64,000 nt of DNA, from positions 32,001-96,000 of IMG/VR virus record IMGVR_UViG_3300036784_000146. One strand, 5' to 3'. The DNA comes from a virus (taxonomy: Duplodnaviria; Caudoviricetes). The position numbers and the translations under genes are program-made. Positions 1 through 64,000 of this stretch are shown one piece after another; positions within the stretch are counted from its first letter, which is position 1; each line of letters begins with the position of its first letter. The notes beneath the pieces were generated by a model. That model made no database searches and was not told the DNA's origin. It saw only the letters and a list, made by a program, of their open reading frames with translations.

Positions 1-97
1 GTGACCGAGCAGCCCAAGCAGGCCAAGCTGGCGTTCACCGTGGGCTGGTTGACTGAGGAGAGGGTCTAAGGTGCCTTGACGGGTTACCGTTAGGCTC

Positions 98-379
98 ATG
101 CCTCTTGCACACACCAAAGACCTCGACACGCTGGCGGCCTGGGCCGAAGAGCTGGGCTGGGAGCTGATCGAGACCAATCCGCCGATCCTGGTCAAGGCCG
201 GACGGCGCCTGCAGCTGAAGTTCAACGGCGCGGGCAAGATCAACGGCATGAGCTGGACCGGCGGATCTGAGCATGGCGACATGATGTCGGGGGCCTGCAG
301 CTTCCGCCGGGTGCGTGAATGGATGCAGACCGCACTAGACAAGCCACCGCCGACGGATCCCGACGACAATCTCCCCTAG
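98..379 (+). CDS. hypothetical protein (93 aa)
   Basis: ORF with GC3-rich codon usage on the same strand as all neighbours; no recognisable motif. Confidence 0.6.
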   Translation: MPLAHTKDLDTLAAWAEELGWELIETNPPILVKAGRRLQLKFNGAGKINGMSWTGGSEHGDMMSGACSFRRVREWMQTALDKPPPTDPDDNLP

Positions 380-444
380 ACTTTCCTACAATTTTGCCTT
401 AATCTGGGTCCAGCACTGGAATTAACCCGGAAGGTAAACTACAC

Positions 445-744
445 ATGTCTTTCTTGGCAACACTTCCCGCTGACATCGCCGCCACCGCTGGCGGGCTCGC
501 CGGGCTCGGCGCGACCGTTACCGCCGCCCACTCGGCGGCCGCCGGACCGTTGGGGGCTGTCGTTCCTCCGGCGCCGGAGCCGACGTCGATCTTGGCGGCT
601 ATGGCTCACCAGACCCATCACGGCGTCTACCAGGCTGCTGCCAGCGTGGCCGACGCCATCCACGCCATGTTCACCGGAACCATGGGCGTCTCGGGTGTCA
701 CCTATGACCTCGCCGAGGCGGCCACGGCGCTCACGATGTTCTAG
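445..744 (+). CDS. PE family protein (type VII secretion substrate)
   Basis: 99 aa, Ala-rich; MSFLATLPADI N-terminus, VVPPA..E..S segment, YQA..AIH.MF segment and C-terminal YxxxE signal (YDLAE), as in mycobacterial PE proteins; directly upstream of a PPE gene. Confidence 0.9.
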   Translation: MSFLATLPADIAATAGGLAGLGATVTAAHSAAAGPLGAVVPPAPEPTSILAAMAHQTHHGVYQAAASVADAIHAMFTGTMGVSGVTYDLAEAATALTMF

Positions 745-747
745 GCC

Positions 748-1980
748 ATGGACTACGGGGCGGAGCCGCCGGAGGTCAATTCCGGCCGCATGTATGCGGG
801 GGTGGGCAGTGGGCCACTGATGGCGGCAGCAGCTGCCTGGCAAGCCCTGGCCGTCGAGCTGGGGATGTCGGGGGCGGTGTACTCCCAGATGATTGCCAGC
901 CTGCTCGGGTCCTGGATGGGCCCTTCCTCGGCCGCAATGGCTGCCTCCGCCGCTCCTTACGTGGCGTGGATGATTCAGGCCGCCCTGCAGTGCGAGGAGC
1001 ATGCAGTGGCTACTGCGGCCACCGCAGCCTCCTTCGAGACCGCGCTTGCCGGGGTGATTCCGCCGCCGTTGATCGCCGAGAACCGGACCGAGCTGGCCAC
1101 CTTGGTGGCGACCAACTTCCTGGGCGTCAACACTCCGGCGATTGCCGCCAACCAGGCCGAGTACGCCGAGTTCTGGGCTCAGGACTCTTCCACGCTGTAC
1201 AGCTACGCCGGAGAGATGTCGGCCATCCTGGGCGGGCTGATGCCGTTCACGCCGCCGATGCTCAACACCGATCCGGCCGGGCTGGCGGCTCAGGCCGCCG
1301 CCGTCGGCACCGATACCGGGCAGTCAGCCGGACAGGCGGGCCAGACCGTCAGCGGCGTCGGCACCACGATGCCCGGGGCTGCCTCTCCTGCCAGCTCGAT
1401 GCTCGCCGCCGGTCCGTCGATGGTCGGCATGATCCCTCAGGCCCTGCAATCGCTGGCCTCTCCGGCCACCTCGCTGATGAGCGGGGGCGGTCTGTCCAGC
1501 CTCGCCGGGCAGTTCCAGTCGCTGATGGGCCCGTTCATGAGCATGGGCGCGATGGGCTCGTTCACCAACGCTTTCAGTAGCGGCTTGAGTAGCTCGCTGG
1601 GCTCGGGACTCGGCTCGTTGGGCTCTCTGTCGTCCAACGCCAATCTTGGTGGTGGCTATGTCGCCAGCATGGGCCGCGCGGTAGGTGTGGGCGCAGGTCC
1701 CACCAAGCTGTCGGTGCCCGTCTCCTGGGGCCAGACCACCGGCTCCCCTACCAGCCCGTTGATCCGCCCGCTGTTGGCCGCCGAGACCGAGGCCGCACCG
1801 GCGGCCGGTGCGCAGGCGGGGATGATTCCGCCCGGCGTGGGCACCATGGCCGGTGCCGGTCAGCAGCAGGGTGGCACTCCGGGTTTCACAAGCCTTATCC
1901 CAGCCGGGATGAGAGGGAGTCTGGGCAAGGAGGGCGACCCCAATTCCCGTCAACCACAGTTCACCAACTATCTGGTGTGA
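748..1980 (+). CDS. PPE family protein, SVP subfamily
   Basis: MDYGAEPPEVNSGRMYAG N-terminus, WxG motif (SWMGPSS), ATNFLGVNT helical tip, YAEFWAQD, and C-terminal LSVPVSW (SVP motif). Confidence 0.95.
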   Translation: MDYGAEPPEVNSGRMYAGVGSGPLMAAAAAWQALAVELGMSGAVYSQMIASLLGSWMGPSSAAMAASAAPYVAWMIQAALQCEEHAVATAATAASFETALAGVIPPPLIAENRTELATLVATNFLGVNTPAIAANQAEYAEFWAQDSSTLYSYAGEMSAILGGLMPFTPPMLNTDPAGLAAQAAAVGTDTGQSAGQAGQTVSGVGTTMPGAASPASSMLAAGPSMVGMIPQALQSLASPATSLMSGGGLSSLAGQFQSLMGPFMSMGAMGSFTNAFSSGLSSSLGSGLGSLGSLSSNANLGGGYVASMGRAVGVGAGPTKLSVPVSWGQTTGSPTSPLIRPLLAAETEAAPAAGAQAGMIPPGVGTMAGAGQQQGGTPGFTSLIPAGMRGSLGKEGDPNSRQPQFTNYLV

Positions 1981-1995
1981 AAAAGGAGAAACGAA

Positions 1996-2316
1996 ATGAC
2001 TCAGCAGTTTTGGGAGATCACCATCATCGGCGTCCTCGTCGTCCTGATGGTCGGCATCTTCGTGATGGGCAACGTCGTCAACCGTGACCGGTTGAACAAT
2101 GCGCTCAACGATGCCGCAAAAAAGCCCATCGAGTTGCATCAGCAACTGCTGGCGCGCGAAGACGCGGGAGTGAAGGCTCTGGGTATCGTGGCGGATCTGG
2201 TTCAGGAAAACGGCCGACAACTCGCTCACATGCGCGAGGTTGGCGTTCCGGTTATCACCCGCCCGGTGAACGGCCGCGACGAGGCGGTCGTGGTACGAGC
2301 TGCCGTTACAAAGTAG
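1996..2316 (+). CDS. small membrane-anchored protein
   Basis: Strong RBS (AAGGAG); N-terminal hydrophobic helix ITIIGVLVVLMVGIFVMG. Confidence 0.7.
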   Translation: MTQQFWEITIIGVLVVLMVGIFVMGNVVNRDRLNNALNDAAKKPIELHQQLLAREDAGVKALGIVADLVQENGRQLAHMREVGVPVITRPVNGRDEAVVVRAAVTK

Positions 2317-2325
2317 GCGGCGCCG

Positions 2326-2643
2326 ATGACAGCCCAGCGGGTGGTGCTCCCACCACCAACACCACTGGTTCCTGACGGCCAGTGGTGGCTGGTGCTGGAT
2401 CCCGACGGCGTCACGGTCACGCTGGCGATCATGAACGGCACCAACATCGTCGCGTCGGAGGTCGCCGCGATGCCGGGCGGCATGCGCCGGGGCAATTTGA
2501 AAGTGCCCGGCGAGCTGAAGCGGATGGCCGTCGACATCAACAACCGGATCGAGTATCGCGAGTATCTGAGCAAGGAGCTGGGAGGACAGGTCACCGTGGA
2601 ACTCATGCACGTCGGCAACATGGGGATGTGGTCACATGACTAG
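2326..2643 (+). CDS. hypothetical protein (105 aa)
   Basis: Fills the gap in a tight operon and overlaps the next start by 8 nt. Confidence 0.6.
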   Translation: MTAQRVVLPPPTPLVPDGQWWLVLDPDGVTVTLAIMNGTNIVASEVAAMPGGMRRGNLKVPGELKRMAVDINNRIEYREYLSKELGGQVTVELMHVGNMGMWSHD

Positions 2644-3214
2644 TGGCTTCAGCGTCGACCCGAGCCAGCTGTTCGTCGCCGGGAACGGCCACCTGGAATA
2701 CATCGATCAGCTCGGTCAGCTCATCGACTTCGGCCCGGCCCCTAATGACTGGCCCAGCTCGGCCGGGGTGGCGACATCGCGTCAGGGCAAGAACGCCATG
2801 ACATCGGCCATGATGGCCCAGCTGGGTCAGCACGGGGCCACCCTGGGCGCCAACGCCGGGTCCTACGAGGCCCAGGAGGGGGCCAACAAGGCCAAGCTGG
2901 ACACCGGCGGCATGAAGGATATGGCGGGACTGATGACGTCCAGCATGAAGGATGTCGGCGGCCTGGCTACCAACACGTTCAAGGACGTGGAGGGCATCTT
3001 CGGTACCGCCGGTCAGGTCACTGCTGCGGCGGGAGGCAGTCTCGGGGGTGCTGCAGCCTCGGCGTCAGCCTCGTTCATGGGCAAGGTCTCGCCTCCGGCG
3101 TCGACTGCTCATGCCGTGACACCCACCTCGGGCACTCCGGAGTCCGCTGCACCGGCCGGGGCTGACGACGACGGGAGGAAGCACGATGGCACCCACGCTC
3201 AGCAGCATTCGTAA
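2636..3214 (+). CDS. EspC/PE-like type VII secretion target
   Basis: FSVDPSQL N-terminus, ~90 aa helical-hairpin-like domain ending in the YxxxE motif (SYEAQE), then a low-complexity tail. Confidence 0.6.
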   Translation: MTSGFSVDPSQLFVAGNGHLEYIDQLGQLIDFGPAPNDWPSSAGVATSRQGKNAMTSAMMAQLGQHGATLGANAGSYEAQEGANKAKLDTGGMKDMAGLMTSSMKDVGGLATNTFKDVEGIFGTAGQVTAAAGGSLGGAAASASASFMGKVSPPASTAHAVTPTSGTPESAAPAGADDDGRKHDGTHAQQHS

Positions 3215-4196
3215 CTACGACCCGCGCTGGTTGCTGGACGACGCCAGCCACAGCCGCCGGGTGGCCAATGGCTGGACCGACGCCTGGTCCGGTGCCTACA
3301 GCAGCGTCGAGGGGATCCCATGGACCGGCACCGGCAGGGAGGCCGCGCTCGCCGCGCACGGCGCCGACCTCAGCCGGGCGCAATCCCACGCCGCCACTCT
3401 GACCGCTAGCGCCGCGACGACCGAGCAGACCTATCACGACCTCGTCAACGAGCGGGACGCGCTGCTCCGGCAGGTCGACCAGGCGACGAACGAGGGCTAC
3501 CAGGTGACCGAGAGCTTCACCGTGATGCCCGGGCCGAAGATGAAGGGGGCCGAGGTCATCCTGCGCGCGCCGGATATGGCGCAGAAGACCGCCGCGCTGA
3601 CCGAGGCGGCTGGGCAGCTGTTCGCCAACGATGCGGCCGCCGGTGCCGCTGTGGCCGCCCCGGCCGCGACGTTCGCCGACGCGCCGATGGCGGTAGCCCA
3701 CAACGGAGTGCAGCTGGTGGATAAGGTGACCCCGATTCCTTCCCCTGGCGACCTGTCGTCGATCGCGCCGCCCGACATGCCCGATACGTCCGCTCCATTC
3801 TTGGACGGGTACCAGGCCAGCATCGGAGCGACTCCGCCGCAGACCGGGGAGCCCGTGGCACCGATGCCAACCAGCCGTCCGCCGAACGTCCCCAAGGGAG
3901 TGCCGCTCCCGCCGGTCATGACCAAGCCCCCGCCCAACGACGGGGTCTTTGAGCCGGGTCCCGACCCGGGCTTCACCGAGGAGAATCCCAGGACGGGTCC
4001 GGTGCTCGGCGCTGCGGTGATGGGCGGGACATTGGGCTGTGAGACCGGAGCAGGATGGGCGGCCGCCCTTTCGGCCCCGGTGATCCCCGCCGAGGCTATT
4101 GCGGTGCCCGTTGGATGTGCCACCGGAGCTGCCATCGGTGCAGCTCCGCCGTTGCTGTACCCCTGGGTCGACAACTTGTTGGAAGGAGGTGGGTGA
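3186..4196 (+). CDS. WXG100-like-led putative ESX-secreted toxin with glycine-zipper C-terminus
   Basis: N-terminus PTLSSIRNYD...WTGTGREAA...EGYQVTESFTV is typical of mycobacterial T7SS polymorphic-toxin leaders; Pro-rich linker; hydrophobic Gly-zipper C-terminus (GAAVMGGTLGC...GCATGAAIG). Confidence 0.65.
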   Translation: MAPTLSSIRNYDPRWLLDDASHSRRVANGWTDAWSGAYSSVEGIPWTGTGREAALAAHGADLSRAQSHAATLTASAATTEQTYHDLVNERDALLRQVDQATNEGYQVTESFTVMPGPKMKGAEVILRAPDMAQKTAALTEAAGQLFANDAAAGAAVAAPAATFADAPMAVAHNGVQLVDKVTPIPSPGDLSSIAPPDMPDTSAPFLDGYQASIGATPPQTGEPVAPMPTSRPPNVPKGVPLPPVMTKPPPNDGVFEPGPDPGFTEENPRTGPVLGAAVMGGTLGCETGAGWAAALSAPVIPAEAIAVPVGCATGAAIGAAPPLLYPWVDNLLEGGG

Positions 4197-4303
4197 TGCC
4201 CCCGCGCGTGTACCGGTTCTGGAAGCGCTGCCAGCTGGGGACGTTCGAGCTGCTCGTCGCTGCTTCGGCCGTCGGCTGGATCATTCATCTCGTGACGCGG
4301 TGA
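4196..4303 (+). CDS. 35 aa membrane peptide, putative immunity protein
   Basis: ATG overlaps the toxin stop (TGATG) after GGAGG; MPPRVYRFWKRCQLGTFELLVAASAVGWIIHLVTR has a basic N-terminus and one TM helix. Confidence 0.5.
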   Translation: MPPRVYRFWKRCQLGTFELLVAASAVGWIIHLVTR

Positions 4304-4359
4304 AACCTGTCGGTGGGTCGCGTTAGATTCGGTTCGTCAAAGAAAACGGCGCTCTGACG

Positions 4360-4388
4360 TTGGCATTGTAGGAACATTAGGGTAAAGT
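4360..4388 (+). promoter_or_regulatory. SigA-like promoter
   Basis: TTGGCA-17 bp-TAAAGT in an AT-richer intergenic gap upstream of 4438. Confidence 0.6.
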
Positions 4389-4437
4389 TGGAGCCAGTTA
4401 AGCCCGACCGGGGCTTCGAGAAAGGAAGACACACACC

Positions 4438-5619
4438 ATGACCGCAGCAACAGAAGCATTCCCCACCCGCGTAGACCGCGAGCGGGACGTCCGGAAGGTC
4501 CTGGACTACCTCAACCAGCAGCAAACCATCAAGCGCGACTTCGTCGTCCCGGCCTCGGTGCTCAGCTTCGACATCGGCGATATGATCGTCGACGCCGCCA
4601 ACCTCGTGATGGACGAGGAGGGTGTCACCGACGTCAACGGCCGCTACGAGCTGTCCGGCCACGCGCTGAACCAGCTCGCCGACATCTTCAAGATTCCCGG
4701 CCGCTACCTCAAGCGCTGCCGCTCGGAGAAGGTGTCGCTGTTCGACGCCAACCTGAACGGGTGGGTCGAGGAAGATGCGCGCTCGTTCCTCCTGCGGACC
4801 TTCGTGCACAACGCCGAGGACCGCAACTACCTGCGGGCGATCCTGTCCAACGGCTACGGGATCATGGACAACATCGACGTCCTGATGTCGGCCATCCAGG
4901 GTCTGGCTCAGGTGCAGCTGCCCAGCGGTGGGTTCCTGGGGCCGCAGAACATCCGCGACATCCAGGTGACCGAGTCCCGCCTGTACATCCGGGTCGAGGC
5001 TCCCGAGATCACAGCCGTCGGCGGCGAGTACGTCAAGGGCCTGCGCAGCCCCTTCCGGGGTACCGGCCACGGTGGGGTCTCCGCCGAGCACCCCGAGCTG
5101 GTGCACGCCGGGTTCGTCATCACCAACTCCGAGGTGGGTGACGGTGCCTTCAACGCTACCGGCGAGGTGATCGCGAAGGTCTGCGACAACGGCGCCCAGA
5201 TGCGCGACAGCCGGATCCGCAAGGTCCACGTCGGCGAGCGGTTGGACCACGGTCACATCAAGTGGTCGGCGGACACCCAGGCGGCCGAGGTCAAGGCCAT
5301 GCAGCTGAAGGTGCGCGATGCCTTCACCTCCTTCCTGACGGTCGAATGGTTGGAGGAAGCGGTGGCCAAGCTGAACAAGGACGCCGGACACCCGGTGGAG
5401 GACGTTCAGAAGACCATCGAGGTGGTCTCCAACCAGCTGCAGTTCAACCAGGACGAGCAGGCCGCCATCATGCGGATGTTCTTCGACGGTGGCCAGCGGA
5501 CCTCCGGCGGGGTGGCGAACGCCATCACGGCTGCCGCCCAGACCATCGAGGATGCCGATCGGGCGAACTACTTCACCGAGGTGGCCGTCGACGCGATGAA
5601 GATTGCCGCCACGGTGTAA
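4438..5619 (+). CDS. DUF932-like phage protein
   Basis: LRAILSNGY...DN and GFVITNSEVGDG...KVCDNG motifs match the DUF932/DUF945 pattern; strong RBS. Confidence 0.65.
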   Translation: MTAATEAFPTRVDRERDVRKVLDYLNQQQTIKRDFVVPASVLSFDIGDMIVDAANLVMDEEGVTDVNGRYELSGHALNQLADIFKIPGRYLKRCRSEKVSLFDANLNGWVEEDARSFLLRTFVHNAEDRNYLRAILSNGYGIMDNIDVLMSAIQGLAQVQLPSGGFLGPQNIRDIQVTESRLYIRVEAPEITAVGGEYVKGLRSPFRGTGHGGVSAEHPELVHAGFVITNSEVGDGAFNATGEVIAKVCDNGAQMRDSRIRKVHVGERLDHGHIKWSADTQAAEVKAMQLKVRDAFTSFLTVEWLEEAVAKLNKDAGHPVEDVQKTIEVVSNQLQFNQDEQAAIMRMFFDGGQRTSGGVANAITAAAQTIEDADRANYFTEVAVDAMKIAATV

Positions 5620-5627
5620 CAACTTGG

Positions 5628-5726
5628 CCCCGGTGGGCTGCTGCCCGACACCCACCGGGGTCAATACCACACAACCCGAAGACCACCCCCGCGAGCCCTT
5701 CCTTCCCGAACTCGCGGGGGTCTTCG
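5628..5726 (+). terminator. two GC-rich hairpins after the DUF932-like gene
   Basis: CCCCGGTGGG/CCCACCGGGG and CGAAGAC..CCCCCGCGAG/CTCGCGGGGGTCTTCG inverted repeats. Confidence 0.5.
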
Positions 5727-5765
5727 TGTATCTGAGCCCTTCTCGGCCCTAAAAGGGTGGAGGAG
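5727..5765 (+). promoter_or_regulatory. bipartite TGT-N22-AAAGGG motif, copy 1 (putative late promoter)
   Basis: TGTA at 5727, AAAGGGTGGAGGAG from 5752. Confidence 0.55.
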
Positions 5766-5770
5766 GCATC

Positions 5771-6463
5771 ATGCAATTCACCGGCTCATTGGCCCGTGAG
5801 GCCGATCTGACCAACCGGCGGCTGGCGCAAGAGGCCCAGAAATTCCGTGAGGGCCGTGACGACTGGTTCGACGGCACCCCGGCATCGACCGACCGGCGCA
5901 TCTCAGCCTGCCAGCGTGTGCTTCACAGCGCCCGCAGCGCGCGGGCCCGCAGCCCCTTCGACTGGGAACCCCAGCAGATCATCGCCGAGCTGGAAGAGGA
6001 CCTGCGCGCCTTGGTCGGCCAGCGCGAGGACCTGCTCAGCGGTTACCAGGATCGCAAGGCCGCGTTGCCCTGGGGGAAGTCCGACGAGGAGCGAGAGGAG
6101 GAAAAACGCCAGCGCGAACACTGGCGGCAAGAAGACGGCCAAAGGGTGCGCCGTGGCTTGGAGCAGGCTTACGGTCGTCCCCGGGCGGCAGCCATCGACG
6201 ACGACGAGCTGCGCTGGGCTCACCTGGAAGCGCCCAAGTTCCTGCGCGCCAATCTCGACGTCGTCCACTATCGTGACGAGCTGGCCACTCGTGCCCAGCA
6301 CTGGGCGCAGAAGATGGCTTCCGGATTCGATCATCCAGCTGAGACCACCCGGGTCTTCGTGGGCGCGGTCGTCGAAGCAGCCCGCGCGGTGCCTTTCCAG
6401 CCGCCGATGCAGGTAGCTCATACGATTGACTTCGATCTCGACCCTGCGGCGATGTGGCTGTGA
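5771..6463 (+). CDS. hypothetical protein (230 aa), possibly head-associated
   Basis: ORF after the motif and RBS; contains RKAA and RPRAAA motifs like the head proteins. Confidence 0.65.
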   Translation: MQFTGSLAREADLTNRRLAQEAQKFREGRDDWFDGTPASTDRRISACQRVLHSARSARARSPFDWEPQQIIAELEEDLRALVGQREDLLSGYQDRKAALPWGKSDEEREEEKRQREHWRQEDGQRVRRGLEQAYGRPRAAAIDDDELRWAHLEAPKFLRANLDVVHYRDELATRAQHWAQKMASGFDHPAETTRVFVGAVVEAARAVPFQPPMQVAHTIDFDLDPAAMWL

Positions 6464-6945
6464 GAAGTTGGCTGCAAATTCTCTACCCGAACGCCACCCA
6501 ACTGGGATGGAGACCCGTCCGGTTCCAGCCGTTCCTTATGGTGGCCATGTTCGTCGGTGGCGTCATCTTGATTTACGCCAACTTCGATCCGGACTTGTCG
6601 CCACACTTCGCCCAGGACCGAGGCTTGGGTCTGGTGCCCGGCCTGTGGCTGGCTATGTTGGTAACCACCCCGGTGCTGGCGCTGGTGTCTTCGGCCCTGA
6701 TATTCAAGGGCCGGGGGCGCAACGTGCGTACTTTAGGCCTGGGCTTGAGGCTGGCCGCAGACATCACCTCCGCCACGACGCTGTGGTCTTACATCATTGC
6801 TCGCCTGACCGTCGAGACCTACGTGATGTCCGGCAGCCTGTTGGTCGCCGTTGGCTTGTTCTCCTTCGCCATCGTGCTTCGCGATATTTTGGCCCTCTCC
6901 GAGGAACGCAAACGGCTGCAGTTGTGGGAGGAACTGCGTTCATGA
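6454..6945 (+). CDS. 4-TM membrane protein, holin-like
   Basis: Four hydrophobic segments; lies in the lysis region upstream of LysB. Confidence 0.6.
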   Translation: MAVRSWLQILYPNATQLGWRPVRFQPFLMVAMFVGGVILIYANFDPDLSPHFAQDRGLGLVPGLWLAMLVTTPVLALVSSALIFKGRGRNVRTLGLGLRLAADITSATTLWSYIIARLTVETYVMSGSLLVAVGLFSFAIVLRDILALSEERKRLQLWEELRS

Positions 6946-7298
6946 TGGTCCTGGCCTCCCATGCACTTTCTCACAGCGAAGCAGACACCGGTCACTTCCT
7001 TGCCAACGCGTGCATCTGGTTCGGGCTCTTTGCGACGGTGGCTGCCGTCCTATGGGTCTTTTTCGTCCAGGCGCGATCCAGCAAAACCGTCTCGTCAGAT
7101 CTGTTGGTTGCCAAGAGCATCGCCGACAACGACAACAGTCGGTTGGTCGAGGACAACAAGTTGTTGCGTCGGGTTCTGGTCGACCTGGCCCGCGTAAGCA
7201 ATCAGGTTCAAGAAGAGTACCCAGACATGCCCGACGTCGTCGCTAAACGCTTACGCACCACGCTCTTGGCGGCTGAGGCAATTTTGACTAGTCATTAG
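6942..7298 (+). CDS. 1-TM coiled-coil membrane protein (lysis accessory)
   Basis: ATG overlaps the previous stop (ATGA); one TM helix (CIWFGLFATVAAVLWVFFV) followed by a coiled coil; true start is 6942, not 6426. Confidence 0.6.
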   Translation: MMVLASHALSHSEADTGHFLANACIWFGLFATVAAVLWVFFVQARSSKTVSSDLLVAKSIADNDNSRLVEDNKLLRRVLVDLARVSNQVQEEYPDMPDVVAKRLRTTLLAAEAILTSH

Positions 7299-7310
7299 GA
7301 GGCATCAATC

Positions 7311-7799
7311 ATGACCGCACCCGATCCGGCTTGGGTTGTCCAGCAACAGGTATTCCCTCCCGGCCCGCAGCCGCCGGACGCCATCACCATGTACGACGGC
7401 GCTGTGCAGGCCAAGAACGGCTTCGGGCCGTGGAAGGCTTGGGACCTCCGGGGCTGGCTGAACCGGCTCGTCTGGGACCTGCTGCGGTTCCAGACCATCG
7501 ACTCCGGCAAGCCCAACGCCGACCGCACCGTCCCCTACGGCCTGCGCGACAGCGTCAGCGCGATCTGGTACCTCACCGACCAGAACAACCAGCTGCTGAA
7601 GGCCATCGCCACCAAGGTCGGCGCCGACACCACTCACCTGGTGATGGCCCAGAAGGACGTGCAGGAGGCCGCGCTGGCCAACGAGGCCTTCGTCGCCTCG
7701 GTGCGTGAGCACCTGACCGCGATGGAGGACACCCTCAGGGCCAGCGGTGTCGTCAACCCCGGGCTGCTGCGGCAGGCCGGTCTGCACGTGGTGCTCTGA
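7311..7799 (+). CDS. hypothetical protein in the lysis cassette
   Basis: Strong RBS AGGAGG; no catalytic motif seen. Confidence 0.65.
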   Translation: MTAPDPAWVVQQQVFPPGPQPPDAITMYDGAVQAKNGFGPWKAWDLRGWLNRLVWDLLRFQTIDSGKPNADRTVPYGLRDSVSAIWYLTDQNNQLLKAIATKVGADTTHLVMAQKDVQEAALANEAFVASVREHLTAMEDTLRASGVVNPGLLRQAGLHVVL

Positions 7800-7800
7800 C

Positions 7801-8739
7801 ATGCCGGGCCCCATGCTCGTCACGGTCAACGGGACCGGCGTTCCGGATCCGTTTGGGCCGGGCTTCTCCGGCGATCTCGGCCGGGCGTTGACCAATCCCT
7901 GGAACGGCATCGCCGCCCAGTTCTGGGGACAGGGTGCCGACCAGGCCTACGGCAGGTTCATTTTCTGGCAACCGATCGGCTATCCGGCGGGCGTCTTCCC
8001 GATGAACCCGTCGGTCAATACCGGTGTCGCCGAGGTCAGCCGCCAGGTCACCTTGCACGAGGCCGACGGCAGTTGCCCGCCCGGCTACCCGCTGTTCCTC
8101 TCGGGGTACTCGCAGGGCGCTTTGGTGACGAATGTGTTCTGGCGTGATTTCGTGTTAAACCCCAACGGGCCACACAACAACCGGCTGAACGACATCGTGG
8201 ACCTGGGCGGCATCATCAACTTCGGGGACCCGATGGCCTGTCCCGGGGTGTACAACGGCAACATCGCCGCCGGGTTCGCCAAGCCCAAGCTCCTGGACGG
8301 TGTCATCCCCGGCGGCATCGCCGGACCGGGATGCCTGACCCCGGCGCAGACCCCTGATTGCCTACTGACGTGCGGACTGGACGGGGACCTCTATGGTGCC
8401 GCGCCGGTCGGACCGGCCAGCCTGCCGGTCTTACCTACCGGGGCCCCTTGGGTCAAAGAGCCCCTGGTCGGCCAGATCGAGACCCGCATCTATGGCTTCA
8501 TCGAGAGCGGCTCGATATTGACCGGCCTCATGGCCGTCGCCGAGGGTGTGGCCCAGGAGTTCGAGCAGCCGCTGTCCAACACGATCGCCCTGGTGCACGC
8601 CATCTTCAACGGCATGGGCTTTGCGGCCCAAGGAACAAACGCACCGCACTGGCGTTATCAGGGATTTATCCCTCCCATGGTCGGTTGGATCATCAGGCGG
8701 GCCCAGACTTCGATGGCTCGGATCGCGGCGGCCGCCTGA
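7801..8739 (+). CDS. lysB: Lysin B (mycolylarabinogalactan esterase, cutinase fold)
   Basis: TVNGTGVPDPFGPG...WQPIGYPAGVFPMNPSVNTGVAE...GYSQGA...FGDPM closely parallels D29 LysB; nucleophile motif GYSQG at 8104-8118. Confidence 0.9.
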   Translation: MPGPMLVTVNGTGVPDPFGPGFSGDLGRALTNPWNGIAAQFWGQGADQAYGRFIFWQPIGYPAGVFPMNPSVNTGVAEVSRQVTLHEADGSCPPGYPLFLSGYSQGALVTNVFWRDFVLNPNGPHNNRLNDIVDLGGIINFGDPMACPGVYNGNIAAGFAKPKLLDGVIPGGIAGPGCLTPAQTPDCLLTCGLDGDLYGAAPVGPASLPVLPTGAPWVKEPLVGQIETRIYGFIESGSILTGLMAVAEGVAQEFEQPLSNTIALVHAIFNGMGFAAQGTNAPHWRYQGFIPPMVGWIIRRAQTSMARIAAAA

Positions 8740-9326
8740 TGCGGTTCCTCCCTGTTCTACTGGGGTTGTTTGCTGCGTTCTGTCTGGGGATCGCTCCCGC
8801 GCACGCCAACATCGGTGGCAGCGTGCCCAGCCCGGGCGAGTGCGACTACCCCGGCGTCGGTACGTTCGGCGCCGCCTTCGGTGAATACGACGCGGGCTGT
8901 GCCTTTCCTACCGAGATCAACGGCAGTCACTGGCAGCTGCTTTACGGCGGCGGGATGTGGTCGGTGCAGGCCGGGGTGGGTTTCAGCCTGGCCGTCACTT
9001 TGAATTTCCAGGTCAACTCGCCCGCCGGTGTACTGCGCGGGATCACTTACTGGGCCTGCCCGGATCTCTCCATGGCCGAGCCCCCCAACCCACCGGGGGC
9101 CTGGAACCAGCACATCACCCCTTCCCCGTGCAAGACGGTCGCTCCCCGGCCGGTGCTACTGCGCGACGAGCCCCCGCCTCCACCCTTCGGGGTTCCCCCG
9201 CCTCCGCCGCCTCCTGCCGATATTGAGCCGCCGCTTCCCGCCGGTCCTCCGATGACCCCTCAGACCGGGGCCCAGACCAACCCCACCCCGGGTAATCCGG
9301 TGGCTCCCGACAGTCCCCGCCGTTAA
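8739..9326 (+). CDS. secreted Cys-containing protein with Pro-rich tail
   Basis: Sec signal MRFLPVLLGLFAAFCLGIAPAHA (AxA site); start overlaps the lysB stop. Confidence 0.65.
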   Translation: MRFLPVLLGLFAAFCLGIAPAHANIGGSVPSPGECDYPGVGTFGAAFGEYDAGCAFPTEINGSHWQLLYGGGMWSVQAGVGFSLAVTLNFQVNSPAGVLRGITYWACPDLSMAEPPNPPGAWNQHITPSPCKTVAPRPVLLRDEPPPPPFGVPPPPPPPADIEPPLPAGPPMTPQTGAQTNPTPGNPVAPDSPRR

Positions 9327-9332
9327 GGCCCC

Positions 9333-9372
9333 TGTAACACGCCCGATCCGGCCCGAGAAAGGGAGAAGGGAC
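9333..9372 (+). promoter_or_regulatory. bipartite TGT-N22-AAAGGG motif, copy 2
   Basis: CCTGTAA (TGT at 9333), AAAGGGAGAAGGGA from 9358. Confidence 0.55.
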
Positions 9373-9402
9373 GTTTCATTGGCTGACGGAAGCAGGGTCG
9401 CA

Positions 9403-11367
9403 ATGTCCGGTGGTTGTTTTGAAGTTTTGGCCGCATCGGAGGACGAGCAGAAGCTCGCCCAACAGCAAGCAGGTGACAGGCTTGCCGCCGCCGTCTATGA
9501 CGTGCGCCAGGAGTTTGGTGACTTCCTGTTCAAGGCCGCCAACATCCAGGAGTTCCGCACCCGGGTGGCACTGGTCAAGGACGACATGATGAAAGTCGTC
9601 GATCGCCACCTTCCGCCGGTGTCCGGCGTGATGGGCCGCATCGCGGTGCGCCGGGGCTCGATCCTGGAACGCCAGTTCAAGGCCTTCAAGAAGGGCGCCC
9701 CGTTCGCCGACTATGACAACTTCGCCGACTGCACTTCCAAGAACAGCGACAAGGACAACCCCGACGCCTACTGCGGGGAGATCAAGCACCGTACCGAGGA
9801 CAAGACAAGCGCCCGGCGGCTGGAAGCGACCCACAGCATCGTCGCCGACGACCCGCACTTGGGCTGGTTCGCGGTCGCCGACGCCACCTCCGGCGCCGGT
9901 GAGTACGTGAACGACATGGAGGGCCAGCTGTCCGGCGGGTCGGCGATGCCTCCCTCTCCTCTCACGTCAGGTGATCCCACCGGCGGCATGCTGGGCGACA
10001 CGGTGGTCCCAGGCAACATCCCAGGCAATCCCGGGATCGAGGGGGACAAGCCCACGATGCCCGGCGGCCTGAAGAGCTGGGGCCGTCGACGGCACTGGGC
10101 CACCGGCGAGGGCGGTGCGTTGTCCACTGACGAGACCTATCACCCTGAGTCCGGCGCGCTGATCCCTGAGGGCGACTGGCACGGCTTCCAGGACAGTGTC
10201 GACCAGGGTGCGGAGTCCAAGGTCGACGACGCGTTCGCCTCCGGCGAGCACGACAAGCACTACGACGGCGACCCGTCGAACACCGACTTCGTCAGCGGCC
10301 ACGAGGCGGCCTGGGTCGGCCCAGACCAGCACAGCTACGTGGGCAAGCCGAAGGGTCAAGATGCTGAAGACTGGGGAAACTGGGAAGAGCACCTGAAGTC
10401 CCGAAGTGCCGATCCTCGCAATCGCGAACACCCTTTGGTGCAAGACGCCAGGGACTCTCACGACCGGGCCATTGGGGCCCGGCGACGTCAAGCGGTGGAC
10501 GACGACAACAACGGCATCTACAACGTCATGCAGGGGCAGGGCTTCGGTCCCGAGCACGAGACCGGTGGGTTCGACGAAGCGTTCCCCTCCAAGATGGGCG
10601 CTCTGACTCTGCGCTACCTGTCGTTTTGCCATCGCAACAACCTGGCGCCGACGCTGGCCAGCCTGGAACGCCACGGCAAGAGGCTTGATCCTGGCGAGTA
10701 CTTAGCGCTCGCCAACGGGCTGGACAAGCTGGCCCGGCTGCCTCGGTCCGAGAAGGTCAAGGTGGCCCGGCTGGTGGACTGGACGCTGCGCCAGGCCGAG
10801 ACCTACCACGGCGAGGGCGACGTCGAGGACAAGTCGGGTCCTTTCGCTGGTCCGCACGGCTCCTTCCCGGTCGGCACCGAGAGCGACCTGAGTGGCGCCA
10901 AGGACGTGTGCAATATGCCTTCGGTGCACGGCAAGCACCCGGGCACGTGCGACCGCATCGAGCACATGCAGAAACCGGCTGCCCGACGGCGTCGAGCTGC
11001 ACCGGACTATCTGATGAAGGCCAAGGACGCGCTGGAAGGCCTGCTCAATCAGAAGGCCGAGGAGTTCCAGACTGGCGTGGCCCCGCTGCAGCAGGCGCTG
11101 CAGGTGGTCCAGCAGTCTCAGGCCATCGAGCAGGCCAACAACCCGCTTAGTGTCCAGCCCCCGGCGGGCACCGTAAACGTCTTGCCCGATCCTCCACAGG
11201 GTATGCCCGGCGCTCCGGCGGCTGGCGGCGGCGCTCCGGCGGACCAGAACGCTCCCCCTCCGGCAGCCGACGCAGCTGGTCTGTCAGGGATGCCTCCTGA
11301 CCCCACCCAGCAGATGGCGGCGAGCCGGAGGCGTGGTGGTCACCCAAAAGGCCGGGTCCCCGCGTAG
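9403..11367 (+). CDS. large low-complexity head-region protein (short form of a frameshifted gene)
   Basis: Long ORF, likely ATG at 9403; modular blocks separated by Arg-rich x-Ala motifs. Confidence 0.75.
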   Translation: MSGGCFEVLAASEDEQKLAQQQAGDRLAAAVYDVRQEFGDFLFKAANIQEFRTRVALVKDDMMKVVDRHLPPVSGVMGRIAVRRGSILERQFKAFKKGAPFADYDNFADCTSKNSDKDNPDAYCGEIKHRTEDKTSARRLEATHSIVADDPHLGWFAVADATSGAGEYVNDMEGQLSGGSAMPPSPLTSGDPTGGMLGDTVVPGNIPGNPGIEGDKPTMPGGLKSWGRRRHWATGEGGALSTDETYHPESGALIPEGDWHGFQDSVDQGAESKVDDAFASGEHDKHYDGDPSNTDFVSGHEAAWVGPDQHSYVGKPKGQDAEDWGNWEEHLKSRSADPRNREHPLVQDARDSHDRAIGARRRQAVDDDNNGIYNVMQGQGFGPEHETGGFDEAFPSKMGALTLRYLSFCHRNNLAPTLASLERHGKRLDPGEYLALANGLDKLARLPRSEKVKVARLVDWTLRQAETYHGEGDVEDKSGPFAGPHGSFPVGTESDLSGAKDVCNMPSVHGKHPGTCDRIEHMQKPAARRRRAAPDYLMKAKDALEGLLNQKAEEFQTGVAPLQQALQVVQQSQAIEQANNPLSVQPPAGTVNVLPDPPQGMPGAPAAGGGAPADQNAPPPAADAAGLSGMPPDPTQQMAASRRRGGHPKGRVPA

Positions 11368-11372
11368 GGGAC
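11343..11372 (+). other. -1 programmed ribosomal frameshift signal
   Basis: C CCA AAA heptamer in register with the zero frame, 6-nt spacer, then a GTCCCC-GCGTA-GGGGAC hairpin. Confidence 0.7.
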
Positions 11373-12077
11373 GTCGTCAAGGACTACCAGAGCTGGCTGA
11401 ACCGGCGCCCGGACAACCGGGGCGGTTCGGATCTCGAAGAGTTCGCCGTCGAGCATCCCATCGGTGACCGTGCCAAGCGCACCCTGCAGGAGCAGATGTA
11501 CGGCCAGCCGTCGCAGACCACGGCGGCCTACCAGGCGGCCTGCAAGGTATTCGGCAAGCAGGCCGTCGACGCCAGTCGTCGCGGCCGCACCGCGTCTCGC
11601 AAGCAGGCCTGGATGGGCTGGGGCCCTGCCCAGCTCGACCATCACCCCCGGGTGGCCGGATGGGACTGGGATCCGCACCTTGAGGCCTACACGGCCAGGA
11701 CACCCGGCCGGTTCGCCTGCTCGTGCGGCAATCAGATGGACATGCCCGGCCATCACGAGTGCAAGTGCGGGCGGCTGTACAACGGCTACGTGATCGGTAC
11801 CGGCGGATCCAACCACGAGGCCAGCGCCGAGAAGTATCTGGTGCGTGAGATCACCGTGCGCCCCGACGTCATCGTGGCCAACAAACAAGCGGCGCCGTCC
11901 GGCTACTACGGCAGCCCCGCTTACGATCCCGACGACCCCGACGCCGACTTCCCGTCAGACCACCACCCGTCCGTCGGCCGTCAGCCAGCAACCCCGGACG
12001 ACTGGGCGCACCGCAACGAGAAGAACGATTGGACGTCTCATCCGTTGCCCCGGCGTAAGAGGCGCCAGCCAGCTTGA
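11343..12077 (+). CDS. -1 frame extension of the 9403 gene (Zn-finger-like CxC..CxC domain)
   Basis: Frame is open and coding-like from 11343 (PKRPGPRVGDVVKDYQSWLN...), ~50 codons before the first ATG at 11496; contains FACSCG...HECKCG. Confidence 0.65.
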   Translation, partial: PKRPGPRVGDVVKDYQSWLNRRPDNRGGSDLEEFAVEHPIGDRAKRTLQEQMYGQPSQTTAAYQAACKVFGKQAVDASRRGRTASRKQAWMGWGPAQLDHHPRVAGWDWDPHLEAYTARTPGRFACSCGNQMDMPGHHECKCGRLYNGYVIGTGGSNHEASAEKYLVREITVRPDVIVANKQAAPSGYYGSPAYDPDDPDADFPSDHHPSVGRQPATPDDWAHRNEKNDWTSHPLPRRKRRQPA

Positions 12078-12107
12078 CTTCCTCCCAAGGCCGAGGCCGA
12101 GGGATTC

Positions 12108-12234
12108 CCACAAGGAGATTCGACATGCTGAGTGTACAGCTAAAGCGGGCAGGGGCACCGTTTGGTTATCGCGGTATCGCCCCTGCCCGCAAAGTGGCAT
12201 CTTCCACACCTGGGGGTGTCGAATCTCCTTGTGG
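12108..12234. repeat. nested perfect inverted repeats (candidate structured RNA)
   Basis: 18-bp CCACAAGGAGATTCGACA/TGTCGAATCTCCTTGTGG enclosing 12-bp GCGGGCAGGGGC/GCCCCTGCCCGC. Confidence 0.75.
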
Positions 12235-12372
12235 AGGTTCGCGGATCGTCGCCGTGTCTAACTGCACAAGAAGGCTTACCGCGCTGCCACCGCCAGCCCG
12301 GCGGCGGGTTCCGAGGAACGTATTTAACGATAGCAGTCGATTAAAGGCGGGAGTTTTGCCGGGCGGTTTTGC

Positions 12373-12732
12373 ATGATTGGCACGGTGTGCCAAGGCTGCA
12401 AGCAGCTCGCCGAGATCGCCCACACCGATAGCCTCGGCCTCGGCTACTGCGCTCGGTGCGCCAAGGACATCCCAATCCAAAGCGAGACACTGGGTTTGGA
12501 GTACCTGATAGCCAACCCCCCGTTCTTCCCCGGCGATCGAGTAGAGTGCCGGACCGGCGGAGAGATTTTCGACGGAGTCGGAACCGTCCAGGAGATGAGT
12601 TTCGATTTCGAGCACGGGGGAACTTTGATCTATCCTGCCTTCCGCGTGACCATCGACGAACCTGCCAACGAGCACAGTCCGGTCGAAGGCTGGTGGACCG
12701 AGGTCTGCTTGAAGAAGGTGGGTAAGCCATGA
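12373..12732 (+). CDS. hypothetical protein with N-terminal CxxC...CxxC
   Basis: CQGC and CARC pairs; stop overlaps the portal start. Confidence 0.6.
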   Translation: MIGTVCQGCKQLAEIAHTDSLGLGYCARCAKDIPIQSETLGLEYLIANPPFFPGDRVECRTGGEIFDGVGTVQEMSFDFEHGGTLIYPAFRVTIDEPANEHSPVEGWWTEVCLKKVGKP

Positions 12733-15305
12733 CGGCGCCGGGCGGGCGGTTCTGGACCGGCAACCCCGATGCCGAGATGCGCCGTCTGCGGGCGGCCGGG
12801 GCCACGCTCCCCAACTCCGCGCCGAGGGCCCGGCTGGAAGCCAAACGCTTCGGCGATCAGATACGCAGCGGCTCCCTGGTGGACAACACCAACCGGATGA
12901 TGGGTGCCGACTTCCGGCGCCGCCGGGCCTCAGGCCTGCGTACCGGTGCCAACGTCCAGATGGCGATGCCCAAGTTCCGCACCCCGCTGGGCTCCCTGGA
13001 AGACAAGAACGTCCCGTTCAACGTCGAGGACCGCAAGGAGCTGCAGGAATGCCGCCGGTGGGCGCGGGCCTTCTATATCACCCACGACCTGGTCCCGCTG
13101 CTGATCGACATCTACGCGCGCTTCCCGCTGGTTGGCTTGGAGTTCAAGAGCACCGACCCGCTGATCGAGAAGTTCTACACCCAGATGTTCCTCAACGACC
13201 TGGACTACGAGAACTTCCTGCCCGACAGCCTGGGCCGCGAGTACTACGTCGCCGGTGAGGTCACCACGCTGGCTCATTTCAACGAGTCGCTGGGCATCTG
13301 GTCGTCGGAGGAGGTCCTCAACCCCGACTTCGTGCGGGTGTCCAAGGGCCTGTTCGTCGAGGAGGAACGTGTCCAGCTGATGGTCAAGGACCTCGTCGAC
13401 GGCCTACGCGACGGGCCGCAGGGGATGGGCCCCGACGAGGAGACCCGCAGCGAGCGCGAGGAGCGCCTCTACGAGTACCGCATGCTGGTGCAGAACTACC
13501 CCGAGATCATCCGCGCCGCCCAGATGGAAGACGGCCTGGACATCAGCCCGGCCAAGTGGAGCCGCATCGTCAACAAGAGCGCCCCGTGGCATGAGTACGG
13601 CACGCCGCCGCTGTTGCGCAGCTTCCGCACCCTGATGATGGAGGAGTCCCTCAACGCTGCTCAGGACGCCGTGGCGGACCGTTTGTACTCCCCGATGATC
13701 GTGGCCACCCTGGGCCTGGAAAACATGGGCGACGGGCTGCCCTGGATCCCGATGCAGTCCGACCTCGACGACCTGCGCGACGACATGCAGAACGCGTTCA
13801 TGGCCGACTTCAAGCTCGTCTGCCACCACATGGGCCTCAACGTGGAGAACGTCTTCGGCCGCGAGTCGGTCCCCCGATTCGATCAGGACTACGAGCGCAT
13901 CGACCTCAAGCTGATGCAGGCCTGGGGCATCGGCTCGGCACTGATCATGGGCGGCACCGGCGCGGCCGGTACCTACGCCAGCTCGGCACTGAACCGCGAG
14001 GTGTGCGAGCTGCTGATGAAGAGCTACCAGAAGAAGGTCATCCGCCACATCGTGAAGCGGATGGAAGTCATTGCCGAGGCCCAGCAGCACTACGCCTACG
14101 AGAAGAAGGGCGGCTACCGGCGGCCCCTCTACAAGGAGGTCGTGCAGTTCAACGAGGAGACCGGCGAGGAAGAGATCGTCCGCGTTCCGCAGCTGCTGAT
14201 TCCCAAGGTTGAGTTCGCCTCGCTCAACTTGCGCGACGAGACCCAAGAGCGTTCGTTCATGATGGAACTCAAGCAGGCCGGGGTGCCGATCAGCGACAAG
14301 AGCTTGGCGATCAACATCCCGATCGATTTCGAGCAAGAGCTGCCTCGCGGCGCCGACGAGACGGTCGACAAGCTGGTGGCCCAGGCCGAGGCGATGGGCA
14401 AGGCCCAGTCGATTATCGACCACAAGGACCTGCCGTACCCCGCCGAGCTGGCCCAGTACCTGACTCAGACCCTGATCCTGCGCCAGCAGCTGGCCCAGAC
14501 CAAGATGATGGAGGGCCAGGAGGAGATGCAGGAGACCGCCCAGCAGCAGCAGACTCCCGCCGGTGCGATGGGTGCACTGCCCGGCGTCCCGCCAGCTCCC
14601 CCGCCGCAGCCTGAGGGCGGCGAAGGCGAGGATGGCCAGTTGCCGCCTCCGGGCCCGATGCCCGTCCCGATGCTGCCCGGCGACGGCGGTCCGCCCATGG
14701 GCCCCGGTGGTCCGATGCCCATGCCGCCCCAGATGGCCTCTCCGGAGATGCAGACCGAGATGGGGCTGGTGGCCGCCAAGGGGCAGAAGCGCACGCCCTT
14801 CCAGGTCAATGCCCCACATGCCGGTGGCCCCGGAATCCTGCCGCCCGACATGGAGTTCGGCAACGAGAACGAGTTCGGAGGCGGACAGCCTTCCGAGGTC
14901 GTCGAGCCCCCGCGCAACCGCACTCGTCCCGAGGAGAGCGACGAGATGCGGGCCAACTCCCCGCGCAAGGCCACCCGGGTGGGCCGTAGCGGGATCCGCA
15001 AGAAGGCCGAGTTCGAGATGGACCCCAGCTCCTACGGCCACCGCAACCGGGTCAGCGAGAGCGCGGTGGAGAAGGCCGTCCGGCGCCGGGAGGCCCAGGC
15101 CAACCCGCCCCGGGTCGACGAGCTGATCCAGGACCCCAAGTTCTACGCCCTTACCGGCATCGGCGGTTACCAGGCCCAGATCCAAGGCGACTTCCCGCAC
15201 ATCATGGCCGGTGACGACGACGACAGCACCAAGGAGTCGATCCAGATTCTTGAGGACGCGTTACTGCAGTACGAGCGGCAAACAGGAGTGAGGCCGATAT
15301 GGTGA
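12729..15305 (+). CDS. portal protein
   Basis: 858 aa; LIDIYARFP, GREYYVAGE, EEVLNPD, GTPPLLRSFRTL..EE.L..AQ.A.A.R and Y.S..LN segments resemble large-myovirus portals; position ahead of protease and capsid. Confidence 0.8.
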   Translation: MTAPGGRFWTGNPDAEMRRLRAAGATLPNSAPRARLEAKRFGDQIRSGSLVDNTNRMMGADFRRRRASGLRTGANVQMAMPKFRTPLGSLEDKNVPFNVEDRKELQECRRWARAFYITHDLVPLLIDIYARFPLVGLEFKSTDPLIEKFYTQMFLNDLDYENFLPDSLGREYYVAGEVTTLAHFNESLGIWSSEEVLNPDFVRVSKGLFVEEERVQLMVKDLVDGLRDGPQGMGPDEETRSEREERLYEYRMLVQNYPEIIRAAQMEDGLDISPAKWSRIVNKSAPWHEYGTPPLLRSFRTLMMEESLNAAQDAVADRLYSPMIVATLGLENMGDGLPWIPMQSDLDDLRDDMQNAFMADFKLVCHHMGLNVENVFGRESVPRFDQDYERIDLKLMQAWGIGSALIMGGTGAAGTYASSALNREVCELLMKSYQKKVIRHIVKRMEVIAEAQQHYAYEKKGGYRRPLYKEVVQFNEETGEEEIVRVPQLLIPKVEFASLNLRDETQERSFMMELKQAGVPISDKSLAINIPIDFEQELPRGADETVDKLVAQAEAMGKAQSIIDHKDLPYPAELAQYLTQTLILRQQLAQTKMMEGQEEMQETAQQQQTPAGAMGALPGVPPAPPPQPEGGEGEDGQLPPPGPMPVPMLPGDGGPPMGPGGPMPMPPQMASPEMQTEMGLVAAKGQKRTPFQVNAPHAGGPGILPPDMEFGNENEFGGGQPSEVVEPPRNRTRPEESDEMRANSPRKATRVGRSGIRKKAEFEMDPSSYGHRNRVSESAVEKAVRRREAQANPPRVDELIQDPKFYALTGIGGYQAQIQGDFPHIMAGDDDDSTKESIQILEDALLQYERQTGVRPIW

Positions 15306-15805
15306 TGGGCAGGTTGACCAACATCGTGCACGCCACCCTGGACATGGGCGAGTTGATAGGCTTCCTTATCCGGGGTCCGGGGCTCTCTCCCTCCTTCAAC
15401 GGGGAGCAGGCGTTGGTTGGGGGTGATCCCGAGCCGAACACCAACGGCCACGAGTTACCGGCGCCCCCCGTTGTTCCGCAGCCGATCGAGCAATGGGGGT
15501 TGCGGTTGCCGAACGGCAACATCGTCTGGGAGAACTGCCTCTATCAAGGGCTGCCGATTCGGGAGCCGGACCAGCGCCAGGTCTTGGTAAACGTCCTGCG
15601 CCGTACGGCGGCCGACCTCGATTTTGACGAGGGCACCTTCCTGGGCCACTATGGCTGGGCCCGGCGCTTCGGCATCCCGGCGGTGCAATGGGGGGATATC
15701 ACCGTGCACCCCTTGACAATTGAAAACAGTGGTTCCGACACGCCCAGGGCGAACGGTATGTTAGAGGGTCCCGGCGTGTCGGAAATTGGTTCACCGAATA
15801 GGTAA
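15299..15805 (+). CDS. hypothetical protein (168 aa)
   Basis: Overlaps the portal stop; RBS present. Confidence 0.6.
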   Translation: MVMGRLTNIVHATLDMGELIGFLIRGPGLSPSFNGEQALVGGDPEPNTNGHELPAPPVVPQPIEQWGLRLPNGNIVWENCLYQGLPIREPDQRQVLVNVLRRTAADLDFDEGTFLGHYGWARRFGIPAVQWGDITVHPLTIENSGSDTPRANGMLEGPGVSEIGSPNR

Positions 15806-15879
15806 ATTTTCAGGTAAGGTGTGACGGTATCCCATGGCAACGATTAGGTGGGGAACGTCGCCCGAACAAGGGAAAGTGA

Positions 15880-16179
15880 TTGTCTGACATGAAGTCTGAC
15901 TCCGAGAATGCTGTCGATGTCTACTATCTGACGCTGCCAGTGGCTAGTTCGGACCAAGCCAGAAGTTTGGCCAACTACCTGAACGCCCATGGGGTGGAAG
16001 CGGTTCCGGACGGCAACGACGGCGTCACGTGCCCAGTGGCCAAGGACGAGACGGTTAGCGACATCCGCCAGTTGCAGAAGTCGTGGTACAAATTCTGGGA
16101 ACACTCCGATGCCGAAGTTTTCGGACTGTCCGTCTACGTCAAGCCTGCCGGGGTAACCTGCAGCCATGAGTCTCCCTGA
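15880..16179 (+). CDS. hypothetical protein (~99 aa)
   Basis: ORF overlapping the next gene start. Confidence 0.55.
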   Translation: MSDMKSDSENAVDVYYLTLPVASSDQARSLANYLNAHGVEAVPDGNDGVTCPVAKDETVSDIRQLQKSWYKFWEHSDAEVFGLSVYVKPAGVTCSHESP

Positions 16180-16807
16180 CATCGAAGCCAATATCGAGGC
16201 TGCCATGGATTGGGCTCGATCGGTCAACGGCCAGCCCTACTTCAAGACCGCCGACGCCGAAGAGGCCAAGCAGTCCGGCGGCATGATCGCGCTTTACCCA
16301 CGCACCGACTTCGCTCAGATGTTGGCCGTGCCCGGCGGGGAGCCCGAAGACGACCTGCACCTGACCTTGGTCTTCCTGGGCGATGACGTCAGCACTCTGG
16401 ACCCCGCGAACCTAGGCGCGATCGTCGGCCGGGTCGCCGATTCCTACACCGAGATCACCGCGCGCGTCTTCGGTCACGCCGTGCTCAACCCCGACGGCGC
16501 CGAGGGCCGTGACCCCTGTGGTGTTTACCTGGTAGGTCATTCCCCCGAACTGAGCCAGATCCATGATGACGTGCGCGAGGCCGCCGAGATGGGTGCTCAG
16601 ATCCCCGAGCAGCACGATCCCTGGCTGCCTCACATCACCGCCGGATACGCCTCTCAGATGGGCGAAAGCACCCAGGTACGGGAGTACACCGGAGAGGTGA
16701 TTTTCGATCGTCTGGGGCTCGCTGTGGCCGGGGAAACGCAGTTCTATCCCTTCCATGGTGCCTCGATTGCGGCCGCATATACCTCTCTTGCGCACTGGCC
16801 CCTGTAG
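16166..16807 (+). CDS. 2H phosphoesterase (2'-5' RNA ligase/Acb1-like fold)
   Basis: Two HxT motifs, LHLTLVFLG and WLPHITAGY. Confidence 0.85.
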   Translation: MSLPDIEANIEAAMDWARSVNGQPYFKTADAEEAKQSGGMIALYPRTDFAQMLAVPGGEPEDDLHLTLVFLGDDVSTLDPANLGAIVGRVADSYTEITARVFGHAVLNPDGAEGRDPCGVYLVGHSPELSQIHDDVREAAEMGAQIPEQHDPWLPHITAGYASQMGESTQVREYTGEVIFDRLGLAVAGETQFYPFHGASIAAAYTSLAHWPL

Positions 16808-16842
16808 ATAGCGGTCTTCCGCCCTAGGAAAGGGTAGGAGGA
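16803..16842 (+). promoter_or_regulatory. bipartite TGT-N23-AAAGGG motif, copy 3
   Basis: CCTGTAG (TGT at 16803), AAAGGGTAGGAGGA from 16829. Confidence 0.55.
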
Positions 16843-16847
16843 CTGCG

Positions 16848-19800
16848 ATGACAATGATCCACACGGCGCACGGCGTCGGTGAGGTAGTCGAGACCGTCAC
16901 CGAGCGCGGCGGGCGCGTCAGCTACAAGGTCAAGGTTGGCCTCAACGAGGTCTGGGTGAAGGCCGCCGACGCGCGCTTCGCCGAGGGTGGCCCAGAGAAC
17001 CTGTTCAGCTACCAGTTCACTCCGGATCGCCACATCGATCCCACCGCCGAGATGTACGGAGCCTCGACTCCGGAAAAGGACTTCGTCGTGGGCAACGTCT
17101 TCGCCATGGGATCCAAGGGCTTCTCTCCGATGGCTCCGGCCAAGAGCGTGCGCGACATCAAGCGTCCCTACCCGTACGACCCCACCCCGCAGTACCCGGT
17201 CGACATGTTCACAGACTCGACCATTCAGCCCGGCGAGTACGAGATCGATCCCGACAAGCGGCTCAAGCCCTCGCAGCCGAGCACGCAGCCCCCGTCGCCG
17301 GGGCCGAGCCCCAGCCTGTTCGCCACCGGTGCTTACAGCGCGATCCAAGACCGCCCCGAGATCGTCCTGGGCAGTCGTCCCGGCAGCGACGAGGACTACC
17401 TCATCCACGAGGGCTTCTTCGCCGAGGCCGAAGAGCTGACCGACGAGCAGCGCGGCAAGCGCCGCGAGGACTATCCACGTCAGAGTCGCGACCCGGCGGC
17501 CGACCGTCCCCGCTTGCGCGAGCACGACGAGCCGGTCCTCCCCTTCGACAAGGTCTCTCCGTCCGGCCACACCACCCACGAGATGGGCAAGAAGAGCGAG
17601 CCCGACTGGTACAGCTGCCCGGACTGCGGGGCCTGGCACAACCCGTTCCGGCACATGAAGAACCGCCGGGGTCCCAAGCCGCCGCGCTCCGACGACGCTT
17701 TCCAGCCCGCCTACAAGGGCGCTTCGATGCGCTGTGCGGCCTGCGAGCATGACCACCAAGAGCACGGCATGGGCTATCACGAGGGCGAGGGCGAGTTCGA
17801 GAACTATCAGCCGCCTTGGGAGCGCTCGGCTGAAGGGCGCCACCGCGCGCCGCCCAACGAGGTGGACCCCTTCATCGACACTCTCGACCGTGGTGCGTTG
17901 CCCGAACTGGTCAGAGATCCCGGCAACGACCAGCAGGTCTTCATGAAGCGCACTCCGACACCGAAGCCACGTGGGGAGCACTTCGCCCCGGGCATCATGG
18001 ACCGTCTGCGCGGCCGGGCGGCCGGTGTCTTCGACGGCATCGAGTTCCCCACCGACATGCCCGAGAAGTTCGCCTACATCCCCGGGCCCGAAGACTTCAC
18101 CGACTCGGCGCAGACCGCGCTGGCCGCGATCACTCGCCAGGCCGCGATCCTGGAAGGCGAGTATGGACTGAGCCCGCGCGTGGCCGTCGAGATGGACTTG
18201 GTCGAACACGACGCGCACGTGCGCGAGGCAGCATGGCGTGACGTCCAGCGCAAAGCCAAGCGCCTGCGCGCCGAGGGCCGGGTGCACATCAAGGACAGCA
18301 GTCCCGAGCACATCGTGGCCACCGTCGACGGCGACACCGGCACCTACGACACGATCATCGTGCGCGGCAACGTCTTCGACCTGGGTGGCCAGTCGGTCAC
18401 CAGCTGGCACTGCGGCTGCGACTGGGGTCGATGGGCGTTCAAACGCCGCCTGACCTACGTCGGGCGCTTCTGCTCTCACGCGTACGCCACCTACCAGGAA
18501 ATGCGTTCAGCGCACGATCTACCCGGCGGGACACGCAGCCGTACGCGCAGCGCCGGAAGCCATGAATTTGCGGACCCCACCGACGAAGCGGATGCCCGTT
18601 TGCAGTACGAGCAGTCCGGTGCAAGGCCGGTAGCTCCTGGTAGCGATGCGTACCTTCACGCCCCCAGACCCGCCGGTCCTCCCATTCCTGGCTGGGTGGG
18701 TCAGTCTGTCGAGGGCGGCGAGCCCGGCCGACACCGTGCGGCCGGAGTGGTCGAGGACTACAAGAAGTGGCTCAAGGAGAACGACCAGGTTCCCGGCGTG
18801 GACTCGGTGGCTGATTTCGTCACGCTGCCCCAAGACGACGATGAAGAGGCACCGCTGACCGAGGACGAGGTGGCCAAGCTCTACGACTACGCCGAGGGCA
18901 ACCTGCCGGAGTCTCGGGAGCGCAACTACGATGTGGGGTACACCTTCGACCCTGATGAGGTGTACAAGACCAGCCGCGAGATGCTGCGCACCAAGCCGCA
19001 GAGCCTCACCCCGGACCTGCAGTTCGTGCCCGAGGGCGAAGACGAGCATCTGGTCGACGTCACCAAGGACGACCGCAAGACCACCGGCCCGGGCCAGATC
19101 ATGCACGGCAACACCGATGACGAGGGTGGCCAAGAGCCCGGCGACGGCGAGATTGTGCACTTCGCCAGCCTGCAGCGGCTCTGCGACACCGAGGGCTTGC
19201 CCTACCCGGTCGAGCTGACTGCGTTCCTACAGCACTACGCCGAAGAGCAGAAGGTCAACAACCCGACCCCAGGCTCTCCGGCCAACCCCCGGCCGGACGC
19301 CGGTGAGGCCACTCGCGACCTCAACAAGCTGCGCAACCTGATCCAGGACCCGCTCTCCGACAGCTTCGGTCACATGGACGAGCGCAACGACAAGGTCCGC
19401 GATCTGGTGGAAGAGCTGCACGACGCCGGAACGGCCGCCGAGAACCTGGTGGCCAGCCGCCAGTTCGAGGCCGAGGGCGACTTTGCCTCTCCGGGTGGTG
19501 GCACCTGGGCCGATCTTCCCTTCGCGGGATCCGGCCCTGACCCCAAGGACTGGTACAGCAGCTCGGCCGACTACGTCGACGAGCACGAGCGGCCCAACTT
19601 CACCGACGTCACCGACCTGCCCGACGGCGACATCCTGAAGTACAACGACTCCGACTCGCCGGTGAGCAAGCCCAAAGAAGCCCGGTACGAGCACGAGGGT
19701 GAAGAAGAGGATTACGGCGACGAGGGTCCCCTGGAAGCTCCTTCCGATGCGCCTTGGGGCGAAAAGAACCCGCGTTGGAGCCCGCGCCACGCCGACTTGT

Positions 19801-20924
19801 TCTCCAACGAGACCAGCTCGATGCAGCCGATGGAGCCCAACGTTGGTGGCGGGGGGCCGGGCGACGTCAACAACGCGCCTCCCATCATGAACGCTGGGGA
19901 CAACGTCTCGGGCGCTGAAGAGGACCCCACCGGCACGCTGGCCAGTCTGCTGCACTTCGCCGACGACGATGACCTCACTAGCGGTGACACCATGGGCGAT
20001 CCCGGCGGCGGCATGACCGATGGTGGCGGCAACTCGATGGGGATGGGTGGCGGCGACTCGATGGGTGGTGGTGGCGACTGGATGGGCACCCCTAGCGGTG
20101 GCCTCCACTATCCGGGTCTCGACACCGACTCGGGCGGCGTCAGGTTTGGACCTATGTCCCCGGATTCTTCTACCCCTTCGGCCACTCCGGGCCTTCCCGG
20201 TGGAGCCGGTGCCAGTGACTTCGTGCATCCGTCCGGTCCGGTCGGTGCCCCGGGCGACATGATCCATCCGGATAAGAGCGTGACTTACGCCAATCAGCAG
20301 CGTCCTTCGATCCGAGACAGCATCGCGAAGCGCAACCAGCACTGGCGGCACGGCTACGACTGGTCGAACGTGCCTCCCGGCTGGGGTGACGTCCCCAGCA
20401 ACCCCGACGACGACAGCGATCCGCTGCCCCCGTTGCCGGGCCAGAAAGAAGTCGAGAACCTGCTGCCCAACCAGATGCCCAAGATCCCCGGCATGGGTAA
20501 GGGCGGCCCCGGCGGTGCCGGTGGTGCAGCTGGCGAGGCCGGGATGGCCGAGGAGTTGCCGTTGGTGGCGGCCTCCATCGACCCGCGTTGGGACCAGTCC
20601 GACGTGGTGGCCCAATTCCAGCGGTCAGCCGGGGCGGCAGCCCTGCGTGGACGCGGCCAAGGTGGCCCGCCTCAATCCGACCCGCGCGCGCAGGCGATGT
20701 CCCAGTGGGGCGGGGCGCCGGGCGGCGTCACCCGCGCCGGTAGCCGTGGCAACTTCTCCGAGGGCGACATCGCCGGGGCGGCAGCTAGCTTCCTACACCG
20801 CACCGCCGGACGCACCTATTCACCGGCCGAGCAGGCCAGTCTGATGAACGAGGAGCCGGTCAACGGCCGGGGTGCGCGCAACCTCGGTGGTCTCGATCTC
20901 CAAGGGACCCACTACGTCCAATGA
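16848..20924 (+). CDS. large multidomain head-region protein with SWIM-like zinc finger
   Basis: 1358 aa; WHCGCDWGRW...RFCSHAYA SWIM-like motif; extensive acidic/Pro/Gly low complexity. Confidence 0.75.
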   Translation: MTMIHTAHGVGEVVETVTERGGRVSYKVKVGLNEVWVKAADARFAEGGPENLFSYQFTPDRHIDPTAEMYGASTPEKDFVVGNVFAMGSKGFSPMAPAKSVRDIKRPYPYDPTPQYPVDMFTDSTIQPGEYEIDPDKRLKPSQPSTQPPSPGPSPSLFATGAYSAIQDRPEIVLGSRPGSDEDYLIHEGFFAEAEELTDEQRGKRREDYPRQSRDPAADRPRLREHDEPVLPFDKVSPSGHTTHEMGKKSEPDWYSCPDCGAWHNPFRHMKNRRGPKPPRSDDAFQPAYKGASMRCAACEHDHQEHGMGYHEGEGEFENYQPPWERSAEGRHRAPPNEVDPFIDTLDRGALPELVRDPGNDQQVFMKRTPTPKPRGEHFAPGIMDRLRGRAAGVFDGIEFPTDMPEKFAYIPGPEDFTDSAQTALAAITRQAAILEGEYGLSPRVAVEMDLVEHDAHVREAAWRDVQRKAKRLRAEGRVHIKDSSPEHIVATVDGDTGTYDTIIVRGNVFDLGGQSVTSWHCGCDWGRWAFKRRLTYVGRFCSHAYATYQEMRSAHDLPGGTRSRTRSAGSHEFADPTDEADARLQYEQSGARPVAPGSDAYLHAPRPAGPPIPGWVGQSVEGGEPGRHRAAGVVEDYKKWLKENDQVPGVDSVADFVTLPQDDDEEAPLTEDEVAKLYDYAEGNLPESRERNYDVGYTFDPDEVYKTSREMLRTKPQSLTPDLQFVPEGEDEHLVDVTKDDRKTTGPGQIMHGNTDDEGGQEPGDGEIVHFASLQRLCDTEGLPYPVELTAFLQHYAEEQKVNNPTPGSPANPRPDAGEATRDLNKLRNLIQDPLSDSFGHMDERNDKVRDLVEELHDAGTAAENLVASRQFEAEGDFASPGGGTWADLPFAGSGPDPKDWYSSSADYVDEHERPNFTDVTDLPDGDILKYNDSDSPVSKPKEARYEHEGEEEDYGDEGPLEAPSDAPWGEKNPRWSPRHADLFSNETSSMQPMEPNVGGGGPGDVNNAPPIMNAGDNVSGAEEDPTGTLASLLHFADDDDLTSGDTMGDPGGGMTDGGGNSMGMGGGDSMGGGGDWMGTPSGGLHYPGLDTDSGGVRFGPMSPDSSTPSATPGLPGGAGASDFVHPSGPVGAPGDMIHPDKSVTYANQQRPSIRDSIAKRNQHWRHGYDWSNVPPGWGDVPSNPDDDSDPLPPLPGQKEVENLLPNQMPKIPGMGKGGPGGAGGAAGEAGMAEELPLVAASIDPRWDQSDVVAQFQRSAGAAALRGRGQGGPPQSDPRAQAMSQWGGAPGGVTRAGSRGNFSEGDIAGAAASFLHRTAGRTYSPAEQASLMNEEPVNGRGARNLGGLDLQGTHYVQ

Positions 20925-23900
20925 CTGTCGACCTGCGTGACCACGACGTAGAGCGCCGCTTCGTGCAAGCGCTCAAGCACAGCGGTGTTCCCGTCTCCAA
21001 CAAGGCCATGCCGTCGACCCGGCAGCTGCGCGCAACGTCGATTTTGGCCAACAGGCAGCACAAGGTTGTCGGGAAGATTGCGGCCGTCAAGACCAGCCGC
21101 AAGGCGGTCTACTCGATGGTGGAGCCCTTCGCCAAACACGGCACCGTCGTCAAGGACTTCGAGTTCGTTCCCGGGATGCTCTACACCAAGGTGCGGGCGA
21201 TCTCGGCGCGCATCAACCAGAACTACGACGCGTGGCCGTCTGGTCAGCTCAAGACCAGCTACCTCACCTTCTTGGGCAAGCCGATCTTCGTCAATCACGC
21301 CAACTTCGACCCCGATCGGGCACGGGGTCGGGTGGTGGCCGCGCGCTACATCGAGAACGGCCGGGACAAGTACGTCGAGACCGTGATGGAGGTCGACGCA
21401 CTCAACTTCCCCCGGCTGGCGGCCGAGATCCACAACGGCGGCCTGGACAGCGTGTCCATGGGCGTCGAGGCGGGCTTCACGATCTGCAGCTTCTGCGGCA
21501 ACAAGGCTACCGACGTGTTCGACATGTGCGACCACGTTAAGTTCCACAAGGGTAGTCACCTACCAGACCCACGCACCGGACAACCCAAGCTGGTGTACGA
21601 AGACTGTCACAAGCTAGGTTTCTTCGAGCTGAGCTACGTGTTCGACCCGGCCGACGAGACGGCGGTGGTCTCACAGGTAATCGTGGCCGACAAGCGTGTC
21701 GCCGACAACCAGTTCATCAAGCGCGAAGGTGCCCGGCCGATCGACCCCAGCCAGGAGGTCTTCGTCCACTACAACCGGCACGCCTTCAATCGGCAGAAGC
21801 GCACCGGCCAGCCTCAGGCCGACCTGTGGTCGATCCGCCAGGACGATCCGGAGACCAGAAAGCACGTGCGCGGTTACATCAACGACCTGCACTTGCGTGA
21901 TGCCCGCCTGCACGTCCAGCCCGGTGGCAGCCAGCTTTACAAGGACACCTACACCGATGATCGCGGCGAGGGTGATCGCACCGTGCACGCGGGCATCTAC
22001 GGGACGCTGGACAGCGGGCCTCCCCCGGAGGGCATGTCGATGTCGGTTCTGGGTTACAACCCCAAGACCGACTCCACCTTCGTCCACAAGGACACAGGAG
22101 AGCCCGTGCACGAGGCCGACCACATCCACGTCGACCCCGCTGGCAAGGTCTACGGCTACAAGGCCGACGGCTGGGGACGCACTGCACGCCGCAAGAAGGC
22201 CTGGGGTGAAACCGAAGCCCCCGAGGACATCGACACGCTGCGCGAGGACGACGACGACAGCGATGACGACTACGAGTTCGTCACCCCCTATCGACCCGAC
22301 GGTGCTGATGACATGCCGTTCGCGAACGAGATCGGCTCACCGCAGGAATTGCAAACCCCAGACTTCGACCAGACCAAGCGCCTCGACCGCGACCAAGAGG
22401 AAGAGGGCCTGGACTCCGACCGAAGGGTCGAGGACGTCGGAGAGGTCGGAGCCCCGTCCAACGGGACTCAAGCTCAGCCGAAAGCGGCAAGGAAACAAAG
22501 GAGGAAGGCGATGGCTCGCACCAAATACGCCGCTGAGGAGGACCGGGACGACGACCGTCTCCCCCCGTGGCTTCAGGATGACGACCAGGGTGGCGGCGAC
22601 GAAGGTGGCTTCCCCGACGATGGCGGCGATGGCGGTCCCCCGCCTCAGGGTCCGCCCGACGACGGCGGTGACTTCGGCGACGACGGCGGTGATGACCTCG
22701 AATCCCGCGTCGACCAGCTTGAGCAGGCTGTCGGCGAGCTGCAGGACGAGGTGGGCCCCGACGAAGACGACAGCATGGACGGGCCGCCTGCGCCCCCGCC
22801 GCCAGGTCCCCTTGGTCCTCCGCAGTTCGCCGCCCGTAACCGGCGTCAACAGCCTCGTCAGGCCACTCGGCGCACCGCCAAGGATGACGACGATTCGGAC
22901 GATGACGATGACGACGATTCGGACAAGGACGACAACAAGCCGCCGTGGCTCAAGGAGAAAGAATCTCGGCGTCGTACGCCCCAACGCCCTGTGAACGGGC
23001 GCTCCCCGCAAAAGAAGGGGAGAAAGGGCTCGCAGAAAGGAGCGCCGACCGTGGGAGCACCTCGTCTCTCTGAGCGCAGCAAGGTGGCCGCCTCTTCGCG
23101 TGCGCGCAACCGTCGCACCGCCGACGACAGCGGACACACCGACGGCGGCCCGTACGGCGAGAACACCCTCGGCGAGCAGGCCGAGACTTACATCCCGTCG
23201 GTGTACGGCGAGGGTGACGGCGTTCCGCCCGAAGAGCCCGTGGCCGCTCCGGCTGGCGACGAGTCCAAGGCGCCCAATAGCGAGAGCAACCTGGTGGCCA
23301 GGATCCACAAGCAGAAGGTGGCCTTGGAGCGTGACATCCAGACCTACATGCGGATGCAGGCCGGGCGTCGGACCGCTGAGGACTCCGGCGTGGTGCAGCC
23401 CACTACGGTCAACCCAGAGTTGAGCGGCACCGAGGACCAGTCCGTGCGCGGCGACGACTTCCAGGACGTCGGTCTGGATTACGGCAGCTCGGCCGAGACT
23501 CAGCCCAAGGACGCCAGTCGCCACTGGTTCGCTCAGTTCAACAACTGGTTGCGCCAGGTCACCGGCAAGAACTGGAACCAGCACACCTCCGGGCACCTGA
23601 CCCGGTATGCCGCCCATTGGGCGAAGGGGACCGGCGTTCCGCTGGATGCCATGTTCCCGACCCTGCAAACTGCGCTTCGCCAGGCGAAGAAGGGTGAGGC
23701 AAGGAGTAGTTCCATGAGACGTCGCGCCGAGGACGAGAAGCTGGAAGTAGCAGCTCCGGACGAGCGTGTCGACGTGGAGCGGCCGGTTTCCAACGAGACC
23801 GACGCGGACGCGCAAGCGTCACAGTTCGATCTGCACGATTTCGGCGACAATGCGGGGGATAACCTCGCCGATCCAGATATGGACGTCGACTCGCAGATCT

Positions 23901-24283
23901 GGGCTCCGGGCGAGGGAGAGGCAGCCGCCGGTAGCGGCGATCGCTCTGCCTCCCGGGTCAAGATGGCCGACGGTATGCAGGCGCTGCGGTGCGCCGAGGC
24001 ATACATCAGGTGCGGCCTGGTCCATCCCAGCCAGAAGTGGAAGGTCGGCAGCTGGCTGCAGACCATCCGGATGGCCACGGTGGTGGATCGTACGAAGCTC
24101 CTGGAAGCTGTCTACGCGGCTAACCAGCGGGCTTTCACCGCAGCGAGGCAACCCGCAGGAAACATGCGCGGGGCCACGACAGGCACTGTTCCTCCGGGCT
24201 TCGGCTCGGGACGGCGAGTTGCGTCAACCGCCCGAGAGAGTGCCTTGGACCCCAAGTTCGACGCGATGATGTGGCTCAGCTAA
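20921..24283 (+). CDS. capsid maturation protease fused to an inserted domain and scaffold
   Basis: KPIFVNH...ARGRVV, DSVSMG, CSFC..C.H and FFELSYVFDPAD are prohead-protease-like; acidic/coiled-coil scaffold follows; lies upstream of capsid genes. Confidence 0.8.
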   Translation: MTVDLRDHDVERRFVQALKHSGVPVSNKAMPSTRQLRATSILANRQHKVVGKIAAVKTSRKAVYSMVEPFAKHGTVVKDFEFVPGMLYTKVRAISARINQNYDAWPSGQLKTSYLTFLGKPIFVNHANFDPDRARGRVVAARYIENGRDKYVETVMEVDALNFPRLAAEIHNGGLDSVSMGVEAGFTICSFCGNKATDVFDMCDHVKFHKGSHLPDPRTGQPKLVYEDCHKLGFFELSYVFDPADETAVVSQVIVADKRVADNQFIKREGARPIDPSQEVFVHYNRHAFNRQKRTGQPQADLWSIRQDDPETRKHVRGYINDLHLRDARLHVQPGGSQLYKDTYTDDRGEGDRTVHAGIYGTLDSGPPPEGMSMSVLGYNPKTDSTFVHKDTGEPVHEADHIHVDPAGKVYGYKADGWGRTARRKKAWGETEAPEDIDTLREDDDDSDDDYEFVTPYRPDGADDMPFANEIGSPQELQTPDFDQTKRLDRDQEEEGLDSDRRVEDVGEVGAPSNGTQAQPKAARKQRRKAMARTKYAAEEDRDDDRLPPWLQDDDQGGGDEGGFPDDGGDGGPPPQGPPDDGGDFGDDGGDDLESRVDQLEQAVGELQDEVGPDEDDSMDGPPAPPPPGPLGPPQFAARNRRQQPRQATRRTAKDDDDSDDDDDDDSDKDDNKPPWLKEKESRRRTPQRPVNGRSPQKKGRKGSQKGAPTVGAPRLSERSKVAASSRARNRRTADDSGHTDGGPYGENTLGEQAETYIPSVYGEGDGVPPEEPVAAPAGDESKAPNSESNLVARIHKQKVALERDIQTYMRMQAGRRTAEDSGVVQPTTVNPELSGTEDQSVRGDDFQDVGLDYGSSAETQPKDASRHWFAQFNNWLRQVTGKNWNQHTSGHLTRYAAHWAKGTGVPLDAMFPTLQTALRQAKKGEARSSSMRRRAEDEKLEVAAPDERVDVERPVSNETDADAQASQFDLHDFGDNAGDNLADPDMDVDSQIWAPGEGEAAAGSGDRSASRVKMADGMQALRCAEAYIRCGLVHPSQKWKVGSWLQTIRMATVVDRTKLLEAVYAANQRAFTAARQPAGNMRGATTGTVPPGFGSGRRVASTARESALDPKFDAMMWLS

Positions 24284-24322
24284 CCCCCGAGCCCCGAGTT
24301 TCCTGAGAGGAGGCGAACCCTT

Positions 24323-24883
24323 ATGTTGCGGGTAACACTGAACAACCCGGCGCAACAGCGGACCTTGCTGCCCAAGTACGCGCAGACCCAAGCGACTGCC
24401 TACTCCGGCTTCTGGGTCCCCACCTGGACGCGCCAGTACGACGTCTACCCCGGCAGCGTGGTCAAGCTCTTGCATGACGAGGTCTTCACGCTCTGGGACG
24501 GCTTCGGCGAGCCCTTCGGCTTGTCGTCGCTGTTTATCGCCCCGGCCCTGGGGATCGACGAGATCCTCAACACCGGAGGCAACGAGTTCACCGCATGGCA
24601 GATCGAGCCGCAGGGCCTGTTCGAGGTCCTGGCACCGGCGTTCGACCAGACGGCCACGTGGGCGTCTGAGCAGCACGGCGGTCAAGTGCTGCTGACGGGC
24701 ACCACAGCGCCGGTCACGCTGCCGAGTGGGGTTGTGCAACCCCCGGGTGTGCTCACTCCGGTGGGCGCCAACAACGCCAATTCGGTCGCGACCCTGGTCT
24801 CGGTCGAATCCACGTCCAAGATCCTGATCAGCGGCCGCCGGTACAGCTTCGGCACGGGCGTTGCTCTGGGCACCGGAAGCTAA
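24323..24883 (+). CDS. head decoration/cement protein
   Basis: 186 aa beta-rich protein between scaffold and major capsid gene; YPG..V and GLFEV motifs. Confidence 0.55.
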   Translation: MLRVTLNNPAQQRTLLPKYAQTQATAYSGFWVPTWTRQYDVYPGSVVKLLHDEVFTLWDGFGEPFGLSSLFIAPALGIDEILNTGGNEFTAWQIEPQGLFEVLAPAFDQTATWASEQHGGQVLLTGTTAPVTLPSGVVQPPGVLTPVGANNANSVATLVSVESTSKILISGRRYSFGTGVALGTGS

Positions 24884-24895
24884 GGGGAGGAAACC

Positions 24896-25909
24896 ATGGG
24901 ACTTCCAGCTCTAGTGGCAAACGCCCCCGGCCTCGAAAGGTTCGGCGCAGCAACATCGAGCGACGAGATTGTCGTGAAGATGGGTCAGCTGCAGCAACGT
25001 CTGGGCGGCCGTAAACTGTCCATGCGGGAGAAGCAGATCCGGATGGCGCACATGCTGCGGGATGCCAACAGCGGCATGTTGCGGCTCGGCCAGTCGATGA
25101 TCGGCCCGATCCAGCTGCAGTTGCGCTATCAAGGGATCCTGCGAAATGTGTTGTTAGAGGACACATTAACGCCCGGAGTACCAATTCAGTACGACATCCT
25201 CGACCAGCTCGGTCAGGCCTATGTGCTGCACGGTGCCGAGGGTGAAATCCGCATCACGCCCTTCGAGGGCAAGCGTGTGGAGGTGCAGCTGTTCCGCATA
25301 GCTACCTTCCCGATCATCCGCAAGGAGGACCTGTACTTCCTCAGGGCTAACCTGGTCGAGTATCAACAGGACTTCTCCAAGCAGGCGATCATGCGCCAAG
25401 AGGACGGCCGTCTGGTCAGCCTCATCGAGACCGCCGTCGCGCAGTACCGGCTGGTGGACACCTCGTCGGTGCCGGTTACCGGGTCGCTGCCCAACGAGAT
25501 CTCGGTGGCCGGAGACATCCTGGCTCCCGACGACCTCTACAACGCGGTCACCTACACCGACCAGCGCATGCTCGACAGCACGCGTTTGCTGGTGAATCCC
25601 AAAGAATATCGGGATTTCTACAGGTGGGACATCAACACAACCGGCTGGGCCTTCAAGGACAGCGTGGTTGCTGGCGAGCGCATCGTACAATTCGGTGAGT
25701 TCCAGATCGGGAAGAGCATCATCATCCCGATCGGCACGACTTACCTCACGCCGGACCCCGAGTTCCTCGGCGTCTTCCCCGTGATGTACAGCCTCGATGT
25801 CGAAGAGAACAACCTCGTCCAGCAGTTCCATAAGGGCTGGGTGATGGACGAACTGGTCGGCATGGCGATCCTTAACCCTCGTGGTTTGATCATTCTGCGC
25901 AAGCAGTAA
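24896..25909 (+). CDS. major capsid protein
   Basis: 337 aa; IGPIQLQLRYQG...AIMRQED...GW.MDELVGMAILNPRG is an HK97-fold-like pattern; followed by a terminator. Confidence 0.85.
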   Translation: MGLPALVANAPGLERFGAATSSDEIVVKMGQLQQRLGGRKLSMREKQIRMAHMLRDANSGMLRLGQSMIGPIQLQLRYQGILRNVLLEDTLTPGVPIQYDILDQLGQAYVLHGAEGEIRITPFEGKRVEVQLFRIATFPIIRKEDLYFLRANLVEYQQDFSKQAIMRQEDGRLVSLIETAVAQYRLVDTSSVPVTGSLPNEISVAGDILAPDDLYNAVTYTDQRMLDSTRLLVNPKEYRDFYRWDINTTGWAFKDSVVAGERIVQFGEFQIGKSIIIPIGTTYLTPDPEFLGVFPVMYSLDVEENNLVQQFHKGWVMDELVGMAILNPRGLIILRKQ

Positions 25910-25945
25910 GCCATTTGCTGAACATTCGTTCCAGGTGGACGACAA

Positions 25946-25980
25946 AGGAATCCCCCGGGCGATCCCCGGGGGTTTTCTTT
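25946..25980 (+). terminator. intrinsic terminator
   Basis: CCCCCGGG-loop-CCCGGGGG followed by TTTTCTTT. Confidence 0.85.
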
Positions 25981-25999
25981 CTGGGCTAAGGAGTTAGCT

Positions 26000-27520
26000 G
26001 TGGACATGGGGTCTCTGATGGTCCTCGCTGACGCGATCACCCTACTGGCCTACGACATCCAGTCCCCGGCTCCCGGTGCTCCGCTGACGACCATCAGGGG
26101 GCCCAAGGGCCCCTCTCTGGATCCGGCCAACGACCCCATGGGTCACCTGGACAAACGGCCCTACAACTACGACACGATGGTCTCTAACCTAGAGAGCCAC
26201 TACCACGGCGCGAGCGACAACGAGCGCAGGCAGGGCAGGTTCTGGTACAAGGGCGCCAACGATCTGTTCGGCAAGTTCGCCAAGAACAACGACATCAGCC
26301 CCGAGCGTGCGGTCGCCTACGGCGCGGCGTTCTCGCCGCTGACCGACTGGGGCGACAACGTCCACCACGCTCAGCAGTTCATGCTGGGCTACCGGCCAGG
26401 GGACCCTAATTTCAGTGAGCACGACTGGCAGGTTGCTCATATCCATCCCGGGGCGTTGGACGCCTTCCGGCAGCAGACTGGACGCGATCCGTCGCACTCG
26501 GACGAGGATCTGCACCAGCTGGCCGACTTGCACGCTGACGCGTTCTCACGTGGGCCCAAGAAGAACGCGGTCAACGATCTCTCCAACCCTGCGGCCCGGG
26601 CCGACTGGATGGCCAACATCCAGCACAAGGGCATGGATGCCGTCCTAGAAGACCACGAGCGCCAGAAGGAGGCTTGGCGTAAGGACGTCAACAGGAGCGG
26701 CCCCTACAACCCGTCGATGGCGATGCGCCCCTCGGGCATCAAGACGCTCGGCGGCAACATCCAGAAGGCCAAGGACCTCTACCACGCACCCGAGGACGTC
26801 GCGCAGATGTTCGGGGTGCTGGGCGGCCCGAAGATCAGCCACTTCACCGACAACATCCTCGACGACACCCCGATCAATGAGGAGGGGTATTATCAGCACC
26901 CCAACGGCGACTGGACTCAGAACAAAGACCTGGGCGGCACGATCGACAGCCATCACATCCGGGCTTCGAGCATGCCCCACGGGGGCTGGGAGCGTAAGGC
27001 CTATGCCTCCAAGAACCCCAACACCGCCCATGAGTACGACGTGTTCAACCGTGGCCTCTACGACGCCACCAAGCGCATCAATGACGCCGAACCCGATGCC
27101 ACCAAGCACATCACCCCCAAGCAGCTACAGGCCATCGTGTGGCTCAAACACAAGAACGACAAGGACTACTTCGAGCGCCAGCGCAACCCCCAGACCGGCC
27201 AGCTGATCAACCACGAGAGCGAGCTGGGCGGCGCCGGGCGTCCTGAGGACTGGCAGTATGCCGAGAAGAGCTACAAGTCCAAGGGCAAGGGCTTGGGCAA
27301 GGGACGCAGCCGTGCGGCCGCGCTGGACGAGGCCGACTTCGCCGACATGCCGCCGCTGTGGCGCAAGATGTTCATGAGTCGGCGCCCCGCCGAATGGACC
27401 GAGCTGCTTTCCGCGTGGGTGAACCACCACGCGCCGGAATCTGTGGACCCGGATCCCACGCGTGAGGCTCGCACCATCAACGACGCGGTGGTCTTGACGG
27501 CGGTGGCGGCTCTTGTCTGA
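26000..27520 (+). CDS. DUF7178-like helical phage protein (possible DNA-acting enzyme)
   Basis: GRFWY...AAFSP..DW.DN, GPKISHF.DNI, TIDSH and TPKQLQAIVW motifs. Confidence 0.55.
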   Translation: MDMGSLMVLADAITLLAYDIQSPAPGAPLTTIRGPKGPSLDPANDPMGHLDKRPYNYDTMVSNLESHYHGASDNERRQGRFWYKGANDLFGKFAKNNDISPERAVAYGAAFSPLTDWGDNVHHAQQFMLGYRPGDPNFSEHDWQVAHIHPGALDAFRQQTGRDPSHSDEDLHQLADLHADAFSRGPKKNAVNDLSNPAARADWMANIQHKGMDAVLEDHERQKEAWRKDVNRSGPYNPSMAMRPSGIKTLGGNIQKAKDLYHAPEDVAQMFGVLGGPKISHFTDNILDDTPINEEGYYQHPNGDWTQNKDLGGTIDSHHIRASSMPHGGWERKAYASKNPNTAHEYDVFNRGLYDATKRINDAEPDATKHITPKQLQAIVWLKHKNDKDYFERQRNPQTGQLINHESELGGAGRPEDWQYAEKSYKSKGKGLGKGRSRAAALDEADFADMPPLWRKMFMSRRPAEWTELLSAWVNHHAPESVDPDPTREARTINDAVVLTAVAALV

Positions 27521-27637
27521 GGATTCGCTTCGGGTTTACGCTCTGGCCGTGTTGGCCCCCCTAATTGCAGCATGGTTATTCAAGAAGCGGGGTAACCTAA
27601 ACGGTGGTTCTGACACCAAACCAGGAGGCACCGCGCC

Positions 27638-28639
27638 GTGAGCGAGATAGCTCAAGACCTCGAACGCATCCTCGCCGACCTCGTTCGACGGGAGCTGGGA
27701 GCCCTTGGCGATCAGCTCGTCTCCGCCATCGGCAACATCAATTCCAAATTCAATGATTTCGACACCAAGCTAGGAGCAATCGTGACAACTCTCGACGAAT
27801 TGACCACATTGACGAACCAGGTGCAGACCTTGGTACAGGGCTTCTCTCAGGCCGGTACGGATGTAGCTGCGGCGGAGGCCCAGATCGCGGACCTGCAGGG
27901 CCAGTTGGCCACCGCGCAGACCCAGATCGCCACCGATGCCACCACCGCGCAGGCCGACGAGGCGCAGGTCGCCACGCTGACCACCGCGATAAGCCAGCTG
28001 CAGGACCAGCTCACCGCACTGCAGAATGTCCTCAACCCGCCCGCGCCGACCCCCACTCCGACTCCCACTCCGACGCCTACCCCGACACCCACTCCGACCC
28101 CGACGCCTACTCCAACCCCGGCGGCTTCCATCACGGTCACCAGCGTGTCTCCGGCCACGGGCAGCGACCAGGGTGGCGACACCTTGACGGTTGCAGGCTC
28201 GGGCTTCGCCAACGCGTCGGGCGTGAACTTCGTTGACTCGACCGGCGCCGCCACTCCGGCCGCCAGCTGGTCGCTGTTGGACGACGGCAATCTGCAGGCG
28301 GTCACCCCGGCGCTGGCCGACGGCACCTACGACGTGGTTGTGACGGCCACTGACGGCACCAGCTCGGCAACGAGCGCGGCCGACCAGTTCAGCACCTCGG
28401 CTCCGGCCCCTGCGCCCACTCCGACACCCACGCCTACACCCACCCCGGCTCCTAGCGGCACGCTGAGCCCGGTGGACCCTAACGCCGCTCCGGTTCCGGC
28501 CGGGACTCTGGACCCGACCACCCTGGTGGTCGAGGTGCCTGCGGGTACCACTCCGGTAGTCCTTCCGGCTAACGCCGTAGCTGTGGCCGCCGGTACCCTG
28601 CCCGCCGACGCGACAGTAACGCCTGTACAGCAGTCGTAA
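27638..28639 (+). CDS. coiled-coil / Pro-Thr linker / IPT-TIG (Ig-like) domain protein
   Basis: Heptad coiled coil, (PT)n linkers, ITVTSVSPATGS..GG.TLTV.GSGF...V.F IPT signature. Confidence 0.75.
   Translation: MSEIAQDLERILADLVRRELGALGDQLVSAIGNINSKFNDFDTKLGAIVTTLDELTTLTNQVQTLVQGFSQAGTDVAAAEAQIADLQGQLATAQTQIATDATTAQADEAQVATLTTAISQLQDQLTALQNVLNPPAPTPTPTPTPTPTPTPTPTPTPTPTPAASITVTSVSPATGSDQGGDTLTVAGSGFANASGVNFVDSTGAATPAASWSLLDDGNLQAVTPALADGTYDVVVTATDGTSSATSAADQFSTSAPAPAPTPTPTPTPTPAPSGTLSPVDPNAAPVPAGTLDPTTLVVEVPAGTTPVVLPANAVAVAAGTLPADATVTPVQQS
28046..28120 (+). repeat. 6-bp tandem repeat encoding (Pro-Thr)n
   Basis: CCNACN repeats; a second shorter tract lies near 28410-28447. Confidence 0.85.
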
Positions 28640-28685
28640 AACTAAAACCGATCCGGTAAACGCAAGAGTGACCCGGATGGTAACG

Positions 28686-28733
28686 AAGAAACCAGGCTGG
28701 TAAACAAAATGCTTTTTCCGGCCTGGTTTCTTT
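28686..28733 (+). terminator. intrinsic (possibly bidirectional) terminator
   Basis: AAGAAACCAGGCTGG...CCGGCCTGGTTTCTTT inverted repeat. Confidence 0.65.
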
Positions 28734-28809
28734 CGCGTTCATGTGCTATGTGGCTACTATGGGCTAACCTTTAGGGGAAAGCTAGAGAACAACTAGCAGA
28801 GAGAGCCCG

Positions 28810-29001
28810 ATGAAGAACTATCTGGTGACGCTGATCAGTCGAGACAGCGGCGATCTGCAGCGCATCGTGGTGCAGTCAGAGTGCCCTTGCGGCATGCAAG
28901 AGTTCGTCGACGGTCTGAGCGACCTTCATGTCACGAGCCCTGTGGTCGTTGATATCAACGAGACAGCTGCCAGTCATCTGCCTCAGGTAGATCCGACCTA
29001 A
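28810..29001 (+). CDS. hypothetical protein (63 aa)
   Basis: Small ORF with a TACTAT -10-like hexamer upstream at 28755. Confidence 0.5.
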   Translation: MKNYLVTLISRDSGDLQRIVVQSECPCGMQEFVDGLSDLHVTSPVVVDINETAASHLPQVDPT

Positions 29002-29083
29002 ACCCCGGCGCCGCACTGGCCCTGCGGCAAGTCCTACGGCCCGCCCCGATCTCCCGGGGGCGGGCTGTAGTGCGTCTGGGACC

Positions 29084-29122
29084 TGTGAACCTGCACCCGA
29101 GCATCCTTAAAGGGTAGGAGGA
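29084..29122 (+). promoter_or_regulatory. bipartite TGT-N22-AAAGGG motif, copy 4
   Basis: CCTGTG (TGT at 29084), AAAGGGTAGGAGGA from 29109. Confidence 0.55.
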
Positions 29123-29178
29123 CGCTGCGCAGCGGGAAGAGAACCCTGGCAGGACTCCCTGACCCCGAGAGGATCATC

Positions 29179-30015
29179 GTGAACGCACCGACCGACACCC
29201 CCACTGACAAAGTCGCCGCCGACGAGAAGATCGCCAACCTGGAATCTCAGCTCGCCGAGGCCATGAGCTTCATCAACCAGATGAAAGCAAGCGGTGTCGG
29301 GGCTCCCGCCGCCGCGCCGGATGTGGTCATGGCGGCGCCTGAGAAGCCGCGTACCGTGATGAACCTCCGCGAGTTGCGCCAATACGAGGGCACGCTCTAC
29401 GTCAAACACAACGACCCTCAGCGCCAATTCAGCTGCCACCAGGCGTTGGGCGAGCACCGCGTCGACTTCGATCTCGGTCCGGCCGGGCGCGGCGACGACG
29501 TCGCCATCCTGCCCAAGCTGGCCTTGGAGATCCGGGGCATCCAGCGTGCTTGGAAGCGCAAGACGATCACTATCTCCAAAGAGGAGGACATGGACGAAGA
29601 GATCGATCTGATGATGGCGACCCACGGCAGCTACGCCGAGTCGGTGCTGGCCGAGCTGCAGGTCCAGGTCACTCCGTCAAACAACGAGCGCGACATCCTC
29701 ACCCGGCCCTGCCTGCGGTGTGGTCGGTGGGGTCGCGACCAGTATGGCCAGTCAACGCCGGTGGTTGAGGGCGGCAGCTCGATGATGACCTACGCCGACT
29801 ACAAGGGTGGGCGTCCGCCCCTGTGCACCGCCCACCAACACGAGGAGCACCTGTGGGTGGCCTCGCTGATCACCAACCCGTCGACCGGCCAGCAAGACTG
29901 GGCCTACAACCCGATGGTCGTTGGGGAGACTCAGCCCGGGATACCCCCACAGCAGCAACAGCAGCCCTATACAGGGGCGATCACGCCGCAGCATATGCAG
30001 CAGTACTACCAGTAA
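29179..30015 (+). CDS. hypothetical protein with C-terminal CxxC..CxxH
   Basis: 278 aa ORF with RBS GAGG; PCLRCG...PLCTAH. Confidence 0.7.
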   Translation: MNAPTDTPTDKVAADEKIANLESQLAEAMSFINQMKASGVGAPAAAPDVVMAAPEKPRTVMNLRELRQYEGTLYVKHNDPQRQFSCHQALGEHRVDFDLGPAGRGDDVAILPKLALEIRGIQRAWKRKTITISKEEDMDEEIDLMMATHGSYAESVLAELQVQVTPSNNERDILTRPCLRCGRWGRDQYGQSTPVVEGGSSMMTYADYKGGRPPLCTAHQHEEHLWVASLITNPSTGQQDWAYNPMVVGETQPGIPPQQQQQPYTGAITPQHMQQYYQ

Positions 30016-30027
30016 AGGAAGGTAGCC

Positions 30028-30318
30028 ATGACTAGTCCTCAACAGCCGGGGATCTTGTTTACCGGCAACTACCGCGTCGTAGCGGGCAATCCCGGTGTTC
30101 CGGGTGCCCCGAGCGTTCTCGATGAGTTGGCCAATCCGCCCGCCACAGCGGTGCAGGCCCAGACGGACGGCAAGGCCGCCCAGGCTGCGCTCGGCGTTGT
30201 CAAGACGGCGGCTTTCCAGGCAGCCACTAAGGTCGCCTCGTCCCATTACGACAAGATCAAGAACTTCTACGACGGGGCCGGTGTCGTCGGCATCGCCAAC
30301 AACAACCCGCTGTCGTAG
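30028..30318 (+). CDS. small virion-associated hypothetical protein
   Basis: RBS AAGGAAGG; tight operon. Confidence 0.65.
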   Translation: MTSPQQPGILFTGNYRVVAGNPGVPGAPSVLDELANPPATAVQAQTDGKAAQAALGVVKTAAFQAATKVASSHYDKIKNFYDGAGVVGIANNNPLS

Positions 30319-30401
30319 GGGGAGAAGTAACCGGCGCGTCAAGGCTGACACCAGGGCCGACGCGCCGGTCAGATTCCCAGTTTAGTACCCGGAGGTAGGA
30401 A

Positions 30402-30563
30402 ATGACTCAGCCAGCACCGCCAACGCCATATATGACTCGGGCAGCCATCAACAACCTGGCCAACTCCAACGAAGACCCGATTAAGGACTTCGCCGACTCG
30501 GTCGGCGTCGTCAACTCGCCAGCCAGCGGCTTGAGTGCGCCGCCGCCTACCAAGGAGTTCTAA
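30402..30563 (+). CDS. 53 aa hypothetical protein
   Basis: GGAGG RBS; MTQPAPPTPY...PIKDFADSVGVV; below the ORF-track cutoff. Confidence 0.55.
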   Translation: MTQPAPPTPYMTRAAINNLANSNEDPIKDFADSVGVVNSPASGLSAPPPTKEF

Positions 30564-30566
30564 CCA

Positions 30567-31544
30567 GTGGGATCGGGATCGACCGCCTATCCCGGCGGCG
30601 ACGATACGTTCACCATCCCCTCCGATCCCGAGAACACACCCACTTCATCGGCAGGGGACGGTACGAGAGACCTGCCGCAATCGATCGCCGACGAAGGTGC
30701 GGCGATCATGGCTCTGGAAGCCAATGCGGCCCAGAAGCCCCACACCCACTCCGGTGGCTCCGACGGCACGGTGATCCTGAGGCAGTCCTCCACGCACGCC
30801 AACGCCGACACCGATACGTCCAACACGTCGATTCACCACACCATCGGGCCCGGTGCACACCAGGCGTCGGCCGGGAACCATACGCACAACTACAACTCCC
30901 TGACCGGCGACCCGCTGATCATTTGTACGTCAGTGAATCGTCCGCCCAGCCCGTTCGTCGGCCAGATGATCTTCGAGACCGACACCGGTGTCTGGCGCCA
31001 GTGGTATGCCTACTCCACACCGAGCCCCGTCTGGCAAATCCTGCCGATGGGCAGAGTCCCGAACTTCCGCGCCGAGGCCCAGACCGTCCAGGCCGTGCTG
31101 CGCGAGGAGAGCCACGCGCTCTCACTCACCACGATCATTCAAGACTTCTTCTGGGGGATCTTCGGTATCGCCCAGTTCATGGTGACCGACGTCTCCGCCA
31201 CCGATATCGTCATCCCCGAGCCCGGCACCTACCACGTGCACGCCTCGATCTGCTGGGACCCGTCCAACACCTACCAGGACCAGTCCTCGGTGCAGGTCAC
31301 CGTCAACGGCGCCGACGTCGGGCGCAAGAATTGGGAGTGGGTACGCGGGCCGGTCAACCCCTACTCGGGCACGGCAGGCTTCTCGCAGACCAACGAGATC
31401 GAGTTCTACTACCCGTTCCAAGCCGGGGATGTGTTGCGGGTGATCGCCGAGCACAACGCCCAGGAGACCTCGTTCCTGTGGTACAACCCCAACCCGCCGG
31501 TGCGTCAGGTCTGCTTCGTCGAGTGCATGTTCCATAGCCCGTAA
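30567..31544 (+). CDS. collar/whisker-type fibre protein with C1q-like C-terminus
   Basis: HxH repeats, TS..RP..PFVGQMIFETDTG fibre motif, PGTYHVHASICW...AGDVLRV beta-sandwich. Confidence 0.55.
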   Translation: MGSGSTAYPGGDDTFTIPSDPENTPTSSAGDGTRDLPQSIADEGAAIMALEANAAQKPHTHSGGSDGTVILRQSSTHANADTDTSNTSIHHTIGPGAHQASAGNHTHNYNSLTGDPLIICTSVNRPPSPFVGQMIFETDTGVWRQWYAYSTPSPVWQILPMGRVPNFRAEAQTVQAVLREESHALSLTTIIQDFFWGIFGIAQFMVTDVSATDIVIPEPGTYHVHASICWDPSNTYQDQSSVQVTVNGADVGRKNWEWVRGPVNPYSGTAGFSQTNEIEFYYPFQAGDVLRVIAEHNAQETSFLWYNPNPPVRQVCFVECMFHSP

Positions 31545-31552
31545 GGAGGATC

Positions 31553-32542
31553 GTGGTTGCCTATCCGTCGGGCATGGCCGTCTGGTCCCCGAAGATCACC
31601 AACTCGGCGTTGGCCCGAAAGTTCGTCTCGCTCAACGGGTATGGCTACGTCGCGATCACCATCTATAACGGCCAGACTGCCGTCGACCCCGACCCGGGGA
31701 CGCTGGCCCTGCAGGTCTGGTTCGACGACGTCACCAATCCCGATGCGACACTGAGCGATCCGCGCGGCACTCAGGTGATCAACGTGACGGCCAGCGAGAT
31801 CACTCGCGCCGATACTGGCATGTACCACTACGCCATTGGACCCGAGTACACCGGCAATATCGGGGTGCTCACCGCCGAGTGGTCCTATCAGGTTGCCGGT
31901 CAGGCCATCACCTACAGCGACTACCTGCAGATCCTCGAACAGATGCCGTTGTACGAGACGCTCACCGACGCCGAGAAAGGCCTTGTCGAGCAAGTGAATT
32001 GGATGCTCGGGGACCTCTTCGATTCCACCACCGGCGGCCCGCACCTGATGGACGAGTTCCAGACGCACTTCAATTCGGAGCGCATCGCCGAGCTGGCCCA
32101 GATCGCCACCACCCGGTTCAACTACATCGGCTTCCCGGTGACCGACTACGCCTTCGGGGGTACCAGCTCGGGCCAGGGTGGCTTCACCGGCCTGTTGGTG
32201 ATCGGCACTTACCTGGAAGTGCTGCGCCACCTTATCCGCAGCTACGTCGAGATCCCGGTGTGGCAGAACATGAACGTCACCTACGAGGACCGCCGCGAGT
32301 ACATGGCCCGCTGGAAGCAGGTCTTCGACGACGAGTGGGCCGACTACCAGACGATGGTCAAGATGGCCAAGCGCTCGCTGCTGCAGCTGGGTCGGGGCTC
32401 GCTGCTGCTCGGCGGTGGCTACTTCGGCATGAACGGCAGCCGGGGCCTGTTCCTGTTCAGCCCCTACTCGGCTCTCGCTCGGAGCTTCCGCTTCTATCCC
32501 GCCGCCCCGGCGATCAGCTTCCCGTCGACGAGGATCCCGTGA
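31553..32542 (+). CDS. head-tail adaptor/neck protein
   Basis: Synteny; DRREYMARW and LLLGGG motifs typical of large-myovirus adaptors. Confidence 0.55.
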   Translation: MVAYPSGMAVWSPKITNSALARKFVSLNGYGYVAITIYNGQTAVDPDPGTLALQVWFDDVTNPDATLSDPRGTQVINVTASEITRADTGMYHYAIGPEYTGNIGVLTAEWSYQVAGQAITYSDYLQILEQMPLYETLTDAEKGLVEQVNWMLGDLFDSTTGGPHLMDEFQTHFNSERIAELAQIATTRFNYIGFPVTDYAFGGTSSGQGGFTGLLVIGTYLEVLRHLIRSYVEIPVWQNMNVTYEDRREYMARWKQVFDDEWADYQTMVKMAKRSLLQLGRGSLLLGGGYFGMNGSRGLFLFSPYSALARSFRFYPAAPAISFPSTRIP

Positions 32543-33261
32543 TGCGCATCCACAGGCAGGCCGAGACTTTTGCCTACCGGCTGGCGACACCCGCCATGCC
32601 GGGAGCTTCGCTAAACGTCACCGACAGCGCTCCCCAGAGAAACAGACCCGTCAAGCTGGTGTACGGCGGCGCATTCAACCCGCCGCACGAGGGGCACGTA
32701 GGCGCGCTGCGAGACGCGCACAATGCGCTCGCCGGTGCTGGGTACCAAGTAGACGGCACCGTCGTTACGCCTACCGCAGACAAGCTGTTGGCGAAGAAGC
32801 AGATGGATCCGCAGTATCAACTGGGCCTGCAGGCTCGCGCCAACGTGAGCCGGGCCGCATTCCCACCCGAGATAAACGGTTCTCCCGTGGAGGTTCACAC
32901 CGGGCCGTCCGAGGAGGTCGAGCACTCCGCAGGGAAGCCACGGCGCACCGATCTCGCGAACTGGGTGCAGCGGCAATACCCGAATCACACCATCGTCAAC
33001 GTCACCGGAGAAGACGCCACCGTGCCCGGTGCCCCTGAGGGCGGTCCGCATCCGTCGCTGTACTCCGGCGAGGTCGGCTCCAATCATGCGGGCTACAACT
33101 ATCTCACGCTGCCGCGCGATCCCGTAGAGAGCATGAGTTCAAGCAAGATTCGCGCTGCCGAAGCTGCAGGCCAGCCGCTCCCTGGAATGACGCCAGGGTC
33201 GGAGCGTGCCTATCGCGAAGAGCTGGCAAAGCATCGAGCGAACTTCGCCGGGATTCCGTAA
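32542..33261 (+). CDS. NadD/NMNAT-like HxGH nucleotidyltransferase
   Basis: YGGAFNPPHEGH and MSSSKIR motifs; true start ATG 32542 overlaps the upstream stop. Confidence 0.8.
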   Translation: MRIHRQAETFAYRLATPAMPGASLNVTDSAPQRNRPVKLVYGGAFNPPHEGHVGALRDAHNALAGAGYQVDGTVVTPTADKLLAKKQMDPQYQLGLQARANVSRAAFPPEINGSPVEVHTGPSEEVEHSAGKPRRTDLANWVQRQYPNHTIVNVTGEDATVPGAPEGGPHPSLYSGEVGSNHAGYNYLTLPRDPVESMSSSKIRAAEAAGQPLPGMTPGSERAYREELAKHRANFAGIP

Positions 33262-34226
33262 TGCAGGTCCTTCGGCAGCGCGAGCAGTTCGCCTACCGGC
33301 TGGCGGCGTCGACCAAGCTCTATCGAGGGCTCAATATCGACACGCGCCAGCCTGGGCTTGAGAAGGTGCATTCCATTCTGAATCCACCAGGCACACAGCC
33401 CCTAGAACACCACCCGGGTTGGGATCACCCCGAGGTGGGCACGCACTTACTGAACTGGCTGTCCGACAACAGGAGCGGTCTGGGCAGGCATTGGAGTGAA
33501 GACCCCGCTCAAGCCGAGACGTTCGCCAGGTGGCCCGACGAGACCACCGGACGAGGTGGCAATCTGCAGGCCGTCGTCGAGGGCGACTGGGGTGGGCAGG
33601 GAGCCGATCCCAACCGCACCAACACTCGCGAGTTCAACGACGCCGGAGAGCAGATCCGATCCTTCCCCTGGGAGAAGGAGCACACGCTGTCGCCGGGTGC
33701 CCACCTCAACGTCACCGGCCTGAAGATCCGGCCCTACGACGACGAGTACTGGAATGGCCCTAGCACGGGTGATGAGCCCATCGACGAGAACCACGAGGGG
33801 CCTTGGCATTCGGTGCTCGGTGCCTCGTCGTCGCGAACGGCCGCTGCTGCCGAGCCGTTCATGGTGCCGACCGAGCATTTGGCCCCTCATATCGTCTTCG
33901 ACCGGTCCACCATGATGGAGCAGAGCAAGCCCAACTTCCAGGAGCTGCTGGCGCACATCAAGAAGCACGGGATCCAAGATCCCGTCACCATGGAGACCGA
34001 CGGGCAAACGGGCACCTTGGCCGACGGCAACCACCGGTGGGCGGCCGCCAAGATCCTTGGCCTCCCTCACGTCCCCACTCGGTTCGTTCGAGAGAACACC
34101 AAGTTCTTGCAGCACATCGGTGCTCCGGAACTGCATCCGATGATCCGTCAGCACCTGGCGGCGCACCCGGAGGCCATTCAGGAGGACGTCGAGCGCCAGC
34201 CATCCTGGCAGCAGGGGGAACGATGA
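33261..34226 (+). CDS. ADP-ribosyltransferase-like domain fused to ParB/Srx N-terminal domain
   Basis: LYRG...G.HWS.D...A..FA...EKE (R-S-E-like), then IKKHGIQDPV...LADGNHRWAAAKILG (ParB-N). Confidence 0.65.
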   Translation: MQVLRQREQFAYRLAASTKLYRGLNIDTRQPGLEKVHSILNPPGTQPLEHHPGWDHPEVGTHLLNWLSDNRSGLGRHWSEDPAQAETFARWPDETTGRGGNLQAVVEGDWGGQGADPNRTNTREFNDAGEQIRSFPWEKEHTLSPGAHLNVTGLKIRPYDDEYWNGPSTGDEPIDENHEGPWHSVLGASSSRTAAAAEPFMVPTEHLAPHIVFDRSTMMEQSKPNFQELLAHIKKHGIQDPVTMETDGQTGTLADGNHRWAAAKILGLPHVPTRFVRENTKFLQHIGAPELHPMIRQHLAAHPEAIQEDVERQPSWQQGER

Positions 34227-34831
34227 CGATCCGAGTCCCCATGCAGTACTCGGTCTACCGGGCCCGTCGGTGGGTCAGGGGATCTCTGCAGGCTCACGGC
34301 GAGCAGTGCATCCTGCTGCCCATCTACCATCCCAGCCGGGATAAGGACGGCACGCGCTGTCCGCGCTGCACCGATGACATCTACACCGGCGGCAAGGCCA
34401 GTTGCTCGATCTGCTACGGCACGGCCTTCGTCGGCGGTCCCCGCACGGCCGCCCGCGTCTGGGCGCTCTTCAGCGATACCAAGCGCCCCGAGCAGTACGG
34501 CCAGCGCGGTGTCTGGGCGGCCGACGCGCGCGAGATCCAGACCGAGGCCTTCCCCGAGCTGCGCGAGCACGATTACGTGGCGCGGATAAAGAGCTGGGAC
34601 GTCACCGGCGCCATCCCGCAGGAGGTGTACGCCATTTACGGCGTCGGCGAGGTCAACCAGGACTCGCTGCGCACCGGCGGCCGGTTCGGCCAGTACCACC
34701 TCGACGTTGTCGGCCAGCGCGCACCGGTCACTAAGCTGGCGCCCAACATCAAGATCTACGACTACCCGCTCGTCGGCCAGACTTTCCCGGGCGTGAGCTG
34801 GGACAACCAGGGGAGGGTGATCGAGGGATGA
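34223..34831 (+). CDS. head-to-tail stopper/closure protein with Zn finger
   Basis: RCPRC...CSICYGT.F; synteny; start ATG 34223. Confidence 0.55.
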   Translation: MTIRVPMQYSVYRARRWVRGSLQAHGEQCILLPIYHPSRDKDGTRCPRCTDDIYTGGKASCSICYGTAFVGGPRTAARVWALFSDTKRPEQYGQRGVWAADAREIQTEAFPELREHDYVARIKSWDVTGAIPQEVYAIYGVGEVNQDSLRTGGRFGQYHLDVVGQRAPVTKLAPNIKIYDYPLVGQTFPGVSWDNQGRVIEG

Positions 34832-35316
34832 GGATTCCGCACCCCAAGAACGGCTGCGTGCGCACCTCCGAGCTGGCCGCCAAGAAGGCCCGTATGTCGG
34901 CGCGCTCGTTCGGCTGGTCGGACAAGACCATCGAGTCGATCGTCCCGGCAGAGCAGGCGCCCGGGAGGGTCGCAATCACCAGCCACCTCAAGTACATCCG
35001 CGTCTATCAAGAGCAAGGCACCCGACCTTTCTTGATGTGGTGGGTGCAGAACCGCACGGTCCCGATCGGCTGCAAGCAGGGCGACGGCCCGCACTTCCGG
35101 CATGGCTCTCACGTCGGCGAGCCCGGCTACGTCAACATCCCGCACGTCGGCCGGGTCTACCGCGAGCAGCGCTGGCGCCACCCCGGTATCAAGCCCAAGC
35201 ACTTCATGCAGCAGGCCATCACCGACGCCATCCTCGAAGACAGGCCCAACCTCAAGATGGACATCATGACCCTGCTGAAGAGCCTGGCCGGTGTAGTGAG
35301 GAGGGGGAGAACATGA
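34828..35316 (+). CDS. neck/tail completion protein
   Basis: EQGTRPF...WRHPGIKPKHFMQQA is an HK97 gp10-like pattern. Confidence 0.55.
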   Translation: MRIPHPKNGCVRTSELAAKKARMSARSFGWSDKTIESIVPAEQAPGRVAITSHLKYIRVYQEQGTRPFLMWWVQNRTVPIGCKQGDGPHFRHGSHVGEPGYVNIPHVGRVYREQRWRHPGIKPKHFMQQAITDAILEDRPNLKMDIMTLLKSLAGVVRRGRT

Positions 35317-36125
35317 CCAACCCGGATGACGGGCCCTATGGTCCCGACGCCTTCATGTCGGACGATCCGCAGAACCTGCTTGAATACGTCAACGAGAAGC
35401 TGCCGGAGGCATCCGAGGGCGGTCCCATCGAGGCCACCAAGCGCGCGATCGTCGCCGCGCTGCGCGACGGTTTCAAGAGCGTCGACATCCGCGTCCAGGG
35501 CAAGCCACCCTATATCGATCTGGAATATCCGCTGGAAGAGACGCAGTATCCGGGTATCTGGGTCCAGTTCACGCTCAGCCAGTTCGTCCCGAGCGGGCTG
35601 GGCAACGAGTATATGGTCCAGACCATCGTCAACGGCAACCCGGTGTGGACGCCTGTCGCGTCCTTCCACTTCGAGGGCGAGCTGTCGCTGTCGCTGGTGG
35701 CGCTGACCAACCTGGACCGTGACCAGATGGCCGACGCCATCTCCACGTCGCTGGTTGCCTCGCGCACGCCGGAGGTGTGGGTCACCCAGGCTGGACAGGA
35801 CACCCAGAAGAACCGTTCGTTCATGGCCGCGCTGATGAGCAACCCGTCTGTGAGTCTGACGCCCAACTTCGGCAGCCTGAAGTCCGGAGGCCAGGGCGCA
35901 GAGATGGGAACCCCCTGGCAGCCCGACATCATGGTCTACACCGACAGCTATTCGTTCGGGCTGATGGGGGAGACTCAGATCAAGTACATGCACGACGGTG
36001 CATACACCCTGTCCCGAGTCGACTACGTGCCCACAGCCGTGGATTCGATCGCCGATGCCTACCCACCTGCACCGGACCCGCTGGGCCGAGGAGAGGTCGG
36101 CTTCCAGACCTCGCGAACGCTGTAA
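35313..36125 (+). CDS. tail terminator-like protein
   Basis: IDLEYP...YP.IWVQF...RDQMAD; immediately before the sheath; start ATG 35313. Confidence 0.5.
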   Translation: MTNPDDGPYGPDAFMSDDPQNLLEYVNEKLPEASEGGPIEATKRAIVAALRDGFKSVDIRVQGKPPYIDLEYPLEETQYPGIWVQFTLSQFVPSGLGNEYMVQTIVNGNPVWTPVASFHFEGELSLSLVALTNLDRDQMADAISTSLVASRTPEVWVTQAGQDTQKNRSFMAALMSNPSVSLTPNFGSLKSGGQGAEMGTPWQPDIMVYTDSYSFGLMGETQIKYMHDGAYTLSRVDYVPTAVDSIADAYPPAPDPLGRGEVGFQTSRTL

Positions 36126-36160
36126 ACGAACCGCCCGCGCGCAAGAAAGGGAGAGAGGGA
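36121..36160 (+). promoter_or_regulatory. bipartite TGT-N22-AAAGGG motif, copy 5
   Basis: CTGTAA (TGT at 36121), AAAGGGAGAGAGGGA from 36146. Confidence 0.55.
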
Positions 36161-36182
36161 CGCGTTTTAGCAGGGAGGTTCC

Positions 36183-37748
36183 ATGACCAACCCGTCGTCG
36201 GCCATCGACTTCAGTCGGTACCTGCCGCCCGGTGTGTACGTCAATCCACAGCCTGGGCCGCAGCTGGCTGTCAACTCAAGCCTGCCGACGGCAGTTGGCC
36301 TGTTCGGGGTGGCGATCGGCTTTCGGACTTTCATCGAGTCGGTCATCATCAACCCCGACACCAACGGCACGACACCGGCGGTCAACCGCACGCTAGCCAA
36401 CCAGGGCATCAACACCGCCACCATCCAGGTGACCGACCCCAACACGGGCCAGATCTATGTGTTGGGCACTGATTACACCATCGTTAACGTGGGCGGCACT
36501 GTGGGCACCAGCAATGCGCTGACCACGATCAGCCGGGTGATCGCCGGTGGCCACATCAACGCGGGGTCAACGGTCCAGGTCGCCTATGAGTTCACCGACC
36601 CGACCTACTACGACGCCAAACTCTTCTACACCTACCGCGACATCGTCACCGCCTTCGGCGCCCCGTACAACCTGACCACCGGCGCCATCCAGTCCGAGTT
36701 GACTCTGGCCGCGCAGTTCGCTTTCCTCAACGGCGCCTACCAGATCGTGTGCGCGCCGGTGCACCCAACCACCCCGGGGAATCCCACCACTGGCGACTAC
36801 AACGACGCCTTGGCCAAGCTGGCGGACAACGGCCTGGTCGGCATTATCGTGCCTTGCACCGGCCAGCAGCCGCTGCAGCAGCTGGTCCAGGAGCACGTGG
36901 ACCAACAGTCGGCCAACCGCTTTGAGCGCCGGGCGATCATGGGCATGGACGGCACCGGCACGGCCGTTCCCTCTGGTCAGCGCATGACCAACGCGATGGA
37001 GTTGACCGACCAGCGGATCATGTTGCTCTCGCCAGCAACGTTCACCTACTTCTCGACCGAGCTGAACAACGATGTCACAGTTGGCGCCCAATTCATGGCG
37101 GCCTCACTGGCCGGGATGGCGATGCAGTTGAGCTGGGCGATGCCGCTCACGCGCAAGCTGCCTACCGGCTGGACGGACATCCCCGAGGTCGAGCCCGAAG
37201 CCCAGAAGAATCTGGAAACTGAGAACGGCCTATGCGTCATCGAGAAGACGCGCCGTCAACAGATCCAGGTCCGGCACGGGGTGACCACCGACAACATCGA
37301 CATGTTGCATCGGGAATGGTCGATCATAGGCCAACAGGATGCAATGGTTTATCGTTTGCGGGACTACCTCGAAAACGCAAACTTAATCGGTCAGCCTATT
37401 TACGACTACACGCTCGTGAATGTGAAGGCATCTGCTGAAGCTGCACTTCAGAGCCTTAGACGCGACGGACTAATGGTCGACTATTACGGCCTTGCGGCCC
37501 GACAATTGTTGACCAACCCGGACGTTATCGAGATTAGCTACAGCTGGCTGCCCGCGTTCCCATTGAATTACATTGTGGTCACGTTCAACATCAGCCTGAC
37601 CTCCGGCGACGTCACCCAGCAGGGCACGACCAGCAACATCGCCAACTCGACGAACACTTCGACGACTGGAAGTGCGACCATCACGGCCCCGGCCAGTTCG
37701 TCGACGACCGACTTCGGCGGTCCGTCCAACACGCTGCAGCACACCTAA
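36183..37748 (+). CDS. contractile tail sheath protein
   Basis: YLPPGVY N-terminus, AF.NGA, PLTRK, VRHGVTT and Y..LPAFPLNYIVVTF C-terminus. Confidence 0.9.
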   Translation: MTNPSSAIDFSRYLPPGVYVNPQPGPQLAVNSSLPTAVGLFGVAIGFRTFIESVIINPDTNGTTPAVNRTLANQGINTATIQVTDPNTGQIYVLGTDYTIVNVGGTVGTSNALTTISRVIAGGHINAGSTVQVAYEFTDPTYYDAKLFYTYRDIVTAFGAPYNLTTGAIQSELTLAAQFAFLNGAYQIVCAPVHPTTPGNPTTGDYNDALAKLADNGLVGIIVPCTGQQPLQQLVQEHVDQQSANRFERRAIMGMDGTGTAVPSGQRMTNAMELTDQRIMLLSPATFTYFSTELNNDVTVGAQFMAASLAGMAMQLSWAMPLTRKLPTGWTDIPEVEPEAQKNLETENGLCVIEKTRRQQIQVRHGVTTDNIDMLHREWSIIGQQDAMVYRLRDYLENANLIGQPIYDYTLVNVKASAEAALQSLRRDGLMVDYYGLAARQLLTNPDVIEISYSWLPAFPLNYIVVTFNISLTSGDVTQQGTTSNIANSTNTSTTGSATITAPASSSTTDFGGPSNTLQHT

Positions 37749-37760
37749 TAAGGAGGAGAT

Positions 37761-38231
37761 GTGGCTCCATCGTTAACCCGTGTAGGTGGCTCTGGGTTTA
37801 CCACCATGATGTACCAGGGCCTTCGCATGGCGATGCTGCAGGTCATCAACGACACGCAGCCCACTCCGGTGGCGGCCGCCCAAGCCATCCAGCCCATCGA
37901 CGAGTCGGTGCCTATCGAGATCGTGACCGCCCAGGCCGTCGGCGTCGGCACGATGCGAGGAACTTTCTACGAGCTGTGGAACCAGCCGGTCTGGCAGGCG
38001 CTCCCCGGCTTGGCGGGCACCTGGACACTGCTCGACATCCTGCAACGGCAGACCAGCTTGGGCTCGGTCACGATGCAGAAGGTCATCAAGAGCCCGACCG
38101 GCATCATGCGCTCGCTGGTCTACCACGCCACCCAGATCACCGACGTGGATGCGGGCGAGAACATCACGATCGGGACGATGTCCCTGCCGAAGACCATTAC
38201 CTGGCAGTACTGCTACAGCTCGAACGTCTAA
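37761..38231 (+). CDS. tail tube protein
   Basis: 156 aa directly after the sheath; RVGGSGFT, ELWN.PVW and E.I.IGTM..PK.IT..Y motifs. Confidence 0.75.
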   Translation: MAPSLTRVGGSGFTTMMYQGLRMAMLQVINDTQPTPVAAAQAIQPIDESVPIEIVTAQAVGVGTMRGTFYELWNQPVWQALPGLAGTWTLLDILQRQTSLGSVTMQKVIKSPTGIMRSLVYHATQITDVDAGENITIGTMSLPKTITWQYCYSSNV

Positions 38232-38240
38232 GGAGGCACC

Positions 38241-38504
38241 ATGGGACTGGGCATCGTCCGGCAAGCAGATCAATACGGGTTGGATGACGGCGTGCACGCG
38301 CCGGGAGAGTACGAAGCTCCTCCCGAGATCGATCCAGCCGAATCTCGGCGTCCACAGCACCAGCAGCAGCCGTCGTCGCCTTCCCCGTCTCCTGCTCCGT
38401 CGGTGATGGCGCAGCGCATGGGTCCACGCATCCAGGCGGGCACGATGGAGCGTGTTTCACGTGAAACATCGGCACCGATCCTGCCACCTGGTCTGGGGGG
38501 CTGA
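38241..38504 (+). CDS. hypothetical protein (87 aa) containing the parS site
   Basis: AAGGAGG RBS; stop overlaps the next start. Confidence 0.55.
   Translation: MGLGIVRQADQYGLDDGVHAPGEYEAPPEIDPAESRRPQHQQQPSSPSPSPAPSVMAQRMGPRIQAGTMERVSRETSAPILPPGLGG
38453..38468. promoter_or_regulatory. parS: parS centromere-like site
   Basis: Perfect 16-bp palindrome TGTTTCACGTGAAACA, identical to the bacterial chromosomal parS consensus. Confidence 0.85.
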
Positions 38505-39241
38505 TGTCTGGTCGTCGTCTACATCCCGACCCAGCTATGGCTCAGCCAATCACCGAGCTGATCGACCCCGCGCTGGCTCAGCCCGTGGCGCCCAGTGGTT
38601 CCCAGATGGGTCCTCCTCCGGGCCAGAACCCTGGCACAGGGCCCCAGATCGGCACGCCGCCCATGGTGCACCCCGCCATGATCCAGGCCCAGCAGGACGC
38701 AGCTGCGGCCGCTCAAGGCATCCCTGGTTTCCAACCGGCCAGCGAACCGTTCATGAAGTTCCACGACGACGACCAGCCCGGGTACGAGGCGGGTGCGGAG
38801 GCGGCACCCCAGCAGGTCGCTGAGCCCGAGCAGATCACCGAGCTGACCCCAGCCGAGCGCCAGGAGTTCTCCGACATCCTCACCATCGGGCGCCGGTCCA
38901 AGCAGATCGATGTCTACGGGCATCCGGTGTTCGTCGAGAACCTCTCCGTCGGAGACGACAAGCTCATCGGCAAGTACTGCAGGGAGTTCCAGGGATCGCC
39001 TCCGGCGGATTCGCGGTCCTACCAGATCGCCGTAGTGGCCTGTGGTGTTCGCACCATCGACGGCCAGGCGCTCTACCAGAGCCTGTCTCCGGACGAGGAC
39101 CCTGACGCCGCCTTCCAGGCGAAGGTGGCCAAGATCGAGAAGCTCTACCCGCCAGTGGTCAGCAAGATCTACCGCGCGATCCAGGACCTCGACCTAGAGT
39201 TCGCCGAGCTGGAAGCCAAACTGGTAAAAGCAAGAGGCTAG
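38504..39241 (+). CDS. tail assembly chaperone (gpG-like)
   Basis: Between tube and tape measure; slippery G GTA AAA G near the 3' end. Confidence 0.7.
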   Translation: MSGRRLHPDPAMAQPITELIDPALAQPVAPSGSQMGPPPGQNPGTGPQIGTPPMVHPAMIQAQQDAAAAAQGIPGFQPASEPFMKFHDDDQPGYEAGAEAAPQQVAEPEQITELTPAERQEFSDILTIGRRSKQIDVYGHPVFVENLSVGDDKLIGKYCREFQGSPPADSRSYQIAVVACGVRTIDGQALYQSLSPDEDPDAAFQAKVAKIEKLYPPVVSKIYRAIQDLDLEFAELEAKLVKARG

Positions 39242-39636
39242 ACGCGGGAGCTGAGTTGGAAGTGCGTCTAGCCTATGAAAAGGGTTTGCTGACTCGGAGA
39301 AACGTCACCAGGATACAGCATTGGGCTTTGCTGTACTGGTTATACATGGAGCGCCGGATTAAGCAGGCGGACCAGCGTGCCTACCTCATCCAGCAAACTC
39401 TCAACCTGAATCCTGACCAGTGGGAAGCGCTGGGCTACCGCGACGAGATGCTGAAGATGCTCGGCATCACCGAGGAGGAGCAGCAGTCCGAGGAGGGCGT
39501 GCCCTTCACTCCCGAGGACGAGGACGCCATCGAGCAGTTCATGCGCCAGCAGGACCAGATTGCGGCCAAGCGCTGGATCTCGGCCGGGATGCTGCCACCG
39601 GACTTCGTCCCTGACACCCAGGGGACGCCCGTCTAA
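39223..39636 (+). CDS. tail assembly chaperone -1 frameshift extension (gpGT-like)
   Basis: The -1 frame is open from GGT AAA AGC (GKSKRLDAGAELEVRLAYEKG...) to the stop at 39636. Confidence 0.65.
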   Translation, partial: GKSKRLDAGAELEVRLAYEKGLLTRRNVTRIQHWALLYWLYMERRIKQADQRAYLIQQTLNLNPDQWEALGYRDEMLKMLGITEEEQQSEEGVPFTPEDEDAIEQFMRQQDQIAAKRWISAGMLPPDFVPDTQGTPV

Positions 39637-42086
39637 TGACCACTGGGGGCAACGAGTTTCTTTCGGCGAGGATCGACTTCGAGATCCCGCAAGAGGCAAT
39701 GAGCCAAATGCGCGAGTTCAACAACGAACTTGAGCGTACGAGAGTCAACTCTGAGTCGGCCGCGCGCGGCGTGGACAGCTTCATGCGCTACATCGACCTG
39801 ATGAACGCCGCGCAGGAGCGCACGATCCAGACCAGCCGCAACCTGGCCGCCAACCTGGAACGGATCCTGCAGATCCAGGAGCGCGCCGGGCAGGCAGAGG
39901 CTGGTACTGCCGTGCCCCAGCAGTACACCGCTCCCTGGTCGGGAGGCGCCGAAGGGATGGGCGGCCCGCACCGCGACGTCCGTCCGCTGCCGACCACCGT
40001 CCCCGCCGTCGGTGGCTCGCAGGCCGAGTTCGACCACCTGATGGCCAACGACCCGCGCGCCTACCTCAACGCCCGAGCGGCGTGGGGTGGTCGCCAGCCC
40101 GGCGAGCAGATGCCTCCTGTGTCGATCTCGGACCAGTCCCTGGACAGGCTGGCACGCACCATCGCTGGCCGCGACCACGACCAGCAGGTGCAGGAGGCCA
40201 AGTCGACGCCTCCCTCTCCGGGCCCGGGCGACGGCGGCCTGGGCGGAGGCCGAGGAGGACCACCTTCTCCGAAGCCCGGCCAAGCCCCCTGGGAGGCCTG
40301 GCGTAACCGTGCCGCGCAGTGGACCGGAGCGGCTGGGACCGTCATGAGCGGCCTGGGGATGGGCGGCAGCATGAGCGGCATGCTCGGCGCGGCCGGACGC
40401 GCCATGCAGGGCTGGGGAGCTGCTCGTCAGCGGCAGGATGGCGCCATCGGCGAAGGTCCCGGTTCGACGGTTCCCCGTCCCCGCAGGGGAGGTAGTGGCG
40501 GCACCTCCCCATCGGTGCCCACCGAGGGGGAGACCGAAGAGGGCGGCAATGCGGGCGAGGATGAGGGCGCAGGCAGCCTGAGCCTGGGTCAAGCTGCGGG
40601 GATGGGTGGTGCTGCCCTGGGCGTCGGCCTGGGTGTCTTCGGCGCCATCCAGAAGGGCGGCCAGGAGGTCCAGCGCTACCGCAATCTGGGCTCGATTCGA
40701 GGCGGTGGCTTCGGCGAGGGCTTCGGCTACGAGATGCAGGCTCGCATGATGGCGATGAACCCGTTTATCACCACCGAGCAGTCGCGCCAGATCATGCAGA
40801 GCGCGCTGACCCAGGGCTACACCGGCAAGGAGTTCGACACCGTCACCCAGTTCATGGCCAACAACCTCAAGGAAATGAACATGTCGGTGGCCGAGTCCTC
40901 CAAACTGCTGCAGAAGTCCGCGCAAAACAGCAACGAATCCATCCAATCGATGGCCGAGAACCTCGAACACAATATGACCTCGATGAAGGACCTTTCCAAG
41001 ACCGGCTACAACACGCTGCCTTACCGCCAAGAGGCTTACGAGCAGGTCTATGGTGCTGCCCTACAGAGTGGGGCTAACCCCCAGGCTGCCGGTCGTGAGG
41101 GCCTTATCGCAGGTCAAGAGTTTTCAGACATGCCCGGAATGAAAGGGGTCGGCCCGGCCCTGGATCAGGCTGCCATCAACAACCCCAACTTCGGCTACAT
41201 GATGATGCAATTCGGGGGCGCCAACGGCGGCCCGATGCGTGTCCCCGGTGCCAATATGGGCGACCCGGGATCCATTGCCGAAGCGTTGCAAAATTCGGGT
41301 CAATTCAACGAGGCGAAATGGCGCACCCTGAAGAGAATTGCGGGAATGTCGCCGAACGTCGGCGTCTTCCAACGTCTGGTGGGGACGATGCTGGGAGTAC
41401 ACCTCGACCGTGCTCAGGCCAAGAACCTCTACCAGGCCGCCAAGGCAGTGGGTACCGGTACCGACTTCGACCCCCTGAAGTCCGCGAAAGACGTTCAGCA
41501 ACAGGACGACAAGGAGGCCAAGAAGCGCCGTCAGGTCTGGGGCGAGGAGCACATGCGAGCCGACATGGGCGGTCCCCTCGGACTGGGGAACGCCTTCGGC
41601 GGTAACGCTCAGATCACTCCCGACCAGGCCGAGAGGTACGCCAAAGAACACGGCTACTCAGGTCGCAGCGAGGGTAGCGAGATCGAAGACCAGGTTATGC
41701 AGGCCTATGGGGGCATGCCCATTGAGGTGGGCTCGGCCGACAAGGGTTGGAAGGCTTTCGATCCCTCCAACCAGGACATGATCCGCGACCTGAAGAGCGG
41801 CAAGATGCGTATCCGCGAACGCGGGGACCAGGGGCCAGGTGACGCGATCTCCGACCTTCCCGGCTCGGGGAAGGGCAAAGGAGGGATGGGTGGCGCCGGT
41901 AACCAGGTGCACGGTCAGCTGCAGATCACCGTGCACCCGGCCAACATGCGCAGCGTGCTTAATGTGCCCTCGTTCATCCCCCTCACCGCCAACGAGCAGG
42001 CCGCTAACTCGGGCTACGGCAACGCCACCAAGAACAACCCGCCGCCGGGCGACGGAATCACCTCGCGTGGGGCCAGGGGTGGCTGA
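39636..42086 (+). CDS. tape measure protein
   Basis: 816 aa, Ala/Gly/Gln-rich and helical; follows the frameshifted chaperone. Confidence 0.7.
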   Translation: MTTGGNEFLSARIDFEIPQEAMSQMREFNNELERTRVNSESAARGVDSFMRYIDLMNAAQERTIQTSRNLAANLERILQIQERAGQAEAGTAVPQQYTAPWSGGAEGMGGPHRDVRPLPTTVPAVGGSQAEFDHLMANDPRAYLNARAAWGGRQPGEQMPPVSISDQSLDRLARTIAGRDHDQQVQEAKSTPPSPGPGDGGLGGGRGGPPSPKPGQAPWEAWRNRAAQWTGAAGTVMSGLGMGGSMSGMLGAAGRAMQGWGAARQRQDGAIGEGPGSTVPRPRRGGSGGTSPSVPTEGETEEGGNAGEDEGAGSLSLGQAAGMGGAALGVGLGVFGAIQKGGQEVQRYRNLGSIRGGGFGEGFGYEMQARMMAMNPFITTEQSRQIMQSALTQGYTGKEFDTVTQFMANNLKEMNMSVAESSKLLQKSAQNSNESIQSMAENLEHNMTSMKDLSKTGYNTLPYRQEAYEQVYGAALQSGANPQAAGREGLIAGQEFSDMPGMKGVGPALDQAAINNPNFGYMMMQFGGANGGPMRVPGANMGDPGSIAEALQNSGQFNEAKWRTLKRIAGMSPNVGVFQRLVGTMLGVHLDRAQAKNLYQAAKAVGTGTDFDPLKSAKDVQQQDDKEAKKRRQVWGEEHMRADMGGPLGLGNAFGGNAQITPDQAERYAKEHGYSGRSEGSEIEDQVMQAYGGMPIEVGSADKGWKAFDPSNQDMIRDLKSGKMRIRERGDQGPGDAISDLPGSGKGKGGMGGAGNQVHGQLQITVHPANMRSVLNVPSFIPLTANEQAANSGYGNATKNNPPPGDGITSRGARGG

Positions 42087-42856
42087 TGGGTAGTCCATTC
42101 CAAAACCCCAGCGTCCTGGGGGCTCAGGCCCAGCCTCTGCTGGCCTTCCCGCAGCTGCCGATGACGGCACCGCACAGCTACTCAAGCAACGAGTTCAGCA
42201 CGGTCTCACGAGGTATCGCTTCGCTGGCCTTCGGTGGCCGTACCTGGCGCTTCCGGACCAACCCCAATTCGGTGCGGTTCTCCTACCAGCTCAACACCCA
42301 CATCGAGCAGACCTTCGGCGGACGGGTGTGCCAAATCCTGTCCTGCAAGATCGAGGACCTGGTTGTGGTGGTCGAGGCCGGAAGTGCGGGCTGGGCCTAC
42401 GCCGCTAACTTGGCGCTGTTCCTTCGTGACTTCTTGGACTACCAGCGCAACCCGTCGGCGCCGCCGGGCAACTTCGTCTACACCACACGCAACTGGAACT
42501 TCCAGGTCTACCAGCTGTCGATTCCGTTCCAGGATCAGGTGCAGGCCACGGTGCGCCCGCTCGAACTGCACTTCAAGGTCCAGGAAGACGTTTCCGGCGT
42601 GGTGTCCGGCGCGATCCTGGACGCCACCCTGGCCGCGCTGCAGGACGGCGTCGGCTGGCGGCGCGACCAGTACAACAGCGGTTCTGCTGCCATCTACGGC
42701 ACGTACAACGGGCCCAACGCCGGTTCGTCCACCCCGGGGCAACCGACCATCCAGAGCGTGGCCAACGGGGCTGCCAGCTCGCTGGGGCTGCCTGGCCTCA
42801 ACAACCTCAACAACGCGCCGTCCTCGTCCACAGCCCCGCCCGTCCTCAGCGCCTAA
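42086..42856 (+). CDS. baseplate/tail tube initiator-like protein
   Basis: FRTNPNSV.FSY...QTFGGRV.Q motif; synteny. Confidence 0.55.
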   Translation: MGSPFQNPSVLGAQAQPLLAFPQLPMTAPHSYSSNEFSTVSRGIASLAFGGRTWRFRTNPNSVRFSYQLNTHIEQTFGGRVCQILSCKIEDLVVVVEAGSAGWAYAANLALFLRDFLDYQRNPSAPPGNFVYTTRNWNFQVYQLSIPFQDQVQATVRPLELHFKVQEDVSGVVSGAILDATLAALQDGVGWRRDQYNSGSAAIYGTYNGPNAGSSTPGQPTIQSVANGAASSLGLPGLNNLNNAPSSSTAPPVLSA

Positions 42857-42865
42857 GGAGAGATC

Positions 42866-43036
42866 ATGGCCTACGCATCTAACTGCCCCGTCTCGCGGCC
42901 CAACCCGCTGCCCCATTTTCCGCCGGACGTCGACCTTAACGGCATCGGGTTCAGCTACGACATCGGGCTGTTGTATCCCGTCAACTCCGATGGCTCCGAC
43001 GACAAGTTCGTAGTGCCCGCAGTGCAGCCGCGATGA
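42866..43036 (+). CDS. 56 aa hypothetical protein
   Basis: AAGGAG RBS; stop overlaps the next ATG. Confidence 0.55.
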   Translation: MAYASNCPVSRPNPLPHFPPDVDLNGIGFSYDIGLLYPVNSDGSDDKFVVPAVQPR

Positions 43037-43572
43037 GCCAGCTCGTCATCACGACCACCTATGCAGGGACGTTCACCATGAACGTCCTGCAGTTCTCTGC
43101 GCCGATGTTCGGCACGATGATGAGCGGGCAGACCAAGAAGAAGATCGTCTACTTCCCGATCAAGGCTCAGCAGCCCCAGCTGGAACTGGAAGTCATCTTT
43201 GCCAGCGTGGCCGACTACAACGGCTTTCAGGCCTTTGTGCGCGCTACCCAGCTCAATGCGCTCACCAACGACATCGAGCCCGGCGTCACGCTGACCTGGC
43301 CCCAGCGCAACATCCTCAACTGGACCGGAGTCATCCGAAACTTCCAGGCCGGTGGAGAGCGCTTTGTCTACGCACCCAAGGCCAGGTTCGTCATCGACCT
43401 CATTGACTGCTTCGTTTCCTCGCGGACGACGATCGCCTCGCAGGCGCCGATCTTCGACACGGTCTACGGCCTGGGCAGCCCCGACGGAGTGATGAAGATA
43501 CCGACCCCTCCGGTGAGCGGCCAACCTGGCACCGTGGTGACACCCCTACCGGGGGCGGTGACGAACGCGTGA
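43033..43572 (+). CDS. baseplate-region structural protein
   Basis: Synteny; translational coupling on both sides. Confidence 0.55.
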   Translation: MSQLVITTTYAGTFTMNVLQFSAPMFGTMMSGQTKKKIVYFPIKAQQPQLELEVIFASVADYNGFQAFVRATQLNALTNDIEPGVTLTWPQRNILNWTGVIRNFQAGGERFVYAPKARFVIDLIDCFVSSRTTIASQAPIFDTVYGLGSPDGVMKIPTPPVSGQPGTVVTPLPGAVTNA

Positions 43573-46500
43573 CGATCTTGCCGGGCGACTCCTCGGGCAA
43601 CGGTAGCGGAACCCCCGGTATCTTTTCGCCAGCTGGCGCGGGCGACTACGTCCCGCTGCCCAATGCCCCTGTGAGCCCGTACAACAGCATCTTCCAGCAG
43701 GCCAACCACGTTTCCTCTCCGACCCCGGCCAACAACACGCTGGTCTACTCGCCGGACGTGCGCATCATCATCGCGCACAACTCGGTGCAGTACGACATCA
43801 GCAACGACCTGGTTCGCGGCACGCTGATCCGCAAGGAAAACTCCGCCTCGACGCTGATCTGGCAGTGCCACAACAAGAACCTGCGCTACACCAACAGCCT
43901 GATCAACAACGCGCCGATCTTCTCGCGTATGGACCGGATAGTTTGCTACATGAAGCGCGCCGGGACTTGGGTCCAGGTGTTCTCCGGCTACCTCGACAGC
44001 GTCCCGTACCTGCAGCTCTACCCCAGTATCGTGCAGTTCAAGGCGACCTGCACCCTCAAGCGGCTGTTGTGCTACTGGTGGAATCCCGGGCTGCCGGAAT
44101 CTATCGCCATCTTCAACCAGTTCATGCAGGCCAGCACGGCCACCCAGGGTGACGGACAGGCTCAGCAGGGCACCTCAGGCAAGTATCAGGACACTGGCCT
44201 GGGCAACCTGTTGGCGGCGCTGCTCACCCAGGTGGGTCACTGGGCCCCTCCCACGGTGCACATCCAGAACTTCCCCAGCGGCTTCATGGACCTGCTGCAG
44301 CTTCAGATGCAGAACCAGCAGAAGAACCAGCGGTCCGCGCAGTGGTTCCAGCAGCTCATCGAGGGCAACGTCAGCGGTCCGGCGCCGGGCGCGGCCGCCT
44401 CGTACAACACTGGCGCCGGAGCCCCGGGCCCACAGTCGTCCGTTCCTGTTCCTGGTGGGGTAGGAGCGCCTAGTGCGGGTGGATCCGGTCAGGCCTTCTA
44501 CGTCCAAGAGATCGTGGCTGCCTGTGACGCTCTGGGCATGGGTCCCACCACCCAGAACCTCAACGTCGCGACCGGCTTGTCGCAGGCGGCGACCGTCGGT
44601 GAGGGGTCTCGTGATCAGGCCACTCAAACAGCCTTCCAGCAGACCCAGACGGTGGCCAAGAACTACCAGACCTCCTTGCTGAGTAGCGATGCAGCCATTC
44701 TGGGGGTCGCCACGGCGATCGTGGAGTCTAGCCTGCATAACTGGGCCAACCCAGGGGTTCCGGAGTCTCAGAACATCGCCAGCGACGGAAATCCTCCCAC
44801 CGGCGGCGACGGTCAATCCTGTGGCCTGTTCCAGCAGCAGGCGCAATACGGCTGGGGCACGGTAGCCCAGGAGATGAATCCGCGTCAGGCGGCCACTATG
44901 TTCTTCCAGCATCTGGCCACCTACGACTGGCGCAACCTCGACCCCGGCGTGGCGTGCTGGGATGTACAACGCGCGGCTAATCAAAGCAAGTATCAAGGGC
45001 TGATCGACGCGGCCATCCCGCAGGCCACTCAGCTGGTGCAGCAATACCGCAACGCCACGTCGTCTCCCGGCAGCAGCACCGTGTCCACAGCCACCGGCAG
45101 CCTTCCCACTCAGCAGGCCACGTCGCTGGCCAATACTCTGGGCAACTCTGGCACCGGTGCCATCAACTCGGCGACGGCCAGCCCGGGCCTCAACCCCAGC
45201 GTCATCCTCACCAGCGGCGGCTCTGCAGGCACCGGTGTCGGCGGCGGTCTTGGTGCTCCCACCGTCGGTGGAGCTACCGGCACCCGACCGAATCCCGACT
45301 CCGAGGGTGCCATTGCGTTCGCGGCCGCCCAGATCGGCAAGCCCTACATCTGGGGTGGCACGGGGCCCAACGGGTACGACTGCTCGGGCTTGTTGCAGGC
45401 GGCCTTTGCTTCGATCGGCGTGGCTATCGGCCGTGACACCTTCTCGCAAGCGACTCATGGTCAGCGCATCGCGCCGTCCAACATCCAGCGCGGGGATGCC
45501 ATGCAGTGTGATGGTGGCGGCCACACCATGCTGTGGCTCGGCGATGGCACCATCATCGAGGCCTCCACCGAGGGGGTGCCGATCCACCGGCGCCCCGCCT
45601 ACGTGTCGCCGTCCGGGGCCAGCGGGATCTTCCGGTACTGCCAGAATGGCGGCGCTATCCCGGGAGTCGGCGGGGCCATCACCGGCGCCCCCTACAACAA
45701 CCCGCAGATATCGGGCCCGGGTAATCCGCCATCGATCATTCTGGCTTCGCAAGGTTCGGTGGCCGGTGCGTCTGCCGGGGCGCTCCAAGAGCCGATCGCG
45801 CAGAACTTGTTCGCCTATATTTTCCAGCCGCAGACCTTCATCTCCGATACGGCGTTCATGTACTCGGCGGCCACCCCCGAGAAGGACTTCATCAACGCCC
45901 AGCCGCTGTTCCAGGCCGTTGCCTCGGTTGCTGCAGCCAGTCTCCGCAACTTCGCTAGCGCACCCAACGGGGACTTTATCGCCTACTATCCGGACTTTTT
46001 CGGCATGGATGGCAAACCGGCTGTCTTTTTGCTGGAAGACGTCGAGCTGAAGGATTTGACACTCAACTTCTCCGACGACTCGCTGGCCACTCACGTCTAC
46101 GTCAACGGCGACCTGTCCATGGTCGGCGAGATGGACGCCACCATGGGCTGGCTGCTGACGATGGGCTACGCCACCGTCGAGAACACCGCGCTCTTCCAGC
46201 GGATGCGGCTGGTGAGCCCCGGCGACCTGGAAAACATGACCGGCCAGGCGCTCATGGCGCGCTTCGGTGTGCGTCCCGTCCAGGTCACCCAGGCCATGGC
46301 CGGGACCGCCGAGTTGGAGTTCCTGCTGGCCGTGCGTCTCTTCATGGAGAAGTGGGCGGCCCAGTACCAGTCCTCGGTCGGCATGACCTTCATGCCGGAC
46401 CTCTTCCCGGGCATGAGGGTGCTCTTCGTCAACCACAGCCTGCAGGTCTATGTCCAGGAGGTCACCCACCACTTCGACTTCGAGCAGGGCTTCCAAACCG

Positions 46501-46616
46501 AGTGCGTGGTGACCGCGCCGTCCAACCCGAACGTGCGCAACCTGTGGGCAGGCGCCAACGTCAACATCCCGACCACGACCGGCCAGGTCCCGACGACCAC
46601 CACGATCAGCACATGA
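43569..46616 (+). CDS. baseplate hub with lysozyme-like and NlpC/P60 peptidoglycan hydrolase domains
   Basis: ATAIVESSL...SCGLFQQ...WG...MNP..A..MFF...VQR (lysozyme-like); GKPYIWGG.GP.GYDCSGL...GHT (NlpC/P60); hub-type C-terminus FMP.L.PGMR...YV.EVTH. Confidence 0.85.
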   Translation: MTILPGDSSGNGSGTPGIFSPAGAGDYVPLPNAPVSPYNSIFQQANHVSSPTPANNTLVYSPDVRIIIAHNSVQYDISNDLVRGTLIRKENSASTLIWQCHNKNLRYTNSLINNAPIFSRMDRIVCYMKRAGTWVQVFSGYLDSVPYLQLYPSIVQFKATCTLKRLLCYWWNPGLPESIAIFNQFMQASTATQGDGQAQQGTSGKYQDTGLGNLLAALLTQVGHWAPPTVHIQNFPSGFMDLLQLQMQNQQKNQRSAQWFQQLIEGNVSGPAPGAAASYNTGAGAPGPQSSVPVPGGVGAPSAGGSGQAFYVQEIVAACDALGMGPTTQNLNVATGLSQAATVGEGSRDQATQTAFQQTQTVAKNYQTSLLSSDAAILGVATAIVESSLHNWANPGVPESQNIASDGNPPTGGDGQSCGLFQQQAQYGWGTVAQEMNPRQAATMFFQHLATYDWRNLDPGVACWDVQRAANQSKYQGLIDAAIPQATQLVQQYRNATSSPGSSTVSTATGSLPTQQATSLANTLGNSGTGAINSATASPGLNPSVILTSGGSAGTGVGGGLGAPTVGGATGTRPNPDSEGAIAFAAAQIGKPYIWGGTGPNGYDCSGLLQAAFASIGVAIGRDTFSQATHGQRIAPSNIQRGDAMQCDGGGHTMLWLGDGTIIEASTEGVPIHRRPAYVSPSGASGIFRYCQNGGAIPGVGGAITGAPYNNPQISGPGNPPSIILASQGSVAGASAGALQEPIAQNLFAYIFQPQTFISDTAFMYSAATPEKDFINAQPLFQAVASVAAASLRNFASAPNGDFIAYYPDFFGMDGKPAVFLLEDVELKDLTLNFSDDSLATHVYVNGDLSMVGEMDATMGWLLTMGYATVENTALFQRMRLVSPGDLENMTGQALMARFGVRPVQVTQAMAGTAELEFLLAVRLFMEKWAAQYQSSVGMTFMPDLFPGMRVLFVNHSLQVYVQEVTHHFDFEQGFQTECVVTAPSNPNVRNLWAGANVNIPTTTGQVPTTTTIST

Positions 46617-49600
46617 CCAACCCAGGATTCGCTACGGCCCTCGCCCCCGCTTGGCAGAGACAAGCGGTGGCAATCCTGTCCGTCGACGCGGCAAGCAACA
46701 CCGCCCTGGGCTTAACTCGGCGCGAGACCCAGGTCCAGATCGACCTGAGTTACCACGTCGGCTCGGTGCAGGTCACCCCGTCGGTCGGTGAGCAGTGGTA
46801 CATCACGAAGCAGACCCCACCGACGCCCAGGATGGGTATCACTTGGGTGCTCGACGCCAAGATCCCGTTCAACACCCCCGAGATCACCCTCCCGGCCACC
46901 GAGGGCCAGCAGCAGATCGGCACCGGCAAGGGGCCCATCCAGCTGCACGGGACCCAGGTCAACGCCAACGGCCCGCTGAGGCTGGCCAACGCCAACAGCT
47001 CGCTGGCCGACTCGATTGCACGCGCCCGTGACGGACATAAGCGCGCCGCCTCGCTGCCGGGTGCTAGCACCGTCGACGCGGGATCGCTGGTCTACAACGG
47101 GGCGGCCCCGGCCTACTCCAACGGCAGCAACTGGATCCAGCTGGGTACCTACGACCTGCCATCGGGTGGTATCCCTAACAGCCAGCTGGCTGCCGACGTC
47201 CAGGCACTGCTTGCGTTGGCCGGTAGTGCCTTCCAGCTGCCCTCTGGCGGCATCTCCGCGACCGATCTGACCACTGAGGTCCAGAACTTCCTCAGTCTGG
47301 CTGGGACGGCCCTGCAGGATGTCGTCGGATCGGTGGGGCTGGGTAACTTACACACCTCTGGTACGCCCTCTGCCGGGCAATCTCTTCTCGTCGATTCCAG
47401 CGGCACCGGCCTGACCTTCGGCACTCCTTCCACTTCTGGCACCTCCTCCGGCTTGCTGAGCCTGCTGGAAGGAATGACCGGTATCAGCGGCGCCCTTCCT
47501 GCAGATCTGATCGGCTTGTGGACCAGCGTGCTCGGCGACATTACCGGGCTGGCGACCGGCACCTTGACCATTCCCGAGTTGGTCGCTGGCATCGTGCCTC
47601 GTCTGCAGAATCTGTCCCCCAACGGGCTGATCAACTCTCAGGCCCTGGACAACATCGCCGGGTCCATCCTGCGCAACCTTGACGGCACCGGGAAGTTCGA
47701 CGCCGCCCAATTGTTCAACATCAACAACATCCCCAGCATCCCCCAGGAAGCGATCTCTGGGCTGACGTACACCATCAGCCAGCTGCTTCAGGTGGTGGAC
47801 TTCCAGAACCTGCTGCAAGGTCTGTTTGGCACCACCAGCATCGGGTCGTTCTTGGGCGTTCCGGGGTTGCTGTCGGGATTCGGCACCTCGACGAGCATCC
47901 TGACTCAGCTGCTCGGGCTGTTCCCAGGGCTCGCGGGGGGCCTATCTGGCCTTCCTGGGCTAGGAGCGGTCTTCACCGACTTGACGGGCCTCCTTGGGAC
48001 TCCTACGGGTCTGGGTTCTGGATCCCCGACGTTGCCGGGTGTCGGCAGCATTCCCGTCCTGGGTGGTCTCCTGGGCTCCGGCAATCTGTTGGGCGGTGGC
48101 CTTTCCACCGCCAGTCCTATCACCACTCAGCTCCTGGGCTTGTTCCCTGGTCTAGCCACGGGACTCTCCGGCCTCACCGGGTTGGGGTCGGTCTTCACCG
48201 ACCTGACTGGTCTCCTCGGGACCCCAACCCACCTTGGCTCCGGATCGCCTTCGCTGCCAGGGATCGGAAGCATTCCGTTGCTCGGTGGACTGCTGTCGGG
48301 CGGGACGACACTCCTCACCTCGCTGATTCCGGGCCTCGACGCCAGCAAGATAGTCTCCGGAATTTTTGGCACCGGCCTGATTCCCGGCCTCGACGCCAGC
48401 AAGATAGTCTCCGGAATTTTCGGGTCGGGATTCATCCCCGGCTTAGACGCCAGCAAGATCATCTCCGGTGCTTTCCCGTTATCGATGACGCCGCTGGCTT
48501 TGGCCACGAGTCTCTGGAAGACGGGTAAGCAGGGTAATACAAACCTAGTCATCGATCCGCAGTTTGAAGATTCAACAATCACTCACGGCAGTGCTCTCGG
48601 CACGGGCGCATCTTTAGCGTATTCCACGGTGACCGCTCGCAGTGGAACACAGTGCCTCGCGCTGACTACCCAAACCTCGACCACCGGGCAGAACGATTTC
48701 TTCATGTTGGCCCCGGTGCCCACGACGGGTATATGGGAAGCGGCTAGTGGGCTGAAGACCCAACCGGGACAGACGTTTTACTGCGAGTTTTACGTTAAGG
48801 CCAAAGCAACTAATACCGCAACAGTGGGAACGGTGGCGTTCGGCATTAGCTTTGTTGACTCAACCGGCGTCACCGCACAAACCTATGTAGGTTTGGGCAC
48901 CGTTAACATGTCGGGCCTGAGCAGTTCCGCGTGGACGAAAGTGTCTGGCTGGTACACAGTCCCAGCGGGGTATGACACGGCGTTCCCATTCGCATGGACC
49001 AATGCCTGCAACGCCGCCAATCAGGTGTTCTACTTTGACGACGCCCTGGTGCGCGAGGAAACCCGTTCGCAGAGCATCATCTCCAACCTCTGGGGCTCTG
49101 TCGGTAGTCCGCTAACCAACATCCTGGCCGCCGTTGTCCCCGGCCTTGACGCCAGCAAGATCATCAGCGGAATCGTTGGGGTCGCCCAAATACCGTTGCT
49201 CGACGCAGCCAAAATCGTCAGCGGCGTGTTCGGCCAATCGCTCATACCGAGCCTTACGTCTGGCTGGGGTGGCTCGATCCTATCGTCGTTTCTGTCGGGC
49301 ACTCTTGGCACGGGGCTAATCCCCGGCCTCGACGCGAGTAAAATTATTAGTGGGGTCCTGGGCGGCACACTGATCCCGTTGTTACCCGCCAGCCAAATCA
49401 CCAGCGGCACATTCCTAACCAGCCTGATCCCTGGCCTTGATGCCTCCAAGATCATTTCGGGGGCATTTCCCCAGTCGATGATCACGAGTCTGACTAGTGA
49501 TCTCGGTGCTCTGCTGCCTATCAACATCTTCAACCAGCGCACCAACGCTGGCTCAAACTTGGTGATATCACCTAACTTTGACGACTCGACCATCTATCGG

Positions 49601-52600
49601 TCGTGGGGTTCATTTCCTGGTACTGACCGCGCCGGGATCGCGGCGGGCGGTGCCGCCGATCAGTCCTACTCAACAGATGTGGCCCATAGCGGAACGCAGT
49701 CTTGGAAGATGCACATCCACGGCGTCACTGGCGGCGGTTTCACCGGCACCAACTCCGAGGGCTGGTTGTGGTTGCTGCCCAACGTGAATGACATTGAAAA
49801 CGAACCCAACCCACCCACTTCCGCGATCAAAGTCCAACCGGGACAGAAGTTCTATTTGGAGGTTTGGGTCTACGGCGCGGCCACCAACACCCAACCCAAC
49901 CACATGGCTTTAACTGCTCAAATCTGGGACTCCAAAGGCGTTAACCCCCCAAGCAGCATAGATGCTCAGATCATAGCCGGTTACGCCACCACGGGCGCAT
50001 GGACACAACTATCTGGATACGTCACTATCCCAACGGGTTACGACCTGTTCGCGCCGTACGCCGATGCGAACAACTACAACGGCTCGGCTGGCGATAGCAC
50101 CTTTTACTGGGATGACGCCACGATCCGCGAGGAAACCGCTGCCCAGAACATTATCAATTCACTGTTTGGCGGATCGTCCATTCTCGGGTCGGTCTTATCG
50201 AGCGTCATTCCCGGCCTCGATGTGTCCAAAATCATCAGCGGTGTCTTTGGTTCGGGATTCATACCGGGCCTCGACGCAAGCAAGATTATCAGCGGAATTT
50301 TCGGGACCGGGCTGATCCCGGGTCTCGACGTCAGCAAGATCATCTCCGGTGTTTTTGGCTCAGGATTCATCCCGGGCTTAGATGCCTCCAAGATCATCAG
50401 CGGGGCATTCCCATTGTCGATGACGCCGCTAGCTTTGGCTCAAAGCCTTTGGCAGACAGCGCGGATCGGCCAGAGTAGTCTGGTTATCAATGGAGATTTC
50501 AGTGATTCGACCATCAATCGCGGCCCTTTAACCGGCGCGGGTGGCTCGTTCGCTTATACTACGACAACCGCGCATAGCGGCACGCAGTGCATCCAGTTCA
50601 CAGGCGGTACAGCGTCGGGTGCGTCGGAAACATTCGACCTCGGCCCGTACCCAAGCACCGGGCCGTTCACCGCAGTTATCAAAGCCCAACCGGGACAATC
50701 GTTTTACGCCGAAGCCTATATCAAAGCTGGGGCGACCAACACGACGACAGCGGGATCAGTCGGCATAGCAGCGTTCCTGACAGACTCGACTGGCGTCAAT
50801 GCCAACACCATTATTTGGTTCGGCTCTGCCGTTGGAATGAATGTGATTCCCAATTCGTCGTGGACGAAGCTAGGTGGTGTCTATACAATCCCGGCTGGCT
50901 ATGACACGCTTCAACCGTTCGCGTGGATGGTGAGCGCCAATGTCGGCAGTCAGGTTTGGTACTGGGATGACGCTTTAATCCGCGAGGAATCGCGTGTTCA
51001 ACAGGTCATCTCGAATTTATGGGGTGGCGTCGGCAACCCGCTAACCAACATCCTGTCCTCCGTTGTCCCCGGTTTAGACGCAAGCAAAATCATCAGCGGT
51101 CTATTCAGTCAGGTCCAGATCCCCTCCTTGACGAGCGGCTGGGCCGGAACAGTCGACGTCAGCCGTATCCTCGGTCAGCTCGCCCAGACGGCGGTCTCTG
51201 GGGTTCTGGGTGGGGCGACCACGCTGGCCGACGATCTCACCGGCCTGGTGACCAACGCGGTCGGCCTTAGTGGCGGCAGTGGGTTCCCGTGGGCGTTCCC
51301 GATCAGCTTCGGCGGCGGAAATAACAACCTCGCCAGCGTCGGCACCGCAATCGCCGGGTCCACGCAGCTCGCTCAGCAGGTGCTCGACACCATCGTCAAG
51401 ATCAACACCGGGTCGACCGCCACTAACAACTCGTTGTCGCAGTTAGAGGCCGCCCTTCGACAGCAGCCCGGTAGCACCATCGTGTCGCAGCTCCCGCCTG
51501 CAGTGCTGCCCGACATCACGCTGCCGATGTCGACGGCCTTACAGGCAGTACACGCCTCCACCGGCCTCAACACGTCCGACATCAACGACATCGTCTCCTA
51601 CGCCGAACAAGAGAGCGCGGCGGCGCTGGGCACGTTCATCGGAAATACCGGCGGGATCGCCCAGGCCGCCCAGGGATTCGCGGGCGGAGCTGTCGACACC
51701 ATCAACAGTGTGTTGAGTGGCATCCCGGTGGTCGGTAGCGAACTCAGCGACCTGTTCAAGCAGTTCACCGGATTCCTCACCCCGCTGCACAACAACTGGA
51801 CCGGCTCTACGTTGCCCGCCGCCACCTCGACCGATGTGGCCGCCGCCGCGCTGAACTCGGCCACACAGGCCAACCAACAATCCCAGCTGATCTCGTCCAT
51901 CCAGACCCAGCTCCCCAAGTTCTACGGAGGCGGCAACAGCGGTATTTCGTATCAGACCGGGTTCGTCGGAGGTCTGCCAGCGGGGTTCGTGGCGTTCACG
52001 CCGGGCTCGGGCCCGGCCTACAACTGTGCGATCAACACCGCGCAGAAGGCCCAGACCGACACTCAAGCTGTCAGCGGGATTTGGAGCACCGCCGACGGCT
52101 GGGCCAAGGCGCTGATTCTGCGGTCCAACGCTGCCGCAACCTCATTCCATTACGCCGAGTGGTGGCCTGGTGGTGGCGTCATCGGGGTTTGCGTTGCTGG
52201 TGTGTACCACACCCTGCTGTCGTTCGCGGCACCGGCTTTCGTAGCCAACTACGCCTACACGTTTGAGGCTGTCGGCCGTCAACTAACGCTGACCGGCCCC
52301 GGCGGCCTGGACGCAACGGTCACCGACTCCGGCAACGTCGGCACCATCAACTCCAACTGCCGTTACGGCGGATTCGGCACAGATGGTTCCATCATTCAAA
52401 CGCAGGGCTGGGGCGCGGCCGGTGGCTACACCTTCACACCGCCCGGGGGCCTGGTCAACGGCGACCTCTACGACATCTACGGCTACGGAGCAGGTGGCGG
52501 TGGAGGTGGCGGCGTCGACGCCTGGGGCAATGGTGGCGGCGGCGGTGGGTACTCCGAGAACTACGGTATCGGCGGTTCCGGGTCAATCTCGGGGAGCACG

Positions 52601-53587
52601 ATTATCGGCGCGGCGAATGGCCTCTCGGTAGGCCAACAGATCGCCATCACCATCGGCGGCGGCGGTCCGCCCGGGTCCAGCGAATACTATGCGACCGGCG
52701 AGATCACGTACTACTACTACGGCGGCAACAGCGGCCTCAGCAAACCGGTCTACGCCAACTACGGGTCAAGCGGAGCAGCTGGCGGGGCTACCGGCGCGTC
52801 GTGGTCGGGCGCGCTCGGCAGCGGATCGGTGTATTGCCCTGGTGGTGCGGGCGGCGCGGCCTACGGCGGTGCACCGACCGGCGGCGGCTCCTACGGCGCG
52901 GCGCAAGGTGGCGAGGCATTGGTCAACGGCAGCGCGCCCGCCTACAACGGCTATAACGGCAATCAGTGGGGCGGCGGCGGCTCAGGCTGTTATTCGGGCA
53001 GCGGCCAAACTTACGAGCACGATTATTACGGCACACTCGGCAGTCACACCTACGACTACATTTACGGCGTCAACGGTGCGCAGAGTGCTGGGGCTGGCTA
53101 CGACGGTGTGATGTGGATCGACTCGGTCAGCCGCCAATTGCCGGGATCGATCGCCTCGTTCGCATTCTGGGATGCGGCTATTTCTGGCCCGCAGTATGTT
53201 GCGGTGCAGCCAGGCACGTACACGGAAACCACCACGTCAACTACCTGGGCTGATTTGGCGACAACGAGCGATCAACTTACCGTCAACGTCGGCCCAAGCG
53301 GTATGGTCGCTATTTTCATATCGTGCGAGTTCGCTTACAACACAGCGGTCAACGGACAATGCTTTATATCCATTGGCATTACCGGAGCTAATAACATTGG
53401 AACCGGATTTGCGTCGTCTGGTATGCAGACCAGCACTGGCGCGGGCGGGTTGACCGCTGACTCTCTGTTCGGTTTTTACTTGATGACCGGGGGAGCGCAA
53501 GGCGCAACAGTTTTCAAAATGAAATACTTGGTCAATACCGGCACAGGTAATTTCGGGCCGCGATACATGTTGGCTATACCGTTCTAG
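46613..53587 (+). CDS. baseplate spike / long tail fibre with three carbohydrate-binding-like modules and a Gly-rich domain (~2324 aa)
   Basis: True start ATG 46613; OB-like N-terminus (TPSVGEQWY); PGLD[AV]SKI repeats; three NL..N/DP.F...DDA..REE modules; GAGGGGGG domain. Confidence 0.8.
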   Translation: MTNPGFATALAPAWQRQAVAILSVDAASNTALGLTRRETQVQIDLSYHVGSVQVTPSVGEQWYITKQTPPTPRMGITWVLDAKIPFNTPEITLPATEGQQQIGTGKGPIQLHGTQVNANGPLRLANANSSLADSIARARDGHKRAASLPGASTVDAGSLVYNGAAPAYSNGSNWIQLGTYDLPSGGIPNSQLAADVQALLALAGSAFQLPSGGISATDLTTEVQNFLSLAGTALQDVVGSVGLGNLHTSGTPSAGQSLLVDSSGTGLTFGTPSTSGTSSGLLSLLEGMTGISGALPADLIGLWTSVLGDITGLATGTLTIPELVAGIVPRLQNLSPNGLINSQALDNIAGSILRNLDGTGKFDAAQLFNINNIPSIPQEAISGLTYTISQLLQVVDFQNLLQGLFGTTSIGSFLGVPGLLSGFGTSTSILTQLLGLFPGLAGGLSGLPGLGAVFTDLTGLLGTPTGLGSGSPTLPGVGSIPVLGGLLGSGNLLGGGLSTASPITTQLLGLFPGLATGLSGLTGLGSVFTDLTGLLGTPTHLGSGSPSLPGIGSIPLLGGLLSGGTTLLTSLIPGLDASKIVSGIFGTGLIPGLDASKIVSGIFGSGFIPGLDASKIISGAFPLSMTPLALATSLWKTGKQGNTNLVIDPQFEDSTITHGSALGTGASLAYSTVTARSGTQCLALTTQTSTTGQNDFFMLAPVPTTGIWEAASGLKTQPGQTFYCEFYVKAKATNTATVGTVAFGISFVDSTGVTAQTYVGLGTVNMSGLSSSAWTKVSGWYTVPAGYDTAFPFAWTNACNAANQVFYFDDALVREETRSQSIISNLWGSVGSPLTNILAAVVPGLDASKIISGIVGVAQIPLLDAAKIVSGVFGQSLIPSLTSGWGGSILSSFLSGTLGTGLIPGLDASKIISGVLGGTLIPLLPASQITSGTFLTSLIPGLDASKIISGAFPQSMITSLTSDLGALLPINIFNQRTNAGSNLVISPNFDDSTIYRSWGSFPGTDRAGIAAGGAADQSYSTDVAHSGTQSWKMHIHGVTGGGFTGTNSEGWLWLLPNVNDIENEPNPPTSAIKVQPGQKFYLEVWVYGAATNTQPNHMALTAQIWDSKGVNPPSSIDAQIIAGYATTGAWTQLSGYVTIPTGYDLFAPYADANNYNGSAGDSTFYWDDATIREETAAQNIINSLFGGSSILGSVLSSVIPGLDVSKIISGVFGSGFIPGLDASKIISGIFGTGLIPGLDVSKIISGVFGSGFIPGLDASKIISGAFPLSMTPLALAQSLWQTARIGQSSLVINGDFSDSTINRGPLTGAGGSFAYTTTTAHSGTQCIQFTGGTASGASETFDLGPYPSTGPFTAVIKAQPGQSFYAEAYIKAGATNTTTAGSVGIAAFLTDSTGVNANTIIWFGSAVGMNVIPNSSWTKLGGVYTIPAGYDTLQPFAWMVSANVGSQVWYWDDALIREESRVQQVISNLWGGVGNPLTNILSSVVPGLDASKIISGLFSQVQIPSLTSGWAGTVDVSRILGQLAQTAVSGVLGGATTLADDLTGLVTNAVGLSGGSGFPWAFPISFGGGNNNLASVGTAIAGSTQLAQQVLDTIVKINTGSTATNNSLSQLEAALRQQPGSTIVSQLPPAVLPDITLPMSTALQAVHASTGLNTSDINDIVSYAEQESAAALGTFIGNTGGIAQAAQGFAGGAVDTINSVLSGIPVVGSELSDLFKQFTGFLTPLHNNWTGSTLPAATSTDVAAAALNSATQANQQSQLISSIQTQLPKFYGGGNSGISYQTGFVGGLPAGFVAFTPGSGPAYNCAINTAQKAQTDTQAVSGIWSTADGWAKALILRSNAAATSFHYAEWWPGGGVIGVCVAGVYHTLLSFAAPAFVANYAYTFEAVGRQLTLTGPGGLDATVTDSGNVGTINSNCRYGGFGTDGSIIQTQGWGAAGGYTFTPPGGLVNGDLYDIYGYGAGGGGGGGVDAWGNGGGGGGYSENYGIGGSGSISGSTIIGAANGLSVGQQIAITIGGGGPPGSSEYYATGEITYYYYGGNSGLSKPVYANYGSSGAAGGATGASWSGALGSGSVYCPGGAGGAAYGGAPTGGGSYGAAQGGEALVNGSAPAYNGYNGNQWGGGGSGCYSGSGQTYEHDYYGTLGSHTYDYIYGVNGAQSAGAGYDGVMWIDSVSRQLPGSIASFAFWDAAISGPQYVAVQPGTYTETTTSTTWADLATTSDQLTVNVGPSGMVAIFISCEFAYNTAVNGQCFISIGITGANNIGTGFASSGMQTSTGAGGLTADSLFGFYLMTGGAQGATVFKMKYLVNTGTGNFGPRYMLAIPF

Positions 53588-53596
53588 GAGGAATCA

Positions 53597-54415
53597 ATGT
53601 CAGATGTTTTGCCGGTCACCCGGCTCACACCTCAAAGCATCCAGGCCGTTCGCATGGAACTTGGGCCGGGCGGTCAGACTGCCGGTAAGATCGCCGCACT
53701 ACTGGCGATGCTGATGAATCCTGCACTTAACCTGGGATACACAACCGAGAGCGCCACCGACCTAGCGCAGTACAACGGTGGCTGGCGAATTAAAATTTTG
53801 CGTGGTGATGACGCTGAACTCATTTCCTACACGGGGGATTGGATTGTTGTCACCGACGCACTCTACGATGACACCAATGGGTGGCGGCTACAGAAGACGA
53901 GCCGTGTCCACATCTACGGCGTATCGGCCGGAATGTCCGGTACCGCAGTCGATTTCGTTAACACATTCAGCGCGAACACTCCATTGATCTGGGATGCGTT
54001 GGCGACCGCACCCGTGGCCACGCCGTTGGATAATCTCTCGGCGCAGCTCACGTTCAAGCAGCCGCTCAGCGCGAACGGCCCGTGGACTTACCAGATCGCC
54101 AGCGGTCCCGGCACAGCCGGAGCCTTCAGCGAGCCCGACGAGCAGGGCAACGTCACCGTGGTCATCACCGGCTTGACCGACCAAGAGCAGTGCGCGTGGA
54201 CGGTCCAGGTCACCGCCTCGCAGTACACCGGAATCACCGGCACGTCGGCAGCAAGCAACACAATCACGGCGGTTACCGTATTGCCGACACCGGCCGTGCA
54301 AGCGGCCGATGTTGTTCCTGACATATCACAATTCAGAGGACCGAACCGGGCACCGCGCGTTGCCCCGCCGACCGCACCGCCCACACCGCCGACCACACCG
54401 ATCATGGTGGTTTAG
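53597..54415 (+). CDS. tail-associated protein with Fn3/Ig-like C-terminal half
   Basis: P.ATP.D..SA.LTF..P...NG...Y...TGLTD...W.V.VTA...G..S.ASN Fn3-like pattern. Confidence 0.55.
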   Translation: MSDVLPVTRLTPQSIQAVRMELGPGGQTAGKIAALLAMLMNPALNLGYTTESATDLAQYNGGWRIKILRGDDAELISYTGDWIVVTDALYDDTNGWRLQKTSRVHIYGVSAGMSGTAVDFVNTFSANTPLIWDALATAPVATPLDNLSAQLTFKQPLSANGPWTYQIASGPGTAGAFSEPDEQGNVTVVITGLTDQEQCAWTVQVTASQYTGITGTSAASNTITAVTVLPTPAVQAADVVPDISQFRGPNRAPRVAPPTAPPTPPTTPIMVV

Positions 54416-54422
54416 GAGAGAC

Positions 54423-55289
54423 ATGCCCGTATGTCCCGCAAGCTGGCTGCCGACCGGCGGCGGCCCGGCCGGTCACGGTGCGCCGGTCGTCGGCAGTCCT
54501 GGCAACTTCTACTACGACGGCGTCAACCAGAACCGGCTAGAAGTCGCAGTCAACTCGGTCCCGTCCAAGCCCTTCGCCAACGTGGTCGCGCAGAGCAACC
54601 AGGTGGGCACCTACAACCAACCCGCCGGAGGCAGCAACGCGGTCGGGGCGACGTTCACCTATACGGCGACCGGGCCCACCGTCATCGACGGGCACACACT
54701 AGGCGCGCTAGAGAAGGTGCTACTCGTCAGCCAGACCGCCCCGGCACAGAACGGCCTGTACGACGTGACGACACCGGGCTCTACGGGCGTGTCGACCATC
54801 CTGACCCGCAACCCGGCACTGAACAGTTCAGCCGACTTCCCGGGCGCATTAGTCACGGTGGGTGGCGATGGCACAACCTACGGCGGCACGGCGTGGCTGT
54901 GTGTGGCGACCGGCTCCCCGGTGATGGGCACCAGCGCGCTGCCCTTTGACGAGTTCTCCCCCACCAGCGTTGTCATCCTCAACACCAGCTCTCCGGCATC
55001 GGTGACGCTGAACCCGCAGACGTTCCAGTGCTACAAGATCACGGGGCTGGCCAATCAGCTCGCGCTCGACTTGACAGGCAGCCCGCCCGATCGCTACCCG
55101 TTCGAGGTGCTCATCACCGACAACAACACGCCGCAGAACCTCATCTGGACGGCGAAGTTCGCGCCGATGGGGGTGGTTGGGGCGCTGCCCAACGTCACGC
55201 CGATGGGCAAACGCATGACGATGAAGTTCATCTACGACGTCGATAACGCAACCGCGATGCTTGCCGCCATTGACGGCGTGGGCTACTAG
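54423..55289 (+). CDS. tail fibre-associated protein
   Basis: IDG.TL....VLL.SQT..AQNGLY fibre-repeat motif; start ATG 54423. Confidence 0.6.
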   Translation: MPVCPASWLPTGGGPAGHGAPVVGSPGNFYYDGVNQNRLEVAVNSVPSKPFANVVAQSNQVGTYNQPAGGSNAVGATFTYTATGPTVIDGHTLGALEKVLLVSQTAPAQNGLYDVTTPGSTGVSTILTRNPALNSSADFPGALVTVGGDGTTYGGTAWLCVATGSPVMGTSALPFDEFSPTSVVILNTSSPASVTLNPQTFQCYKITGLANQLALDLTGSPPDRYPFEVLITDNNTPQNLIWTAKFAPMGVVGALPNVTPMGKRMTMKFIYDVDNATAMLAAIDGVGY

Positions 55290-55304
55290 GAAAGGGAAAC
55301 ACAA

Positions 55305-55898
55305 ATGTCAGGTGGTAACACAGGGACGTGGGTGGAAACACTCTACACAAGCACAGGTGTCGGTACGGCGAAGAATACATTCGCCGTTGAATCGCAGATC
55401 AACGACGTTGCGGGGATGGGTGTTCAGGCACGCATACCCAAAGACTTCTGGCTGCCAAATAACGCGCAAATTGGTCGCGGCATCAGGATCAAGGCAGCCG
55501 GTATTGTGTCATCGACCGGCACCCCGACTTATACGCTCACTTGTCGGCTCGGCGCACAGGGCAATACGACCACCGCCGCCATTCTGCAGACCCCCGCAAT
55601 GACTACGGTATCTGGTGCGGCGAATGGCTTCTGGGAGTTTGAAGGCGACTTCATTTTAACCGCCATCGGTGGCGTTGGCGCTAATTCAAGCGGTCGCGGC
55701 ATCGGCCATGTTCTTTCTGGCGCTAGTGCTTTTGCGACATCGATCTACCCACTGTTCGGCGGCGGCGCTTCGCCGGGCTCGATCTCCAATCTGGACACGT
55801 CGGTCGATAATTTCGTGAACTTCAACGCCAACTGCTCCACCAGCAACGTCGCCAACCAGATCCAGTTGCTGAAACTTCTCGTGAAGGGGCTGAACTGA
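55305..55898 (+). CDS. beta-rich structural protein
   Basis: RBS; lies in the tail operon. Confidence 0.6.
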   Translation: MSGGNTGTWVETLYTSTGVGTAKNTFAVESQINDVAGMGVQARIPKDFWLPNNAQIGRGIRIKAAGIVSSTGTPTYTLTCRLGAQGNTTTAAILQTPAMTTVSGAANGFWEFEGDFILTAIGGVGANSSGRGIGHVLSGASAFATSIYPLFGGGASPGSISNLDTSVDNFVNFNANCSTSNVANQIQLLKLLVKGLN

Positions 55899-56051
55899 TG
55901 CCGAACACCAGTTACCCGACAGCCGATCCTCGCCAAGGTCCGCTAGCACCTATGCCGGGTCCGATACAGCAGGTGTCAGCCCCGACCAAACGGAAGCGCA
56001 ACTTGTTCTTCATGGGCATGAGATAACCGGTCCGGTGATATCGTGCTGACC

Positions 56052-56384
56052 ATGGCTTCAACCCTCAGTAAGGGCACCGCGTTTCGCGGCCCCAACGGAC
56101 AGGTGGCAGTGCGTACCGGCCCGGCGGTCGCTGTCGGTCAATACTTCGTGTTTGACCCCGACAACGGCGGCTATTACGAGAACGCCGACGACAAGGTCGC
56201 CGAGATCGAAGCGTGGGACGAACTCGACGTCAAAGCGTCTACGGCGTCGACCACTACGACTACGCCGACTCCGGCCCCTCCGGCTGCACCGACCCCTCCT
56301 GCAACACCGACCCCGGCCGCTGCTGCCGCACCGCCGCTTCCGCCTAGGCCTCCTACGGCTCCGGCGGCTCCCTCGGGCAAGTGA
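56052..56384 (+). CDS. small protein with Pro/Thr-rich tail
   Basis: ORF with coding-like codon usage. Confidence 0.55.
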   Translation: MASTLSKGTAFRGPNGQVAVRTGPAVAVGQYFVFDPDNGGYYENADDKVAEIEAWDELDVKASTASTTTTTPTPAPPAAPTPPATPTPAAAAAPPLPPRPPTAPAAPSGK

Positions 56385-56408
56385 GCTACCCATAGCCTCC
56401 TGACGCCC

Positions 56409-56449
56409 TGTAGGCGTTCACCTCTCCCGCCTTAAAGGGAGAGAGGAGG
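56409..56449 (+). promoter_or_regulatory. bipartite TGT-N22-AAAGGG motif, copy 6
   Basis: CCTGTAG (TGT at 56409), AAAGGGAGAGAGGAGG from 56434. Confidence 0.55.
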
Positions 56450-56457
56450 CTTCGCGG

Positions 56458-56874
56458 ATGACGTTCTCGCTGGCGCTTCAAAACGGCGACTTGGTGCAGC
56501 AGGGGTCCAGCTTGGCGATTGTCTCGGGGACCGCCAAGCTGCAACAGGACATGGGTCTGTGGTTGACCGAGCGCCTCGGGGTCGACCGGTTCCATCCTCG
56601 TTATGGCTCGGAGCTGCCGAACTTCATCGGCGGGGTCGTCGACATGACCACCCAGTCCAAGGTGCAGGGCGAGGTGGACCGGGTGCTGGGGAACTATCAG
56701 GTGATCCAGATGATGGCCTTCCAGAACAGCCCGCAGCTATTCAGCTTCGACGAGCTGCTCCAAACACTGACCGGCGTGCAGGTGGGCCTCAATTTCGACA
56801 CGGTCAGCGTGGCGGTCTCGGTAGCCACCGGCAGCGGTTCCACGGCGATAGCTTCAGCCTCAACGAGCGTCTAG
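56458..56874 (+). CDS. baseplate wedge protein (gp25/GPW-like)
   Basis: NGDL...G..KL.QD..W..E..G.DRFHP.YGS.L motif. Confidence 0.8.
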   Translation: MTFSLALQNGDLVQQGSSLAIVSGTAKLQQDMGLWLTERLGVDRFHPRYGSELPNFIGGVVDMTTQSKVQGEVDRVLGNYQVIQMMAFQNSPQLFSFDELLQTLTGVQVGLNFDTVSVAVSVATGSGSTAIASASTSV

Positions 56875-56883
56875 GGAGTCGGA

Positions 56884-58626
56884 GTGAGCAAGACTCCCGA
56901 TCAGATAGCCCAGCAGATCCTGGCCACCCTGGCCCAGACGATGCCGACGCTGTCGTGTGCGATTGGCACGCCGGAGCGCAAAATCATCGACGCCTGCGCC
57001 GAACAGATCTCGACCGCGTCCATCGACACCTATCTGGTGGGTTCGTTGCTGGACATCGACACCAAGGCCGGGGCCGAACTCGAACAGTTCGTCGGCATCT
57101 TTGGTTACGGCAGGCTGTCGGGCAAGCCAGCTCAGGGCACCGTGCGGGTCACCCTCACGGTGGCCTCGACCTCCGACTACACCATCAGCCAGGGCGTCAC
57201 CTTCTACACCGGGACCGGCGTGTCGGGGCTGACCACCCAGTTGTACTACTCGGCCAACCAGAGCGTGGTATTGCCAGCCGGTGACTATTCGGTAGACGTC
57301 CCGGTCACCTGCACCACCGTCGGCGTGGCTGGCAACGTGCCGCCGGGCTCGATCACCAACCTGTCTTCGGCGATCGGCTCCTCTGCGGTCACCAACCTGC
57401 AGGCCATGACCGACGGTACCGACCCCGAGAGCGACGATCAGCTGCGCCAGCGGTTCAAGGACACCTTCCTGCGCAACGTCGCGGGCACCGCCGACTGGTA
57501 TATCGCGCTGTGCCAGCAGAACAACGCGGTCACTCGGGTCGTGGTCTTCGGGCCCACCGCGCTTTACACCACCCAGATCGCGGCGCCCTCCACCACGCTG
57601 GCGTTGCCGGTCGACCAGGACGTCAAGTACGTGTGGCCCGACCAGACGAGCTGCTTCATCAACCTGGGCCAGCCGACCGAGACCTTCTACGCCGAGAACG
57701 ACGACTACGTCTTGTCGACCGGCATCTCGCCGGTGTTCACCACCGTGTCCTCCGGTGCGATCAGCCCCGGCGACATCGTCGACTTGGAGTTCCAGTACAC
57801 CCCGGTGTGCTCGCGCAACGACCCGGCCAACGGGATCGCCAACAAGGTCGACGTCTTCTGCGACGGCATCGCGCCCTTCACGGTCACCGAGCGCAGCGTC
57901 ATCGACGGCACCGAGCTGTCTTCGGAGTCCGGCGACCCGTTCTACACCGGCAACTTCATGCGCCTGGGATCTACGGGTAGCCCAGTGGCCACCAACCGCT
58001 ACACCCGGCTGGGCAACGTCCCGCTGGTCACCTTCCCGCCGACGCTGACCGTGGGCGGCGAGATCTATACCCTGGGCACCCACTACTTCGTGATCCAGGA
58101 CATCACGCTGTTGCAGGGCTCGCGACTGGAAGCCACCGGCATCGAGTGGGATTCGTCCGGCCCGGCCACCGGCGCCGAGCTGACCTTGGAATACGTCTAC
58201 AACCAGGTGCCCGAGGTGCTCGACAACGTGATGACCACCTCCAAGCAGCTGACCACCGACGTGATGGTGCACCAGGCCCAGTACGTCTACCTGCAGCCCT
58301 GCCTGAACATCGAGTACGACCGCAGCTACTCCCCGGCCACCGTCAATGCCGCTGTGGCCACCCGGCTGCAGAGCTACATCGCCGGGCTGCCGTTCGGTTC
58401 GCAGATCAAGTTCTCGGTGCTGTGCTCGGTGATCGGCCAGGTGTTGGGTGTGGTCGACGTCAAGGTCACCAGCAGCACCGATAACCCCGACGTCTACGGG
58501 ATCCAGGTGTTCGCCAACTCCGAAGACATCGCCCCCCTCAGCGTGCAGGCCACCGACTTCAAGCTCGACGACAACCAGGTCGCTTACTTCCTGGGCTCCA
58601 TCATCACCCGGACGGCGGCGCCGTAA
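56884..58626 (+). CDS. baseplate J-like protein
   Basis: G.ELE.FV.IFG..R, G.AGNV..G.I and DG.D.ESD.QLR.R motifs. Confidence 0.85.
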   Translation: MSKTPDQIAQQILATLAQTMPTLSCAIGTPERKIIDACAEQISTASIDTYLVGSLLDIDTKAGAELEQFVGIFGYGRLSGKPAQGTVRVTLTVASTSDYTISQGVTFYTGTGVSGLTTQLYYSANQSVVLPAGDYSVDVPVTCTTVGVAGNVPPGSITNLSSAIGSSAVTNLQAMTDGTDPESDDQLRQRFKDTFLRNVAGTADWYIALCQQNNAVTRVVVFGPTALYTTQIAAPSTTLALPVDQDVKYVWPDQTSCFINLGQPTETFYAENDDYVLSTGISPVFTTVSSGAISPGDIVDLEFQYTPVCSRNDPANGIANKVDVFCDGIAPFTVTERSVIDGTELSSESGDPFYTGNFMRLGSTGSPVATNRYTRLGNVPLVTFPPTLTVGGEIYTLGTHYFVIQDITLLQGSRLEATGIEWDSSGPATGAELTLEYVYNQVPEVLDNVMTTSKQLTTDVMVHQAQYVYLQPCLNIEYDRSYSPATVNAAVATRLQSYIAGLPFGSQIKFSVLCSVIGQVLGVVDVKVTSSTDNPDVYGIQVFANSEDIAPLSVQATDFKLDDNQVAYFLGSIITRTAAP

Positions 58627-61553
58627 TGGGGGTGTTGAACAGCCCGTGGCCGTGGATGCCACCCAAGAGCACCGAGCTGCTCTTAATGCACTGCGACGAC
58701 ACCGCGTACACGGCCACACCGGACACCGCCATGTACAAGCTGGTGGACGCGATCTGCGGCACCACCGGCGCCGGGGCATTGGTCAACCAGGTCTTCATCG
58801 CGCGGCTGGCCGGGGCTATGGAGACGATCTACTACGGCGACCTCGACTCGGTCTTCTCCAACATGCACTTCCTGGCGCGCGCGCCCGAGGAGTCCTACCC
58901 CTACAACCCCCTGACCGACATGCTCACCGCTAACCAGTGGAACGAGGTCAGAGTCAAAGACGCGTGGTACCGCGCGCGGGTGCGCGACCACTTCGTCGCG
59001 TGCGGGCTGGGCTCGACCGTCGAGGGCGTGCGGATGTGCGTGCAGGCCGCACTGTCGGTGGACTGCTATGTCTATGAGATCTGGCGCTACATGGACAATT
59101 TCGGGATCACCGCAGACCTGGGGCGCTCGCCGGTCAGCGTGCGCAACGAGCTGGTGATCCAGCCGCACAAGACGTCGCTGGCCCCCGACGAGATGCGGCT
59201 CGCGCGCGACATGCTCGCGATGTTCATGTCCCTGGACATCATCGTCACGATCAACGTCAACGGCATCCCGGTGCAGATCCCGGTCCCGATCACGGCGGCC
59301 GCCTCCGACTCGACCTACTACGAGGTCCAGAAGGTGGTCACCAACACCCCGTTGATAAGCCAGCTGCCGCCGCCGGAGCTGCTACCCATCGACCTGCTGC
59401 CGACCCAGACCTGGATGTACTCCAAGGACCCGACGCTGGCCCCCTACGCGGCGTTCAATATCTCGCAGGAGTATGGCTACTACTATCTGACCGGCGGGGG
59501 CGCGCGTTCGCCGATCGACTCGGTCTCTTACGGCACGATCAACACCTCGACGCCGGTGAAGGTCGCAGTCTTCGAGCTGTCGGGCACCTTCAATCTCGTG
59601 GGCAGCATTCCCGAGCCCGGGGCCGTGGTCACCAACTCGTGGTTCTCCACTCTTGACGGTGACTTCTTCCAGTGGATCCCGGTCAATTACTCCGCTGATC
59701 TCTACCCCATGAACACCAGCGTGGCTCAGGGCGTCACCAATCTGACGAATGCCATTAACGCCTGGACGGGCCCGTTTATCATCGTGGGCTACAGCCAGGG
59801 CGCAATCGTCGTCAGCAACGTCTACGACGAGATCCGAACCGGCTCGTTGCAAAATCGGCGGACCGATCTGCTGGCCGGGCTGGCCTACGGCAATCCCCGG
59901 CGTCAGGCCGGGCAGATCTTCCCCGGCGGGACCGACCCTGGCGGACACGGCATCATGAACTGGGCCCTGCTGGCCAACACCGAGCCCCTGTGGTGGGAGT
60001 TCGCCAACCCAGGTGACATCTCCTGCAACGTCTACGATGACCAGGCTGGCCAGGACCTCAGTACCTTGTTCGGGCTGATCTATGAGCACTACAACGGCAT
60101 TCTGTCGGTGATCGTCTCCCTGATCACTAGCGGCATTGCAGGAGCTGAGGCTCTGATCCAGAGCCTGCTGGACCTCTTCTACTTCGCGGAGCCCGGCGGT
60201 ACACATCCGCATGGGCAGTACCAAAACCCCGCCTACCAGCCGGTGGCCGGGGACTCGCGCGACCAGGTGCAGATCGGCCGCGACTACATCAACAGCCTGG
60301 CGTTGCCCAACTTGACCGCATTGAGCACCCTCGTGGCCTCCACCGCCACGGCGGTCACCGTCTACGAGGTCGACGAGATCACCACCGGCACACCGTCGAG
60401 CTGGTTCTCTGCCAATCTCGACCCTCGCATCCGCTACGTGTGGGTGCCCTACCCCTCGAACACCGAGCTGCCGTTGCAGGACGCGATCGACGCAGGTGTG
60501 TCTGCCCTTGTCACCATGATCAACAACAGCCCCGGCAAGTTCATCCTGCTGGGCACCGGCGAGGGCGCCATCGTCACCTCCAACGTCTACGACGAGCTGC
60601 GCACCGGCTACATGCAGCACCGAGATACCGATCTGCTGGCCGGTATCGCCATAGGCAACCCTCGTCGCGAGGCGGGTGTCATCGCGCCAGGCTGTACCGA
60701 CCCCGGCGGCCATGGCATCAGCGCCAACCGGCTGGCTGCCACCGACTCGTATTGGTGGGAGTTCGCCAATCCGGGCGACGTCCTGGCCACTACGGGTGAT
60801 GACGACAACGGAATTTGGACGACAACCCTGTTCGACGCGATAGTGGCCAGCTACGCGGGCGGGGACCCGAGCCCGATCACCAATGCCTATCCCAGTGCCG
60901 ACGTCAACATCTCGTTGATCATGCAGACCATCCTCAGCGTCGTCGTCAGCCAGGTCGGCTCGGCTCACACCACTTACCAGAGCAGCACCCCAATCGCTGG
61001 GGACAACCGCACCAGCTTCCAGATAGCGCGCGACTACATCAACACCTTCGCGGTGTTGTCGACGGCGTACGCGGCCGCCCCGGCCGATCCCATGCAGACC
61101 TACCTGCCTGCGCAGGACTTCGAGTCCTACGTCAACAACTCGCAGTTCGGGGCCTGGCAAACCTACGAGATCGTGGACAGCCCGGACAACTACCCGGGTG
61201 GCAAGTTCGGCAAGACCCCCAACGCCGCGCCGCCGATCAATCCCGACGGCACGCCGTACAACTTCCCTTGGCCGAGCCAGCAGGCCTACATCACCGCCAA
61301 GATGAACCAGGTGATATCGCTGGGCGGACAGGCCGACAACTACCACTACCGGATCCCGGTGGGTCAGGCCAGCATCACCAAGGAGGTCTTCCTGCCCGAA
61401 TACGCCATCGCCGCGACGGAGCCCACGATGGACTCCACCCTCTCGATGTCGCTGACGATGCTGCGACCTTCTCCCACGAGCCAGACCGGCTGGAATCAGG
61501 TCTTCGCCACCAGCGCGGCTGCACCGGCCGGGGCGGCGGGGAGCAGCGGCTGA
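58626..61553 (+). CDS. baseplate wedge protein with two inserted LysB/cutinase-like domains
   Basis: Wedge-like N-terminus (YRARV...G.T.EG); domain 1 has GYSQG...GNPRR, domain 2 has GTGEG...GNPRR. Confidence 0.75.
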   Translation: MGVLNSPWPWMPPKSTELLLMHCDDTAYTATPDTAMYKLVDAICGTTGAGALVNQVFIARLAGAMETIYYGDLDSVFSNMHFLARAPEESYPYNPLTDMLTANQWNEVRVKDAWYRARVRDHFVACGLGSTVEGVRMCVQAALSVDCYVYEIWRYMDNFGITADLGRSPVSVRNELVIQPHKTSLAPDEMRLARDMLAMFMSLDIIVTINVNGIPVQIPVPITAAASDSTYYEVQKVVTNTPLISQLPPPELLPIDLLPTQTWMYSKDPTLAPYAAFNISQEYGYYYLTGGGARSPIDSVSYGTINTSTPVKVAVFELSGTFNLVGSIPEPGAVVTNSWFSTLDGDFFQWIPVNYSADLYPMNTSVAQGVTNLTNAINAWTGPFIIVGYSQGAIVVSNVYDEIRTGSLQNRRTDLLAGLAYGNPRRQAGQIFPGGTDPGGHGIMNWALLANTEPLWWEFANPGDISCNVYDDQAGQDLSTLFGLIYEHYNGILSVIVSLITSGIAGAEALIQSLLDLFYFAEPGGTHPHGQYQNPAYQPVAGDSRDQVQIGRDYINSLALPNLTALSTLVASTATAVTVYEVDEITTGTPSSWFSANLDPRIRYVWVPYPSNTELPLQDAIDAGVSALVTMINNSPGKFILLGTGEGAIVTSNVYDELRTGYMQHRDTDLLAGIAIGNPRREAGVIAPGCTDPGGHGISANRLAATDSYWWEFANPGDVLATTGDDDNGIWTTTLFDAIVASYAGGDPSPITNAYPSADVNISLIMQTILSVVVSQVGSAHTTYQSSTPIAGDNRTSFQIARDYINTFAVLSTAYAAAPADPMQTYLPAQDFESYVNNSQFGAWQTYEIVDSPDNYPGGKFGKTPNAAPPINPDGTPYNFPWPSQQAYITAKMNQVISLGGQADNYHYRIPVGQASITKEVFLPEYAIAATEPTMDSTLSMSLTMLRPSPTSQTGWNQVFATSAAAPAGAAGSSG

Positions 61554-64000
61554 TGGCTGCCTCACCCCTACAGGGGATGTTCCTCAACTTCCACTGGCCG
61601 CTACCGCTGGTGAACCTGGTCCAGGACCTGATCGGCAAGCAGCAGTCGGCGCCCAATACCCCGCAGATCACCACCAGCGCGGCGGGCAGCGCATCGTCGG
61701 CACCTCAGGTCTGGTTCTCTCAGCCCCGCTCGGCCACCGACCCGACCATCGAGGTGCTGACCGTCAATTTCAAACTCCCACTCTCGATCGGCGAGTTCTC
61801 CATCGAGATCCTGCGCGTCTCGTGCACCTTCCAAGTCTGGTACCAGGACCGCAACAACAACTGGATCCAGATGCGCGACGAGAGCTACCAGCCGATGCAG
61901 ATCACGCTGTCCTCGTCTCAGGAGGTGAGCTGGTACAAGTACCACGTCTATACCTATCAGATCGTCGCGAAGGCGGTGCAGTTCCGCATCTCGCGCAACC
62001 CCGACCTCATATTGGGCAACCAGCCGTTCAACATCGGTCTGCAGAACGGGCTGATCCGGCGCAACATCTATGCCCTGTCCGACGGCACTCAGGCCATGGA
62101 GCCCGAGCAGGACGCGTTGGGAAACGTCATCGCCAAGTACATCCAGGACTGGGGCGCCTCCGACGCGATCGACGACGAGCCCTTCACCTTCTGGCGCAGC
62201 GCTCCCCAGCCTGACCCGCAGGCCGTGGTGTCGCTCTACCTGGACCTGCGTAACCCCGACGGCACGCCGCAGCTGATTGACACGCTCTATATCGACCCGG
62301 TCTACATCAACCAGAACCTCAACCTCTACTACTCGGTCGACGACACCGTGGGGACCCGTAACCTGTCGCCGGTCAGCCTGCCTCCCGACATCGACGAGAA
62401 CACCCAGTGGACGGCCGGATCGGGTCTCTCCGACATCTCTGCGACCGGGGGCACCAGTCTCTATCAGATAGCGCTGGCGATCGGCCCACAGCTGTCTCAG
62501 CCCGTCTGGATGGGTATCCAATGGGCGCCCGACTTCGACGTGCTTACTGGTGCACCGCCGAACAACCCCATCCTGTTCGGGGTGTCTCCGGGGCTGAACG
62601 CCGTGCAGACCATCTCCATCGTGGGGGACGCCGTCGGCGGGTCCTTCGAGCTGAGTCTGGACGGCACCAACTACAGCGCCTCGATCGCTAACAACGCGAC
62701 CGGTGACGCCATGCAGACCGCGCTGGCAGCGCTCGCGGCGATCGGTACCGGTAATGTGTTGGTGGCCGGAGACCCAGGTGGCCCGTGGACGGTGAACTTC
62801 CAGAACCAGCTGGGTCAGCAGGCGGTGCCCGACCTGCAGGTGGTCAACTCCCTGACCGGCGCCCCGCAGCCCAAGGTCAACGTACAGACCACCACCGCCG
62901 GGTACTCGCCGCCCAACGCCGGGGGGAGTCAGTACTGGCCCCGGGTGTACTTCGATGCCGGTGCCTCTGAGATCGCGCTCGAACTGACCAACGGCCAGGA
63001 CACGCAGCTCTTTACGGTGCCGCTGTCCCCGCTGCCCACTCAGTACACCCCGATGCGCATCGTGGTCGGCTGGGTCTACGAGCCCACCCCGCAGGTCTTC
63101 CTGTCGGTCACGCGGCCCGACGGACAGCTCATGGCCGACTCCACCCAGAGCGCGCCCCATCTGCCCACCCAGATCACGCTGGACGGCGAGGTAGGCTACC
63201 AGGACTTCCGAGGCAACATGACTGCGCTCGTGGTCAAGCTCGGCAACTGGGCCAACGGGTACCGGGCGTTTCAGGCCAACCCGGCGATGTACGTCAACCC
63301 CGACCCGGTGCAACCTGACCCCAACACCGGTATCGTGCCGTCGACCACGCTCGACGATGCGGTGCTGGCGGTCGACTGGACGCTGCAGGACACACCGATC
63401 GGCGGCGGGCACGCCAGCTTCTACACCTCCAAGATCTGGACGCCGATCTTCGCCAACTATGTCACCCAGAAGGGCAAGTTCTACTTCCCCAAGCCGGTGA
63501 TGGTGAAGTACCTGCAGCTAGAGTTCTCCAACCTCACCCAGGAGAGCTACCCGGTCTACGACTCGGGCATCAAGGTGATGTACCAGGTCTTCCCGATCTC
63601 GGTGAGCCAGACCCAGACCAAGCCGACGCTGGGCAGCATCATCAACGGTCTGGTATCGATCGGCGGCCAGATCCTCACCGGTGGCATCGGCAGCGTCAAC
63701 TGGCTCAACCCCTCGACGATCACTGCTGCGGTCAACTCAGTGTTCGGTCAGACAGTGTCGCCGATCAGCGTGCAGGTGGGTCCGGGCTATACCACGAGCA
63801 CCGCACCGGCCATTCCCAACACGCTGGGCTCCTCGGCCTCAGACATCGTTCCTGAGATATCCAGCCCGTGGGTCTACCGGCGTCAGCTGCCCAACGTGGC
63901 CGTGCTGGCCGCCCAGCAGCTCGGTGGCTTCCTGAACAACGTCGGCGCCCAGGTGGTCAACCCGTTGATCAACGGCATCGCCTCGACGATCGCGGGGGCC
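61553..64000 (+). CDS. large baseplate/minor tail protein (truncated by the window edge)
   Basis: ATG overlaps the previous stop; frame reads MAASPLQGMFLNFHWPLPL...WFSQPR... and appears to stay open to the window end. Confidence 0.7.
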   Translation, partial: MAASPLQGMFLNFHWPLPLVNLVQDLIGKQQSAPNTPQITTSAAGSASSAPQVWFSQPRSATDPTIEVLTVNFKLPLSIGEFSIEILRVSCTFQVWYQDRNNNWIQMRDESYQPMQITLSSSQEVSWYKYHVYTYQIVAKAVQFRISRNPDLILGNQPFNIGLQNGLIRRNIYALSDGTQAMEPEQDALGNVIAKYIQDWGASDAIDDEPFTFWRSAPQPDPQAVVSLYLDLRNPDGTPQLIDTLYIDPVYINQNLNLYYSVDDTVGTRNLSPVSLPPDIDENTQWTAGSGLSDISATGGTSLYQIALAIGPQLSQPVWMGIQWAPDFDVLTGAPPNNPILFGVSPGLNAVQTISIVGDAVGGSFELSLDGTNYSASIANNATGDAMQTALAALAAIGTGNVLVAGDPGGPWTVNFQNQLGQQAVPDLQVVNSLTGAPQPKVNVQTTTAGYSPPNAGGSQYWPRVYFDAGASEIALELTNGQDTQLFTVPLSPLPTQYTPMRIVVGWVYEPTPQVFLSVTRPDGQLMADSTQSAPHLPTQITLDGEVGYQDFRGNMTALVVKLGNWANGYRAFQANPAMYVNPDPVQPDPNTGIVPSTTLDDAVLAVDWTLQDTPIGGGHASFYTSKIWTPIFANYVTQKGKFYFPKPVMVKYLQLEFSNLTQESYPVYDSGIKVMYQVFPISVSQTQTKPTLGSIINGLVSIGGQILTGGIGSVNWLNPSTITAAVNSVFGQTVSPISVQVGPGYTTSTAPAIPNTLGSSASDIVPEISSPWVYRRQLPNVAVLAAQQLGGFLNNVGAQVVNPLINGIASTIAGA

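Follow-up and report, generated by a model that had tools for sequence, protein, structure and literature searches.

A candidate ESX-secreted toxin cassette of the PEST type, with a double glycine-zipper tip, in an uncultured mycobacterial myovirus

Background

[quoted passage not shown] 2021, PMC8092301; PMC10654092), and nearly all reports of them come from the M. abscessus-chelonae complex (PMC10654092). PEST1 and PEST2 have been described as PE25/PPE41-like heterodimers, the downstream gene relieving their toxicity (Abad et al. 2023, PMC10654092). Glycine-zipper ends are known from T7SSb toxins, where they depolarise membranes and have dedicated immunity proteins (PMC10434224, PMC12744356). 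Immunity to a glycine-zipper toxin can be soluble and encoded at a distance, as for TipE, the third gene downstream (PMC10434224).

The locus described here was analysed in a window of 64,000 nucleotides (the whole stretch of DNA under study; positions 32,001 to 96,000 of IMG/VR record IMGVR_UViG_3300036784_000146). Its cassette at 2636-4303 resembles the PEST cassettes in gene order and in its secretion parts, and differs from them in carrier, payload and neighbouring genes.

Genes of the cassette

A preliminary description of this DNA had placed three overlapping genes at 2636-4303, and all of the features claimed were found at those coordinates:

2636 to 3214, plus strand: g192, helper or partner protein of 192 aa, homologous to the upstream EspC-like helper family
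3186 to 4196, plus strand: g336, secreted-toxin candidate of 336 aa
3186 to 3665, plus strand: g336 residues 1-160, WxG carrier domain, PPE-like (HMMER family, conserved WxG)
3666 to 3980, plus strand: g336 residues 161-265, proline-rich linker (24% Pro; predicted disordered, pLDDT < 35)
3981 to 4196, plus strand: g336 residues 266-336, candidate membrane-inserting toxin domain (conserved modular tip)
4196 to 4303, plus strand: g35, single-TM peptide of 35 aa, immunity candidate (TGATG overlap, GGAGG at 4185-4189, GC3 0.86)

The g192 gene shares 8 nt with the 105-aa gene before it and 29 nt with the g336 gene, and the ATG of g35 overlaps the TGA of g336 (GGGTGATGC), which bears out the TGATG coupling of a TM peptide that had been proposed; one TM helix is predicted in it.

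All three are real genes and not chance ORFs, given the full-length homologues of g336 and g192 (down to 37-47% identity), the invariant motif residues and the coding-like GC3 of g35. The value for g35 (0.86) compares with 0.86 +/- 0.09 in coding 35-codon windows and 0.56 +/- 0.15 in non-coding frames, where less than 1% of the windows exceed 0.886. That the cassette is a decaying passenger (a moron), functionless in its host phage, was considered scarcely credible: it is accessory and missing from the nearest isolated phages, but all of its reading frames are intact, each of the three genes has a coding-like GC3, homologues spanning the full length reach 84, 64, 47 and 41% identity and keep the motif residues invariant (P0002, 84%; P0003, 64%; P0004, 47%), and a second phage has retained the same block.

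Searches of Pfam, PHROGs, NCBIfam and PADLOC returned no significant match to g192, g336 or g35, and a PDB sequence search gave no meaningful match. Isolated phages were searched by megablast and tblastn using g192, g336 and the neighbouring PE/PPE pair, with zero matches.

Secretion leader and helper

The preliminary description had read g336 as a WTG leader followed by a Pro-rich linker and a glycine-zipper tip with two Cys, and this anatomy was recovered. W46-T-G48 lies at 3321-3329; across 150 sequences G48 never changes and W46 hardly ever does, whereas the linker varies among homologues. The AF2 model of the leader (pLDDT 60-95) is predicted as helix, WxG turn, helix, beta hairpin and helix, the turn at residues 43-48 lying between helices 15-42 and 49-102. 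Against the PDB, the best Foldseek match was PPE4 (probability 0.9, E 0.27), and residues 1-171 matched PPE4 and PPE15 with VIA Z 8.6-8.7, a level that unrelated helical bundles reach equally; since BAR domains and designed bundles share those scores, PPE/Esx fold matches were not counted as proof. A BFVD fold search returned one unnamed match. No match of g336 was obtained to Pfam PPE (PF00823) or WXG100 (PF06013) at E <= 0.1, so that the gathering threshold was not reached, nor to Pfam LXG.

Relatives of the leader were collected by an exhaustive profile search (E <= 1e-3), which gave a HMMER family of 432 proteins of 143-643 aa, almost all matching residues 1-160. The C-terminal ends of 148 of these relatives include Ntox28 (3e-32), TNT (1e-26), GH-E (9e-16), GmrSD_C, HNH_4 and Abhydrolase_8, while the leader itself weakly matches PPE in 4 and WXG100 in 2 of the 148 (about 1e-4). 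The same leader with swapped C-termini, which had been named as a thing to look for, is thus present, and the family is polymorphic, with a shared leader and variable toxin ends. It is mostly chromosomal or prophage-borne. Of 401 sampled Mycobacteriaceae genomes 175 have the leader, and in many of these small TM proteins follow Gly-rich ends of membrane type. Profile scans with the g336 alignment yielded no locus in viral, metagenome or genome contigs, and those with the P0013/P0016 alignment found no locus either; P0009 was the only relative leading to a viral contig.

In Mycobacterium genomes, nearly all of about 40 relatives are preceded by a partner of about 97 aa with YxxxD/E near residue 77, placed 0-2 nt upstream or overlapping by 4 nt. 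Residues 1-88 of g192 are homologous to this EspC-like helper, with Tyr77-x3-Glu81 in register, and are predicted to form an EspC-like helical hairpin; aligned by hhalign with 12 upstream partners, residues 3-88 fall on 7-93, Tyr on Tyr (probability 91.9%, E 6.8e-7). YEAQE at residues 77-81 (2864-2878) is the single YxxxD/E motif of g192, and Y77 and E81 are invariant in 4 homologues. An EspC-like partner carrying SYEAQE, as first described, is therefore upheld both by the motif and by homology to the helper directly upstream of nearly all relatives. No hit of g192 to Pfam T7SS_ESX_EspC (PF10824) was obtained at E <= 0.1 (gathering threshold not reached); among related helpers 5 of 12 match that family weakly (best E 7e-4). 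With about twice the usual helper length, g192 has an extension of about 100 residues that holds 11-mer repeats, three [MF]KDxxG[LI] units spaced by 11 residues at 93-121 (2912-2998), and its tail is acidic and His-rich. Its AF2 model is of low confidence (pLDDT 45), with helices at 9-31 and 42-121.

The kinship with prophage ESX toxin cassettes that had been suggested is substantiated by these parts. Within the leader family, P0061 matches by tblastn (5e-9 and 2e-7) genes annotated as 'polymorphic toxin protein', prophiGD43A-1 gp117 and CCUG48898T-2 gp109, and also Dori gp88. Compared directly by hhalign, g336 and gp117 align with E 5e-5 and probability 67.5%, WxG in register, and g192 aligns with prophiGD43A-1 gp118 (E 1.3e-4), which is annotated as 'ESX complex protein' and lies upstream of gp117. 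Because the leader is linked in this way to M. abscessus prophage genes that bear the annotation 'polymorphic toxin', the cassette at 2636-4303 is assigned by homology to the PEST type.

Glycine-zipper tip

The tip comprises 71 residues (18% Gly, 21% Ala), begins with a conserved ENP motif and ends in NLLEGGG. Two GxxxGxxxG motifs, at 280 (GGTLGCETG) and 310 (GCATGAAIG), surround a PAE turn, and both are conserved among homologues. There are exactly two Cys, one per zipper, Cys285 (4038-4040) and Cys311 (4116-4118), each 13 residues from the central turn. The module stands behind a different leader and linker in P0013 and P0016 and also occurs in L004, and P0014 and P0053 are tip-module fragments, a distribution that marks the tip as a conserved module in its own right. 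We propose it as a candidate toxin, an unnamed toxin-domain family made of a double glycine zipper with an ENP lead-in, and its glycine-zipper anatomy suggests membrane depolarisation by analogy.

Three observations were counted against a toxin: the tip has no Pfam hit at E <= 10, glycine-zipper families included; its AF2 pLDDT is < 35; and its hydrophobicity is moderate (KD19 maximum 1.64), one zipper containing Glu. The structures that resemble it in the ESM Atlas belong to Gly-zipper_YMGG/Omp families, with TM 0.57-0.68, and were taken as a lead only. A tip-only profile, for which 12 candidates were scored per genome, detected 1 of 401 Mycobacteriaceae genomes, a borderline case.

Immunity candidate

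g35 has a basic N-terminus followed by a hydrophobic helix of about 20 residues. The GGAGG at 4185-4189 stands 6 nt before its start, and since these letters also encode the conserved E-G-G with which the toxin ends, they speak less strongly for a ribosome site than they seem to. Neither the 43-aa peptide of L050 nor the 76-aa peptide of L004, each of which follows a homologous toxin, aligned with g35, which has no sequence similarity to small TM ORFs downstream of glycine-zipper-type relatives. In a manual classification of the tips and downstream genes of the relatives, the gene next to a Gly-rich hydrophobic tip encodes a small 1-4-TM protein in 11/11 cases, often with a 4-nt overlap, against 3/12 for other tips (Fisher p = 3e-4); an automatic classification was noisy (p = 0.09). 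On account of its position, coupling, coding signature and this analogy, g35 is the likeliest candidate for protecting the producing cell, and is proposed as a putative immunity protein.

Gene string and host phage

The cassette closes a string of seven genes running from PE to the 35-aa peptide (445-4303), in which all gaps are <=15 nt or the genes overlap. The elements outside the cassette are:

363 to 392, plus strand: promoter-like site upstream of the string (ACGACA-18-TACAAT, 9/12; consensus match only)
445 to 744, plus strand: PE protein of 99 aa, first gene of the string (Pfam PE, E 1.1e-12)
748 to 1980, plus strand: PPE protein of 410 aa (Pfam PPE, E 2.2e-54)
1996 to 2316, plus strand: 106-aa protein with one N-terminal TM helix (KD19 2.76 at residues 10-28)
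2326 to 2643, plus strand: 105-aa soluble protein (weak BLASTP match at the same position in L050:5103-5423)
4360 to 4388, plus strand: promoter-like site in the gap closing the string (TTGGCA-17-TAAAGT)

A consensus scan placed promoter-like sites only at both ends of the string, no terminator-like site was found, and the closing gap is 134 nt long with 53% GC. This packing agrees with the co-transcription with PE/PPE that the preliminary description had inferred. The PE protein has a homologue in the second phage contig (L050:3119-3415). The PPE is the sole one in the whole 143.6-kb record, is 47% identical to a PPE of that phage (G406), and had zero tblastn matches in 50,697 isolated phage records. 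The 106-aa gene has no family match in Pfam, PHROGs, NCBIfam or PADLOC and no counterpart in G406. The 105-aa protein, for which the same four collections gave nothing significant, is weakly similar to the L050:5103-5423 product (BLASTP E 3e-4, 29% identity); it might, speculatively, be a cytoplasmic accessory protein or chaperone.

The carrier is an uncultured mycobacterial myovirus of about 144 kb (96% complete, CheckV). The earlier assignment to myoviruses is corroborated by a tail sheath and by a portal 58% identical to that of Phrappuccino, and the phage is classed from its sequence as a cluster AA/C-like myovirus. Neither a tyrosine nor a serine integrase was detected in the record. The cassette lies between early-looking genes and the lysis/structural region; a multi-TM protein is encoded at 6454-6945.

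A LysB-like esterase gene (7747-8739) lies 3.4 kb downstream of the cassette. Its nearness, with the multi-TM protein between, would suit a lysis accessory, in which the glycine-zipper protein is holin-like or disrupts the mycomembrane, timed with LysB, and g35 is antiholin-like; LysB is moreover among the few genes common to the host phage and G406. We hold this to be very unlikely, as G406 has some 9 kb between the cassette (about 69-73 kb) and lysB (about 82 kb) and carries them on opposite strands, the leader family, mostly chromosomal or prophage-borne, has enzymatic toxin ends, and a holin has no need of a T7SS leader and helper. Readings as a defence system and as a lysis function were both ranked low.

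The joint occurrence of cassette and PE/PPE in two unrelated uncultured phages could also be explained if g336 were an ESX-exported envelope protein, its zipper only an anchor, acting with PE/PPE in envelope remodelling, e.g. superinfection exclusion, and g35 were unrelated. The relatives L038 and L042, which end in a plain TM-like tail, fit such a role, as does the lack of conservation of g35, and without an integrase a competition toxin expressed in lysogens is less obviously useful. Against it, the C-terminal position in the leader family holds bona fide toxin domains, tips of the glycine-zipper type systematically precede small TM proteins (a toxin-immunity pattern), the conserved two-Cys module is more elaborate than an anchor, and zero PADLOC defence models matched. 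An envelope function of this kind was judged unlikely.

Proposed mechanism and its meaning

As a whole explanation, we consider it probable that the locus is a PEST-type cassette in which g192 and g336 are exported, the tip is membrane-active and g35 protects. g192 and about the first 160 residues of g336 would form a PE/PPE-like helical heterodimer, in which the YxxxE of the helper comes to lie beside the WxG of the carrier as a composite signal for the host ESX (type VIIa) system. The proline-rich linker would carry the 71-residue payload, a putative helical hairpin of two glycine zippers. Placed on opposite sides of the turn at a distance of 13 residues, its two Cys would probably form a disulfide staple once outside the cytoplasm. 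Like the glycine-zipper ends of TspA, TelE and EsxX in Firmicutes, the hairpin would then insert itself into a cytoplasmic membrane and dissipate it, and the translationally coupled g35 would shield the producing cell.

The host phage, a large myovirus in which no integrase was found, argues for a role during infection and not only in lysogeny. One extension, which we regard as speculative and rather improbable, is that the string 445-4303 is a single mobile 'ESX cargo' operon moving between unrelated mycobacteriophages, some of them lacking integrases, PE/PPE giving mycomembrane passage or surface display, so that the infected cell, protected by g35, depolarises its neighbours or blocks superinfecting phages in the lytic cycle; g35 would then rank as the smallest known protein conferring immunity to a T7SS toxin. 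The retention of PE/PPE with the toxin pair in two unrelated phages makes a link between PE/PPE and toxin export testable. Since the leader occurs in 175/401 genomes, with many Gly-rich ends and small TM genes, membrane-targeting T7SSa toxins may be common in mycobacteria, as T7SSb ones are in Firmicutes. If g35 protects, it offers a minimal model of a single TM helix neutralising a pore-forming hairpin.

Comparison with known systems

Among chromosomal loci, L006, L009, L014, L017 and L021 share the leader family, the helper, an overlapping small multi-TM downstream gene and a Gly-rich hydrophobic end with two Cys inside or flanking it; unlike here, their tips are of other sequence types and their downstream proteins have 63-231 aa and 1-4 TM.

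With PE25/PPE41 and EspC/EspA pairs the cassette has in common a small partner bearing YxxxD/E, a larger partner bearing WxG, and adjacent overlapping genes. The helical hairpin/bundle fold predicted by the models is like that of PE25/PPE41, PPE4 and PPE15 rank with the best structural matches over the full domain, and the helper comes first, as in PE-PPE. It departs from these pairs in that g336 misses Pfam PPE/WXG100 and g192 misses T7SS_ESX_EspC.

TspA, TelE and EsxX also join a T7SS leader to a helical glycine-zipper end; the likeness is one of architecture and provides a functional model for the tip. They have dedicated immunity genes nearby, some for membrane proteins, where the present locus has the adjoining candidate g35; for EsxX there is soluble immunity (ExiAB) as well as membrane immunity (ExiCD). 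Whereas they carry an LXG domain and Lap helpers, the leader here is actinobacterial and PPE/WxG-like and the helper EspC-like, and the Cys pair with the PAE turn is specific to the present family.

The closest counterparts are PEST1 and PEST2, with which the cassette shares the order of a small Esx/EspC-like helper, a WxG toxin with linker and variable C-terminus, and a small downstream gene; leader and helper are homologous, and export is predicted to be PE/PPE-like. PEST1 and PEST2 are typically prophage-borne at an att junction and expressed in lysogeny, traits that are usual in the family without strictly defining it, whereas the present cassette lies in an AA/C-related myovirus of about 144 kb with no integrase detected. 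It differs further in the helper, of 192 aa with an 11-mer repeat extension, in the toxin end, an unnamed two-Cys double glycine zipper with no Pfam family, in the candidate immunity protein, of only 35 aa, and in being joined in one string with a PE/PPE pair. The range of PESTs would thus be extended to a large AA/C-lineage myovirus, with a PE/PPE link, a new payload and a wider spread of the leader.

Genomic context and gene string

The cassette closes a compact plus-strand gene string that runs from a PE gene to g35 and in which neighbouring genes overlap or stand at most 15 nt apart. Only two promoter-like sites were detected, and no terminator-like site was found within window positions 1-6000.

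Genes and promoter-like sites of the string
363-392, promoter-like site
445-744, plus strand, PE
748-1980, plus strand, PPE
1996-2316, plus strand, TM protein
2326-2643, plus strand, 105-aa protein
2636-3214, plus strand, g192, helper
3186-4196, plus strand, g336, candidate toxin
4196-4303, plus strand, g35, 35-aa TM peptide
4360-4388, promoter-like site

The anatomy listed in the preliminary description (YxxxE partner, WTG leader, Pro-rich linker, two-Cys zipper tip and TGATG-coupled TM peptide) was recovered in full. The window corresponds to bases 32001-96000 of a virus record (143,610 bp, 96% complete according to CheckV) that encodes a portal, a tail sheath, a tape measure and a LysB-like esterase; the portal shares 58% identity with its counterparts in Mycobacterium phages Phrappuccino and Settecandela and 53% with those of cluster C myoviruses. 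Searches of the entire record for tyrosine and serine integrases were negative.

Occurrence in a second phage

A second viral contig, IMGVR_UViG_3300047160_006104 (G406; 113,757 bp), carries a block with the order PE, PPE, 89-aa gene, gene similar to that of the 105-aa protein, 194-aa helper, 280-aa toxin ending in a g336-type tip, and 43-aa ORF. A tblastn search of all window ORFs against G406 matched only PE, PPE, g192, g336, LysB and one secreted protein, and none of the structural genes. These matches indicate that the cassette travels between unrelated phages along with its PE/PPE pair. The PE/PPE pair of the window (445-1980) is intact, its PPE being 47% identical to that of the G406 cassette; tblastn found no PPE in 50,697 isolated phage records. 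A four-TM protein (6454-6945) and a Pro-rich secreted protein with a Sec signal (8739-9326) flank lysB, and part of the latter is among the few further segments common to G406 (tblastn E 2e-11).

Directly before the helper gene, the window (2326-2643) and G406 (L050:5103-5423) each encode a soluble ~105-aa protein; the two are weakly similar (BLASTP E 3e-4) and were assigned to no family. Such a protein could serve as a chaperone or neutraliser in the cytoplasm, analogous to ExiAB of EsxX.

Leader of g336 and its family

The g336 protein contains W46-T-G48 and a linker with 24% Pro. A word-based search yielded no more than three close homologues, which are 84, 64 and 47% identical to g336 and all bear the g336-type tip. 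The preliminary description had proposed looking for the same leader with swapped C-termini, and these were found: an exhaustive HMMER profile search retrieved 432 proteins (E <= 1e-3; 143-643 aa), in almost all of which the alignment was limited to g336 residues 1-160 (the leader), and Pfam searches with 148 of these identified the polymorphic-toxin ends Ntox28, TNT, GH-E, HNH_4 and GmrSD_C, with faint PPE and WXG100 signals in the leader itself. Of 401 sampled Mycobacteriaceae genomes, 175 contain the leader, as do named genomes of Mycobacterium and Mycolicibacterium.

Within the WxG motif, G48 is invariant and W46 almost invariant. The AF2 model of the leader (pLDDT 60-95) consists of a helix, the WxG turn, a long helix, a beta hairpin and a helix. 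Its best PDB match using Foldseek was PPE4 (probability 0.9, E 0.27), and PPE15 and PPE4 align across the entire domain with Z 8.6-8.7; because unrelated helical bundles reach similar Z, the modelled fold is only consistent with a PPE likeness and is not decisive. The short hairpin between helices 2 and 3 (residues 105-115, window 3498-3530; G-[FY]-x-V-x-E-D-[LF]-x-V) is the most conserved leader element after WxG, with V107 almost unchanged across 150 sequences; this hairpin may be a chaperone- or machine-binding tip comparable to the EspG-binding end of PPE.

Helper g192

In almost all of about 40 genomic loci, a ~97-aa ORF having YxxxD/E near residue 77 lies just before the leader gene, with a gap of 0-2 nt or a 4-nt overlap; 5 of 12 such helpers weakly matched Pfam T7SS_ESX_EspC. 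In g192, residues 77-81 are YEAQE, and a four-sequence g192 profile aligned to these helpers over residues 3-88, Tyr on Tyr (91.9% probability, E 6.8e-7), so that g192 is such a helper with a 100-residue extension, which the ~97-aa chromosomal helpers lack. The extension contains three [MF]KDxxG[LI] repeats at an exact spacing of 11 residues (residues 93-121, window 2912-2998) and an acidic, His-rich tail; the AF2 model of g192 is helical, with low confidence. An 11-residue periodicity is characteristic of amphipathic helices that bind lipid. The extension might serve to shield the toxin's hydrophobic tip or to deliver it.

Glycine-zipper tip

The last ~90 residues of g336 constitute a conserved, separate module with two GxxxGxxxG motifs, each including one Cys (285 and 311) located 13 residues from a P-A-E turn. 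The module starts with (A/T)E(E/Q/K)NP, has G-C-x-x-G within both zippers and ends with N-x-x-x-G-x-G. It also occurs in P0013 and P0016, relatives with a different leader/linker, at locus L004 (a MAG) and in P0009, the toxin of the second phage. A Pfam search with the tip gave nothing at E <= 10, and of 401 Mycobacteriaceae genomes a single one contained the tip, by a borderline match; its Atlas structural neighbours, the Gly-zipper_YMGG/Omp families, are a lead only. In the T7SSb toxins TspA, TelE and EsxX, which have dedicated immunity proteins, some membrane and some soluble, glycine-zipper ends depolarise membranes (PMC10434224; PMC12744356). With these as a functional model, we infer that the g336 tip would depolarise membranes, as the preliminary description had proposed.

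Many leader relatives have a Gly/Ala-rich hydrophobic C-terminal stretch with one Cys at either side (C-x40-50-C; loci L007, L009, L014, L015 and L021; proteins P0011, P0032, P0049, P0057, P0073, P0082 and P0104), which suggests that disulfide-closed glycine-zipper payloads may be a widespread class in mycobacterial T7SSa toxins.

Downstream genes

The stop codon of g336 and the start codon of g35 overlap as TGATG; a GGAGG lies 6 nt upstream, to be read with caution as it doubles as codons for the conserved E-G-G at the toxin's C-terminus. The peptide combines a basic N-terminus with a single hydrophobic helix, and third-position GC in g35 is 0.86, the level of coding sequence. The next gene encodes a small TM protein (1-4 TM, often with a 4-nt overlap) in 11/11 relatives with Gly-rich hydrophobic tips versus 3/12 with other tips (Fisher p = 3e-4), counts that come from manual reading of the loci, automatic classification being noisier. 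The peptide g35 fits this pattern but could not be aligned with the ORFs that follow the toxins of L004 (76 aa) and of the second phage (43 aa); its putative role as the immunity protein is therefore no more than plausible.

At three other loci (L002:5896-6318, L003:6294-6698 and L030:2749-3165), homologous soluble proteins of ~135-140 aa with a shared LRTIRSLL-DGL motif follow relatives that share a Pro-rich, non-hydrophobic C-terminus; they are likely an immunity family.

Relation to known cassettes

Family member P0061 matches Dori gp88 and M. abscessus prophage genes annotated as "polymorphic toxin protein". In prophiGD43A-1, the "ESX complex protein" gp118 is followed by the toxin gp117 and then by small genes; direct profile comparison related g336 to gp117 (E 5e-5, WxG in register) and g192 to gp118 (E 1.3e-4). 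The reading as an ESX-secreted toxin cassette, made in the preliminary description, is supported. [quoted passage not shown] 2021, PMC8092301; Abad et al. 2023, PMC10654092). The kind of cassette is already known as PEST, and the present case differs as a variant.

Follow-up and report, generated by a model that had tools for sequence, protein, structure and literature searches.

Basic-x-Ala motifs in the head proteins of a mycobacteriophage-like virus and a possible leader-tagged, protease-released capsid cargo

In this work the window is the whole stretch of 64,000 nucleotides that was analysed; it belongs to a large, mycobacteriophage-like virus. Its proteins carry a genuine excess of basic-x-Ala motifs that is particular to the head proteins and kept in relatives. 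Judging from the sequences, these motifs, together with an N-terminal leader that ends in Ala, are most likely cut sites for the head protease and marks for loading into the capsid. We consider it probable that they form a T4-like system, in which a capsid-targeting tag is combined with processing by the prohead protease under a new, Ala-type cut rule. A broader and more tentative reading is that Bxz1-like actinophages and their uncultured relatives possess a portable capsid-targeting leader and an Ala-specific, assemblin-like protease, by which interchangeable enzymes (NAD-related enzymes, ART-like and Zeta-type toxins, cell-wall hydrolases) may be loaded, released and delivered with the DNA. 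If this is true, it would mark the first tag system of this type beyond the T4-like phages and offer a ready-made route for protein delivery into mycobacteria. The genes concerned are the following.

9379..11367, + strand: gp85-like head-module protein, first part (662 aa; phrog_2922), with RRRQA and RRRRA sites
11496..12077, + strand: gp85-like protein, second part, in a different reading frame from the first
12729..15305, + strand: portal protein (phrog_2833, E 0)
15299..15805, + strand: DUF7316 protein (PF24000)
16166..16807, + strand: 2H phosphoesterase, LigT-like (PF13563, E 2e-7; weak Acb1 match, PF23474, E 6e-4)
16848..20924, + strand: giant head-module protein (1358 aa; phrog_2940)
20921..24283, + strand: protease-scaffold fusion (1120 aa; phrog_18299, head maturation protease, E 1e-18; phrog_2774; PF25735)
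24896..25909, + strand: major capsid protein (phrog_2522)
26000..27520, + strand: DUF7178 protein, without the leader in this copy; RSRA at aa 436-439 (nt 27305-27316)
32542..33261, + strand: NadD-like nucleotidyltransferase (239 aa; PF01467, E 5e-4, and E 1e-5 in the homologue from relative G001)
33261..34226, + strand: ART-like and ParB-N protein (321 aa; ParB_N E 1.7e-4, under the curated cut-off)

Per-protein shuffles of the three big head proteins gave 79 [RKH]xA sites against 42.7 expected (z 6.4), and RR[TQHVR]A occurs in them 7 times against 0.4 expected. To control for local composition, the same residue pair was counted at other spacings. With this control the four head-internal proteins have 86 [RKH]-x-Ala sites against 47.3 (ratio 1.82, p 3e-7), followed by the shell proteins (ratio 1.40), the genes at 26000-34226 (1.37, p 0.04) and all remaining genes (1.20, a mild excess), and the tail module shows no excess (1.02). 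The enrichment over a GC-rich background and in head over tail proteins, which the sequence-only reading had named as a check, is upheld. The largest per-protein excess is found in the 1358-aa protein (31 sites against 14.5, p 1e-4), and the first gp85-like part has 18 against 10.3. When 1600 combinations of residue pair and spacing were scanned without bias, R..A at spacing 2 came first in the head-internal proteins (49 against 26), and the rest of the genome gave no signal like it. Around the sites Arg is 2.7-fold enriched at P4, P2 favors Thr, Gln or Val and P1' favors Ala, Ser or Gly, with Pro scarce at both P2 and P1'. [RKH]xG shows no overall enrichment.

The protease-scaffold fusion, numbered by its own residues unless nucleotides are given, has the following parts.

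K52-I-A54 and R60-K-A62: motifs in the N-terminal peptide, ahead of the protease domain
about aa 72-256: protease domain, with invariant H126, S177/S179 and H205
aa 276-410: inserted L5-gp82-like domain
aa 428-1120: acidic/basic scaffold
21689..21700, + strand: KRVA (aa 257-260), immediately C-terminal to the protease domain, candidate self-release site
22190..22201, + strand: RKKA (aa 424-427), preceding a conserved W/Y-G-E-x-E-A-P at the scaffold start
22868..22879, + strand: RRTA (aa 650-653), scaffold site 1, in a predicted coil region
23111..23122, + strand: RRTA (aa 731-734), scaffold site 2, RRTADDSGH; basic-x-Ala-D/E in 14/16 homologues
23366..23377, + strand: RRTA (aa 816-819), scaffold site 3, kept in at least 10 homologues, at the end of a predicted helix (788-819)
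23717..23728, + strand: RRRA (aa 933-936), scaffold site 4; [RK]-[RK]-x-A-[DEN] in 16/16 homologues

The protease domain, which contains a Cys/His zinc-ribbon-like insert, has tblastn matches in phage G gp19 (E 6e-20, 36% identity) and in Tunturiibacter, Dickeya and Erwinia phage proteins annotated as head maturation proteases (E 4e-12 to 2e-8); sequence searches with it matched no Pfam family and no solved chain. H126, S177/S179 and H205, in the order His-Ser-His, are invariant in 9-10 diverged homologues and are the putative catalytic residues. KRVA and RKKA flank the gp82-like insert, which some lineages have and others do not; basic-x-Ala stands at the KRVA position in 8/16 homologues and [RK]-x-A-[WY]-G-E at the RKKA position in 12/16. 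The scaffold part is disordered and highly charged. It had been claimed that the motifs punctuate module boundaries, and they do directly follow the protease domain, flank the gp82-like domain and recur along the disordered scaffold.

Many basic-x-Ala sites hold their position across the 13-16 diverged relatives that were compared (Bxz1-like cluster C phages, Phrappuccino, Skog, E3 and IMG/VR contigs). In the protease-scaffold, sites 260, 427, 734, 819, 936 and 1101 are preserved in the alignment of 16 homologues, and conserved sites are also found in the portal, the DUF7316 protein, the gp93-like family and the capsid protein. The portal has R-x-R-x-A-[S/A/N] at aa 63-67 (nt 12915-12929; 9/13 homologues) and the DUF7316 protein RRTA at aa 101-104 (nt 15599-15610; 7/8 homologues). 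In the 1358-aa protein, conserved sites lie near aa 43-45 (RFA; 9/13 homologues) and aa 1318-1320 (FLHRTAGRTY), the C-terminal R/K-T/Q-A-G-R being present in 13/13; its homologues in ScottMcG and Phrappuccino contain LysM. The two gp85-like parts form a single ORF in these same two phages. In the 2H protein, K27-T-A29 (nt 16244-16252; FKTA, aa 26-29) is the exact start of the family homology: [RKH]-x-A followed by DAEQAK is found in 11/12 homologues and the peptides upstream are not conserved. Some 2H homologues have just 5-7 residues ahead of the motif, which is too short for a targeting peptide. The portal, capsid, 2H and 1358-aa proteins all have motifs close to their N-termini.

All of the motif strings quoted in the sequence-only reading are present in the protease-scaffold, in its ORFs 9403 and 16848 and in the enzyme ORFs, and not all of them fared equally. 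In 9403, RRRQAV and RRRAAP fit, but RRHWAT has a spacing of 3 and not 2. In 16848, RHRAAG, HYAEE, RHAD, HFADD and HRTAG occur, but several of the His-x-Ala examples are not conserved. Among the motifs said to bracket enzyme domains (FKTA, YRLA, SRTA and RSRA), RSRA has no counterpart in homologues.

Phage G, the nearest cultured outgroup for both the protease domain and the capsid protein, provides a mapped cut. Its capsid protein has 282 aa and the mature form 255 aa and 28.2 kDa by N-terminal sequencing, which places the cut after Ala27, RVALA|Q (PMC5646251); the mass computed for the mature protein is 28.17 kDa. This capsid protein (gp27) and the basic-x-Ala excess in its head proteins make phage G similar to the window phage (PMC5646251, PMC8570332). 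In gp19, RQA, KVA and KIA follow the protease domain and K-x-A sites flank it. The two phages differ in that gp19 stands alone as a protease of 300 aa, without fusion to a long scaffold, and in that Ala, not a basic residue, is at P3 of the mapped site. In the window capsid protein, aa 1-65 form a candidate propeptide with R15-F-G17, R49-M-A51 and R63-L-G65 followed by Q66, and R63-L-G65|Q66 is aligned with the A27|Q28 cut, P1 here being Gly. The proposal of cuts after Ala gains outside support from phage G, but the (R/K/H)-x-A rule needs revision: Ala at P1 (sometimes Gly or Ser) would be the constant feature, with P3 mostly occupied by Arg or Lys and in some cases by Val, Ile, Leu or Ala. 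A Glu-type rule (P3-x-Glu) for the window protease was rejected, since the head-internal proteins have no more Glu-type motifs than the control leads one to expect ([LI]xE 18 against 16.6, [SAG]xE 53 against 53.7, AxE 22 against 20.9) and Ala precedes the mapped cut in phage G.

The enzymes are linked to this system by the leader, MRIxRQAExFAYRLA or RRIVTAREQ..PW.x.A, which occurs lineage-wide at the N-termini of NadD-like, ART-like, Zeta_toxin (Zeta-kinase), NlpC/P60-like, DUF7178 and ParB-N-like proteins. There are 5 copies in the window phage genome and more than 20 in relatives, on otherwise unrelated proteins; the 5 copies show synonymous differences and the DNA upstream of them is unrelated. 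The NadD-like protein begins with the 15-aa leader MRIHRQAETFAYRLA (nt 32542-32586) and the next protein with MQVLRQREQFAYRLA (nt 33261-33305), both with YRLA at aa 12-15. The latter protein, for which the ART assignment is only a lead, also has an SRTA linker at aa 191-194 (nt 33831-33842); the linker in ScottMcG gp79 is KMARAA. Leader variants are found in ScottMcG gp102 and gp103, Skog gp164, Phrappuccino gp57 and the relatives L014, L018 and L025, and DUF7178 homologues of ScottMcG, Skog and L018 carry it. A further 12 IMG/VR contigs have it, almost always 1-10 residues past the start codon and almost always with an x-x-A end, P3 being most often Arg. A 25-aa leader query matched 201 phage records, of which 200 belong to Mycobacterium phages, Bxz1, Catera and Rizal included. 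The leader ends in YRLA, FRIA, KPA, RVA, W-R-E-A, W-R-T-A, V-T-A or I-E-A, where similarity stops; 2 of the 5 copies in the genome end in YRTG and YRIL instead. It is repeated inside polyproteins of relatives that fuse enzyme modules; in L018 and Phrappuccino gp57 it stands where internal modules begin. The same modules are fused or split at motifs in an 818-aa G001 ORF (junctions HRA|S, RFG|S, RVA|E and RRLA|M), a three-module 1112-aa L018 ORF and Phrappuccino gp57. The suggested link between motif and enzymes is supported in the form of a motif that closes a common leader.

One may ask whether the motif and the leader, though real and selected, are neither cut sites nor capsid tags. Basic-x-Ala before acidic residues may serve in scaffold contacts or charge patterning, and possible roles of the leader are binding to a chaperone, the tail or the baseplate, or regulation of the enzymes, many of them toxin-looking, until release. 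We regard this as unlikely, and some of our data fit it. Several sites fall within predicted helices of a folded domain; for the conserved sites 865, 897, 922 and 1025 these are confidently predicted helices in the C-terminal domain of the scaffold. Our preferred reading is also weakened by conservation that is just modestly higher at motif residues than at basic or Ala residues elsewhere and that, among the closest relatives, is lower for the motif Ala (0.63 against 0.82), and by the 12 conserved sites at spacing 2 being barely above the 9-10 at spacings 3 and 4. Leader genes sit among tail-fibre/baseplate-like genes as well as head genes, NlpC/P60 and DUF7178 cargo would also fit tail-tip lysins, and the leader could send proteins elsewhere than the capsid. 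Against this, the tail module lacks the excess, the motif falls where domains, and the protease itself, end, cutting at a site of this kind is proven for the phage G capsid protein (PMC5646251), and the leader almost always stops, with its similarity, at an Ala.

A second option, to which we give somewhat less credence, is that cutting at basic-x-Ala by the protease is confined to the scaffold and the structural head proteins; the leader enzymes would then be ordinary late or early proteins, neither packaged nor injected, and the polyproteins of relatives simple gene fusions. The excess is indeed concentrated in the four head-internal proteins and is weaker in the genes at 26000-34226, the ART assignment and the anti-defence role are candidates only, and fusion or splitting of neighbouring genes is common in phages. 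Yet a leader of fixed architecture is kept at the protein level on unrelated proteins in at least 20 genomes, it is repeated at internal module starts, the G001 junctions carry the motif, and T4 Alt and IPI-III are a direct precedent. That chance or composition puts basic-x-Ala everywhere, with Arg and Ala common in 65% GC DNA, is highly improbable: the loose motif is short and permissive, its instances are not all conserved and genes outside the head module have the mild excess, but this explanation was tested and rejected by the other-spacing control, the first rank in the unbiased scan, the tail module, the held alignment positions and the head proteins of AT-rich Bacillus phage G (40 sites against 26.2, p 0.007), the last of which means that GC content is no explanation.

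The mechanism that we propose for the T4-like system is as follows. The prohead protease, the N-terminal domain of the 1120-aa fusion, would read P3-x-P1 and cut after P1, which would be Ala (occasionally Gly or Ser), with P3 usually Arg or Lys. Inside the prohead it may free itself from its flanking peptides at KIA54 and KRVA260, liberate the gp82-like insert between KRVA260 and RKKA427, divide the highly charged, disordered scaffold at about ten sites into small peptides able to exit the shell, and trim the portal, the giant internal proteins and the capsid protein, which would lose a propeptide of some 65 aa up to R-L-G|Q. The Ala-ending leader of 15-24 residues would act like the T4 capsid-targeting sequence, bringing the enzyme to the assembling core, and the protease would then remove it; leader-plus-enzyme polyproteins of relatives would be cut apart in the same way and the freed cargo delivered together with the DNA. 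We infer from the comparisons above the cutting by the window protease, the exact bond, the packaging, the ejection or injection and the function of the cargo, including an anti-defence role. A literature search for proteomic or N-terminal data on Bxz1-like phages or the window phage found none.

In T4, IPI-III and Alt have a short common N-terminal peptide (10-20 aa) on unrelated proteins that ends at the protease motif, the gp21 system has the same P3-x-P1 grammar, an ADP-ribosyltransferase-type enzyme (Alt) is among the cargo as the ART-like one may be here, and, as we propose here, the scaffold core is degraded to peptides and portal-proximal and shell proteins are trimmed (PMC5694885, PMC9026906). 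The two systems differ in the rule ((L/I)-x-Glu there, the proposed (R/K or aliphatic)-x-Ala here), in unrelated leader sequences, and in the fusion of the window protease to the scaffold and an inserted domain. Furthermore, several cargo modules can be joined in one polyprotein here, the host is an actinobacterium, and the window system is known from sequence alone. T4, phiKZ and SPN3US share the P3-x-P1 grammar, N-terminal propeptides, portal and capsid cuts, protease self-cleavage and multi-cut propeptides (PMC10052503, PMC5694885). The systems of phiKZ gp175, 201phi2-1 and SPN3US gp245 resemble ours in N-terminal propeptides on portal, capsid and ejection proteins, in multiple cuts per propeptide and in a self-cleaved protease C-terminus (PMC10052503). 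The tblastn matches also join the window protease domain to annotated head maturation proteases from jumbo phages of Erwinia and Dickeya. Unlike it, the phiKZ, 201phi2-1 and SPN3US proteases cut after Glu (S/A/G-x-E, A-x-E), a motif type without excess here. To our knowledge, no common short leader is known from these three phages.

Another comparison is with herpesvirus assemblin (clan SH, MEROPS S21), which cuts after Ala, (V/L/I)-x-A|S, and is made as a self-releasing protease-scaffold fusion. The window system differs in that P3 is mostly basic and in that the fold match is weak (Z 4.7), with no sequence similarity detected. In VIA-align, the AF2 model of the protease domain (pLDDT 67) gave this Z of 4.7 to the VZV protease over 109 aligned aa and a Z of 4.3 to T4 gp21 (124/165 aa aligned). 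Foldseek with the same model returned nothing below E 0.04; herpesvirus proteases and T4 gp21 recur among its weak matches, those to assemblins having a probability of 0.5-0.75 over about 90 aa. We therefore treat the protease as assemblin-like in its mode of work and not as a member of the assemblin family, with the VZV, KSHV and HCMV proteases among the top, weak fold matches of its domain.

The source record is 143.6 kb long with an estimated completeness of 96%, and the window has a GC content of 62-67%. Gene order and protein similarity group it with the Bxz1-like cluster C mycobacteriophages (ScottMcG), Phrappuccino, the Gordonia phages Skog and Stormageddon, and Rhodococcus phage E3. 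The head module and the genes that follow it are arranged in this order:

Head module and following genes of the window
9379-11367 and 11496-12077: gp85-like protein, in two pieces
between the gp85-like pieces and the portal: DUF7245 protein
12729-15305: portal
directly after the portal: DUF7316 protein
16166-16807: 2H/LigT-like phosphoesterase
16848-20924: giant protein of 1358 aa
20921-24283: protease-scaffold fusion, 1120 aa
between the protease-scaffold and the major capsid protein: cement protein
24896-25909: major capsid protein
following the major capsid protein: DUF7178 protein
following the DUF7178 protein: TIG-domain protein and baseplate-like genes
32542-33261: NadD-like gene
33261-34226: ART-like plus ParB-N gene

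The sequence-only reading had pointed to [R/K/H]-x-Ala motifs (P3-x-P1, with a proposed cut after the Ala at P1) in head proteins and around enzyme domains, and all the strings that it quoted are present in the window proteins. In the three big head proteins the motif occurs 79 times against 42.7 expected from per-protein shuffles (z 6.4), and RR[TQHVR]A occurs seven times against 0.4. Because whole-protein shuffles are blind to local composition, the residue pair was also compared at other spacings, and R(i)-A(i+2) was found 46 times against 14-33 at the remaining ones. With this control, the head-internal proteins contain 86 basic-x-Ala against 47.3 (1.82x, Poisson p 3e-7), and the ratio is 1.40x in the shell proteins, 1.37x in genes 26000-34226 (p 0.04), 1.20x in all other genes and 1.02x in the tail module, so that the proposed enrichment in head versus tail proteins does exist. 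When all 400 residue pairs were scanned without bias at four spacings, the head-internal proteins had R..A at spacing 2 in first place and K..A at spacing 2 among the top twelve; nothing similar was seen in the rest of the genome. Around the sites, Arg is enriched 2.7x at P4, Thr/Gln/Val are enriched at P2 and Ala/Ser/Gly at P1', and Pro is depleted at both P2 and P1'. No excess was seen for the Glu-type motifs of T4, phiKZ and SPN3US, nor for basic-x-Gly or basic-x-Ser.

In the protease domain H126, S177/S179 and H205 are invariant, and PHROG and tblastn connect the domain to head maturation proteases. No protease family was found for it in Pfam, a sequence search of the domain and a 9-sequence profile against solved structures returned only zinc-finger noise from a Cys/His insert, and Foldseek and VIA-align on the domain model gave no clear fold assignment. 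The AF2 model of the full 1120-aa fusion is poor (pLDDT 39.9) and its use is therefore limited to coarse disorder and helix ends. The insert (aa 189-205; 21485-21540) contains invariant C189, C192, C203 and H205 in the pattern C-S-x-C-G-N ... C-D-H-V-K-F-H-K-G, and resembles a zinc ribbon or C2H2-type finger. At the start of the fusion, aa 2-67 (20924-21121) weakly match positions 505-570 of the portal PHROG phrog_2833 (E 5.5e-4).

Among cultured phages, the protease domain has its closest outgroup in gp19 of Bacillus phage G (36% identity, E 6e-20), a phage whose sheath and capsid protein are closest to those of Bxz1, Myrna, E3 and Phrappuccino (PMC8570332, PMC5646251). Its capsid protein has 282 aa (31.2 kDa), and the mature form was found by N-terminal sequencing to have 255 aa (28.2 kDa; PMC5646251, Table 1). 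Removal of 27 residues from gp27 of the genome record leaves exactly 255 aa and 28.17 kDa, and the published mature size together with the gp27 sequence therefore places the cut in G-R-V-A-L-A↓Q-A-M (the arrow marks the cut, and in the other proteins below a candidate cut). This cut argues that the protease clade of the window and phage G cuts after Ala, whereas it is Glu that precedes the cut in T4, phiKZ, 201phi2-1 and SPN3US alike (PMC5694885). At the aligned position the window capsid protein reads R63-L64-G65↓Q66, within an invariant RLGQSMIGPIQ. This position, together with conserved upstream sites ([RK]-[ML]-A at aa 49-51 in 15 of 17 sequences and G-[RK]-x-[A/S] near aa 17-19), suggests a propeptide of ~65 aa that may be multiply cut, as in SPN3US (PMC10052503). 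Phage G gp19 also has K-x-A sites on both sides of its protease domain. One could argue that the motif is a product of GC content; yet the AT-rich head module of phage G has the same spacing-2 excess of basic-x-Ala (40 vs 26.2, p 0.007; 31 vs 16.6, p 0.001, in the portal, gp15, gp19, gp20 and gp21), and GC content is therefore no explanation.

The position of the sites was followed in 16 homologues of the protease-scaffold, of which six come from cultured phages and ten from IMG/VR contigs (42-75% identity). A basic-x-Ala is position-conserved at aa 260, directly C-terminal of the protease domain, and another at aa 427 is kept in 12 of the 16, ahead of the conserved W/Y-G-E-x-E-A-P that opens the scaffold. 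Within the scaffold, aa 734 is kept in 14/16 and aa 936 in 16/16, and further position-conserved sites lie at aa 536, 723, 819, 1016 and 1101. The segment from site 260 to site 427 is an L5-gp82-like domain (PF25735), present in some lineages and absent from others, and can thus be seen as an inserted module bracketed by two motifs. Other head proteins show such sites as well: R-x-R-x-A-[S/A/N] at aa 63-67 of the portal (9/13 homologues), RRTA in DUF7316 (7/8), and, in the family of the 1358-aa protein, an N-terminal site near aa 40 (9/13) and a C-terminal FL-R/K-T/Q-A-G-R (13/13). In 11 of 12 members of the 2H family the homology starts exactly after [R/K/H]-x-A, and the peptides upstream are mutually unrelated and variable in length. 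As a group, motif residues are conserved only modestly better than other basic/Ala residues, in a partly inconsistent way, and the motif Ala is less conserved than non-motif Ala among the closest relatives. Alignment positions with basic-x-Ala in at least 60% of sequences number 12 at spacing 2 against 9-10 at spacings 3-4, a count that does not set spacing 2 apart; RRxA and RRRxA sites also contribute to spacings 3-4. Several conserved sites, modelled in confident helices of the C-terminal scaffold domain, are probably structural.

The YRLA noticed before the NadD-like and ART-like domains proved to be real, as the end of a 15-residue N-terminal leader (type 1, MRIxRQAExFAYRLA). It is carried by five proteins of the genome, of which three, a protein of 94 aa, an ART-like protein of 202 aa and a Zeta-toxin kinase (PF06414, E 4e-17), are encoded upstream of the window. 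The copies differ synonymously and their upstream DNA is unrelated, which argues for selection on the leader peptide. A second type, (M)-x-R-R-I-V/T-T-A-R-E-Q-x-x-M/L-L-x-P-W-x-x-x-A, is found on ScottMcG gp102 (DUF7178) and gp103, Skog gp164 (DUF7178), Phrappuccino gp57, three genes of the related locus L014 (NlpC/P60-like, weak GNAT), the related locus L018 and twelve further IMG/VR contigs, nearly always 1-10 residues from the start codon and with unrelated sequences downstream. Ala is the last residue of nearly all leaders, and P3 is mostly Arg, else Val, Ile or Leu. A 25-aa leader query matched 201 of 50,697 phage records, and 200 of these are Mycobacterium phages, including Bxz1, Catera and Rizal. 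Since the query is so short the individual E-values are weak, and the evidence in these sequence matches is their near-exclusive restriction to Mycobacterium phages. An exact-pattern DNA scan found only two further contigs with the type-1 leader and more with the type-2 pattern. RRIVTAREQ was rejected as a twin-arginine export signal, as the region after it is charged and not hydrophobic. Homologous genes in ScottMcG (69506) and Skog (101243) begin with M-P-I-x-R-Q-S-E-x-Y, which resembles the type-1 leader, perhaps as a third leader form, and is followed by acidic sequence of low complexity.

In relatives, leader and enzyme modules are fused or split at motifs. In the related genome G001 (protease ~68% identical) the two overlapping genes of the window are one 818-aa ORF (L027:994-3450, minus strand). 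From its N-terminus this ORF runs through the leader, the NadD-like domain (79% identical), K-H-R-A↓S and Y-R-F-G↓S and an extra HExxH domain; G-R-V-A↓E then comes before the ART-like domain (49% identical), and S-R-R-L-A↓M leads on to a different C-terminal domain. The extra module, at aa about 236-420 between the NadD-like and ART-like domains, carries a metallopeptidase-like H-E-M-G-H and has no Pfam match. A 1112-aa protein of L018 strings together three modules, each of a leader and its cargo (leaders at aa 1, 257 and 543); module two is NlpC/P60-like (conserved motif, by eye) and module three carries DUF7178 (PF23802). Phrappuccino gp57, encoded directly after the capsid gene, consists of leader, ART-like region, internal leader-like element and Zeta-toxin domain, and ScottMcG gp79 is ART-like plus ParB-N, with the linker K-M-A-R-A-A in place of the window's S-R-T-A-A. 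The Zeta_toxin, 2H and DUF7178 assignments are above curated thresholds, NadD-like is borderline in the window and above threshold in G001, ParB-N does not reach its cut-off, and ART-like comes from weak Atlas leads only. A 460-aa ORF at 31879-33261 was rejected as a gene, being an Arg/Pro-rich out-of-frame upstream extension; the real NadD-like start is at 32542, overlapping the stop of 31553-32542, and the gene at 33261 likewise overlaps the preceding stop.

In T4, a capsid-targeting sequence, internal proteins and Alt are already known. The most economical reading of our data is a system arranged as in T4 and working by a new cut rule, from which we infer cutting, packaging, ejection and any anti-defence function. 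The protease domain would cut after Ala in the P3-x-P1 motif, freeing itself from its fusion partners, degrading the disordered scaffold and trimming the portal, the capsid protein and the giant internal proteins, while the leader would bring enzymes into the core and then be removed by the protease. Propeptides, multiple cuts and self-cleavage are documented in T4, phiKZ and SPN3US (PMC10052503, PMC5694885), and the proposal matches this behaviour. In the literature we found no paper describing a cut motif or capsid tag in Bxz1-like phages, and no usable proteomic or N-terminal data for Bxz1, E3 or Myrna. What stands out in the sequences, from which we infer the cuts, is the Ala-type specificity, the protease-scaffold fusion with an inserted cargo domain and the multi-module polyproteins.

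If this is true, a large and much-used mycobacteriophage group would gain a head-protease cut rule, with the leader in ~200 cultured cluster C phages, and structural work could draw on predicted mature ends of their portal, capsid and internal proteins. T4-type head proteases would have switched their cut site from Glu to Ala, the specificity of herpesvirus assemblin. Like the tag of T4, a short tag may bring proteins of choice into a mycobacteriophage capsid, which would offer a practical means of studying early infection, defence and counter-defence in Mycobacterium smegmatis. The system is open to immediate testing in cultured mycobacteriophages. As a speculation, the cargo (NadD-like, ART-like, Zeta kinase, 2H/Acb1-like and cell-wall hydrolases) may point to NAD/cyclic-nucleotide immunity and passage of the cell wall as the first battles after injection.

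Some other features of these genes can be described. The gp85-like gene (9379-12077) has two reading frames in the window (9379-11367 and about 11360/11496-12077) and is a single ORF in ScottMcG and Phrappuccino; its E3 homologue, gp70, carries the annotation 'structural protein' and is entered as a pseudogene joined from two pieces. A genuine split, a frameshift or programmed recoding could account for this. The protein at 27638-28639, with homologues only in the related loci L008 and L016, combines a coiled coil at its N-terminus with two long Pro-Thr repeats and a TIG/IPT domain, and is probably a head/neck fibre or decoration protein. In the 1358-aa protein a conserved core at ~aa 515-545 (18390-18480), W-H-C-G-C-D-W-G-R-W-A-F-K-R-R ... 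F-C-S-H-A-Y-A, has no Pfam match and resembles in sequence a zinc finger of the SWIM type (C-x-C ... C-x-H). Homologues of this protein in ScottMcG and Phrappuccino have a LysM domain, which Pfam (E up to 0.01) did not find in the window protein. The 2H phosphoesterase (16166-16807) has a sub-threshold match to the anti-CBASS Acb1 (PF23474, E 6e-4, 19.9 bits, cut-off 27), and its position between the portal and the giant internal protein is kept in most relatives.

Follow-up and report, generated by a model that had tools for sequence, protein, structure and literature searches.

A gene of the phrog_2922 family in an uncultured actinobacterial phage very probably harbours a programmed -1 ribosomal frameshift site from which two isoforms are made. 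The phage is known from a metagenomic assembly of 143.6 kb (~144 kb), and the window denotes the whole stretch of 64,000 nucleotides of it that was analysed. Two overlapping ORFs, A and B, meet at the site, and it is the comparison with related phages that points to frameshifting itself. Ribosomes translating ORF A would reach the slippery heptamer C CCA AAA and pause at a GC hairpin that begins 6 nt further on; some of them would slip back by one base, the P-site tRNA-Pro moving from CCA to CCC and the A-site tRNA-Lys from AAA to AAA. Unshifted ribosomes would run into the UAG at 11365, five codons on, and release a short isoform of 654 or 662 aa; shifted ribosomes would read on through ...GGHPK-RPGPRVGDVV... 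to position 12077 and produce a long isoform of 891 or 899 aa, the length depending on the start of ORF A. That the gene yields two products had been proposed in an earlier note on this DNA, and a pair of products of which the longer carries a Cys4 extension is the reading that the sequence comparison supports best.

In actinobacteriophages, annotation hardly ever records programmed frameshifts other than that of the tail chaperone, G/GT being the only frameshift that a literature search found to be routinely annotated in actinophages. If the proposal is right, a second and widely conserved recoding site lies in a head-region gene, and the annotation of a split gene in the source phage would be corrected. 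Dozens of related phages share this slip site, which is unannotated in all of them, and often the short and long products have exchanged roles there. Literature searches found no description of this frameshift site, and the Myrna capsid paper is silent on gp87.

Gene layout and proposed recoding signals at the junction

ORF A may start at TTG 9379 (662 aa), which is preceded at 6-7 nt by GGGAGAAGGGA, or at ATG 9403 (654 aa). In Phrappuccino gp44 its homologue is the N-terminal two thirds of the protein. ORFs A and B match opposite ends of one family, phrog_2922, the former at profile positions 5-183 (E 1e-28) and the latter at positions 924-1070 of 1237 (E 1e-26), and neither has a match in Pfam. 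In Phrappuccino gp44 (779 aa), Myrna gp87 and Cali gp83 both parts are covered by a single ORF, and the homology crosses the junction, running through ...PPDPTQQMAA in frame 0 and then through RVGDVV..W in frame -1. The phrog_2922 gene is followed by a small phrog_2858 gene and then by the portal gene in all 50+ loci.

By direct reading of the sequence, the open -1 frame runs from 11301 to 12077. Its first ATG, GTG or TTG is the ATG at 11496, 49 codons past the slip point, and with none in 11301-11495 B cannot be initiated where its homology begins; ORF B thus overlaps A in the -1 frame and lacks a start of its own where its coding begins. The 49 start-less codons are homologous to the relatives and have a coding-type GC3 of 0.86 over 11368-11495, and both the B-frame homology and the GC3 signal extend from 11361 on. 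The earlier description of this frame as protein-like and without a start for about 50 codons is therefore borne out. The short isoform would end in ...RRGGHPKGRVPA, and the predicted junction of the long one, ...GGHPK-RPGPRVGDVV by frame reading, contains the peptide ...HPKRPGPR that had been predicted before.

ORF A reads CAC (11341), CCA (11344) and AAA (11347) across the heptamer, confirming the in-register C CCA AAA noticed earlier (Table 1). The bare CCCAAAA is not rare, with two occurrences in the window against 3.8 expected, and it is the full configuration that stands out: with both strands of the whole 143.6-kb genome taken together, only two heptamers lie in register close to the end of an ORF of ≥100 codons and have at least 80 open codons in the -1 frame. 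The 6-nt spacer (11350-11355) and 6-bp GC hairpin by the stop had also been recognised correctly. The arms GUCCCC (11356-11361) and GGGGAC (11367-11372) enclose the loop GCGUA, and the UAG extends from the loop into the first base of the 3' arm; the structure, a prediction only, thus starts within the ~5-9 nt 3' of the heptamer that are typical of a -1 cassette. Compared with shuffled sequences, dinucleotide shuffles included, the hairpin is not significant (z -1.0 to -1.3), and within its own gene the 34-nt stretch that follows the heptamer has a folding energy of -16.5 kcal/mol, where the mean over the gene is -8.4, and ranks in the 2.2nd percentile of the 34-nt windows. Rfam covariance models, including those of known frameshift elements, gave no match up to E 1 in 11200-11520. 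The GGUGGU upstream of the heptamer is Shine-Dalgarno (SD)-like, being GGAGGU with one mismatch, and is a candidate stimulator or attenuator. The genome's only tRNA gene encodes tRNA-Arg(ACG), and the slip site is thus read without a phage tRNA.

Table 1 Features of the proposed frameshift gene (positions in the window)
Feature	Position	Strand	Remarks
ORF A, 0-frame gene	9379/9403..11367	+	frame 1; stop TAG 11365-11367
CGU GGU GGU	11332..11340	+	immediately upstream of the heptamer; GGUGGU part conserved at synonymous sites
Slippery heptamer C CCA AAA	11343..11349	+	canonical X XXY YYZ, in register with ORF A
ORF B, -1 frame	11349..12077	+	from re-read A at 11349; 242 codons and stop; C-terminal extension
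Predicted stimulatory hairpin GUCCCC-GCGUA-GGGGAC	11356..11372	+	6 bp, spacer 6 nt
0-frame stop UAG	11365..11367	+	5 codons past the slip site; would end the short isoform
Beta-rich Cys4 (zinc-ribbon-like) core of the extension	11646..11858	+	from alignment and predicted structure

The proposed slip site in split and fused relatives

An in-register XXXYYYZ heptamer lies in the junction zone of 29 of 33 distinct loci, at a rate of 3.9e-3 per codon compared with 7.3e-4 elsewhere; four lineages, Phrappuccino among them, have none. Pro-Lys is written CCA-AAA in just 1 of 119 cases elsewhere in these genes and Gly-Lys is written GGA-AAA in 1 of 168, and both are always so written at the site. The residue that precedes the heptamer may be H, Y, S, R, Q or W, yet the third base of its codon is always X, the base after the heptamer is G in 28 of 28, and GGTGGT occupies positions -8..-3 in 16 of 28 distinct relatives although GGT makes up only 26% of Gly codons. 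The site is hence conserved across homologues beyond what the protein sequence needs, and the invariant use of rare codon pairs is, as far as codon comparison can tell, selection at the nucleotide level.

Of 28 relatives, 19 have a 34-nt stretch behind the heptamer that ranks in the lowest 10% of folding energy for their own gene, and in most a stable hairpin starts ~5-7 nt after the heptamer with differing stem sequences; the CCCTTTC subgroup (Cluster C, Pupper and L014) has no clear hairpin. RNAalifold gave no consensus structure for a MAFFT alignment of 21 sites because the lengths of spacer and loop differ. When a covariance model was trained on the GGGAAAA subgroup, it retrieved the training sequences as well as L004, L039 and L018, but neither the CCCAAAA sites nor the window, and pair counting within this subgroup detected no compensatory base-pair changes, so that covariation of the hairpin is not established.

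Among the relatives that are split like the window, seven metagenome contigs from seven samples (L006-L012) make the same A-to-B -1 switch at an in-register CCCAAAA and contain three distinct junction sequences with ~50% aa identity. The switch and the in-register CCCAAAA recur in L033, L034 and L036, and all ten loci have the 0-frame stop 8 codons past the heptamer and the same 29-nt path from the heptamer to the GVV codons as the window. L027 and L054 (CCCAAAA) and L004 (GGGAAAA) are also split with the 0-frame stop one codon on, which gives a range of 1-8 codons for split relatives. A scan of genome contigs with a single protein gave no match, and with an alignment as query it gave one locus.

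The earlier note had taken relatives with both ORFs fused in frame as a sign of sequencing error. Fused relatives do exist, and frameshifting is not refuted by them, since 23 distinct single-ORF relatives, including the Cluster C mycobacteriophages and Gordonia phage Pupper, keep one in-register heptamer at the homologous spot; its conservation in relatives, which the note had asked about, thus holds for split and fused genes alike. A -1-frame stop follows 0-5 codons past the heptamer in 23 of 23 distinct fused loci (background probability 0.18 for a stop at ≤5 codons) and is reached by at least eight different codon solutions. In Myrna, Cali and Pupper, for instance, C CCT TTC is followed by a -1 stop two codons on. 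Phrappuccino gp44, Myrna gp87, Cali gp83 and Pupper gp86 are homologous to the window gene over both ORFs, have the same phrog_2858 and portal neighbours and are annotated as single ORFs without recoding; unlike the window, Phrappuccino gp44 has lost the heptamer. In the fused relatives, ribosomes that slip would terminate 0-5 codons later and thereby release a short isoform with the same end point, in the manner of dnaX tau/gamma.

Split polarity occurs in three separate places on the tree, and the well-supported branches force at least two changes. By this comparison, a 1-nt indel beside the site has swapped the roles in the window phage and in at least two other lineages. L040 and L041 have a UAG in the matching hairpin loop that is in the -1 frame because the loop is 1 nt shorter. 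Taken across the alignments, the slip site is conserved in the whole family, which would make a short and a long isoform throughout, the one that requires the slip having flipped at least 2-3 times. Such repeated swapping argues for a slip efficiency perhaps not far from 50%.

A broader account is slightly favoured on balance. It holds that the site is an ancient family-wide two-isoform switch with the same isoforms throughout, in which single-base indels, next to the hairpin loop or within it, have reversed the roles at least three times. The switch would operate at an efficiency near 50% and would have escaped standard annotation in >200 sequenced Cluster C mycobacteriophages, in Pupper-like Gordonia phages and in many relatives that are uncultured. 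On this account the conserved peptide RGG-x-(G/P)K-G-RGA-x-RP would for the most part reflect signals in the RNA, namely the SD-like GGUGGU, the heptamer and the hairpin. An unannotated truncated isoform would be predicted in hundreds of well-studied Cluster C phages, and the family would form a natural series with repeated reversal of frameshift polarity, a phenomenon so far discussed mainly for dnaX. The relation of efficiency to gene architecture would be directly testable in Mycobacterium smegmatis with cultured phages.

Alternative explanations

The closest relative found, P0017, is a fused protein of 925 aa that is 74% identical over the best-matching stretch of B in a protein comparison, and its path across the junction equals that of the window in length, which leaves a net one-base difference. 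This raises the question of whether the window contains an assembly error or a recent frameshift mutation, the true or ancestral gene being a single ORF as in P0017, with only a truncated and perhaps non-functional A made here and the heptamer serving as a fused-type, dnaX-like site only. A homopolymer miscount (A4/A5) in the metagenomic assembly of an uncultured phage would give an identical picture. The explanation is nevertheless improbable, as the ten loci from different samples described above, which make up the next clade, share the split and the 29-nt path, and B keeps its coding-type GC3 and its invariant residues. Adding one base would moreover create a new -1 frame without a stop for ~38 codons, at odds with the stop at ≤5 codons in all 23 fused relatives, and the 0-frame stop five codons on resembles that of other split phages.

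It is more improbable still that A and B are two separate genes, with B translated solely from ATG 11496 (193 aa), or else through translational coupling to A or re-initiation behind its stop, and with no frameshift at all. Gene callers do start B at this ATG (P0001), an AGGAG lies 3 nt upstream so that some independent initiation of a 193-aa B' is possible, and distant relatives have separate A-like and B-like genes (Rhodococcus phage E3 gp68/gp70, RedWattleHog gp8/gp9, L031 and L032). Met 11496 is however not conserved, being L or W in relatives, the region 11301-11495 offers no alternative start codon, and the 49 codons before 11496 (RVGDVVKDYQSWL...) have the homology and the GC3 noted above. 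Separate genes would also leave the heptamer, the rare codons and the nearby stops across the family unexplained.

Productive transcriptional slippage needs a run of roughly 7 nt at least. That RNA polymerase restores the frame by adding one A to the A run, which would yield the same protein and is a route used for dnaX in some bacteria (PMC5009743), is scarcely credible for a run of only four A's in a family whose other members use CCCTTTC or CCCTTTT (3-4 T's) and whose X XXY base match and conserved hairpin spacing are ribosomal features.

Known recoding systems and the C-terminal extension

In Escherichia coli dnaX the tau and gamma products arise through a -1 slip on A AAA AAG, flanked by an upstream SD-like element and a downstream hairpin. 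Like dnaX, the phrog_2922 gene would give rise to two isoforms, a long one and one truncated at its C terminus; its slip site is likewise an X XXY YYZ heptamer, preceded by the purine-rich, SD-like GGUGGU and followed ~6 nt later by a hairpin. The gene differs in encoding a phage head-region protein unrelated to the clamp-loader subunit, and in its heptamers, which are C CCA AAA, G GGA AAA and C CCU UUC. Its SD-like motif is 2 nt from the heptamer rather than 10 nt as in dnaX, which makes a dnaX-like action doubtful. The arrangement of dnaX gamma, in which the shifted ribosome soon meets a stop, is that of the 23 fused relatives, whereas the window is its mirror image, with frame 0 stopping and frame -1 running on for 242 codons. 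For dnaX, a role reversal between the products has been described when efficiency is near 50%, and one changed base can be enough to make the other product the one that depends on the shift (PMC5009743); the phrog_2922 family shows such a swap of the slip-requiring product.

The polarity of the window is that of the G/GT tail assembly chaperone of lambda and most long-tailed phages, a late gene whose short product is read in the 0 frame and whose C-terminally extended product requires a -1 slip on a heptamer near the end of that frame. The site nevertheless lies before the portal and not before the tape measure, being followed by phrog_2858 and portal genes, and belongs to a different protein family; the products are much larger (~650 and ~890 aa), and the reverse polarity of most homologues has not been described for G/GT. 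Phage T7 makes its major capsid protein 10A and, by a -1 shift near the stop, 10B with ~50 additional residues. The window gene is likewise head-related and would, through a -1 shift close to its stop codon, yield a minority product with a longer C terminus, although its extension comprises 242 residues in several domains and is attached to a protein without the capsid fold.

By prediction, the additional part of the long form comprises a module of three helices, a Cys4 domain of beta structure and a tail that is basic. The extension had been called Zn-finger-like, which is plausible in view of four Cys codons at 11718, 11724, 11760 and 11766 (CxC...CxC) that fall into invariant alignment columns and of a beta core that is confidently modelled (pLDDT ~90 over residues 100-150 of B). 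A counterpart among solved structures did not emerge, as Foldseek against the PDB gave no match at E ≤ 0.001 with the model of B, and VIA-align wide gave only winged-helix-like matches at Z ~5 to residues 1-54, which are uninformative. A likeness of B to the 16848 protein, also raised earlier, is too weak to support paralogy (14/44 identical, E 0.06), which was rejected. In Rhodococcus phage E3, the gene that carries a homologue of the B core has an annotation that suggests a virion protein.

A probable slip site at the junction of the two frames

The 3' codons of ORF A, the 0-frame gene, read CGU GGU GGU CAC CCA AAA GGC CGG GUC CCC GCG UAG, and this codon phase makes C CCA AAA a canonical in-register heptamer. 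The stop codon starts within the loop of a predicted hairpin and ends on the opening base of its 3' arm. The -1 frame, which carries ORF B, a putative C-terminal extension with a Cys4 core, is open from 11301 to 12077 and its earliest ATG, GTG or TTG is at 11496. GC3 over 11368-11495 is 0.86 in the -1 frame versus 0.74 and 0.38 in the other two, which suggests that this startless stretch is translated. Direct reading thus confirms the heptamer, hairpin and open -1 frame of the earlier note, and a -1 slip would give ...GGHPK-RPGPRVGDVVKDYQSWL..., the junction product predicted there. The heptamer by itself is not rare, nor does the hairpin stand out significantly from shuffled versions of this GC-rich sequence (z about -1). 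The full configuration occurs only twice on both strands of the 143.6-kb genome, a single contig of 143,610 bp.

Features around the ORF A/ORF B junction (window positions)
Feature	Position	Remark
ORF A	TTG 9379 or ATG 9403 to TAG 11365-11367	two candidate starts
Slippery heptamer C CCA AAA	11343-11349	canonical X XXY YYZ, in register with ORF A
Predicted hairpin GUCCCC / GGGGAC, loop GCGUA	11356-61 / 11367-72	six bases 3' of the heptamer
Modules found on differing sides of the site in relatives	10768-10992 and 9694-9789	

Fused and split members of one family

ORF A matches positions 5-183 and ORF B positions 924-1070 of the 1237-position phrog_2922 profile, at its opposite ends, and by this comparison they are one protein family. 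Mycobacterium phage Phrappuccino gp44 (779 aa) is one ORF that aligns with A and then B, continuously over the junction (...PPDPTQQMAA / RVGDVV..W); Myrna gp87, Cali gp83, Tonenili and Gordonia phage Pupper gp86 are further single-ORF members, and stand-alone B-like gene calls are also present in the protein database. The DNA surrounding relatives was obtained from metagenome and IMG/VR scans.

Among the split relatives, L006-L012 (seven contigs, each from a different sample), L033, L034 and L036 have A in a frame f and B in frame f-1; their protein is about 50% identical to that of the window, an in-register CCCAAAA lies within the overlap, and the 0-frame stop comes 8 codons on. The more distant L027 and L054 (33-41% identity in B) are split at CCCAAAA with a stop 1 codon on, and L004 is split at G GGA AAA at the equivalent position, again with a stop 1 codon on, and has a strong hairpin (-29.7 kcal/mol, z -4.0). 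L054 (CAIPNE010000714.1, 149.6 kb), which holds the split-type gene, a small gene and the portal gene in phage order, is filed under an 'uncultured Gammaproteobacteria' MAG and is probably a mis-binned phage genome.

Each of 23 distinct fused genes has exactly one in-register heptamer at the homologous spot (CCCAAAA, GGGAAAA, CCCTTTC or CCCTTTT, and AAAAAAA once). A -1-frame stop follows after 0-5 codons in all 23 of these heptamer-bearing genes, through at least eight codon solutions (such as AGG UGA, AGC UAG, CGU CGU UAG or an immediate UGA); the background probability of such a stop within 5 codons is 0.18. In-frame fusion in relatives had been named as a finding that would refute frameshifting; fused relatives do exist, but they keep the heptamer and the -1 stop, and frameshifting is not refuted. 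Since split genes combine the same heptamer with a 0-frame stop, both architectures would give the same product pair: the short product would end no more than a few residues from ...RGG-x-(P/G)-K and the long product would run on into the Cys4 domain.

In-register heptamers number 3.9e-3 per codon in the junction zone versus 7.3e-4 elsewhere in family genes, and that zone holds one in 29 of 33 distinct loci. Codon choice is the strongest argument for a frameshift site. AAA has a 13% share among Lys codons, CCA an 8.6% share among Pro codons and GGA a 9.6% share among Gly codons; away from the site CCA-AAA is used for 1 of 119 Pro-Lys pairs and GGA-AAA for 1 of 168 Gly-Lys pairs, at the site every time. 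Different residues (H, Y, S, R, Q, W) precede the heptamer, and the third base of their codon is always X. A G lies directly 3' in 28/28, and GGT GGT upstream in 16/28, GGT being only 26% of Gly codons. In 19 of 28 sequences the 34 nt 3' of the heptamer rank among the most stable 10% of windows from their own gene, and those of the window fall at the 2.2nd percentile. Stems begin about 5-7 nt downstream with differing sequences (GGGGCC/GGCCCC, GGCCC/GGGCC, GGCCCGG/CCGGGCC, CCCC/GGGG, GUCCCC/GGGGAC); formal covariation of the stems, sought among the relatives' sites, was not demonstrated. The CCCTTTC subgroup (Cluster C, Pupper, L014) folds into no clear hairpin, so there the case for frameshifting consists of the heptamer and the conserved -1 stop.

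Two fused-type loci are irregular. L023 has the family site at 2771 (C CCT TTT, -1 UGA at once) and, 178 codons later at 3305, another heptamer in register, C CCT TTA, with a 0-frame stop after 5 codons and a -1 frame of 446 codons that reaches the B core; either the gene has two frameshift sites or the assembly contains an indel. L051 (1243-1440) has a fused-type GGGAAAA site with a -1 stop after 5 codons, yet its 0 frame stops 57 codons later and the B core lies in the -1 frame, with an overlap that lacks a heptamer, probably through an indel or assembly error.

Probable polarity reversal and alternative readings

In a tree built from the conserved parts, the split type stands at three positions: the window with L006 and L007 (support 100/100), L004 within a clade of fused GGGAAAA genes, and L027 with L054 next to fused L040. 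Well-supported branches require at least two changes of polarity, that is, of which isoform needs the slip. In the window (loop GCGUA) the hairpin's UAG falls in frame 0, and in L040 and L041 (equivalent loop GCUA) a UAG falls in frame -1; a one-base loop indel therefore suffices to flip the roles with the stop kept. The same reversal is described for dnaX at an efficiency near 50% (PMC5009743), and by analogy efficiency in this family may be substantial.

The main rival is that an assembly error or recent mutation split the window's gene. The genome is uncultured, and P0017 (925 aa), the relative whose protein is nearest, has the fused arrangement (...RRRQGGHPK-GQRRQGAGVVDKYRSW) along a path equal in length to the window's -1 path, so that the two differ by one base. 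Against this, the split and an identical 29-nt spacing are common to the sister clade, and the window with one base added would be the only fused member that lacks a near -1 stop. Independent initiation at ATG 11496 may contribute a minor product: an AGGAG stands 3 nt upstream (11488-11498, inside the B frame), and the ATG might serve weakly to start a protein of 193 aa internally. But this leaves 49 conserved startless codons unexplained, and the Met is not conserved in relatives. Transcriptional slippage restoring the frame is unlikely on a run of four A's.

Comparison of relatives thus favours the reading of the earlier note, a -1 frameshift with two products, and supports a putative, undescribed case of -1 frameshifting of the classical kind, in a gene family new to it; literature searches found no paper describing the slip site. 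Its interest lies in its breadth across relatives and in the repeated polarity reversal.

Protein modules and other genome features

The order family gene, phrog_2858 gene, portal gene recurs in more than 50 loci, and this fixed place upstream of the portal gene suggests that the protein acts in the head or together with the portal. Pfam searches matched neither A nor B, phrog_2922 has no assigned function in PHROG, and a Rhodococcus phage E3 feature with a B-core homologue is annotated 'structural protein'. The predicted fold of B combines a three-helix module with a confidently modelled beta core that holds four invariant Cys; comparison of this model with solved structures found no relative.

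A-like and B-like parts are separate genes in E3, RedWattleHog, L031 and L032. At L031:3040-3100 (same as L053), which is of lower GC, the A gene ends ...QQGKS* at the homologous boundary and has no canonical heptamer there, which makes this a real module boundary; small Cys-rich ORFs sit between it and the separate B part. Modules also appear to move across the frameshift site between relatives: 'GDVEDKSGPFAG...CN.PSV' lies in ORF A in the window and after the site in P0017, and the ORF A motif 'APFADYDNFADCTSKNSDKDNPDAYCGEIKH' reappears in the B part of P0003, P0006 and P0008. In E3 (L057), gp70 (4899-8058) is marked a pseudogene, seemingly only because its 3160-nt span is not divisible by three; an open stretch in frame 3 extends from 4530 to 8417, through gp70 and gp71.

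The genome's only other such configuration lies outside the window at G000:C1:125688 (+ strand, window-equivalent 93688), where an in-register G GGT TTC stands close to the end of an open frame of 448 codons, with a 0-frame stop 26 codons on and a -1 frame open for 150 codons; it could be a tail-chaperone or another frameshift. The sole tRNA of the 143.6-kb genome is Arg(ACG) (G000:C1:28366-28439); Cluster C relatives have about 30.
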